Shown here: in pieces, positions 1 to 32,000 of the stretch
Layout of the letters: each line of letters opens with the position of its first letter
How positions within the stretch are numbered: position 1 is the first letter of the stretch
Assembly: GCF_000300075.1 (NCBI RefSeq)
Contig: NC_018677.1
Span: 210,001-242,000 of the forward strand
Direction: 5' to 3'
DNA length: 32,000 nucleotides
Source of the DNA: Candidatus Saccharimonadota bacterium
Lineage (GTDB): Bacteria > Pseudomonadota > Gammaproteobacteria > Johnevansiales > Johnevansiaceae
Position numbers and translations under genes: made by a program
Notes under the pieces: model-generated
The model's input: the letters and a program-made list of their open reading frames with translations, nothing else
Databases searched by the model: none
Told to the model about the DNA's origin: nothing

Positions 1-556
1 AAATTTTACTATTTTAAGCATTGACAAATTCCCTCAAATGACAGATTATATTGTACCAAATAATGTAAGAATAGCAGAACCATCAAGGATACGTTTAGGT
101 GCTTACTTAGGTGAAGGTACCACAATTATGCATGAAGGATTTTGTAATTTTAATGCAGGAACAATGGGAACTTGTATGATAGAAGGACGTATTTCTTCTG
201 GCGTCTTTATAAATAAAAATTCTGATTTAGGAGGGGGTTCTTCAATTTTAGGAACATTGTCAGGAGGAGGTAAGCTTGTAATATCACTGGGTAAAAATTG
301 TTTAATAGGAGCTAATGCTGGATGTGGTATACCTTTGGGTAATAGCTGTATTATTGAAGCAGGATTATATATAACGGCAAGTTCTAAAGTATCAGTTTTA
401 AATAGAAAAAACATACTTATTAAAATAGTAAAAGCAAAGGTATTAGCGTATAAAAACAATTTGTTATTTTTAAGAAACTCAGTTACAGGAGCGATAGAAT
501 GTCGTATAAATAAAAAAGTAATCAAACTTAATAAAGAGTTACATAAACTTTTTTAA
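1..556 (+). CDS. dapD: Tetrahydrodipicolinate N-succinyltransferase (DapD), 5' end outside the window
   Basis: The frame is open from nt 2 (NFTILSIDKFPQ before the first ATG at 38). DKFPQMTDYIVP...RLGAYLGEGTTIMHEGFCNFNAGT...EGRISSGVF...DLGGGSSILGTLSGGG...LIGANAG matches my recollection of E. coli DapD from its DKFPKMTDYVVP segment to the C-terminus, with the hexapeptide-repeat pattern. Stop TAA at 554-556. Confidence 0.9.
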   Translation, partial: NFTILSIDKFPQMTDYIVPNNVRIAEPSRIRLGAYLGEGTTIMHEGFCNFNAGTMGTCMIEGRISSGVFINKNSDLGGGSSILGTLSGGGKLVISLGKNCLIGANAGCGIPLGNSCIIEAGLYITASSKVSVLNRKNILIKIVKAKVLAYKNNLLFLRNSVTGAIECRINKKVIKLNKELHKLF

Positions 557-557
557 A

Positions 558-1712
558 ATGTATTATCTTTTAAAACTAGTATTAAATTTACTTTCAAAAA
601 ACTCTATTACACCTAATGACAAAGGATGTCAATATTTGCTTAGTAATATATTTAAACGTTTATGTTTTCGTGTAGAAGTTTTTAATAAAAAAGGAGTTCA
701 TAATTTATGGGTTACAAACGGATTTTGTAAAAAAACATTGTTATTTGTTGGTCATACAGATGTAGTTCCTTCAGGCCCAATTAAAGCATGGGAAATTAAC
801 CCGTTTTTACCTTATTTAAATAATAGAGGATATATTATATCACGTGGAATTGTCGATATGAAAGGTAGTTTATGTTCAATGATAAAAGCAACATGTAATT
901 TTATAAAATTATATCCAAAATCTAAAGAGAAAATAGCTTTTTTAATAACAAGTGATGAAGAAGGTGATGGAAATTATGGTACTAAATATGTTATAAATAA
1001 GTTAATAAAAAGAAATGAAATAATAAATTATTGTATTATCGGTGAGCCTACTAGTAAATCAAATACAGGTGATACTCTTAAAATAGGTAGACGAGGTTCA
1101 TTAAATGCCAAAATAATAATATACGGTATTCAAGGACATATAGCGTATACAAAACAATTGCTAAATCCAATACATATATTAATTAATATAATACATTATT
1201 TATTAAAAATTAGATGGGATAAAGGTAATAAATATTTTTCTAAAACCAGTTTTCAAATATCCAACTTCATTGCAGGATTAGGTGTAAGTAATATGTTACC
1301 TAAATACGCAAAAGTATTATGTAATTTTAGATTTTCAAATGAACTTACAGTTAATAAAATTAAAACCAAAGTAAGTAACATATTTTTACTGTTTAATTTA
1401 AACAAAAAAAAAGATTTTAAAATCAATTGGTATCTATCTGGAGAACCATACCTAACAAAAAAAGGTACTTTGTTAAATGCTGTAATTTTTGGAATTAATT
1501 ATATGTGCAAAATACAACCAAAAAAAAATACAAATGGTGGCATATCAGATGGTAGATTTGTCAAAAATCTTTGTAAACAAATAATTGAGTTAGGCTTAAT
1601 AAATGCCACTATACATAAAATAAATGAATGTGTTTGCGTTTCTGATATTATACTATTAACAAAACTGTATCAACTTATCATTGAATATTTGTTTATTTAT
1701 AAATTTAAATAA
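558..1712 (+). CDS. dapE: Succinyl-diaminopimelate desuccinylase (DapE, M20 peptidase)
   Basis: 384-aa ORF with the M20 metal-ligand motifs in order: VGHTDVVP, RGIVDMKG, ITSDEEGDG, IIGEPTS and a C-terminal ATIHKINE. It starts 1 nt after the dapD stop. Confidence 0.9.
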   Translation: MYYLLKLVLNLLSKNSITPNDKGCQYLLSNIFKRLCFRVEVFNKKGVHNLWVTNGFCKKTLLFVGHTDVVPSGPIKAWEINPFLPYLNNRGYIISRGIVDMKGSLCSMIKATCNFIKLYPKSKEKIAFLITSDEEGDGNYGTKYVINKLIKRNEIINYCIIGEPTSKSNTGDTLKIGRRGSLNAKIIIYGIQGHIAYTKQLLNPIHILINIIHYLLKIRWDKGNKYFSKTSFQISNFIAGLGVSNMLPKYAKVLCNFRFSNELTVNKIKTKVSNIFLLFNLNKKKDFKINWYLSGEPYLTKKGTLLNAVIFGINYMCKIQPKKNTNGGISDGRFVKNLCKQIIELGLINATIHKINECVCVSDIILLTKLYQLIIEYLFIYKFK

Positions 1713-1714
1713 GA

Positions 1715-1787
1715 TGGAGCCAAGGAGGCTTGAACTCCTAACCTCCTACATGCAAAGCAGGCGTTCTTCCAATTGAACTATGGCCCC
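1715..1787 (-). tRNA. tRNA-Ala (anticodon UGC), no encoded CCA
   Basis: The reverse complement reads GGGGCCATAGTTCAATTGGAAGAACGCCTGCTTTGCATGTAGGAGGTTAGGAGTTCAAGCCTCCTTGGCTCCA. I folded it by hand into a cloverleaf: 7-bp acceptor stem with the G3:U70 alanine identity pair, anticodon loop TTTGCAT (UGC), T-loop TTCAAGC and discriminator A. Confidence 0.9.
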
Positions 1788-3463
1788 AATAAGTTTATTA
1801 TAGCAAATTTTGTATTTCCTATTTGTAACAAATAGTTTTTATTAAGTAATATATTATAATTTGAATTAATTGTTATATTATTAATTCTTAGTTTCTTATT
1901 TTTCAATAAGTCTTTTGCTTGTGAGTTATTTTTAACTAAGCCTAATTTATTTAATATATATATTATTGGAGCTTTTTTAACTGTATTGATTATTATTTTT
2001 AGCTTAGGAATATTTATAGGGACGTAATTATTAGTAACTTTATTTCCTATAAAGTTTGATGCTTTTTTTGCTATTTGTTTTTTATAACAATATGTTATTA
2101 ATTCAATCGCTAATTTACGTTTTAGTTCTCGTGGTTTAGGTTTTATTCTCAGATTATTATGTATGTGTTTGTTAGTTGTTTTGATATTAGAAGTGTGAGT
2201 GTATTTATTAAAAATTCCATTTTGGTTAATATGTTTGTATGTATTTTTATGTATGTCTGCGTTTTTATTTGATTGTATATATGCGTCTGTATATATGTCT
2301 TTATGTTTTTTTATAATTGTATCTGCATTTGTATATGTTTTTTTTCTTGGTTTTTTGTTTGAATATGAATTATGTTGGTATTTGTTTTTTGTTTTTATGT
2401 AGATTTGTTGTTTAATATTGCTTGCATCATACATTTTAAATTGTGATTCTTTTTTTGTTTTAATTATTTCTTTATTTTTTATTTGTTTAGTTGTATTTGT
2501 TTTGTTGTGTTTTGTTTTAAGTAATTTATGATTTTTGATGTATTGGTGTTTAATTTTAATAGATTTATGTTTTCTGTTAATTGCTTTAAGACAAAGGTTG
2601 TATCTGTGTTTAAGTAAAATAGAGTAATGATTTTGGATGTGTTTGGGTTTTTGTTTTGGTTTTGTTTTAATAGATAATAAAGTTAAATATTTATAAATTA
2701 AATTATCATTAATAGAAAAAAGTTGTCTATACATATCTCCTGGTTTATCTTTGTAATTTATACAATTATTTAGAGATTTAGACATTTTGTGTTCGCCATC
2801 AGATCCTTCAAGAATAGGCATAGTGAGTATATTTTGAGGCTCTTGATTAAAAATCTTTTGCAATTCTCTTCCTATTAAAAGATTAAACAATTGATCATTA
2901 CCTCCTATTTCTATATCTGCTTTAAGAACTACTGAGTCATAAGCTTGTATTACGGGGTATATAAATTCATGCATTGAAATATTATAACCACTTTTATATC
3001 TTGTATTAAAATCATTTCTCTCTAACAATTTATATATTGTTATTTTGGAAAAAATATTAAGAAGCCTAAATAAAGATATTCTTTTTAACCACTCTGAATT
3101 AAATAAAACTTTCAACTTTTTAGGATCTAATAATTGACGAATTTGTTGTTTACATTTTATTGCGTTTATTTTAGTTTGTGCTTTAGTCAAAATATTTCTT
3201 GTTGCATTTTTTCCTGTTGGATCACCTATGATTCCCGTAAAATCACCTAAAAGAAACAATATATTATGGCCTAATTGTTGTAATAGTTTTAATTTTTTTA
3301 TCAAAACAAAATGACCTAAATGTAAATTAGGAGTAGTAGGGTCTATACCTATTTTAATATTTAATATTTTTTTTGATTTAATTTGCTTTTTAAATAGTTT
3401 TTCAATTAAAAATTTGTTTGTATTAAATTTAATTTGTTTTAAAATTACGTTTATAGTATTCAT
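1778..3463 (-). CDS. tyrS: Tyrosine--tRNA ligase (KMSKS-type, TyrZ-like) with a large internal low-complexity insertion
   Basis: HIGH motif (PNLHLGH), GDFTGIIGDPTGK, GGNDQLFN, KMSKS (GEHKMSKS), a helical-domain motif (PRELKRKLAIELI) and a C-terminal S4-like domain. It is 561 aa, versus about 400 aa for this subfamily as I recall. The TAG stop at 1778-1780 lies inside the tRNA-Ala gene. Confidence 0.85.
   Translation of the reverse strand: MNTINVILKQIKFNTNKFLIEKLFKKQIKSKKILNIKIGIDPTTPNLHLGHFVLIKKLKLLQQLGHNILFLLGDFTGIIGDPTGKNATRNILTKAQTKINAIKCKQQIRQLLDPKKLKVLFNSEWLKRISLFRLLNIFSKITIYKLLERNDFNTRYKSGYNISMHEFIYPVIQAYDSVVLKADIEIGGNDQLFNLLIGRELQKIFNQEPQNILTMPILEGSDGEHKMSKSLNNCINYKDKPGDMYRQLFSINDNLIYKYLTLLSIKTKPKQKPKHIQNHYSILLKHRYNLCLKAINRKHKSIKIKHQYIKNHKLLKTKHNKTNTTKQIKNKEIIKTKKESQFKMYDASNIKQQIYIKTKNKYQHNSYSNKKPRKKTYTNADTIIKKHKDIYTDAYIQSNKNADIHKNTYKHINQNGIFNKYTHTSNIKTTNKHIHNNLRIKPKPRELKRKLAIELITYCYKKQIAKKASNFIGNKVTNNYVPINIPKLKIIINTVKKAPIIYILNKLGLVKNNSQAKDLLKNKKLRINNITINSNYNILLNKNYLLQIGNTKFAIINLLGP
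2140..2670 (-). other. In-frame G-depleted (sense strand) K/N/T/H/Q/I/Y-rich expansion segment inside tyrS
   Basis: The protein stretch IKTKPKQKPKHIQNH...NKHIHNNLRIKPK lies between the conserved LTLLS and PRELKRKLA blocks. The + strand here is T/G-rich and C-poor, which is the same composition as the intergenic spacers. Boundaries are approximate. Confidence 0.7.
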
Positions 3464-3508
3464 AATAATTATGTTTAAACTTAAATATATGTATGGGGTA
3501 TAAACTAA

Positions 3509-4090
3509 ATGGAAAATATTGGATTATCTTTAATAAATACATTAATTAATTTATATACATTTATGTTAATGTTACGTTTTGCTTTACATATTTCATATGT
3601 AGATAATAAAAATCCTATAACTCAAAACATAAGAAAACTTACATCGGTTATGGTAAATCCAGTAAAGAAATGTATTAAATCTATTGGATGTTTTGAATTA
3701 GCAACATTTGTTTCAGCAATTTTCATTAAAACATTTTCTATTACTATAATTTATTTATTGTATCTAAATAACATACCACCAATAATCAATTTATTTATTG
3801 GTTCGTTTGCTAGCGTGTTAAATATCTTAAGCAGATTGTATTTTTTTTCTTTAATCATAATGACTATTCTTAATTGGATGGTAAATAAGTCAGAGCACCC
3901 GGGTTCAAAGTTAATAATACAAATAACAGCACCTATAATGGTTTTTTTTAAAAGTTTTATTCCTCCTATAGGCATTATAGATATTACGCCTATAGCTGCT
4001 TTTATATTTATAAATTTAATAGATAATATAATTATTTGCCCATTAATAAATTTTGCTTCGTTACCATCATCTATTTTAGTTGGTTATTAA
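3509..4090 (+). CDS. yggT: YggT-family integral membrane protein
   Basis: 193-aa hydrophobic ORF with a two-repeat architecture. It resembles my recollection of E. coli YggT: LYTFMLMLRFAL...NP near the N-terminus, and PIGIIDITPI compared with GGIDFSP in the second repeat. Confidence 0.75.
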   Translation: MENIGLSLINTLINLYTFMLMLRFALHISYVDNKNPITQNIRKLTSVMVNPVKKCIKSIGCFELATFVSAIFIKTFSITIIYLLYLNNIPPIINLFIGSFASVLNILSRLYFFSLIIMTILNWMVNKSEHPGSKLIIQITAPIMVFFKSFIPPIGIIDITPIAAFIFINLIDNIIICPLINFASLPSSILVGY

Positions 4091-4141
4091 AAATATAATT
4101 ATATAATATAATAAAAAAAAAATAAGGCATAAATAAAAATT

Positions 4142-4951
4142 ATGATAAAAATAATTGTTTTAGGATCTATGGGTCGTATTGTAAAATTATTAATTAAAAC
4201 GATAAAAAAAGATAAAAACATAAAGTTAGTAGGTGCCGTAATAAATCCAAACCATAAATTAATTGGAATAGATATTGGAGAAATAATAGGGTTAGGTAAA
4301 ATAAATATAAAACCAGTTGGCAATATAAACGATGTAAAAACTAATTTTGATACAATAATAGATTTTACTAATCCAAAAATAACTTTACAAAATTTAGAAT
4401 ATTGCTCTAAAAGTTTTAAAACAAATAGTAATTGGTACAACAGTTTAAAAAACAAAACAAAAAAATAAAATTATTTAAAGATAAAGTACCTTTTTGTGTT
4501 AACAGCTAATATGAATATTTGTGATAATGTTGTATAAAAATAAAGAAAAAGTATGACAAAAAAACTAAAAAAAAAAGATTTTGATATAGACATTATTGAA
4601 TATCATCATCGTAATAAGATAGATTATCCTTATGGTACAGCATTAAGTATAGGTAAACAAATAGCAAAACTTATAGGCTACAAATTAAATACTATTAAAG
4701 TTTAAAACAAAACAGGTCCACGTATAAAAAATACAATAGGATATTCAATTATTAGAGCTGGAGAAATAATAGGAGAGCATAAAATACTGTTTACTTCAAA
4801 ATCTGGTGAAGTAATTGAGATTAATCATAAAGTAACTAATAGACTAGTATTGGCTTATGGAGCATTACTTGCAGCAAAATGGATAAAAAACAAAAAAAAT
4901 GGGTTTTATAATATGCAAGATGTACTTAAAGAGGAAAATAAATTTGTATAA
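4142..4951 (+). pseudogene. dapB: Dihydrodipicolinate reductase (dapB) pseudogene
   Basis: A DapB-like N-terminus (MIKIIVLGSMGRIV...IIDFTNP) runs to about 4430. The IVIGTT block is then in another frame, and 4440-4552 has several frameshifts and stops. A C-terminal block from 4553 (DIDIIEYHHRNKIDYPYGTA...IGYSIIRAGEIIGEHKILF...INHKV) is interrupted by an in-frame TAA at 4703-4705 and ends at TAA 4949-4951. The position directly upstream of carA matches the canonical dapB-carAB order. Confidence 0.85.
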
Positions 4952-6026
4952 ATTAGCTTTATTAGCATTAGAGGATGGGAGTATTTATAAAGGTATTTCT
5001 ATAGGTTATTGTGGCAACACTTCAGGTGAAGTGATATTTAATACTTCAATTACAGGATATCAAGAGATTATAACGGATCCTTCTTATATTAAACAAATCG
5101 TAAACTTTACGAATCCTCATGTAGGAAATACAGGCATAAACAACGAAGATATAGAATATAAAAAAATTTGTGTGTCTGGTTTAATATTAAATTGTATGCC
5201 TAATGTAATAATCAGTAATGATCGCAGTAATTGTTCTTTAATCGAATATTTAAAAACTCAAAAAATTGTTTGTATAGCAAACATTGATACAAGAACTTTA
5301 ACAATACATTTAAGAGATAAAGGTATACAACAGGGAGCTATTATAACAGTAAAAAATATAAATAATAAAAATATAAAACTAGCAAAAAAGTTAGCACGGA
5401 AAAAGATAAAGTTCAAAACTATACAGTTAAATTACAGAACAAAAAAATATAATTATAAAATTTATAAATTTCATATTGTTGTTTATGATTTTGGTACAAA
5501 ATATAATATAATAAGGATATTAAAACAATTAGGATGTTGCATTACCATCATCTCATATAAAACTTCATTTAAAGAAATTATATCTATGAAACCAACCGGA
5601 GTTTTATTATCTAATGGACCAGGTAATCCTGAGGATTATAAGGAATCTTTAAATACCATAAAACAATTGTGTACTAATAAAATTCCTTTATTTGGTATTT
5701 GTTTAGGACATCAATTATTGGCTTTGGCTAGTGGGGCAAAAACAAAAAAAATGAATTTTGGTCATCACGGTTCAAATCATCCAATATTAGATATTAAAAC
5801 TGGAAAAATATTTATTACCAGTCAAAACCATTGTTTTGTTGTTGATGAATATAGCTTACCAAAGACAATAAAAATTACTCATAGATCTATATTTGATGGC
5901 ACGTTACAAGGACTAGAAAGAACAGATTGTCCTGCTTTAAGTTTTCAAGGGCATCCTGAAGCAAATCCAGGACCACAGGATGCAAATTTATTGTTTTATC
6001 GGTTTATCAAAAAATTAAATAGTTAA
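4944..6026 (+). CDS. carA: Carbamoyl-phosphate synthase small (glutaminase) subunit
   Basis: It carries the GATase motifs GICLGHQLL and the HPE-containing FQGHPEA. A TTG start at 4944 gives (M)[16 protein letters not shown], parallel to E. coli MIKSALLVLEDG, and is preceded by AAGAGGA at 4929-4935. In-frame ATGs at 4920 and 4899 are alternatives but would overlap the dapB remnant. Confidence 0.9.
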
Positions 6027-6040
6027 TGGAAGAGTTAATT

Positions 6041-9000
6041 ATGCAAAAATATATACATATAAAAAAAGTATTAATTATTGGATCAGGACCTATTATTATT
6101 GGCCAGGCATGTGAATTTGATTATTCTGGTGTACAAGCATGCAAAGCTTTAAGAGAAGAAGGCATATATGTTATATTAGTTAATTCAAATCCAGCTACAA
6201 TAATGACTGATCCGCAAATAGCTAATTCAACATATATAGAACCAATAAATTGGAAAATTTTATCTAAAATAATTGAAAAAGAAAGGCCAGATGCATTATT
6301 GGCAACAATGGGGGGACAAACAGCTTTAAATTGTGCATTAGATTTATGTAAATATGGTATATTAAAAAAATTTAATGTTAAACTTATTGGCGTTAATATC
6401 TCATCAATAAAAAAGGCTGAAAATCGTAAAAAGTTTATTACGTTAATGAATACGATTGGGCTTGAAAGTCCTAAATCTGTAATAATTAGATGTATAAAAG
6501 ATATTTATGGAATAAAAAAAAAGATAGGTTTTCCTTGCATTATACGTCCTTCTTATACTATGGGGGGGTTGGGTGGTGGTATAGCAAAAGATTTTGAGGA
6601 ATTAAAAGAAATTTGTATTAGAGGTTTAAATATAGCCCCTACTTCAGAATTATTAATAGATGAATATTTAAATGGTTGGAAAGAGTATGAATTGGAGTTA
6701 CTACGTGATAAAAAAGGTAATTGCATTATTATATGTTCAATAGAAAATGTTGATGCACTAGGTGTACATACAGGGGATTCAATAACAGTAGCACCTGCAC
6801 AAACTTTAACTGATAAACAATATCAAATAATGCGTAATGCTTCTCTTACTATTTTGAAAACAATTGGAATAGATAGTGGCGGTTCAAATGTCCAGTTTGG
6901 TGTAAATCAAAAATCTGGAAAAATGGTAGTAATAGAAATGAATCCTAGAGTTTCTAGATCATCTGCTTTAGCGTCTAAAGCTACAGGTTTTCCTATAGCT
7001 AAAGTAGCAGCAAAATTAGCAATAGGTTATACTTTAGATGAATTAAAAAATGATATAGGTAACATACCGGCTTCGTTTGAACCTACTATAGATTATGTAG
7101 TTACAAAAATACCTAGTTTTAATTTTGAAAAATTTCCTAAAGCAAATGATAGGTTAACAACAGAAATGAAATCTGTTGGTGAAGTAATGGGTATAGGAAG
7201 AAGTTTTAAAGAATCTTTACAAAAAGCAATACGTAGCTTAGATATAGGAATAAATGGTTTTGATAACAAAATAGTAAAGTTAAATAATACCTCTTTGAAT
7301 AAAATAAAAAAGGAACTAATAAATCCAGGATATGAACGTATTTTTTATATTGCAGATGCTTTAAGGGCGGGATTAACAACAAAAGAAGTTTTAAAGTATA
7401 CAAAAATAGATATTTGGTTTATAAATCAAATAAAAGAATTAATAAATATAGAAAATATTTTTTTAAATAAAACTATAACGAATATTACTTATGAAAATTT
7501 ATATTTATTAAAAAAACAAGGCTTTAGTGATCAGAGAATTGCTGATTTATTAAAAGTTAAAGAAAAAACAATTAGAGATTTACGGAACAAGTTTAAGATA
7601 CATCCAGTATATAAAAGAGTTGATACTTGTTCTGCAGAATTTACTACTTCAACGGCTTATATGTATTCTACTTATGAAAATGAATGTGAAGCAAAAATTA
7701 CAAATACTTCGGATAAAATCATTATCATAGGTAGTGGCCCTAATAAAATAGGACAAGGTATTGAGTTTGATTATTGTTGTGTACAAGCAGCTATTGCTTT
7801 AAGAGAGTGTGGTTATGAAACTATAATGATAAATTGTAATCCAGAAACAGTTTCTACCGATTATGATATAAGTGATAGATTGTATTTTGAACCAATAACT
7901 GTAGAAGATTTATTAGAAATAATAAGAAAAGAAAATCCGAAAGGAGTAATTATTCAGTTTGGTGGTCAAACTCCTTTAAAAATAATTAAAAATATAACAA
8001 AAAAAGAAATACCTATCATTGGAACAAAGAAAACAGCAATAGATATAGCTGAAGATAGAGAAAAATTTAAAAAGTTACTAAAAAAACTTAAGTTATTACA
8101 GCCTGTAAACGAAATTGCTTTTAATATAGAAGAGGCTTTAATTAAAGCTAAAAATATAGGTTATCCTTTGATTGTTCGTCCTTCTTATGTTATCGGCGGT
8201 AGAGCAATGGAAATTGCTTATAATGTAACAGAATTAAAGAAATATATAAAAAAAGCATTGAAAATCTCAAATAACAATTCTATTTTATTGGATAAATATA
8301 TAAACAAAGCAATAGAAATAGATATTGACGCGGTATCAGATGGTAAAGAAGTTATAATTTGTGGAATTATGCAACATATAGAGCAAGCAGGTATACATTC
8401 AGGAGATTCGGCTTGTTCTTTACCGCCTTTTAGTTTAGATATACATCTTCAAAATGTAATAAAAACACAAATAAAAAAAATTGCTATTGAATTAAAAGTT
8501 GTAGGATTGATGAATTGTCAATTAGCATGTAAAAACAATAAAGTTTATATTTTAGAAGTCAATCCTAGAGCTTCACGAACTATACCGTTTGTTTCAAAAT
8601 GTATTGGTTTTTCTTTAGCTAAAATAGCTGCAACTTGTATGATAGGTAACTCTTTAAATAATCACAATTTGTTAAAGAAAATAAAACCTAAAATTTTTTG
8701 TGTAAAAGAAGCTGTATTGCCTTTTAATAAATTTATAGGTGTAGATCCGGTTTTATCTCCAGAAATGAAATCCACTGGTGAAGTAATGGGTATAGGAAGT
8801 AATTTTAGTGAAGCATTTTATAAAGCACAAATTAGCATAGGAATGCCTATTATTAAAATAACAAATAATAAACAACTTATTGCTTTAATTTCAGTTTCTA
8901 AGAAAGATAAAAATAAAATCTCAAAAATAGCAAAAAATTTAATTAGCTTAGGTTTTAACTTATTAGCTACGGTGGGTACAGCTAAAGTTTTATTAAAACA

Positions 9001-9265
9001 TGGCTTTAATGTTAAAATCATTAGCAAACAAAATATTAGTTTGATTTTTAAGAAATACAAAATAACTTATGTAATAAACACAAAAAACAAAAAATATAAC
9101 TTAATAAATAAAAAATATATTATTCGCAATACTGCCATTATAAAAAAAGTACCATACACCACCACAATTGCAGGTGCATATGCTATATGTATGGCTTTAA
9201 AATACTGTAAAAAAATCAACAAAGTTAGAAAGATTCAAGACATGCATTTTGGAGTTGGTAAATGA
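6041..9265 (+). CDS. carB: Carbamoyl-phosphate synthase large subunit
   Basis: It has two ATP-grasp halves ([17 protein letters not shown] and [17 protein letters not shown]; [19 protein letters not shown] and [10 protein letters not shown]) plus a C-terminal MGS-like domain. ATG 6041 sits 6 nt after GGAAGAG and gives [16 protein letters not shown], the same spacing as E. coli MPKRTDIKSILILGAG. ATG 6026, overlapping the carA stop as TAATG, is the alternative start. Confidence 0.95.
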
Positions 9266-9750
9266 TGGATTCAGCAAAAAAAATTCATATGACAAAAGAG
9301 GGTGAAAGACAATTAAAAAAAGAACTGAAGAAGTTAAAAACTATTGATAGAAAGAAAATCATAAAGGATATTTATGAAGCAAGAAAACATGGTGATTTAA
9401 AAGAAAACGCAGAATATCATTCTGCTATTGAACAACAATGTTTATTAGAAAGACGTATTAAAGAAATTGAAAACAAAATTGCTAACGCTCATGTAATAGA
9501 TATAACTAAAATATATCAAAATGGTAAAATAATATTTGGAACAACAGTTACTCTAGTCAATTTGCTTTATAAAAAAAAAATTAAATATAAAATCGTAGGA
9601 GAAGATGAAGCAAATATAAAAAAAAAGAAAATATCTATTACATCTCCAATAGCACGTGCTTTGATTGGAAAAAAAAGAGGTGATATTGTTACTGTAAATA
9701 CACCAGGTGGTGTTGTAAAATATGAAATTAATTTGATTGAATTTTTATAA
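9262..9750 (+). CDS. greA: Transcription elongation factor GreA
   Basis: 162 aa with [21 protein letters not shown] and a C-terminal [18 protein letters not shown] motif. Its start overlaps the carB stop (ATGA). Confidence 0.9.
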
Positions 9751-9794
9751 AATATATTAATGTTAAATAACTTAATAAGTTTGTATTTTTATAT

Positions 9795-11606
9795 ATGGCT
9801 AAAAACATAATTAATTTGTTAATTATATTAGCAGTATTATTGACAATATTTAATAATATAAACATTAATTCTAATACTCAACTATTGAATTATTCTAAAT
9901 TTGTACAACTAATAAAAAATAACCAAGTACGAACAGTTATTATTGATGGAAGTTTTATAAATGGGGAGCATAAAGATGGATCAAAGTTTAAAACAATTAG
10001 ACCAACAATTGAAGATCCTAGTTTAATAGATGATTTATTGAATCATAGTGTTTCTATAGTAGGAAAAGAACAAACAAAAAACAGTATATGGTCAAAATTA
10101 TTTATATCTAGCTTTCCTATTCTCATTATTATAGCTGGTTTATTATTTTTTATGCGGCAAATGCAAATTCAGGTTGGCGGTAAAAAGGGCGGACCACTAG
10201 TTTTTGGTAACTCTAAAGCTAAATTAATATCAAAAGATCAAATAAAAATTACTTTTAGAGAAGTTGCAGGTTGTGATGAAGCTAAGTTTGAAATAGAGGA
10301 AGTAGTAGAGTTTTTAAAAGATGTACAGAAATTTACAAAATTTGGAGGAAAAATACCTAAAGGCGTTTTGATGATAGGTCCACCAGGTACCGGCAAGACT
10401 TTACTTGCTAAAGCTATAGCAGGTGAAGCAAAAGTACCTTTTTTTACTATTTCAGGTTCAGAGTTTGTAGAAATGTTTGTAGGTATAGGCGCTTCTCGTG
10501 TTAGAAATATGTTTGTACAAGCAAAAAAAAAAGCACCCTGTATTATTTTTATAGATGAAATTGATGCTGTAGGTAGAAATAGAGGGTCAAATTTATTAGG
10601 CGGAGGCGGCCATGATGAAAGAGAACAAACATTAAATCAATTGTTAGTTGAAATGGATGGATTTGAATCAAACAAGGGTACTATTGTTATAGCAGCAACT
10701 AATCGTCCAGATGTATTGGACAAAGCTTTGTTAAGGCCCGGAAGGTTTGATAGAAAAGTTAATATAAACTTACCAGATAGTAGAGGCAGAGAAAATATAA
10801 TTAATATTCATTTAAGAAAAATACCTTTGTCGGATGATGTAGAAACGAAAATAATTGCTATGGGAACGCCAGGATGTTCTGGCGCGGAATTAGCTAATAT
10901 AGTAAATGAAGCTGCTATTTTAGCCGCCAAACGGAAAGTAAAGTTAGTTAGTATGTTTGATTTAGAAAAAGCAAAAGACAAAATAATTATGGGCACTGAA
11001 AGACGTTCAATGGTTATGTCTGAAAAAGAAAAACGTAATACAGCTTATCACGAGGCCGGACATGCTATAATAGGCTTATTAATGCCAGAACACGATCCCA
11101 TATATAAAGTAAGTATAATTCCAAGAGGACAAGCATTAGGTGTTACAATGTTTTTACCGAAAATAGATCGATATTGTTACTCTCGTAAACAAGTACTTAG
11201 TCACATTTGTTCTTTATTTGGTGGTCGTATTGCAGAAGAGTTAACGCAAGGCTTTAGTGGAGTTACGACAGGAGCATCAAATGATATAAAATGTGCAACA
11301 GAAATAGCACACAATATGGTATATAAATGGGGGTTTTCTTCAAATATGGGACCTATAATGTATGATGAATACAAAATTAACAATCAACTTTATAATAGAA
11401 CTTTATTAAAATCTATAAATACATTTGAAAATTTAGATAAAGAAATATTTAACATTATAGATTTTTGTTATTTTAAAGCTTATTCAATACTTAAAAGAAA
11501 TATTGATAAACTTGATTTAATGGCAGAATCTTTGTTTTTTTATGAATCAATAAATTTAAATCAAATACAACAAATAATGTATGGAGTTTTCCCACAAACA
11601 GATTGA
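9795..11606 (+). CDS. ftsH: ATP-dependent zinc metalloprotease FtsH
   Basis: It has an N-terminal TM segment, Walker [19 protein letters not shown], Walker [10 protein letters not shown], the second region of homology [20 protein letters not shown] and the zinc site HEAGHAI. Confidence 0.95.
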
Positions 11607-11806
11607 CTAGTTTAAATTTTGTTAATATTTGTTTTGAGCTTTTCATCATTTTTTTTCTTATATTACATTTAAATATTCAGTTTAATTTAAGTTTTATTAG
11701 TCATTGCAGTATTTTTTTATTACATACGCTAACTTATTTTTTTCTCGTAACATTTTTTTTGTTTTTATTAACTTTACTTTGTTTTACTTGACTCACCATT
11801 TCTTTA

Positions 11807-11891
11807 GCCGAGGTGGTGAAATTGGTATACACGCTACTTTGAGGGGGTAGTAACTATAACTGTTGTGCGGGTTCAAATCCCGCCCTTGGCA
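11807..11891 (+). tRNA. leuU: tRNA-Leu (anticodon GAG), type II long variable arm, no encoded CCA
   Basis: GCCGAGGTGGTGAAATTGGTATACACGCTACTTTGAGGGGGTAG...GCGGGTTCAAATCCCGCCCTTGGCA. It folds by hand with a 7-bp acceptor stem and anticodon loop TTGAGGG. It closely resembles my recollection of E. coli leuU and sits in the same position, just before the initiator tRNA. Confidence 0.85.
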
Positions 11892-11907
11892 TCATATGTA
11901 TTTTAAA

Positions 11908-11981
<74 letters not shown>

Positions 11982-12454
11982 CATACTTACTTGTTTCCCT
12001 TTACATTTGTTTGATTTTTAACATTAATTACAAAACATTAATCATAAACCCTTTATCATAAGAACTTTAAATTTTTAACATACAGCTTAAACTTTTTATT
12101 ACATATATCCTCTCTTTATATCTACTCTTAAACTCAACACTAATCATACAACATATATATACTTAATGAAGATAACACAAAAAAACATCTAACAACAGCA
12201 AATTTATAACAACAAAAAAATACTCCATCCATTAACGAGAAAAAAATATAAAAAACAATAAAAAAATAACAGAACATATAACAAAGAACAAAAAAAACAA
12301 AGAACATAATAAAAGGATAAAGAAATACAAAAAATATAATCAGATCAGATAACATAAAAAAGAAGAAAAAGTACTTAGCAGAAAACACAATAAAAAGCAA
12401 GAGCAAAAAAAACATAAAAAGGTTATTTGCTTATACATTAGCATTAGGAAATGT
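11982..12454 (+). other. Strand-skewed gene-free spacer S1: G-poor A/C/T part, then an A-dominated part
   Basis: There is no credible ORF; the only one listed is an F-rich antisense artefact at 12140-12415. From 11990 to about 12170 there is almost no G. From about 12170 to 12454 the sequence is mostly A, with some G and C. The spacer fills the slot where rimP lies in relatives. Confidence 0.8.
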
Positions 12455-13588
12455 ATGATGAGTAAAGATATTTTATTTGTTATTGATTCTATTTTAAATG
12501 AAAAAGGTGTAGCACGGCAATTAGTTTTTAAAACAGTCGAAGAAGCTTTATCTAGTGCAACTATTCAAAGATTTGAAGAAAAAAAAGTCAATATCATAGT
12601 AAAGATGAATCGCATAAATGGTAAATATGATACTTTTCGTAGATGGAAAGTTGTTAAAGATGAAAAATATACTAAATCATCAATTGAAATTCCTTATGCT
12701 GCTGCTAAAAAAATAAATACAAAGTTTGAAATTAATAAACATATTGAATATAAAATTGAGAATATTAAATTTGGTAGATTAGCTATTAAATTTGCGAAAC
12801 ATATTATTGTTCAAAAAGTTCGTGATTCTGAACAGACTGAGATAATACGTATTTATAGTAAAAAATTAGGTGAAATAATATGTGGTAATATAAAAAAAAT
12901 TATAAAAGAAGGTATAATAATTGAGTTTGATGACAAAAATGAAGGGTTTTTACCACGTAAGCAAATGATTCATGGTGAACGGTTTAATATTAATGAGCGT
13001 ATACGTGCTTTATTATTAAATATAAAGCCTTATAGTCGTAAATTAAAATTAATACTTTCAAGATGTTGTTCAAAATTTATAATTGAATTATTAAAACGAG
13101 AAAGTCCAGAGATAATAGATGAATTAATAGAAATTAAAAGTGTTGCAAGAGATCCAGGTTATAAATCTAAAGTTGCAGTTAAAACTAAAGATTATAATAT
13201 TGACACAGTAGGTTCTTGTGTAGGTATTCGTGGTTCAAGAACAAAATTTATTTATAATGAATTACGTAATGAACACATAGATATAATACTTTGGGACAAA
13301 AATGCCACAAAATTTGTTATTAATGCTTTGTATCCTTTAGATGTTATTTCTTTAATTGTTGATGTAAATAATCACAACATGGAAATTGTTGTTAAGGATC
13401 AAAGTTATTATAAAGCTATAGGGAAAGGTGGACAAAATATTAAATTAACTTCTGAAATAACGGGGTGGATGTTGAATGTTGTTACTAAAAATGAAGTAAA
13501 GAAAAAAAATAAAAAGAAAGTGAAAAATTTAAGTTTAAAACTTGAAATAGATGAAAAAATAGCAGCTTTATTAGTGGATTTTGGTTAA
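12455..13588 (+). CDS. nusA: Transcription termination/antitermination factor NusA, ending within the first C-terminal acidic repeat
   Basis: N-terminal MMSKDILFVIDSILNEKGV is comparable to E. coli MNKEILAVVEAVSNEK. It has an S1 domain and two KH domains (GVCVGIRGSR-like VGSCVGIRGSRTK, and AIGKGGQNIKL). AGGAAA lies upstream of the ATG. The TAA at 13586-13588 interrupts an AR1-like HhH segment that continues in frame. Confidence 0.9.
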   Translation: MMSKDILFVIDSILNEKGVARQLVFKTVEEALSSATIQRFEEKKVNIIVKMNRINGKYDTFRRWKVVKDEKYTKSSIEIPYAAAKKINTKFEINKHIEYKIENIKFGRLAIKFAKHIIVQKVRDSEQTEIIRIYSKKLGEIICGNIKKIIKEGIIIEFDDKNEGFLPRKQMIHGERFNINERIRALLLNIKPYSRKLKLILSRCCSKFIIELLKRESPEIIDELIEIKSVARDPGYKSKVAVKTKDYNIDTVGSCVGIRGSRTKFIYNELRNEHIDIILWDKNATKFVINALYPLDVISLIVDVNNHNMEIVVKDQSYYKAIGKGGQNIKLTSEITGWMLNVVTKNEVKKKNKKKVKNLSLKLEIDEKIAALLVDFG

Positions 13589-13748
13589 AATTATTTGGAA
13601 GAGATTGTATATGTTCCTATTGAAGACTTTTTAAAAATAAAAAAAATAAATATAAATGTAATACAAAAATTTAAATCACGTGCATTTGATGAATTGCTAA
13701 AATTAGCAATGAACTAAAAAATGAAATACAATATTATGGAGAAACATA

Positions 13749-16040
13749 ATGGTAGAAATAACTGTTAAAGATTTTGCAAATAAACTAGGATGTAATACAA
13801 AGAGGTTAATAAGTTATTTAACAAATGCCGGTGTAAAAAATAAAAAGGCTGAGAATTTATTAACAGAAAAAGATAAACAAACTTTATTAACTTATCTATT
13901 TTATAAACAAGGTATAACTAATTTTTATTTAACTAGAAAAAAATATAGTAAGCTACATATGAATAATAAAGTAATTGATATTCAAATATGCAAAAACAAG
14001 ACTTTTTTAAACTTAGATACAGAAGAAATAGAAAGAAATAAAAACTATAATCGTATTTATAATATACAATCAAACAAGAAATTAATTGACATACATACTT
14101 TTAAAAATCACAAAACAAATATTATTAGAGAAATAAATATTTATGAATCTAATAGTCTTTTAGATTTAGCTAAAAAGTTGGCAATAAAAGCAGCCGACTT
14201 AATGAAAGCTTTGTTAAGGATTTGTGTTTTAGTTAATATAAATCAACCAATTAGCAAAGATTCAGCTTTTTTTGTTGTAGAAGAACTAGGCCACATACCA
14301 AAAAATATTAATGTTACTGATAATGATTTTGAAGATCTTTTACTTAATACAAAAACCAGAATTCATAATACTAAAAACATAAATACACAAAAAGTTGATA
14401 AACAGAAAAACAACAATCACAATACAAACAAGAACAAACAACATACTAAACCTAGTAAAAAAAAATATATAAATAACAATTCAAATACTAACAAACAATA
14501 TACAAAAATAAAAGCTAAAACTATTAACGCATTTAGCGCTGGTAAATATTTTAAACGCTGTCCAATAATTACTGTAATGGGTCATGTAGACAATGGTAAA
14601 ACCTCTTTAATTGATTTAATTCGTAATTCTAAATTAGTCAATAACGAAATAGGAGGTATTACTCAATATATAGATGTTTATCATGTTAATTTAGATCAAG
14701 GAAATAACATCACAATAATTGACACTCCAGGTCATAAAGCATTTATAAATATGCGTAAAACTGGTGTAAAGTTTACAGATATAGTTATCTTAGTTGTTTC
14801 AGCTGATGATGGTATAAAACCTCAAACTATTGAAGCAATAGACCATGCTAAAACTCTAAAGCTACCTGTAGTTGTTGCTATTAATAAAATTGATAAAATA
14901 GGAACAGATATCGGTCGCGTGCGTAATCAGTTATCTAAGTTTGGTCTTATACCTGAAGAATGGGGAGGAGAAACTTATTACATTCCAGTTTCCGCAAAAG
15001 TTGGTTTGGGCTTAGATTTGTTATTAGAATCAGTACGTTTTATATCAGAACTTATAGATTTAACTACAGTATTAGATTCTCCAGGTATAGGGGTAGTAAT
15101 AGAATCTAGAATAGATGTAGGAAAAGGACCTGTAGCTAAAATTTTAGTTTTAAATGGTACTTTAAAGAAAGGTGATATAGTATTATGTGGTTTGCATTAT
15201 GGTAGAGTACGTGCAATAATAAATCATTTAGGAAACATTGTTGAGCAAATAGGTCCTTCTATACCTGCAGCAATTATTGGATTTAATGGTGTTCCAGAAG
15301 CTGGCGAACAATTTAATGTAGTATCAGATGAAAAAAAAGCACGTGAGATTGTTAATAATCGTTCTATAAAATATATAAATAACAAACAAAAAACTAATCT
15401 TATTCAAGATATTTTAAAAAAAATAAACACTATCAATATTGTACTTAAAGCGGATGTGCAAGGAACATTACACGCATTACGTACTTCTATAAAAGAATTA
15501 TCTAACGATCAAATTGTTCTTAACATAATATCAGCTAGTGTTGGAAATCTTAACTCAAATGATGTTAATTTAGCAATTATATCAAAAGCAATCTTAATCG
15601 GTTTTAACGTACAAGTAGTAAGTAAAGCTAGAGATCTTATTGAACGTGAGCATATAAAGTTCTTTTATTTTAAACTAATTTATAAATTCATTGATGGTCT
15701 AAACGAAATAATACATAAGACATTAAATCCTAAAAAAATCGAAGATATTATTGGTATTGCTGAAATTCGTGATACTTTTAAATATAACAAAAAAAATGGA
15801 GTTATCATTGGATGTATAGTATTAAAAGGGAAGGTTGTACGCAATAAAAAAATACGAATTATTCGTAATAATGACATTATTTATAAAGGCGATTTAGTTT
15901 CGTTACGTCGTTTTAAAAAAGATGTTAATGAAGTTAGTACTGGCTTAGAGTTTGGTGTTTGTCTTCGTGATTTAAACGATGTTAAGGTTGGTGATAGAAT
16001 CGAAATTTTTGATCTCATTACATGTAACAACAAACTTTAA
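13749..16040 (+). CDS. infB: Translation initiation factor IF-2
   Basis: GGAG lies 8 nt upstream of the ATG. The G domain has MGHVDNGKTSLID, DTPGH and NKID, followed by domains with VLKADVQGTLHAL and a C-terminal beta-barrel. 763 aa. Confidence 0.95.
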   Translation: MVEITVKDFANKLGCNTKRLISYLTNAGVKNKKAENLLTEKDKQTLLTYLFYKQGITNFYLTRKKYSKLHMNNKVIDIQICKNKTFLNLDTEEIERNKNYNRIYNIQSNKKLIDIHTFKNHKTNIIREINIYESNSLLDLAKKLAIKAADLMKALLRICVLVNINQPISKDSAFFVVEELGHIPKNINVTDNDFEDLLLNTKTRIHNTKNINTQKVDKQKNNNHNTNKNKQHTKPSKKKYINNNSNTNKQYTKIKAKTINAFSAGKYFKRCPIITVMGHVDNGKTSLIDLIRNSKLVNNEIGGITQYIDVYHVNLDQGNNITIIDTPGHKAFINMRKTGVKFTDIVILVVSADDGIKPQTIEAIDHAKTLKLPVVVAINKIDKIGTDIGRVRNQLSKFGLIPEEWGGETYYIPVSAKVGLGLDLLLESVRFISELIDLTTVLDSPGIGVVIESRIDVGKGPVAKILVLNGTLKKGDIVLCGLHYGRVRAIINHLGNIVEQIGPSIPAAIIGFNGVPEAGEQFNVVSDEKKAREIVNNRSIKYINNKQKTNLIQDILKKINTINIVLKADVQGTLHALRTSIKELSNDQIVLNIISASVGNLNSNDVNLAIISKAILIGFNVQVVSKARDLIEREHIKFFYFKLIYKFIDGLNEIIHKTLNPKKIEDIIGIAEIRDTFKYNKKNGVIIGCIVLKGKVVRNKKIRIIRNNDIIYKGDLVSLRRFKKDVNEVSTGLEFGVCLRDLNDVKVGDRIEIFDLITCNNKL
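14345..14525 (+). other. G-poor N/K/T/Q/H low-complexity segment inside infB, just upstream of the G domain
   Basis: NTKTRIHNTKNINTQKVDKQKNNNHNTNKNKQHTKPSKKKYINNNSNTNKQYTKIKAKT is encoded almost entirely by G-free codons. The composition matches the intergenic spacers. Boundaries are approximate. Confidence 0.6.
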
Positions 16041-17644
16041 CATTTATTTATCCCTTTTTATTTACTACATATTTCACTTCATATTCTATTATTTATACAG
16101 ATTCCATAAAACTGCTTTTACTACTTCAACTCATTTACAATTTCATAATTATAACTACATTTAAAACTACTAAAATTCAAACTACCACTACTATTTTTTT
16201 TAAATTCAATATAAGAATTTTTAATACAAACCACAATTACAAAATACCAAAAGCATTTTACACCTAGAGCATTAAACACCTTTAATTTAACCAACACCAT
16301 AACTCAACCACAACACAAATACTAATCCTATAATTACAACACACAAATATTTTTTTTTAACAACAATATTTTACACACAATACAAACAGTTAATACCTTT
16401 TTATCAACCTACATCCTTTAGCACAAAACACATACTAATTTACCTTTTTTTTCATCATATATCACAAACAAATTTAAAACAACATAACAACTTATTTACG
16501 CCTACAATCAACTTATACATACTTATTATGCATACTTCATACACTTTATTTTCTTAATTAATACATATAACTCATATACTACCGCTTTTATCCTCTCACC
16601 TCATATAACAACATTACACTATTAATTAAAAGATATAACACAAATATCAAACACACTCAAGTTAACACCTAGCATCTAAAATCAAAACAACATCTAATAC
16701 CAATACAAAACACACATATTTTTAAACTAATAATATTTATATCATAAAACATAAAGTAAGTAAGAATACATAACCAAACCTCTAACAAAAAAAAAGTAAT
16801 GTTTTAGAGAAAAAAATAACACTTCTAAAGAACGAAAAGTAATAAACAAAAATACAACATAAAACGTATAAAAATACAGTTAAAAGAAAAAATAACTTTG
16901 ATTTAAAATACATACAAAATCATAATAACTAAATATAAAACACAAACATATTACAAAACCTATTACACAAATACATCAAATTAAACTACATATGTTAAAA
17001 AATATAACGTACTTATACAAAGCTTCAATAAAAAACATACCATAAAACAACATTATAACTACTAAGAAACATTATTTAAAGTTATACAATACATTATTTA
17101 AAACTAAATAACAAAAAGTACATAATCAAATTATATAAAACACCATGTTAATAAAAATTTTAAATTTAAAACTAATACAACAGTTAAACTTAGAATAATA
17201 ATATATCAACTATTTAAACATACATCTTAAAAATCAATAAAACCACTACTACAATACAAAAATAATTAGTTAAAATCGTACAACTTTTACAATAATATTT
17301 AAAAAAAATAAAAAGAAATACAACAAATTTTTAAAAACATCTACAAACTAATATTTAACAATAAATACATAAAAAATAAATAACAGAAAAACAAAAGTAT
17401 CAGTTTACAACATCTTAAACAACTCTAAAAACATAAGAAATTAAAATAACAAAACATAGAACAATTAAGTAAATTAATATAACTAAAGTATAAACCACAA
17501 AAAGTGTTGTATATAAAAAGAATGAAATGAAGAATGAAATAAAAGAAACAGATACATAATAGAAAACATATTACGAAAATAAACAAAAAATAAAAATGCA
17601 AACAAGTAACTTGTAAAATTAATAACGGTTTAATATATATTATT
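16041..17644 (+). other. Strand-skewed gene-free spacer S2, inside the nusA-infB-rbfA operon
   Basis: 1.6 kb with no ORF of 60 aa or more after 16164 on either strand. By hand count there are only about 12 G in 16201-16740 (540 nt), while C is abundant. From about 16740 to 17644 the sequence is mostly A. Confidence 0.85.
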
Positions 17645-17971
17645 ATGATTAGTTATCGTCTTGTAAAAGTTTCAAAACAAATTAAAAGAAACTTAACGCA
17701 ATTAATAAACTACAATTTAAATGATCCACGAATAAAAAAAAATATTATAATACATTCTGTAAAACTTAGTAAAGACCTCAGTCTTGCTGATATATATTGG
17801 ACTCTTTTGTATGATAACAAATTTAAAAATATATATGAAAGTATATTACAATTAGCTTCTGGTTATTTGCGGTATAAGCTTTCTAAAACTATAAAAAACC
17901 ATCATGTACCCATTTTAACTTTTCATTTTTATGATTCTATTACAATTACTTCTTCTTTCATTTCTGAGTAA
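17645..17971 (+). CDS. rbfA: Ribosome-binding factor A
   Basis: 108 aa with R..KVSKQIKRNLTQLI...DPRI...IHSVKLSKDLSLADIYW...ASGYLRYKLSK....VPILTFHFYDS, which is the RbfA family pattern. It is in the conserved position after infB. Confidence 0.85.
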   Translation: MISYRLVKVSKQIKRNLTQLINYNLNDPRIKKNIIIHSVKLSKDLSLADIYWTLLYDNKFKNIYESILQLASGYLRYKLSKTIKNHHVPILTFHFYDSITITSSFISE

Positions 17972-18142
17972 ACATTTCTTTTTATTAACATTCCCTTTAC
18001 AATATAACTACTACACACCCTTACCATATAAATGTAATATCTACAATCTAAATAATAACAACTAATAAACAAACCTCTACCTTTTACAATTCAATTACTG
18101 CTTAACTAACACATAACTTCTATTTCTTTAACTTTTACCTCT

Positions 18143-18172
18143 AACAACAACAACAACAACATCATCATCATC
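18143..18172 (+). repeat. Trinucleotide microsatellites (AAC)6 followed by (ATC)4
   Basis: Read directly: aacaacaacaacaacaac at 18143-18160 and atcatcatcatc at 18161-18172. Confidence 0.95.
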
Positions 18173-18470
18173 TTAATATCTTCTCCTTACATCCAACACC
18201 TACCAGCAACTTCTATCATCTACTACCAATTCTTTTCTTTTTTTTACAACCTCTTCCCTCCCCTTTTCTCTATTATCTAAACCTTTTATCTAGCTTCTTT
18301 ACTTCTTCGTATAACATCTTTAAACATTCCTTTCTTTTTGTACAACTTCTTCTCTATATTTTTTTTTATTACATATAACTCTTCACGGTTTATCAACAAC
18401 TAATCACAAACAAAATAACCTCTAACTTTAAAACAAACAATTATCTTTAAAAACAAACATCTATCTACTA

Positions 18471-18573
18471 ATCTAACATCTAACATCTAACATCTAACTG
18501 ATAACCTAACACCTAACACCTAACACCTCAAACCTCAAACCTCAAACCTCAAACCTCAAACCTCAAACCTAAC
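18471..18573 (+). repeat. Compound heptanucleotide tandem array: (ATCTAAC)4, (ACCTAAC)2-3, (ACCTCAA)6, ACCTAAC
   Basis: Read directly: ATCTAAC x4 at 18471-18498, ACCTAAC x2 at 18511-18524 preceded by a partial copy, ACCTCAA x6 at 18525-18566, and ACCTAAC at 18567-18573. Confidence 0.95.
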
Positions 18574-19210
18574 AACTCTAACCTCTAACAAATAAAAAAC
18601 AACCACAAAACTCTAAAAGCTTTTAAACTTTACTTAACTCAAAACTCATACCCTCTAAACACAAAAGCAACAATTTTAACCACAAACCTCTTTTTTTTTA
18701 CATCTAACTCTTATTCAAGCTACCTCTAACAAACAAAGCTCTATTTACACAATACTTTAACTCAAATACAACAAATCTTATCTAAACACTTACCACAAAC
18801 TTTATAATAACTTTACCTCTATTAAATCAATAACATATACATAACATACAACAATAACCACAACAACATACTTTAGAAAACAGAGCACATAAAAAAAAAA
18901 CAGAAGCTAACATATAATGCTAAAAAAGAACAAATAACACATAAGCTAACGTATATGGCTAAAAGAAGTACCGTATAAAGTTAAGAACAATAAAACAGAA
19001 ACCGGTATAATATCCATCAGTAAAAAAAAAAGAACCAAACAAAAACCAAAACAGATATAAAAAGAACAAAAAAATAGGATGATAACGGAAAAGAAGTGAT
19101 AAAAAAAAAAGGACAAAAAGAGTTTAAATAGGTAGACAGTAGTTGTGTACTATGGATGATAAAAAGATTTTATAAAAGGTGCAAAACCGTTATAAAAAAA
19201 AGCGAATCAA

Positions 19211-21622
19211 TCAAAAACGATAAACAATGTCATAACGGTCTTTTAAATAAGTTAATATATTATTTAAATTATTTTCAATTTCTGTATCAAAAAGAGTTCT
19301 ATAAGGATGTTGCCAAGTTAATCTTAAAGTAATACTATTGTAAAATTTAGAAAAATCAGCATACACATCAAATAATATTAGTTCTATCAAAAACTTTCCA
19401 GCTTTTATACGAATTTTCTTTATTACTTGAGATACAGACAAATCTTTTTGAATTAAAAAAGCTAAATCACGATTTATTACCGGAAAGCGTGATGCATTGT
19501 TAAACTTTTGTAACTTACCTTTAAGTAAATATGCTAAATCTAATTCAAAAATAAATATTTCAAATGGTAATCCAAAATAATAACAAATAGGAGGATTGAG
19601 TACGCCAATCCAACCTACTGTTTTATTGTTACGTAAAATTTTTGCGCTTTTACCTGAATGTAAAGTAGGATGTATAGCAGATTTAAAGTTCCAATTATTA
19701 AAATCACCACCTAATCTTATTAAAACTTCTAGATCTCCTTTTATATCAAAAAAATCTGTTTTATAATGATTTATATTCCAACCTCCGATATAACGAGTAC
19801 CCGTAAATATACCTCCTAGTTTTTCTACTTGTTTTACATTTGCTACATTTTTACCAAAAAACACTAAACCAAGTTCAAATAAAGCTATTCGTGTTTGTTG
19901 TCTATTAAAATTATAAATAAGAGCTTTGATTAAGCCTGGCCATAAACTAGACCTCATTACAGAAAAATCTTTTGAAATAGGGTTATTTAATATAGGTGTG
20001 TATATATTAGGTTGTAAGTATTTATGTAATTTAGGTGATATAAAGCTATAAGTAATTACTTCTTGATAACCACGATAAATTAATTGTGAATATATTTGAT
20101 CTTTAGTAAGAACTGATTCAGATACACTCTTATAATATGGTGGTACTTGTATTTTTGACTTACTACCTCTACCTAATGCTAACATCTTGTTATTATATCC
20201 ATAAATACGTGCTACTTCCTCTATTAAATCTTCTTGAGTAGATACATCAAACCGCCAACTAGGGCTTATAACACTCCAAATTTTAATATTTTTTTTTATT
20301 ATATTAAAACCTAACCTATTTAAAATATCCTCTATTTCATTTTTTTTTATATGGTAACCAAGTATTTTTTTTATACTACAAACTTTTAAATTAATAATAC
20401 TGTTGTTTTGTAAATATGATTGAACTGCTATATTACTTAACTTACTTAACGTACTTTTACTACCAGCAATACAAATTAAAAGGTTAGAAATACGTTCTAA
20501 GGCAACATTTTGTAATTTACTGTCTACACCACGTTCATAACGGTATGCAAAATCTGTATATAATCCATAATAACTGGCTTTACCCGCTATAATTGAAGGA
20601 GTAAAAAAAGCAGATAATAATAATATATTTTTAGTATTTTTATTGATTTTAGTGCGGTTACTACCTATTATTCCTGCAATATTTAAAGGACCTATGTCAT
20701 CTGCAATTATTAATGTGTCTTCTTTTAGTTTAAGAAACTTTCCATTAACTAATGCTATGTATTCGTTTTTTTTTGCCATACGAACTGTTATTTTTCCTTG
20801 AATATTCTTTAAATCATAACAATGAATAGGTTGGCCAACCTCTAACATAACATAATTGATAAGATCAACAATAAAGTCTACAGAATCAACACCGCTCATC
20901 TGAAGCCGTTCATATATCCACCAAGGTGTTTGTGTATTTACATTAATAGCTTCAATTACTCTACTACATAGTTTTGGACAAAATTTTGGTACTGAATTCG
21001 TAATTGAATAATAAAATTTCCTTGTGTGTTTTTTTTTGACTTGACCTGTATTTATTATATGACTCTCAGTTAAGTTATTAATTACACTTAATTCTCTTGC
21101 TATACCTCTTATACTAAAACAATCACTACGATTAGGTAAAGTTTCTATATCAATTACATTGTTTAACTTTCCGACATCAAAACCTATTGGAGCATCATTT
21201 GGAAAAAAAATAATAGCTTTATCAATATTGTTTTTGTTTGCTACACCTATCAACTTTATTTCTGAATATTTACAAACTATTCCCCAAGATTCTATACCAT
21301 AAAAATCTTTATTTAAAATCTTTACATTGTTAGGTAATAATGTTCCTATTTTAGCAAAAGCTATTTTTTGATTTACTGAAACATCCTTGTCCTTTGTGCT
21401 ACATATTGCTTGCCAAAATTGTTTCCCATCTTCAATAATACACAAATTTAACGTATCTGTATAATTAATAATTTTTTTTATACAAGATATAACCACACCA
21501 TTAACTTCTTTATTAACTATATATGATGATTTTAAACCCAACATAGTTATTTGATCTGCAACAAACTTAGAACTATTTTTTAATGTAACCCATTCCTGTA
21601 TCCACTTTTCAGAAACTTTCAT
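19211..21622 (-). CDS. pheT: Phenylalanine--tRNA ligase beta subunit
   Basis: 803 aa. It has an N-terminal tRNA-binding domain (MKVSEKWIQEWV...) and B3/4, B5 and FDX-ACB-like regions. It lies 11 nt downstream of pheS. Confidence 0.95.
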   Translation of the reverse strand: MKVSEKWIQEWVTLKNSSKFVADQITMLGLKSSYIVNKEVNGVVISCIKKIINYTDTLNLCIIEDGKQFWQAICSTKDKDVSVNQKIAFAKIGTLLPNNVKILNKDFYGIESWGIVCKYSEIKLIGVANKNNIDKAIIFFPNDAPIGFDVGKLNNVIDIETLPNRSDCFSIRGIARELSVINNLTESHIINTGQVKKKHTRKFYYSITNSVPKFCPKLCSRVIEAINVNTQTPWWIYERLQMSGVDSVDFIVDLINYVMLEVGQPIHCYDLKNIQGKITVRMAKKNEYIALVNGKFLKLKEDTLIIADDIGPLNIAGIIGSNRTKINKNTKNILLLSAFFTPSIIAGKASYYGLYTDFAYRYERGVDSKLQNVALERISNLLICIAGSKSTLSKLSNIAVQSYLQNNSIINLKVCSIKKILGYHIKKNEIEDILNRLGFNIIKKNIKIWSVISPSWRFDVSTQEDLIEEVARIYGYNNKMLALGRGSKSKIQVPPYYKSVSESVLTKDQIYSQLIYRGYQEVITYSFISPKLHKYLQPNIYTPILNNPISKDFSVMRSSLWPGLIKALIYNFNRQQTRIALFELGLVFFGKNVANVKQVEKLGGIFTGTRYIGGWNINHYKTDFFDIKGDLEVLIRLGGDFNNWNFKSAIHPTLHSGKSAKILRNNKTVGWIGVLNPPICYYFGLPFEIFIFELDLAYLLKGKLQKFNNASRFPVINRDLAFLIQKDLSVSQVIKKIRIKAGKFLIELILFDVYADFSKFYNSITLRLTWQHPYRTLFDTEIENNLNNILTYLKDRYDIVYRF

Positions 21623-21633
21623 AATCTTTTAAC

Positions 21634-22623
21634 TTAAATTTGACGTAAAATCCTGATATCATTATTAAACAATGTACGTAAATCTTTTATTCCATAGCGT
21701 ATCATAGTTAATCTTTCTGCTCCTATACCAAAAGCAAAACCCGTATATTTAGGATTTATTTTTAAACGTTTTAAAATGTTAGGCTTCATCATACCACATC
21801 CTACAACTTCCAACCAATCATTCGAAGATTTTATACGAACATCTATCTCTGCCGAAGGCTCTGTAAAAGGAAAATATGAAGGTCTAAATCTTACTTCTAT
21901 TTTTTGTCCTTCAAAAAACACTTTTATTAAAATCTCAATAGTTCGTTTAAGATCAGAAAAACTAACAACTTCGTCAACTACTAACCCTTCAATTTGATTA
22001 AACATAGGGCTATGATTCAAATCTGAATCACAACGATAAACTTTTCCTGCACTTATTACTTTAAAAGGAGGATTGTGTTTTTCAATAGTTCTTATTAACA
22101 TAGAAGAGGTGTGACTGCGTAACATATACTTATCGTTAAAATAAAAAGTATCATGCATTGCTCTAGCAGGGTGATTTATAGGCATATTTAAGGCTTCAAA
22201 ATTATGGAACTCATCTTCTATTTCTGGCCCATTCACAATAGTATAACCAATATTACTAAATATTTTTTTTATTTTATATAATGTATGTGTTATAGGATGC
22301 AACTTTCCAATATGTTCCCCGAATCGACCTGGTAATGTAACATCAATCTTTTCTTTTGCTATTTTATTTTTTATTGTTTTTTTATTAAATAATGCATTAT
22401 GTTGTTTTAACTTTTTATATAAAGCTTTTTTAGTTTTATTAATTGCGTCTCCAATTACTGGTTTGTCATATGAATTTAATTGCTTAATATATTTTAATTG
22501 TATTGTTAACTTACCTTTCTTACCAAAATATCTTATACGAATTTCCTCTAGTTTTTTTATATTCTTAGCTGCTTTAATTTTTTTTTCTGCTTCTTCTACT
22601 AATTTTATGATCGTATAATACAT
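21634..22623 (-). CDS. pheS: Phenylalanine--tRNA ligase alpha subunit
   Basis: 329 aa with class II motifs: HPARAMHDTFY, RSHTS, VYRCDSDLNHSPMFNQIEG, FRPSYFPFTEPSAE and GFAFGIGAERL. It starts 2 nt after the rplT stop, so there is no room for a pheM-type leader. Confidence 0.95.
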   Translation of the reverse strand: MYYTIIKLVEEAEKKIKAAKNIKKLEEIRIRYFGKKGKLTIQLKYIKQLNSYDKPVIGDAINKTKKALYKKLKQHNALFNKKTIKNKIAKEKIDVTLPGRFGEHIGKLHPITHTLYKIKKIFSNIGYTIVNGPEIEDEFHNFEALNMPINHPARAMHDTFYFNDKYMLRSHTSSMLIRTIEKHNPPFKVISAGKVYRCDSDLNHSPMFNQIEGLVVDEVVSFSDLKRTIEILIKVFFEGQKIEVRFRPSYFPFTEPSAEIDVRIKSSNDWLEVVGCGMMKPNILKRLKINPKYTGFAFGIGAERLTMIRYGIKDLRTLFNNDIRILRQI

Positions 22624-22625
22624 TT

Positions 22626-22973
22626 TTATTCCATGTTTTCTTTTATTATATTATAAATACATTTGTTGTTTCTTATTGCAAAATCAGCTAGTATTTTTCG
22701 ATTTATCTTGATCTTATATTTCTTCATTACAAAAATTAACTTACTATACTTCATACCAGAACTTCTAGCCGCCGCATTTATGCGCATAATCCATAAACTT
22801 CTAAATTGCCGTTTACGTTGACGCCTATCTCTATAAGCATATTGTTTTGCTTTTATTACTGCTTGTTTAGCAACTCTGTATACTCTAGACCTTGCTCCAT
22901 AATATCCTTTAGCCTGCTTAATAATTTTTTTATGATGTTTGTTTGCAACAACACCACGCTTTACACGAGCCAT
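22626..22973 (-). CDS. rplT: 50S ribosomal protein L20
   Basis: [39 protein letters not shown]...[30 protein letters not shown] lies about 9 nt upstream of the ATG. Confidence 0.95.
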
Positions 22974-22997
22974 TATTTTTTTTCTCCAATCTTTTAC

Positions 22998-23189
22998 TTA
23001 AACTGGTAACATACTTTTTATTCTTTTTATATTACACACTTTTACCATGCATATTTTACGTAGTTTTCGTTTCCGTTTTGATGACTTTTTTGTTAATATA
23101 TGATTACGAAAAGAATGACGATATTTTATTTTGTTATAACATTTACGGAACCGTTTAGAGGCTCCACTATTATTTTTTAATTTATACAT
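22998..23189 (-). CDS. rpmI: 50S ribosomal protein L35
   Basis: 63 aa, strongly basic. It has the L35 pattern K.K..SGASKRF......IK......[14 protein letters not shown] and lies between infC and rplT. Confidence 0.9.
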
Positions 23190-23197
23190 ATTTAAAC

Positions 23198-23743
23198 CTA
23201 ATTGTGTTTTTTTGGTGTAATCATCATTGTCATTTGTTTACCTTCCATTTTTTGTTTAGATTCTACCATTATTAAATCTTTTAAATCGATTAAAATACGT
23301 TCCATTAATTTTTTTCCTAATTCTTTATGTGCGATTTCTCGTCCTCTAAAACGTATTGTAACTTTACTACGATCTCCTTCCTCTATAAACCGCATTAAAC
23401 TTTTTATTTTTACTTTATAATCACTTTCAGACGTGACCGGTCTAAATTTTATTTCTTTAACATTATTTTTTTTTTGTGCAGATCTTTGTTTTTTTTTTTC
23501 AAATACAAATTTTCCATAATCCATAATTTTACATACTATGTAATCAGAACTCTTATAAATTTGCACTAAATCTAAACCTGATTCTTCTGCTTTGTTTCTA
23601 GCTTCATTTATAGATACTATACCTAATTGTTCACCTTCTTTACCAATCAAACGTACTTTAGTAGCACTTATATTTCTATTTATAGGGGCTTCTTTTAATC
23701 GATTAGTTTTATTTATTTTACGTCTCCGTAGATTATATTTAAT
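23198..23743 (-). CDS. infC: Translation initiation factor IF-3, probable AUU start
   Basis: The core sequence is [28 protein letters not shown]...LDLVQI...[10 protein letters not shown]...IKEIKFRP...DYKVK...[18 protein letters not shown]. The conserved INRNI..VRLIG block lies upstream of the TTG used by the ORF track. The frame is open to a TAA at 23786-23788 and has no in-frame ATG. ATT at 23743-23741 gives 181 aa, matching the length of E. coli IF3. The exact start is uncertain; in-frame ATA codons at 23749 and 23716 are alternatives. Confidence 0.85.
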
Positions 23744-23821
23744 TTTTATATTTAAATTATAACAAAGTTTGTTATAAAAGATATATTAACTTATATTATA
23801 AATAGTACAATTTAATTTGTT

Positions 23822-25503
23822 ATGAAAAACATACCTAATTTAGATAAAAACTTTATACATAGAGCTTGGGCATTAATTAAGCCTTATTGGTGTTCTGATG
23901 AACGTTGGATTGCTTTGAGCTTACTTTCAATTTTAAGTGTTATTGGCAGTATATGGTTTAATAGTTTGAATAATGATTTAAATCATGCACTTCAAAAATT
24001 TGAAAAACAAAGAGTTTTGGCATTTAAACATGCAATTTGTTTTTATTGCTTCATTTATGCTTCTTTTATCTATTTATAGGTATTATTTTACTAACTTATT
24101 AACATTAAGATGGAGAATATGGTTAACGAAGCTTAACTTAAATTTATGGATATCATCTAAGACGGTTTATAAGTTAGACCTAAATAATAATACTGATAAA
24201 CGTATTACTGAAGATATTGATAGATAAACTAGTGCTACTTTAAAATTATTAATTAGTTTACTTACCTCATGAATTACACTTCTTAGTTTTATAAGTATTT
24301 TATGTTACGTATCAGGGATAATAAACATTGTAATTAATATACAGGCACGTGCATATTTTGTATGGATTGCAATATTATATTCTGTTATAAGTCAGTTTTT
24401 TTTTCAGTTTATTGGACAAAAAATAAGAAAAATTAATATTATACAACCTTTATTAGAAGCAAATATGCGTTATGAAATGACTAGAATAAGAGAAAACAGT
24501 TAAAGTATTAATTTATTAAAAAATAATATTAGGGATATGAAACAAAAAAAGATCAAAATTTTTAAATAATTGTTTTTAAATAATTCGTAAACAAAAACGC
24601 TTAATATGTTAAAAGTCTGGCTTAAATCAACTTTCAATAATATTTCATATGCTAACTGCTGCTCAAGTTTATTTTAAATATAGTAATAACATTGGAACAT
24701 TCATTCAAATATCAAATGCTTTTAGTCAAGTACAAGGAGCTTTAATTTTGTTTACTAATAGTTAGTTTGAACTTACGAAATGGAAAACCGTAATTGATAG
24801 ATTGACTTGATTTATAATTGAAATTAATAATATAAGAAATACTTCAAATATTCACCGTAAACTTATATTATCTGAAAATACAGATGTTTATATAAAAACC
24901 GCTAAAATTAAATTACCTAAAGGAAAAAAAAAATATATATTTCTAATTTTGTTATAAGAAAAGGAGAACATACATTAATAACAGCACATTTAGGTGTTGG
25001 AACAAGTATTTTTTTTATACTTTATCTGGTGTTGTTGGTTGTTGGTTGTTGGTGTTTTGTGGCAGTGAATTATTAATATGCCAACTTCTACTTTATTTTT
25101 AATAGAAAAACCGTATTTAGCTATTGATTCTTTAAGACAAGTTATAGCATATCCAAATAAGGTAAAATATTCTTCTCAAAAAAACATGGAATTAATATTT
25201 AAATTATGTAAAATGGATACATTAATCAATGAACTTGATTGTGTTTGTAATTGGGCACAAATATTTTCTGGAAGAGAGCAACAAATAATTTATTTTGCAA
25301 GAGCTTTAATTAGTAAACCAAAATTGAAATTTTTTGATAGAGCCAGTTCATTTTTAGATATAGAAATTGAACAATATCTTTATGATGTATTAATCAATTA
25401 TTTACCTACTACTACTTTAGTTATTTTTTCTCACAAACGTAGTGATTATAAATTTCATGTAAGGATTGTAGATTTAAGAACTTTAAACCAATATGCGCGC
25501 TAG
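23822..25503 (+). pseudogene. YddA/SbmA-BacA-type ABC transporter (fused TMD-NBD) pseudogene
   Basis: Family-like blocks (NNNTDKRITEDI, compare NPDQRI.ED; EANMRYEMTRIRENS; SNAFSQVQGAL; WKTVIDRLT) are spread over at least three frames. They are interrupted by in-frame TAA (24225, about 24499), TGA (about 24270, about 24809) and TAG (about 24763). Walker A has decayed to ITAHLGVGTS (lysine lost), the signature to FSGREQQ, and Walker B to FFDRAS (the D-E pair lost). The last 141-aa ORF (25078-25503) is only the decayed NBD tail. Confidence 0.8.
25031..25051 (+). repeat. (GTTGTTG)3 heptanucleotide repeat inside the ABC pseudogene
   Basis: Read directly: gttgttg gttgttg gttgttg, flanked by partial copies (ggt before, gtg after). 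It sits between the decayed Walker A region and the downstream LFLIEKPY block. Confidence 0.9.
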
Positions 25504-27178
25504 TAATTTATTGATTTTAACATCAAAAGAAATACCATCAAAAGCTGAATTTATTAGTCATAAATTAATGCTACGTTCAGGTATGATTAGAAGTTTAGCT
25601 TCTGGAATTTATACTTGGTTACCTATTGGCATAAGAGTTTTAAAAAATTTTAAGAAGCTAGTACGCAAGGAAATGGACTTTATTTGTGCTAATGAAGTAC
25701 TTATGTCGTCTATACAACCTATAGAGTTATGGAAAGAATCTAACAGGTATAAACAATATGGCCCTGAACTATTAAGATTTAAAGATCGTAAGAAACGAGA
25801 ATTCTGTTTATGTCCAACTAATGAAGAAGTTATTACTGATTTAATACGTCGTGAAATTCTTTCTTATAAGCACTTACCTTTAATATTATATCAAATTACA
25901 ACTAAATTTCGTGATGAACTTAGACCTCGTTTTGGTTTAATTAGGGCGCGTGAATTCATTATGAAAGATGCTTATTCATTCCATATTAATAATTCATGTT
26001 TAGATAATACATATAACATTATGTATGATGCTTATAATCGGATTTTAAACAGTTGTTGTGTTGATTATCGGTCAGTCATTGCAGAAAATGGTACAATAGG
26101 TGGTTTTTGTTCTCATGAATTTCATATTTTAGCATCGTCAGGAGAAGATAAATTAGTTCTTTCTAATAACTCTAAATATGCTGCAAATAATGTAATAGCT
26201 GAAGCTTTATCAAGAAATAAAAAAAATTATATTACTAAATCATCCTTAACCATAATTGATTTAAAACGGTTTAACAAGTTTTATATAAAAACTAAAGTAA
26301 AAATGTTAATTGTAAGTTGTAAAAGAAATAAGTTACTAGCTTTATTACTAGTTAATAATCATAAACTTAATAACATTAAATTTGAGAAACATTTTGAACT
26401 ATCTAAACCTTTAAAGCTATTAACAAATGAAGACATATTAAATGTAATAGGAGAGCACATAAACTTTTTAGGACCTATTGGTTTAAATTTACCTATTGTT
26501 GTTGATAAATGTGTATCTCTTATCTGTGATTTTACTGCAGGTGCTAATCAAAATAATAAAGTATATGTAGGAATAAATTGGAATAATGATTTACCTTTAC
26601 CAAATATTGTTGACCTTAGACATGTTTTGGCTGGAGAATATTCCCCAGATTGCGTTGGAAAGTTATTAATAAAACGAAGTATCGAAGTTGGCCATATTTT
26701 TAAATTAGGTACAAAATATTCTAATGTAATGAATGCAAAATTTATGAGTTCAATAGGTATAAACAAACCGTTCGTTATGGGATGTTATGGAATTGGTTTA
26801 ACAAGAATAATCGCTGCTACAATTGAAAATAATAATGATAAATATGGTATTGTTTGGCCAGAAAAATTAGCGCCTTTTGAAATCGTTTTAATTCCAATTA
26901 ATTCACATAAAACTAAAGAAGTAATTGATCTTTCAGAAAAACTTTATACATGTTTAATTAAAGCTCAGTTTGATGTATTATTAGATGATAGAGATATTAG
27001 ATTAGGCCATAAACTTACAGAATGGGAACTTATTGGAATACCTCATCGTATTTTTATAAGTGAACGTAATAAACCTAAAATAGAATATAATAATCGTAAA
27101 AATAAAAAATCGATTTTTATAAATCCAGATGATTTAATACACTTTTTAACTTCAAAAAACATTTTTAATTTCTTTTAA
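25493..27178 (+). CDS. proS: Proline--tRNA ligase (bacterial type with INS editing domain)
   Basis: 561 aa with MRASNLLILTSKEIPSKAEFISHKLMLRSGMIR, class II motifs (FRDELRPRFGLIRAREFIMKDAYSFH; GCYGIGLTRII) and a C-terminal anticodon-binding domain. Confidence 0.95.
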   Translation: MRASNLLILTSKEIPSKAEFISHKLMLRSGMIRSLASGIYTWLPIGIRVLKNFKKLVRKEMDFICANEVLMSSIQPIELWKESNRYKQYGPELLRFKDRKKREFCLCPTNEEVITDLIRREILSYKHLPLILYQITTKFRDELRPRFGLIRAREFIMKDAYSFHINNSCLDNTYNIMYDAYNRILNSCCVDYRSVIAENGTIGGFCSHEFHILASSGEDKLVLSNNSKYAANNVIAEALSRNKKNYITKSSLTIIDLKRFNKFYIKTKVKMLIVSCKRNKLLALLLVNNHKLNNIKFEKHFELSKPLKLLTNEDILNVIGEHINFLGPIGLNLPIVVDKCVSLICDFTAGANQNNKVYVGINWNNDLPLPNIVDLRHVLAGEYSPDCVGKLLIKRSIEVGHIFKLGTKYSNVMNAKFMSSIGINKPFVMGCYGIGLTRIIAATIENNNDKYGIVWPEKLAPFEIVLIPINSHKTKEVIDLSEKLYTCLIKAQFDVLLDDRDIRLGHKLTEWELIGIPHRIFISERNKPKIEYNNRKNKKSIFINPDDLIHFLTSKNIFNFF

Positions 27179-28428
27179 CTTTCAACGACTTTTTTTTTTT
27201 ATGTTTATATTTAAACTCGCTAATTTATACTTTTTTACTTACCTGTTCCTTCTTTTCTGTTCTTTCTTTTTTTTTATACATCTACTAATAACAACCTGAC
27301 TATATTGCACTTATATAACATATTTCTATGTATAATTTTGTTTTTTATGATTTTAATAACTTATTAAGAAATGTTTTAAATCTATTTTGTTATGCTATAT
27401 TTCTTATACTATAAAATTAGATGTTGTATTATATTAGATCTTCTTTTATATATTTTGGTGGTTAGTAGTTATTGTTTTATGCCTTATGTTTATGCTTTAT
27501 ATTAAATTATCTGCCTTATGTTAGTTATTGTTTTATGTTCTGTGCGGTTATGTTTAAAACTTTTTTATGCTTTTGGTACTTTTTTGCTGTGTGTTATTTT
27601 TATTTGTGTTTTATTTGTAATATTTCTTTTTTTTTACTCTTTTAATTTGTTGTATTTAGTGTCCTGTTTTATTTTGTGTGTTTTAAATGTTTTATGATTT
27701 TTGTGCATTTTTTCTAGTTACTTTTATTTTTATTTGTAATTTTTTTGTTAACTTTTTTACTATTAGTTTTTATGTTTTTAACTAAATTCTGTTTTTGTTA
27801 TGCTTTTTAAACTTAAATTTTGTTATAGTATAGTTGTTTTGGATGATGTTAATGTACTTTATATATATTTATTTTGTTGTGTATTGTTTTGTATTTATTT
27901 TCTTTGTGATATCTTTTGTTTTGTAGTTTTAAATTAATATTAAATTTTTAGCTATTGTGATATACTTTTTATCAACTTTTTATGTGAATTATATATGATG
28001 TATTTTTCATTTGTTTTTAGTGTTGTATTATACTCAATATTTAGGTTTAACATGGATTATGTGTTATGTGATTATTTGTTGAGTATTGTTATTTGTTAAT
28101 ATAGTAAATAAATTACAGCTGTTTTGTGTTATAAGTATTGTGTAAAATAGATATTATGTTATTGGGTAAATGTAAGCGTAATTTGTGTAAATAGTGTTGT
28201 GTGGATATGTGTAATTTGTTTAGTAAAGTGTTAAAGGAGTTGTGATTAGAGTTTGTTGTTAGGGGTAGTATATCTTGTATTATATCTATTGTATGTTGTA
28301 GGATAAATGGTTAGAGAAAGTGGTAAATTAGTAGGTTTGTGTAAGCAGTTTGTGTTGGAGCTTAAAAAGAATAAAAATGTTTGTTAATAATGTTTGATAT
28401 AAAAAAAAAGCAAAAGGCATAAATAAAA
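27179..28428 (-). other. Strand-skewed gene-free spacer S4 (proS to aroQ, convergent genes), G-poor on the minus strand
   Basis: The + strand is T/C-rich from 27179 to about 27330, then T/G-rich and C-poor to 28428. Read in the aroQ sense this gives an A/C-rich segment followed by an A/G-rich segment. There are no ORFs. A local duplication with a period of about 56 nt is present (tagttattgttttatg at 27466-27481 and 27522-27537; gccttatgt at 27481-27489 and 27513-27521). Confidence 0.8.
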
Positions 28429-28857
28429 TTACGATTTAATCAAATAGTTTAATGCAGAAATATAACCATAAACACCCAGGCCAGATATAATTGCATTAGC
28501 TCGTTTAGAAATAAAAGAAGTATGACGAAAAACTTCACGATTATAAATGTTAGAAATATGAACTTCTATTATTAAACCATTAAAAAGCGTTAATGCATCT
28601 AATATAGGAATACTAGTATGAGAATATGCCCCTGCATTTATAATAATAGAATTACAATTAATATAGTAAGCTCTGTGAACAATGTCGATTATATACCCCT
28701 CATGATTAGATTGATAACATTCTAAGTTTACGTTAAATCTTTTTGCTTTTTTTATCATAAATCTTTCTATATCTTGTAATGTATTATATCCGTATATATT
28801 AGTTTGTCTTTTTCCTAAATAATTTAAGTTAGGTCCGTTTATTAAAAATATTTTCAT
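28429..28857 (-). CDS. aroQ: 3-dehydroquinate dehydratase, type II
   Basis: 142 aa with the type II DHQase pattern: ILINGPNLNYLGKR...YG, QSNHEGYIID, INAGAYSHTSIPILDAL and EVHISNIY.RE.FRH.S. Confidence 0.9.
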   Translation of the reverse strand: MKIFLINGPNLNYLGKRQTNIYGYNTLQDIERFMIKKAKRFNVNLECYQSNHEGYIIDIVHRAYYINCNSIIINAGAYSHTSIPILDALTLFNGLIIEVHISNIYNREVFRHTSFISKRANAIISGLGVYGYISALNYLIKS

Positions 28858-28871
28858 AACTTTTTTATACC

Positions 28872-30170
28872 TTATACTTTTTTATGTTTATAATAACGTA
28901 AACCTTTGCTTGTATCATATTGATTTTCCCATTTTGAAACAATCAGAACAGCCAAAGCATTACCAACAACATTTAAAACAGTTCTAGCCATATCTAATAT
29001 TCGATCTACACCTGCTATAAAAGCTATGCCTTCTATTGGGATGCCTATACTTCCCAATGTAGCTAATAAAACTACAAACGATACCCCTGGTATTCCAGCG
29101 ATGCCTTTAGATGTTATCATTAATGTTAAAATTAATGTAAGTTGTGTAAATAAAGTTAGCTTAATTCCATAAAGCTGTGCTATAAACAACGCAGCAATAC
29201 TTTGATACAACGTTGAACCATCCAAGTTAAATGAATATCCAGTAGGAATAACAAAGTTACAAATAGTTTTTGGTGCACCATAATTTTCCATTTTAGCCAT
29301 TAAATTCAACAATACTGATTCAGAACTTGACGTAGTAAAGGCTAACAATATTTCATCTTTAAGAATGTGTAACAAGATAAGTATATTAAATCCAAAAAAC
29401 CAAGCAATACTGCCCAAAATTATAAATATAAAAAATATTATTGTAAAATATACTAAAACAACTAACTTTATTAATGGTATTAAAGATAAAACGCCAAAAT
29501 TTGCAACAGTATTAGATATTAAAGAAAAAACACCAATAGGTGAAAACCGCATAATAATACTTGTAACATTAAACATAGTCTCAGAAATTGTTTTTATTAT
29601 ATTTATAAATAAATTTTTATTTTTAAAAGGAAGACCTGACAAACCTAAACTAAAAATTACAGAAAAAAATATAATAGATAAAATATTTCCAGTTACAAAC
29701 GATTGAAATATATTTGAGGGTATTAACTCAACTATAATATTCAAAATATTTGTGTGTTCTTTCTTCTGAATGCTATTTGAAAAATCTTTATATTGTGACA
29801 GATCAATATTATTACTTAAACTAGACATATTTATTCCATAGCCCGGTTTAAATATATTCGCTGATATTAAGCCAACCAATATTGCTAATGTTGTAACAAG
29901 TTCAAAATACAAAATTGTTTTAAGTCCAATTCTACTTAGATTTTTTGTATTATCAATTCCAGAAATACCAATTATTAATGAAGTAAGAATTATTGGAACT
30001 ACTATCATTTTAATTAACCTAATAAAAATTTCTCCTAATGGTTGTAAAACGTTTATAAGTACCCAAGATTTAATATAGTTGTTTTGATGTAATATTAAAC
30101 CTGTAATTATTCCAAAACATAAACCTATTATTATTTTTAATGCCAAATTTTTTGATTGAATTATTTTCAT
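28872..30170 (-). CDS. gltP: Glutamate/aspartate:cation symporter (DAACS family)
   Basis: 432 aa, alignable by eye along most of its length to my recollection of E. coli GltP: IRLIKMIVVPI, SETMFNVT, SSSESVL, VIPTGYSFNLDGSTLYQSIAALFIAQLYGI, SKGIAGIPGVSFVVLLATLGSIGIPIEGIAFIAGVDRILDMARTVLNVVGNALAVL. Confidence 0.9.
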   Translation of the reverse strand: MKIIQSKNLALKIIIGLCFGIITGLILHQNNYIKSWVLINVLQPLGEIFIRLIKMIVVPIILTSLIIGISGIDNTKNLSRIGLKTILYFELVTTLAILVGLISANIFKPGYGINMSSLSNNIDLSQYKDFSNSIQKKEHTNILNIIVELIPSNIFQSFVTGNILSIIFFSVIFSLGLSGLPFKNKNLFINIIKTISETMFNVTSIIMRFSPIGVFSLISNTVANFGVLSLIPLIKLVVLVYFTIIFFIFIILGSIAWFFGFNILILLHILKDEILLAFTTSSSESVLLNLMAKMENYGAPKTICNFVIPTGYSFNLDGSTLYQSIAALFIAQLYGIKLTLFTQLTLILTLMITSKGIAGIPGVSFVVLLATLGSIGIPIEGIAFIAGVDRILDMARTVLNVVGNALAVLIVSKWENQYDTSKGLRYYKHKKV

Positions 30171-30514
30171 TTTTTTCTAATTCTTTTTTTTTTATATTAT
30201 GCTTTTAAGAGTATTATACACAAAAACAAATCATATTTTAATAATTCCGCTAATAAAGTTTTTTTTGTATTGTCTTTTAAATAATTATACAGATTGTAGT
30301 TAGAATTTAAACTAACTAGGGTCTGATTTGTATTTATTCATTAAGTTGTAAAATTTTATTGTATTTATTACTTTTAATTTATAAGTGTTGATCGTTACTG
30401 TGTTTTTTACTTCCTTTTTATAGTTTTATTTTTGTTTTGCTCTATGTTTTTTATTGCTGTTATTTTGTTGTTATTTCTGCTTCTTTTGTTTATCTTTTTA
30501 TTTGTTATATTTAT

Positions 30515-30553
30515 ATTGTTATTGTTATTGTATTTGTAGTTGTAGTTGTAGTA
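30515..30553 (+). repeat. Hexanucleotide microsatellites (ATTGTT)2.7 and (GTAGTT)3
   Basis: Read directly: attgttattgttattg at 30515-30530, and gtagttgtagttgtagta at 30536-30553. Confidence 0.9.
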
Positions 30554-31199
30554 TCCGTTTGTTAGTATTTGTTTCATGTTATTATCTTGTTGATGTTATT
30601 AGTTAGGTTCTTGGCTTTTTATTAGTTGTTGATATTTTAAAAGTTTTTAGTATTTGTTTAGTTCAATTGATTAAAATATTTGTTGTTTTGTTTAATTGAT
30701 GTTTATAGTATTTTGTTTATAGGTGTTAGTTAAAGTTAAGATTAAAGTTTATATTAGTTTTTTTTGTTTTAAAACCTGTACAGTTATACAGTATTATAAA
30801 GAATTTAAAAGTTTTTATTTTTAGCTGGTAGTTTATTTGTTATTAGTTTGTTATAAGAGGTTTTGTTATTAGTTTGTTTTATATTATTTAAAGATTAAAG
30901 ATGTTTTGTTATTAGTTTAAAAGTTTTTAGATGTTTAATCTATATGTTATATAGTAAAAAAAATGTAGTTATTTTGTTGTTCTGTTATTAAATTTTAGAA
31001 GTTAGTAGTAGTAGTTATGTTGTTAGATATATGTAGTTATTTAAAAACTATTGTTGTTAAATATTAATTTGTATTAAGTTTATGTTATTTATTTATTTTT
31101 GTTTGTTTTATTATTCTGTTATTTGTTACTTAGTAGATAGTTGTAGTTATTTGTTTATTTGTAGTTAAAGGTTTAATGAACTATTGGTAGTTAGTTGTG

Positions 31200-31216
31200 T
31201 TTTTTTTTTTTTTTTT
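31200..31216 (+). repeat. T17 homopolymer (A17 in the gltP sense)
   Basis: Read directly: 17 consecutive T. Confidence 0.95.
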
Positions 31217-32000
31217 AAGACTTTGTTAAACAAAAAGACGCTAATATTTGTATTGTATAGACTAATGTATTTTGTTGTTGTTTGCTGTTGGCTGTTGATT
31301 ATTTATTTAATATGTGATGTGTAGTTTTTTATTGTTAGGTGGTTAAACTTATTTGTGCTAGTTGTTTATCTGTTGAATATTGATATGCATTTTTTTTTGT
31401 TTGTTTTGTAAACTGTTTACTGTTATTCTTGATATGTAATTGGTTTTATCTTTTGTAAGGTCTATTATGTATTTTTATATGTTTTTTAAAAAACAAATAA
31501 TTTATTGTTTGCTGTTGATTTTAATATATTTATTGTAAGGTTTTAGGTGTAGTGATATGCCTTTGTTTTTTTTTTTAGGTGTTGCTTTTTATGTGATGTT
31601 GTAAATTGTGTAATAAGTGAGATACTTTATCATATGCAATAATTTTGTATATTGTTATAATTTGTTAAAAAGATTTGTTGGGAGAGTTGAGATGGAAGAT
31701 GCTTAGTTAAAAGTTGTAAATTTGAATGTTGTAAGATACTGTGTTAAAAGTTTAATAATATTTTATATAAAGTGTAAGTTGTTTTGTTGTGAGCTGTGAG
31801 CGTTTAGTTGTTAATTTTTTAGAGTTTAGAGTTTTGTGTTGTTGTGGTTATTTGTTAGAGTTTTAAATCGTTGATTTTATCTGTTAGTTATTGTTTAGAG
31901 ATTTTGGGTTTTGAGGTTTCTTTTAAGATTTAAGCGGTTGCTTTTTTGAGTTTTTTTTTGTTAGTTATAGGTTATAATTGTTATTTAAATCTGTTAGTTA

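Follow-up and report, generated by a model that had tools for sequence, protein, structure and literature searches.

[quoted passage not shown] We favor, at roughly even odds (about 0.5), the reading that the lopsided, G-poor tracts are low-complexity DNA newly generated by motif expansion, whose strand skew is inherited by the copies. The B. tabaci Portiera is a textbook exception among tiny symbiont genomes, with non-coding DNA making up about a third, and the skew would serve as an easily read sequence signature of DNA born de novo in a bacterium.

Composition of skewed and unskewed spacers

On one strand of five spacers (S1 to S5) and of an insert in tyrS, base counts gave A 50-57%, C 15-27%, G 1-7%, and T 21-33%, with a C/G imbalance in all six tracts (binomial p from 2e-4 to 1e-33). 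Following the window from left to right, the minus strand is the G-poor one in the tyrS insert, the plus strand in S1-S3, and the minus strand again in S4-S5. The counts for each tract thus confirmed the original prediction of a nearly G-free strand that flips twice within 32 kb. The longest runs in the tracts were 137 nt without G and 114 nt without C. Only 3 of 199 coding 100-nt windows were G-poor on the sense strand versus most of the spacer windows.

The tyrS insert (2147..2662, minus strand) is in frame and encodes 168 aa of low complexity, rich in K, N, T, H, Q, I, and Y; its sense strand is A57 C18 G4 T21, with C94/G22. A second in-frame, G-poor, low-complexity insert of about 54 aa lies in infB (14367..14528, plus strand; A102 C26 G6 T28). 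S1, the spacer from tRNA-Met to nusA (11983..12454, plus; C71/G33), consists of a G-poor core (11983-12300) followed by an A-rich leader that contains G. S2, apparently de novo DNA between infB and rbfA (16041..17644, plus; C264/G64), has G-poor cores at about 16041-16740 and 16900-17450. The 327-bp rbfA (17645..17971, plus) forms a coding island of normal synonymous composition between two skewed blocks, S2 and S3 (17972-19210, plus; C282/G65). The S3 core (17972..18875, plus) begins at the rbfA stop, is G-free (1.4% G) and C-rich (27%), and holds 7-nt arrays of ATCTAAC/ACCTAAC/ACCTCAA at 18472-18589. The S3 tail (18876..19210, no strand assigned), directly 3' of the pheT stop, is A/G-rich on the plus strand and T/C-rich on the minus strand, and its last window is G-poor on minus.

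S4 (27179-28428, minus; C188/G81 on the minus strand) comprises a core that begins at the aroQ stop and is G-poor on the aroQ sense strand (27301..28428, minus; A52 C16 G5 T26), and a proS-proximal end that is T/C-rich and G-poor directly after the proS stop (27179..27300, plus). S5 lies upstream of gltP and is G-poor in the gltP sense; its part inside the window occupies 30171..32000 (minus; C309/G81). Beyond the window, the minus strand is G-poor to about 32871, and from there the metF-sense strand is G-poor until metF at ~33923. The complete S5 is a divergent gltP/metF spacer of 3752 bp (6249-10000 of contig L012) with a sharp strand flip at ~7300 of that contig, and its halves represent one motif family in inverted orientation.

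Two spacers contrast with these. The first (4469..4898, plus; A47 C10 G15 T29) is dapB pseudogene debris with 87.5% identity to the intact dapB of the compact Portiera PeMo, and the second, 1.4 kb in length (23651..25077, no strand assigned; A37 C10 G14 T39), carries ABC-transporter gene fragments called as ABC_membrane_2. Both are unskewed, and the proposed G-depletion of spacers therefore holds for S1-S5 and not for these two. Compared to a neutral baseline of pooled four-fold sites from 27 genes (A40 C5.6 G6.0 T48; n=3170), the main anomaly of the tracts is a 3-4 fold enrichment in C together with A>T, rather than the loss of G.

Within the window the tracts run, in the sense direction, from T/C-rich through A/C-rich to A-rich with G returning, as the polar layout suggested earlier had it, and the T/C-rich stretches begin at the stops of infB, rbfA, aroQ, proS, and ftsH. 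Sequence of the same composition was found in 12 blocks from two lineages as well as in Singhiella simplex, and blocks measure 0.5-3.5 kb. The three lineages have a common block-strand composition of ~A55 C18 T22 G4, though their motif families differ, and blocks of different lineages did not align.

Recent origin and growth of the skewed tracts

Comparison with compact Portiera indicates that the skewed tracts are lineage-specific, newly made DNA, missing from genomes of the ancestral type. Orthologous gaps are short or missing in compact Portiera: infB and rbfA are 8 bp apart in PeMo vs 1604 bp in the window genome, PeMo has 138 nt between tRNA-Met and nusA, where S1 lies in the window, and tsf, frr, and dnaE directly adjoin one another (0 bp) in the compact Portiera L030. 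TyrS has 393 aa in L030 vs 561 aa in the window genome, and alignment of the two places the insert between LLSIKP and IKINPRE; the infB product has 763 aa in the window genome vs 707 aa in PeMo. In Singhiella simplex, frr is split between its nt 300 and 323 by an A/C-rich block of ~1.87 kb, and the remnants on either side are 76-86% identical to intact frr, so that the pseudogene is still recognisable.

Long repeat spacers with a spike of 7-bp repeats and 7-bp indels have been published for this genome (PMC5322561, PMC7821994), and the strain comparisons suggest that repeat growth in the blocks is ongoing. In 8 of 10 blocks, 10-mers were redundant over dinucleotide shuffles (z=5-42; z=17.8 for the S3 core), and tandem arrays were also found by TRF. 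Over 20 kb, the sole difference between the window and CP016304.1 is one ACCTCAA unit. Between B. tabaci lineages, compared over 8.8-19.25 kb, every indel falls in skewed blocks or in the infB insert, and none was seen in ordinary coding sequence. These include a 12-nt indel in S1 and a 15-nt G-free in-frame indel at 14510 in the infB insert; copy-number indels of 7, 91, and 98 nt occur in the S3 array between strains. The segments inserted between lineages are almost G-free on the G-poor strand, with one G among those listed. Because the blocks are missing from the compact genomes and still growing, they appear to be younger than the gene order.

We propose that the whitefly-symbiont lineage including those of Bemisia and Singhiella first lost dnaQ, mutL, ssb, and clamp/clamp-loader genes; loss of dnaQ, mutL, ssb, dnaN, dnaX, and holAB has been associated with expanded spacers (PMC5322561, PMC7821994). 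Short motifs of A, C, and T only, such as CTCTAAC, CATCTAA, ACCTCAA, and AAC/ATC runs, would then have grown by repeated slippage or tandem duplication at gene ends, in dying genes, and in tolerant protein loops. The lopsidedness would be a property of the amplified DNA, copied with each new unit. For the sense bias we infer two reasons. The seeds may derive from the coding or leader strand, which is A-rich (the tyrS KPK codons; frr 'ccaaaattaaca'), and the opposite orientation may be filtered out, since peptides translated from it in ORFs would be hydrophobic and rich in stops, and in spacers it would yield G/U-rich structured transcripts with many start codons and Shine-Dalgarno-like sites, escaping Rho. 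As a consequence rather than a purpose, sense read-through RNA would be unstructured, C>G, and rut-like, and Rho/NusG could silence it cheaply. Runaway repeat expansion would in this way be linked to the properties of transcripts and to Rho, which can be tested.

Other observations run against the expansion account. S2 and S4 are fully skewed, yet 10-mer repeats show no excess over dinucleotide shuffles in S2 (z=-0.4) and a weak one in S4 (z=2.8). Since no 10-mer repeats survive in S2, we take this block to be old and degenerate, and for S2 and S4 a duplication origin would follow from the ancestral state only. In addition, composition converges while motif families differ by lineage, which hints at a composition-level force (mutation or selection). 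Seed inheritance alone leaves this convergence unexplained, and slippage alone does not explain the dominance of A/C-type over A/G-type sequence.

Gene orientation, Rho, and mutation

The tracts of the window that are informative about orientation are the tyrS insert, S1, and S2, with S5 partly so. The claim that the G-poor strand is always the sense strand of an adjoining gene held for the first three; for S3 and S4, whose flanking genes converge, a match is guaranteed, and exceptions were found outside the window. In three lineages, the G-poor strand was sense in 7 of 9 co-directional spacers, and all four two-block spacers were arranged gene-proximal-sense; the combined 11/13 (p=0.011) is based on 13 cases in some 130 kb of sequence. 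Clear reversed blocks lie outside the window (5050-5590 of L023 and 18848-20728 of L028), and internal inverted segments also occur within blocks. Polarity with gene direction is a tendency rather than a rule. It is conceivable, though doubtful, that Rho serves as a gatekeeper for junk DNA: slippage in the repair-deficient Portiera would constantly make new DNA, noncoding polarity would be gene-oriented genome-wide, and the few reversed blocks would stem from recent inversions and be about to disappear. If the orientation bias is genome-wide, it would be a rare case of transcription/termination shaping which junk DNA a bacterial genome carries.

According to the original prediction, the tracts would be oversized, translation-silent zones for loading Rho, maintained by selection in place of the hairpin terminators that so AT-rich a genome cannot build. 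Its premises fared well. We found rho about 10 kb left of the window; the N-terminal 299 aa of the called product (416 aa) align end to end with E. coli Rho (1pv4) at about 80% identity (E=1e-145), with conservation of GFGFLR, YVSPSQIRRF, GERYFALL, PPKAGKT, and the Q-loop (RNA-binding and ATPase motifs). Both nusA and nusG are reported to be present (PMC6699477). The expected scarcity of hairpin terminators was also seen, as they are at chance level (3 found vs 3.7 expected). The predicted MFE per 100 nt is -1 to -3.7 kcal/mol for the G-poor strand, -9 to -14 for its complement, and -15 to -17 for mRNA, so the sense RNA is predicted to be unstructured, as a Rho-recognisable RNA should be. Using the RUT criterion of RhoTermPredict step 1 (78-nt window, C>G, C every 11-13 nt; PMC6407284), 4-19% of windows on the sense strand of S1-S5 were RUT-like, nearly all with C/G of at least 3, compared to about 0% in genes, pseudogene spacers, and most antisense strands (5% for S3 antisense). 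C/G is 2-4 over whole tracts and higher in the cores. Furthermore, T/C-rich stretches adjoin the five stops named above, and C at 16-27%, 3-4 times the neutral level, would be hard to maintain without some force.

Selection for Rho loading is nevertheless unlikely in our judgment. Although S1-S4 are downstream of coding regions, the tyrS and infB inserts lie inside ORFs and share the composition, synonymous sites included; S5 is upstream of both its neighbours, with skewed leaders of 1-2.7 kb upstream of metF and gltP, and skew is also present upstream of dapA in the second lineage. The ancestral nusA-infB-rbfA operon is itself interrupted by a skewed block, and Rho loaded there would have polar effects. 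Given this presence in ORFs, upstream of genes, and in an old operon, selection as Rho-loading zones is unsupported. Moreover, 2/9 informative spacers are reversed, the blocks are 10-40 times the length of a rut site (about 80 nt needed), and they are unconserved between lineages, diverging at about the four-fold rate (0.9% vs 1.0%, small n). Compact Portiera also encode Rho, yet are without such spacers, and per-site selection across kilobases would be implausible in a bottlenecked symbiont. Taken as a whole, the earlier interpretation is partly supported.

Less probable again is strand-asymmetric point mutation on untranslated DNA, tied to transcription or template single-strandedness in a genome without SSB/repair, with mitochondria-like C>T and A>G changes on the G/T-rich strand. 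It would fit the resemblance of the blocks to the L/H asymmetry of animal mitochondria, the common composition reached in three lineages with different motifs, and the skew that S2 and S4 still have after repeat decay. However, the synonymous sites of neighbouring genes do not share the block bias: four-fold sites of plus-strand and minus-strand genes alike have T>A on the sense strand, the opposite AT skew, and are without C>G (C 5.6%, G 6.0%). The rbfA four-fold sites are A7 C2 G2 T21, and position 3 of rbfA differs in composition from the flanking spacers (p=3e-6). Codon positions 1, 2, and 3 of the tyrS insert are alike in composition, and its synonymous Y-ending sites have 41% C vs 14.7% in normal genes (p=1e-7); the Y-sites of the infB insert also have 41% C. 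The pseudogene spacers, likewise non-coding, are unskewed, known transcription-associated asymmetry has the opposite sign, and reversed blocks occur. The null alternative of transcription-coupled mutation acting on junk DNA is thus disfavoured, since four-fold sites, the rbfA island, and pseudogene spacers lack the skew. We conclude that the skew stems neither from replication nor from a regional bias in substitution coupled to transcription.

On the old sense strand of a sugar-transporter pseudogene, we counted 33 new C vs 14 new G, compared to 68 vs 60 at intact-gene third positions (p=0.057). This excess is a weak hint of noncoding-specific asymmetric substitution, which would favor point mutation over expansion; the pooled pseudogene counts match the controls (p=0.39).

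A still smaller chance goes to structural survivorship, where only slippage products unable to fold on either strand persist and the link to genes is secondary or due to chance. In an A/C vs G/T duplex neither strand can self-pair, and hairpins, cruciforms, and triplexes would not form; the genome is without SSB and structure-resolving recombination/repair functions, and both reversed blocks and internal inverted segments exist. But survivorship fails to predict the 11/13 orientation bias or the order from T/C-rich to A-rich, and A/G-rich tails are also present. Finally, replication (leading/lagging) skew scrambled by inversions, of which B. tabaci Portiera has at least 17 along with no clean GC-skew curve (PMC3673631, PMC5322561), is very improbable and already largely refuted, as had been argued from the flips: although an inversion would turn genes and skew together, nine blocks in about 60 kb run +,-,+,+,-,-,-,+,+ (record orientation), S5 flips sharply inside one spacer, four-fold sites are without orientation-independent skew, and a sense sign of C>G, A>T would make nearly all genes head-on.

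Comparison with known systems

By word search of the Portiera literature (PMC5322561, PMC7821994, Zhu et al. 2019 [PMC6699477], and the 2026 B. afer paper [PMC12911140]), the extreme A/C-vs-G/T block asymmetry, the division of spacer DNA into two classes, and the relation of the skew to gene direction are undescribed. The spacers themselves are those already published for the identical genome (PMC5322561, PMC7821994), and their 7-bp repeats and 7-bp indels were reproduced in the window. In these genomes, the skewed blocks account for interrupted assemblies, falsely called ORFs, and the absence of a GC-skew curve.

Like rut sites and Rho-dependent terminators, the blocks are C>G, G-poor, predicted to be unstructured, have regularly spaced C, and often come right after stops; Borrelia, with an AT-rich genome, also uses C:G-elevated Rho regions (PMC10319736). 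Unlike rut sites, these putative Rho targets extend over 0.5-3.5 kb, also occur upstream of genes and in ORFs, and are in some cases reversed.

The in-frame tyrS and infB inserts, which would be slippage-derived, K/N/T/Q/H-rich, and located in surface loops of essential enzymes, resemble the Asn/Lys-rich low-complexity hydrophilic inserts of proteins from Plasmodium, another AT-rich genome. They differ in belonging to a bacterial endosymbiont and in having a nucleotide composition common to non-coding blocks, synonymous sites included.

Animal mitochondria have A/C-rich L-strand sequence and a G/T-rich H strand, an asymmetry that is genome-wide, present at four-fold sites, and tied to replication. 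The Portiera blocks have the same signature on the majority sense strand, but their skew is block-wise, absent at four-fold sites, and changes strand every few kb. Transcription-associated asymmetry, seen as C>T on the non-transcribed strand in E. coli and as G+T excess on the mammalian coding strand, is likewise oriented with transcription units. The Portiera skew has the opposite sign, a sense A+C excess, as was originally claimed in relation to the usual deamination signature, and it is absent from the synonymous sites of the same genes.

Gene content and strand asymmetry of the window

The window comes from Candidatus Portiera aleyrodidarum, an obligate symbiont of Bemisia tabaci, and matches CP016304.1 (352,068 bp) in reverse orientation, with one 7-nt repeat unit as the sole difference over 20 kb. 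It opens with dapD and dapE (558-1712) on the plus strand, followed by tRNA-Ala (1713-1788) and tyrS (1778-3463) on the minus strand. Next come yggT, a dapB fragment, carA, carB, greA, ftsH, tRNA-Leu, tRNA-Met, nusA, infB and rbfA (plus), then pheT, pheS, rplT, rpmI and infC (minus), ABC-transporter fragments and proS (plus), and finally aroQ and gltP (minus). An Rfam search of the window returned three tRNAs and no further RNA families, and a consensus promoter scan yielded 129 candidates against 156 expected, AT-rich DNA making such a scan uninformative. Packing around dapE, tRNA-Ala and tyrS is very tight, tRNA-Ala beginning one base past the dapE stop and sharing 11 nt with the tyrS 3' end, yet spacers elsewhere in the window reach kilobase size. 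The ABC-transporter fragments (23822-24227 and 25078-25503), which comprise ABC_membrane_2 and an ATPase-like C-terminus, are compositionally unskewed pseudogene debris, and the last of them shares 11 nt with the proS start.

With 377 aa, NusA of the window is shorter than that of the China 1 lineage (420 aa; CP016343.1, comparison region 4796-6058) and of the compact Portiera PeMo (433 aa). Because nusA is shortened here, the 160-bp apparent spacer before infB (13589-13748) represents dead nusA C-terminal coding sequence left by a recent truncation. Positions 1-1000 of the CP016343.1 region do not align to the carB of the window, and a single 202-aa ORF with an MGS domain was called there; carB of that genome may be truncated, rearranged or affected by an assembly difference. 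An initial divergence of 3.5% between the window and this region was inflated by that non-homologous first kilobase, the true value being ~1%, and the three taxa of the comparison provide no usable outgroup.

The strand asymmetry of the spacers is real and striking. As the original prediction had placed it, G is scarce on the minus strand of the in-frame, low-complexity tyrS insert (2147-2662; C/G on that strand 94/22), on the plus strand of spacers S1 (11983-12454; 71/33), S2 (16041-17644; 264/64) and S3 (17972-19210; 282/65), and again on the minus strand of S4 (27179-28428; 188/81) and of the part of S5 within the window (30171-32000; 309/81). Binomial p values for these six tracts range from 2e-4 to 1e-33, and the longest G-free run is 137 nt. 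Among 100-nt windows of coding DNA, the sense strand was G-poor in 3 of 199, and 14 had the opposite skew. The polar layout also proposed was observed, running in the sense direction from T/C-rich through A/C-rich to A-rich sequence in which G returns. Not every spacer is skewed, as those made of dapB debris (4469-4898) and of ABC-transporter debris (23651-25077) show. ORFs of 59-87 aa lacking a Pfam hit were called inside skewed blocks (16121-16300 of the window, equivalent to L001 8477-8656, minus strand; and 9705-9968 of L028, from a related lineage); they are probably artefacts of stop-codon-poor sequence.

Four-fold degenerate sites pooled from 27 genes (n=3170) gave a sense-strand baseline of A 40, C 5.6, G 6.0 and T 48%, and all 12 skewed regions from two lineages fell within A 47-62, C 15-27, G 1.4-7 and T 18-33%. 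Measured against this baseline, the main departure of the blocks is a 3-4 fold enrichment of C together with A>T, G depletion being the smaller effect.

Origin and growth of the skewed blocks

Orthologous sites in compact Portiera are essentially empty. The infB-rbfA gap in PeMo is 8 bp and the distance from tRNA-Met to nusA is 138 nt; in compact Portiera tsf, frr and dnaE are contiguous, and TyrS has 393 aa. By alignment, the tyrS insert adds 168 residues between LLSIKP and IKINPRE, with KPK repeats at both bounds. The tsf-dnaE spacer of Singhiella simplex Portiera (CACTJB010000002.1, L022 3460-5884) holds an frr pseudogene in two halves, 76-86% identical to the intact frr of a compact Portiera and parted by a ~1.87-kb A/C-rich block. 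The insertion point lies between nt 300 and 323 of frr, and the block starts at an A/C-rich stretch belonging to frr itself. A short inverted G/T-rich segment lies near its 3' end.

Repeated 10-mers were far above dinucleotide shuffles in 8 of 10 blocks (z=5-42), an excess not found in S2 and S4. Between B. tabaci lineages, every indel from 8.8 to 19.25 kb fell within a skewed block or the in-frame infB insert (14367-14528, plus strand), those of the 7-mer arrays measuring 7, 91 and 98 nt and that of infB being an in-frame 15 nt. On the G-poor strand of the block, what was inserted is nearly G-free (one G among the segments listed). Block growth is ongoing.

The tyrS insert has block composition at all three codon positions, and its synonymous Y-ending sites are 41% C compared to 14.7% in ordinary genes (p=1e-7); the infB insert follows the same pattern. 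Since this composition is found also in translated inserts, it travels with the inserted DNA, whether translated or not. We conclude that the blocks arose de novo as low-complexity DNA that grew by slippage, and that their strand asymmetry is a property of this DNA itself, reproduced whenever it expands.

Orientation of the blocks relative to genes

The original prediction held that the G-poor strand is in every case the sense strand of an adjoining gene. The orientations are as described, but S3 and S4 are uninformative, being flanked by convergent genes so that any orientation matches an adjoining gene. The sample was widened to take in a further 30 kb of B. tabaci Portiera on the flanks (L007/L026, L012), a related lineage (ERZ27294174 / SAMN13518550; L017, L023, L028; identity to window proteins 95% for Rho, 90% for GltP and 71% for RbfA) and S. 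simplex Portiera (L022, L027). An infB scan of genome contigs yielded one Portiera only, compact PeMo.

The polarity is followed by four spacers of the ERZ lineage, by four of S. simplex and by the B. tabaci tsf to dnaE spacer, the last of which repeats the gradient from T/C through A/C to A. In the divergent metF|gltP spacer of B. tabaci Portiera (3.75 kb) the skew flips sharply, so that either half is poor in G on the sense strand of its own gene, and the halves share a motif family in inverted orientation. The flip (L012 7150-7320; ~32850-33020 in window orientation, beyond the window) adjoins (TTATG)n, (GGTTTGT)n and (GGTTGTA)n arrays, and many inverted repeats of 33-80 nt (75-91% complementary) link the halves; inversions or cruciforms are likely to form from this region. 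In the ERZ lineage the same spacer is one block with no flip. Two ERZ spacers are exceptions with a G/T-rich sense strand: tsf to dnaE (L023 5050-5590) and hisH to hisF (L028 18848-20728).

Among informative cases, the polarity holds in 7 of 9 co-directional spacers (p=0.09), and all 4 two-block spacers have each block beside its co-oriented gene. Combined, 11/13 fit (p=0.011), some of the 13 being orthologous and thus not fully independent. In this sample the orientation bias is significant but imperfect: a tendency stands, and a strict rule fails on the two clearly reversed blocks.

Rho, mutation bias and a proposed mechanism

It had been suggested that the blocks are selected as oversized Rho-loading zones. 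A rho gene lies ~10 kb left of the window, and Rho was found in every Portiera lineage recovered, compact ones included. Over its N-terminal 299 residues the product of this rho gene can be aligned from end to end to E. coli Rho, and the primary RNA-binding motifs, Walker A and Q-loop are conserved; PMC6699477 reports both nusA and nusG in these genomes. Hairpin terminators are no commoner than chance (3 found, 3.7 expected; none of the 3 at a gene end). Hardly any structure is predicted for RNA of the G-poor strand, but RNA of the complement can fold via G·U pairs. When the criteria of the first RhoTermPredict step (PMC6407284) are applied, RUT-like windows make up 4-19% of those on the sense strand of skewed spacers. 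The share is ~0% in genes, in pseudogene spacers and on most antisense strands, that of S3 reaching 5%. Rho should therefore find read-through sense transcripts excellent substrates. However, the same tracts occur in translated inserts, form 1-2.7 kb leaders upstream of genes, and in one case lie within nusA-infB-rbfA, an old operon whose rbfA would be silenced by Rho loading. Some are reversed, and they are 10-40 times the length of a rut site. Nor do they align between lineages: BLAST of orthologous tsf-dnaE spacers gave composition-driven 60% matches at every offset and no homology. They diverge at about the four-fold-site rate (S2 15/1604, four-fold sites 7/719, small numbers). Rho loading is plausible as a consequence or filter, and less likely as a function for which the blocks were selected.

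A transcription-coupled mutational bias acting regionally on junk DNA, the null alternative, is disfavoured. Block-type C enrichment, A>T and G depletion are all absent from four-fold sites of genes transcribed on the same strand, and rbfA, 327 bp between S2 and S3, is normal (four-fold sites A7 C2 G2 T21; third positions differ from the flanking spacers, p=3e-6), which counts against regional substitution bias whether transcription- or replication-coupled. Replication skew, even if scrambled by inversions, fits poorly, as had been argued from the flips, since nine blocks over ~60 kb alternate strand, one flip lies inside a single spacer, four-fold sites have no orientation-independent skew and the blocks are younger than the gene order.

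Polarised substitution flux in S4 and S5 (L029 as outgroup to L010, L011 and L012) appeared to include an excess of T>C and A>C, which proved to be repeat misalignment: 32 clustered "substitutions" at L012 9015-9087, every one in L010. With this cluster removed, too few sites are left for any flux claim. Compared with PeMo, B. tabaci Portiera has a far higher GC content at synonymous third positions, with 182 AT>GC and 54 GC>AT differences in seven shared genes, a gain consistent with a mutation spectrum shifted after loss of proofreading and mismatch repair. DnaE has 916-935 aa in all Portiera examined (L026 5878-8685; L022 5885-8659; L030 5977-8727), compared to ~1160 aa in E. coli, so its shortening predates the loss of other Pol III subunits.

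For slippage-grown blocks, the gene-matched orientation could arise if the A-rich strand of coding or leader sequence supplied the seeds and the opposite orientation were filtered out. In ORFs the latter would encode hydrophobic, stop-rich peptides; in spacers it would yield structured transcripts with start codons and Shine-Dalgarno-like sequences, resistant to Rho. Composition nevertheless converges among lineages with different motifs, A/C-type low complexity prevails over A/G-type, and S2 and S4 have kept their skew after the decay of their repeats. These features go beyond the mechanism and leave room for a composition-level force. Directional change in pseudogenes relative to intact orthologues (frr, dapB and a sugar transporter; pooled p=0.39), confounded by the lineage-wide GC gain of B. 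tabaci Portiera, gives in the sugar transporter alone (p=0.057) a weak hint of a noncoding-specific asymmetric mutation process; a Rho-based filter is the alternative for which there is room.

Long repeat-rich spacers in Bemisia-type Portiera, mentioned in the original prediction, are indeed published, together with a 7-bp indel spike, the absence of a clean GC-skew curve, and the losses of dnaQ, whose presence had been in question, dnaN, dnaX, holA, holB, ssb, mutL and ruvC (PMC3673631, PMC5322561, PMC7821994). The conserved spacer stretches tabulated genome-wide in Supplementary Data S1 of PMC6699477 include A/C-rich and G/T-rich ones, with strand not given. In the literature that could be searched (these four papers and the one on the B. 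afer genome), a word search turned up no account of A/C versus G/T asymmetry in blocks, of a division of spacer DNA into two classes or of any relation to the orientation of genes. The asymmetry is best understood as a new aspect of the repeat expansion already known from Portiera.

Follow-up and report, generated by a model that had tools for sequence, protein, structure and literature searches.

An in-frame low-complexity insert in the tyrosyl-tRNA synthetase gene of the whitefly symbiont Candidatus Portiera aleyrodidarum

Results

The tyrS locus

The window, the whole 32,000-nucleotide stretch of DNA analyzed here, belongs to the genome of Candidatus Portiera aleyrodidarum, a symbiont of the whitefly Bemisia tabaci, and carries tyrS as a single unbroken frame (Table 1). 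Profile searches identified its product as tyrosyl-tRNA synthetase (TyrRS), with matches to Pfam tRNA-synt_1b (PF00579; 3.3e-65, 220.7 bits) and to TIGR00234 tyrS (270.7 bits, cut-off 113.8). The signature motifs HLGH and KMSKS were found at residues 48-51 and 226-230, respectively, and the protein agrees at all of the 60-odd columns that are invariant among 29 aligned sequences. At the C-terminus, Pfam S4 gave a weak match of 17.1 bits, under its cut-off of 22.8, whereas residues 442-554 aligned to residues 289-402 of the structure 6bqy in HMMER and the AlphaFold2 model matched full-length 1h3e. The genome also encodes the substrate, an 81-nt tRNA-Tyr(GTA) whose variable arm is long. Downstream, tRNA-Ala(TGC) overlaps the end of tyrS, its first 11 nt being the final 11 nt of the gene (…GGGGCCATAG); this overlap lies outside the insert described below and fixes the C-terminal …GP-stop of the synthetase. 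The first-pass annotation called tyrS essential, which is an assumption; six other aminoacyl-tRNA synthetase genes have already been lost in this symbiont lineage (PMC7821994).

Table 1. Positions of tyrS, its parts and related features in the window.
Feature	Position in window	Strand	Description
tyrS coding sequence	1778..3463	-	561 codons and stop
TyrRS N-terminal part	2672..3463	-	264 codons; catalytic domain of Rossmann type with HLGH and KMSKS, then the opening helices of the helical domain up to LTLLS; PF00579 over residues 32-268
Low-complexity in-frame insert	2135..2671	-	179 codons (265-443), between LTLLS and PRELKRK
5' end of insert	2631..2668	-	decayed hexanucleotide array (AAACCN/CACCAA), from Tandem Repeats Finder rows and strain alignment
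TyrRS C-terminal part	1778..2134	-	118 codons; remainder of the helical anticodon-binding part (PRELKRKLAIELI...) and putative S4-like domain; second HMMER stretch to 6bqy
tRNA-Ala(TGC)	1713..1788	-	ARAGORN; Rfam tRNA 63.6 bits
infB insert	14358..14534	+	59 codons between IF2_N and G domain; A 0.605, C 0.158, G 0.045, T 0.192

Position and composition of the insert

All of the excess length of this TyrRS sits in a single loop, as revealed by alignment with four Portiera lineages and seven free-living relatives. The earlier reading of one block between conserved elements was correct, and its extent, given as positions 2140-2670 and about 170 codons, is adjusted to that in Table 1. The insert makes up 32% of the protein and represents a net gain of ~165-169 aa over congeners, enlarging the synthetase by 42%. 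The predicted mass of the full-length product is ~66 kDa, compared with ~46 kDa if the insert is left out.

On the sense strand the insert consists of 57.5% A, 17.7% C, 4.1% G and 20.7% T. With 22 G in 537 nt, it is G-poor and not G-free as first described. The encoded residues are dominated by K (42), I (23), N (22), T (16), H (14), Y (12) and Q (10), giving a net charge of +39. A composition restricted almost wholly to residues with G-free codons had been proposed; the richness in K, I, N, T, H and Q agrees with this, but D, E, A, R, S, M and G also occur in places. The contents of G and C (4.1% and 17.7%) were close to the medians for spacers, 4.5% and 18.5%. The composition of third codon positions (A.52, C.17, G.01, T.30) resembled that of G-poor spacer tiles (A.45, C.21, G.03, T.31). 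Overall, however, the insert had more A and less T than a typical spacer. This shift lies at the first and second codon positions, which is what the filtering out of stops and hydrophobic residues would produce.

Linker length in relatives

The short linker that the first-pass annotation described in relatives was confirmed. At the site of the insert, three Portiera lineages have 10-14 aa, the Portiera of Singhiella has 21, and the seven free-living relatives, cut at matching points, have 18. The TyrZ-type enzymes of A. baumannii (6bqy), H. pylori (6byq) and T. thermophilus (1h3e), to which the Portiera modules align at E values of 2e-90, 5e-81 and 1e-72, have ~13-20 residues at this site, compared with 179 in the Portiera of B. 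tabaci. The TyrRS tree was (Pealius, (Singhiella, (ENA lineage P0003, B. tabaci))), with supports of 100/99 and 96/92, and along it the linker measures 10-14, then 21, 113 and 179-191 aa.

The B. tabaci and P0003 inserts have matching flanks (LLSIKTKP… …KPRELK). For their interiors, the Smith-Waterman score at the protein level was 111 against 86±10 for shuffles, and 5 of 500 shuffles reached 111. Homology at the DNA level was not significant, as 74 of 300 codon shuffles scored at least as high. The protein comparison, weak but above shuffles, hints at a common origin of the two inserts.

Independent assemblies and the open reading frame

Five variants of TyrRS, of 561, 561, 565, 567 and 573 aa, were found on 3, at least 22, 1, 1 and 2 contigs, respectively. 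The protein on the 3 public contigs is identical to that of the window, and that on the at least 22 contigs differs by 2 residues. The insert thus occurs in >25 independently assembled contigs, with four complete genomes among the carriers, and an assembly artefact, one of the dangers raised at the outset, is ruled out. A P0077 fragment on a 245-nt contig was rejected as evidence of transcription, as its source is a genome assembly.

The insert contains 33 stop trinucleotides, none of them in frame. We applied the proposed shuffling check, and it bore out the view that an open frame of this length is improbable by chance. None of 100,000 composition-preserving shuffles was open (mean 14 stops, minimum 2), and the analytic probability was 5e-7 to 1e-6. 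As an empirical null, 32 of 149,988 windows of 179 codons were open in the long spacers of the genome (2e-4); all of these trace to two loci, including one genuine gene.

These data bear on the idea that the insert stands outside a working protein, through assembly artefact, pseudogene formation, a split gene, or an element that is removed. Loss of tyrS is conceivable in a lineage that has lost six other synthetase genes (PMC7821994). However, the insert recurs on >25 contigs from many independent runs and in four complete genomes, the frame is open with P ~1e-6 and changes length only by multiples of six, the catalytic half has a dN of 0, and the invariant TyrRS residues are all kept. If the two halves were translated separately, 179 open codons would be pointless. 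A pseudogene was rejected on the basis of 0 stops in 561 codons, no amino-acid change among strains in the N-terminal 264 codons, and a frame kept in five variants. An intein was likewise rejected: no Pfam family beyond tRNA-synt_1b and the weak S4 match was detected, the insert begins with Ile, and the next residue after it is Pro. A Rfam search of window positions 1600-3600 at E values up to 1 returned only the tRNA and no ribozyme, and a self-splicing intron or structured RNA was rejected. We give hardly any credence to this group of explanations; the full-length TyrRS is probably made and active.

Selection on the frame and drift of the sequence

Length differences between strains within the insert were +6, +6, +6, +18 and +24 nt, every one a multiple of 6. 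These indels either change arrays of (AAACCC)n and (CACCAA)n or consist of AAACAA or AAAAAA units, and the copy number of the 5' hexanucleotide array varies between strains (KPKQKPKH versus KPKPKPKPKHQHQHQC). Slippage of hexamers in the insert is ongoing, and the insert ranges from 179 to 191 aa between strains. In the flanking spacers, by contrast, only 3 of 16 indels were multiples of 3, with sizes of 1, 2, 5, 7 nt and so on; spacer indels in Portiera peak at 7 bp (PMC3673631). This difference supports the earlier argument that selection acts on the frame.

On comparing the genome of the window with CP016327, substitutions amounted to 2.4% in the insert, 2.2% in spacers, 0.44% in the tyrS core and 0.36% in other genes. 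Over 21.7 kb of B. tabaci Portiera sequence, transversions were in excess. Among four strains of the B. tabaci complex, dN was ~0.02 in the insert versus 0 in the 264 N-terminal codons, and the amino-acid differences between MEAM1-type and MED-type TyrRS all fall within the insert. The dN/dS of the insert was ~0.4 (7 non-synonymous and 6 synonymous changes), counts too small to separate it from 1, and weak constraint is possible. These results show that the reading frame of the insert is preserved by selection while its sequence drifts at the non-coding rate.

Predicted structure and position relative to tRNA

In the AlphaFold2 model, pLDDT was below 50 at residues 265-284 and 294-441. Outside the insert it was mostly 70-90 in the N-terminal part and ~70-84 in the C-terminal part, and the TyrRS core superposed on the T. 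thermophilus TyrRS-tRNA complexes 1h3e and 9sdf with TM scores of 0.71-0.72. Modeling had been suggested as a way to see whether the insert is a disordered loop; it gave an insert without a confident fold between normal TyrRS domains, and the low pLDDT fits disorder without proving it. The insert starts 11 residues past the invariant Asp253, which by HMMER coordinate offset probably corresponds to Asp259 of T. thermophilus TyrRS, the reader of anticodon G34. Because the loop begins so close to this residue, the insert may sit near the tRNA; the loop presumably leaves tRNA binding unobstructed.

A rival reading is that the insert has been co-opted. A long, strongly basic and flexible chain could bind tRNA non-specifically as an arm, or could cause a pause in translation that aids the folding of the two halves, and so offset the degenerate anticodon-binding module of Portiera TyrRS. 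The net charge of +39, the 14 His residues, the position one helix away from the Asp that would read G34, and a dN/dS of ~0.4 and not 1 are consistent with this. So is the state of the C-terminal module, which in all Portiera TyrRS is 21-28% identical to free-living relatives versus 50-55% for the catalytic part; among Portiera, this module in the B. tabaci symbiont is 65-72% identical to the others. Against co-option, the insert evolves at the spacer rate and holds all the MEAM1-type/MED-type amino-acid differences, and its length varies by strain (179-191 aa) and by lineage (21, 113 and 179 aa). In addition, a basic make-up is the default of A-rich, G-poor DNA and recurs in five unrelated proteins, and congeners function with a linker of 10-14 residues. 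Co-option is unlikely. Similarly improbable, in our judgment, is that mutational filler has given rise de novo to a functional protein segment, a polybasic disordered arm that would help an enzyme with a degenerated anticodon-binding module to hold tRNA-Tyr and of which length but not sequence would be selected. The lysine-rich tRNA-binding extensions appended to eukaryotic synthetases would be the analogue of such an arm.

Inserts and spacers elsewhere in the genome

An ORF-by-ORF comparison with the Portiera of Pealius revealed smaller inserts of like composition in infB, der, rsmH, tusE and aceE. A raw scan of the genome for G-poor tracts was dropped as too noisy, ordinary genes being C-poor on the sense strand. 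As in tyrS, these inserts are A/C-rich on the sense strand, net positive, and located between conserved blocks. That of tyrS is the largest, with 179 aa compared with 105, 72, 59, 54 and 21 in the other five genes as a set, and among the six genes a graded lineage series and strain length polymorphism have been traced for it only.

The expanded, microsatellite-rich intergenic regions of the Portiera of B. tabaci and Singhiella simplex followed the loss of dnaQ (PMC3673631, PMC7821994). These spacers share with the tyrS insert a G-poor, A/C-rich composition, changes in repeat copy number, and the substitution rate. They differ in being non-coding with an indel peak at 7 bp, whereas the insert, judged from its sequence, would be a translated frame; it changes only by multiples of 6 or 3 and is depleted of T at codon positions 1 and 2. 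Regarding a replication-strand explanation of the polarity, the G-poor strand of spacer tiles was mixed in most 25-kb bins.

The proposal that the process building the spacers also acts within genes is supported by the microsatellite sites, the spacer-like third positions, and the five further genes. However, big spacers need not bring big in-gene inserts. The Portiera of Singhiella has the largest spacers and yet a TyrRS linker of 21 residues, and the der and infB inserts are absent from it. Since large spacers there go with almost no in-gene growth, the two kinds of growth are not simply coupled.

In blastn, the best non-self match of the tyrS insert in the genome was to the insert of rsmH (75 bits, with 78% over 100 nt), in equal codon phase and with HKSIKIK(Q)K in common, followed by a spacer at genome positions 148426-148527 (68 bits). 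The maximum for 20 shuffles of the insert was 65 bits; these hits are borderline, and no conclusion is built on them. The matches, together with the recombination at repeats for which this genome is known (PMC3673631), would be in keeping with capture of the insert in one or a few steps from a G-poor spacer or the insert of another gene, by template switching or illegitimate recombination, followed by trimming to an open frame. The margin over shuffles is small, however, and an exact 17-mer is estimated to be expected about once by chance in sequence so biased. A random piece of spacer is open over 179 codons only about 2 times in 10,000, and the graded series of 10-14, 21, 113 and 179-191 aa and the live hexamer arrays fit gradual growth. 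We regard capture as very improbable and growth as having probably been gradual.

Discussion

We consider that the tyrS insert is most likely filler (probability roughly 0.78), a lineage-specific low-complexity expansion, by slippage in situ, of a short permissive loop. The site of growth would be the loop joining two helices of the helical, anticodon-binding domain, and growth in place would proceed as short A/C-rich repeats slipped during replication and underwent small duplications. A stop or frameshift in the insert would sever the C-terminal tRNA-binding module downstream in the same polypeptide; because that module would be cut off, selection would purge such changes and only length changes in multiples of three would survive. 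Probably only the A/C-rich strand is tolerable as sense, as it would encode the hydrophilic residues K, N, T, Q, H and P and give a loop that is basic and disordered; F, L, V, C and W would come from the complementary strand. The insert looks like a tolerated by-product of the unstable replication of this lineage, not a new domain.

The first-pass annotation had further argued that spacer sequence is generated de novo and does not consist only of decayed genes. Our results agree, as ~500 nt of G-poor DNA arose within an intact gene from a linker of 10-20 residues, and it is therefore not a decayed gene.

The closest known counterpart is the apicoplast TyrRS of P. falciparum, whose low-complexity insertion 2 (residues 368-424, 56 aa) is Asn-rich and whose recombinant enzyme is active in vitro (PMC6310243). 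Among Plasmodium species this insertion is fixed in position and variable in length and sequence, including its absence and (NEELK)n repeats (PMC6310243). As in Portiera, the enzyme is of bacterial type, the genome is very AT-rich, and the composition of the insertion follows the genome bias. The insertion lies in the same helical-domain loop, between Y(I/L)..L(T/S) and K..L(A/S)..(V/L)(T/I), according to S1 Fig of PMC6310243 and a MAFFT alignment. It differs in belonging to a eukaryotic nuclear gene and in its AAT repeats, whereas the Portiera insert is three times longer, rich in Lys, Ile, Asn, Thr and His, and strand-asymmetrically G-poor. Set against that of Plasmodium, the Portiera insert offers direct evidence for drift at the spacer rate with selection on the frame only. 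The three Portiera genome papers searched mention neither tyrS nor in-frame insertions; in the literature searched, the insert is unreported, although its mechanism is ordinary.

In ancient insect endosymbionts, shrinkage of proteins is the norm. This synthetase has instead grown by sequence that is non-coding-like in all but its reading frame. A short linker can give rise de novo to at least 500 nt of G-poor, spacer-like DNA, a result that bears on the origin of the bloated spacers in this genome. For annotators and phylogeneticists, strain-variable hexamer arrays lie within a conserved gene of the symbiont of a major crop pest. The insert also constitutes a natural experiment on the amount of unstructured filler that can be tolerated by a core enzyme of translation, on which loops are permissive, the organelle enzyme of the malaria parasite being enlarged at the matching loop, and on how a mutator background, with loss of polymerase proofreading, writes new sequence within genes.

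Identification of the tyrS insert

The genome of Candidatus Portiera aleyrodidarum of the B. tabaci lineage (G000), recognised by the public names that near-identical proteins bear, is a single contig of 351,658 bp, in which the window occupies C1:210001-242000. The tyrS product was identified as tyrosyl-tRNA synthetase (TyrRS) by Pfam tRNA-synt_1b (3.3e-65, residues 32-268) and TIGR00234 (270.7 bits, cut-off 113.8). Its excess length was confined to one loop, an insert bounded by LTLLS (last residue 264) and PRELKRK (first residue 444) and lying within a few bases of the limits proposed in the first-pass annotation. The main residues were K42, I23, N22, T16, H14, Y12, and Q10, and the sense strand contained 57.5% A, 17.7% C, 4.1% G, and 20.7% T. 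The description of this block as G-free held as G-poor but not strictly, as 22 G were present.

Five TyrRS variants of 561, 561, 565, 567, and 573 aa were found on 3, at least 22, 1, 1, and 2 contigs, respectively, drawn from complete genomes and independent run assemblies. The two 561-aa variants differed at two amino acids, both inside the insert. Recurrence of the variants across independent assemblies argued against an artefact, and pseudogene, split gene, intein, and intron readings were also rejected. The insert is real and well supported. It is apparently unreported: the Portiera genome literature searched nowhere mentioned tyrS or in-frame insertions, and among the papers searched none paired Portiera with tyrosyl-tRNA synthetase.

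tRNA-Ala(TGC) shares the last 11 nt of tyrS (1778-1788); its acceptor-stem 5' end GGGGCCATAG encodes the Gly-Pro-stop of tyrS, and GP is the C-terminus of every Portiera TyrRS. In the B. tabaci lineage, dapB is split into a DapB_N piece of ~101-108 aa and a DapB_C piece of 132 aa, and it is intact (270 aa) in P0003, a related ENA-derived lineage. The lysine pathway is partly lost in Portiera of B. tabaci and Singhiella (PMC7821994).

Table. Positions of tyrS, neighboring features, and inserts in other genes
Feature	Position	Strand	Size and remarks
tyrS ORF	window 1778-3463	minus	561 codons
tyrS insert	window 2135-2671	minus	179 codons
tRNA-Ala(TGC)	window 1713-1788	minus	
dapB, G000	window ~4099-4899		
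dapB, B. tabaci-complex strain locus L028	8511-9322		
dapB, P0003 locus L027	8516-9328		
infB	window 13725-16040	plus	
infB insert	window 14358-14534	plus	59 codons, between IF2_N and G domain
der insert			~96-105 aa in three blocks, vs Pealius
rsmH insert			45 + 23 aa, vs Pealius
tusE (DsrC family) insert			54 aa, vs Pealius
aceE insert			21 aa, vs Pealius
Spacer with 194-codon open frame	G000:116505-119815	minus	
Peroxiredoxin-like gene without Pealius match	G000:286158-287470		
Three genes of Pealius Portiera (G004)	113310-114680, 79602-80870, 124654-126867		

Lineage distribution of the linker

Relatives carried a short linker, as the first-pass annotation had stated: 10-14 aa in Portiera of Pealius mori, Trialeurodes, and Aleurodicus type (TyrRS of 393, 395, and 396 aa, respectively), 21 aa, already K/H/Q/T-rich, in Portiera of Singhiella simplex (404 aa), and 18 aa in seven free-living relatives (394-399 aa). 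The linker was 113 aa in P0003 (496 aa) and 179-191 aa in the B. tabaci complex (561-573 aa). The P0003 insert matched that of B. tabaci in site, flanks, and composition (A.64, C.17, G.02, T.17). Maximum-likelihood inference on the TyrRS core yielded the tree (Pealius, (Singhiella, (P0003, B. tabaci))), supported at 100/99 and 96/92, indicating that linker length climbed stepwise from 10-14 to 21, 113, and 179-191 aa.

Selection on the frame and divergence of the sequence

The insert contained 33 stop trinucleotides (31 TAA and 2 TGA), none in frame. Its open frame exceeded chance, as the first-pass annotation had argued: 100,000 shuffles gave a mean of 14 in-frame stops and a minimum of 2, and the analytic probability of an open frame was 5e-7 to 1e-6. 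When the long spacers of the same genome were read in six frames, a 179-codon window was open in only 32 of 149,988 cases, all from two loci; one of these is a real gene that has no match in Pealius. Besides the peroxiredoxin-like gene, the only other long open frame in spacer DNA was the 194-codon frame (G 7.9%, C 25%), whose product is very hydrophobic.

Length differences among the tyrS variants were all multiples of 6, reflecting copy number of (AAACCC)n and (CACCAA)n together with AAACAA and AAAAAA units. Spacer indels in the same genomes, within 20 kb around tyrS, measured 1, 1, 1, 2, 3, 4, 5, 5, 7, 10, 12, 14, 27, 28, 55, and 82 nt, with multiples of 3 in 3/16 cases; in this lineage spacer indels peak at 7 bp (Sloan and Moran, PMC3673631). 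The difference between the two indel patterns provides direct evidence of selection on the reading frame, and so on translation as far as the C-terminal module, as had been proposed.

The insert sequence itself appears free of constraint. Divergence between G000 and CP016327 was 2.4% in the insert and 2.2% in spacers, compared to 0.44% in the rest of tyrS and 0.36% in neighboring genes. Non-synonymous divergence was ~0.02 in the insert, compared to 0.004-0.007 over the 118 C-terminal codons and 0 over the first 264; the insert dN/dS of ~0.4, from 13 changes, was indistinguishable from 1. A function for the insert as a basic arm for tRNA binding, or as a folding pause, is conceivable, but nothing demands it, and we consider it unlikely. 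That tyrS is essential is an assumption. Portiera of B. tabaci lacks argS, asnS, thrS, metG, alaS, and trpS (PMC7821994); the catalytic half of tyrS is under strong purifying selection, and a tRNA-Tyr gene is present.

In 21.7 kb around tyrS (window ~1-13500 plus upstream flank), substitutions between the B. tabaci-complex loci L028/L029 and G000 were nearly all transversions. Those in genes comprised 31 A<->T, 29 A<->C/T<->G, 1 C<->G, and 6 transitions, and spacers and insert resembled genes in pattern. So low a transition/transversion ratio (~0.1) is highly unusual in bacteria; the papers searched made no mention of this excess. The A:T<->C:G class is reminiscent of mutT-type damage.

Predicted structure and nearest precedent

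AlphaFold2, run with a 29-sequence alignment, gave a pLDDT of ~70-90 for residues 1-264 and 444-560 and <50 (mostly 22-35) for residues 265-284 and 294-441. The closest structural matches were T. thermophilus TyrRS-tRNA complexes (target-normalised TM 0.71-0.72). By sequence, the insert stands in for ~13 residues of A. baumannii TyrRS (6bqy, chain residues 275-289). Invariant Asp253, 11 residues upstream of the insert, is the likely counterpart of T. thermophilus Asp259, the residue that reads G34 (PMC1934993), as judged from that report and the HMMER coordinate offset; the loop therefore cannot be called far from the tRNA.

The closest precedent is the P. falciparum apicoplast TyrRS, whose anticodon-binding domain contains an insertion of 56 residues (30% Asn). 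Across Plasmodium species this insertion keeps its position but varies in length, and recombinant enzyme that carries it is active (PMC6310243). Our alignment and S1 Fig of that paper both locate it to the inter-helix loop that holds the Portiera insert; this loop has thus expanded independently in two AT-rich systems.

Relation to spacers and to inserts in other genes

Two thirds of the 200-nt tiles of long spacers had <=6% G on one strand, with an oriented median composition of A.435, C.185, G.045, and T.315. The proposed identity of insert and spacer composition thus held for G and C but not for A (higher) or T (lower). The T deficit lay at codon positions 1 (13%) and 2 (18%), and position 3 was spacer-like (30% T, 1% G). 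The insert may have received the same mutational input as the spacers, which would have been filtered against TAA stops at position 1 and hydrophobic residues at position 2.

Spacer-type growth inside genes, also anticipated from the sequence, was seen in five further genes. Comparison of every ORF with Portiera of Pealius, whose genome is complete, put the biggest internal gap in tyrS (~168 aa); der, rsmH, infB, tusE, and aceE carried smaller inserts, and all six had an A/C-rich, G-poor sense strand and a net positive charge. The infB insert was absent in Pealius, Trialeurodes, Aleurodicus-type, and Singhiella Portiera, and the der insert was absent in Singhiella Portiera, the genome with the largest spacers yet neither insert. 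The ENA lineage probably also has the infB insert, because its product is 777 aa. In-frame microsatellite inserts that B. tabaci Portiera lacks occur, as near-perfect repeats, in three genes of Pealius Portiera, a genome considered 'stable': (NSF/NSL)n (43 aa), (TPS)n (17 aa), and (KENKED)n (17 aa).

Capture of the insert from pre-existing spacer DNA is less likely still than a functional arm, and rests on one borderline likeness between the rsmH insert (G000:317899-317998) and window 2472-2569, which share an exact 17-nt match and are ~78% identical across 100 nt in a common codon phase (HKSIKIK…), scoring 75 bits against <=65 in 20 shuffles. Either coincidence or copying from one G-poor tract to another could account for this likeness.

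Mechanistically, the insert is of a known kind: low-complexity, probably grown by slippage, and sited in a permissive loop. At window ~2398 (alignment column ~1095), three B. tabaci-complex strains (L028-L030) have an unbroken run of 11 A (ATAAAAAAAAAAACAAAAAAC), compared to shorter runs of up to 8 A in G000. Poly(A) tracks of that kind can make ribosomes slide or lead to slippage during transcription, a possible cost of carrying the insert.
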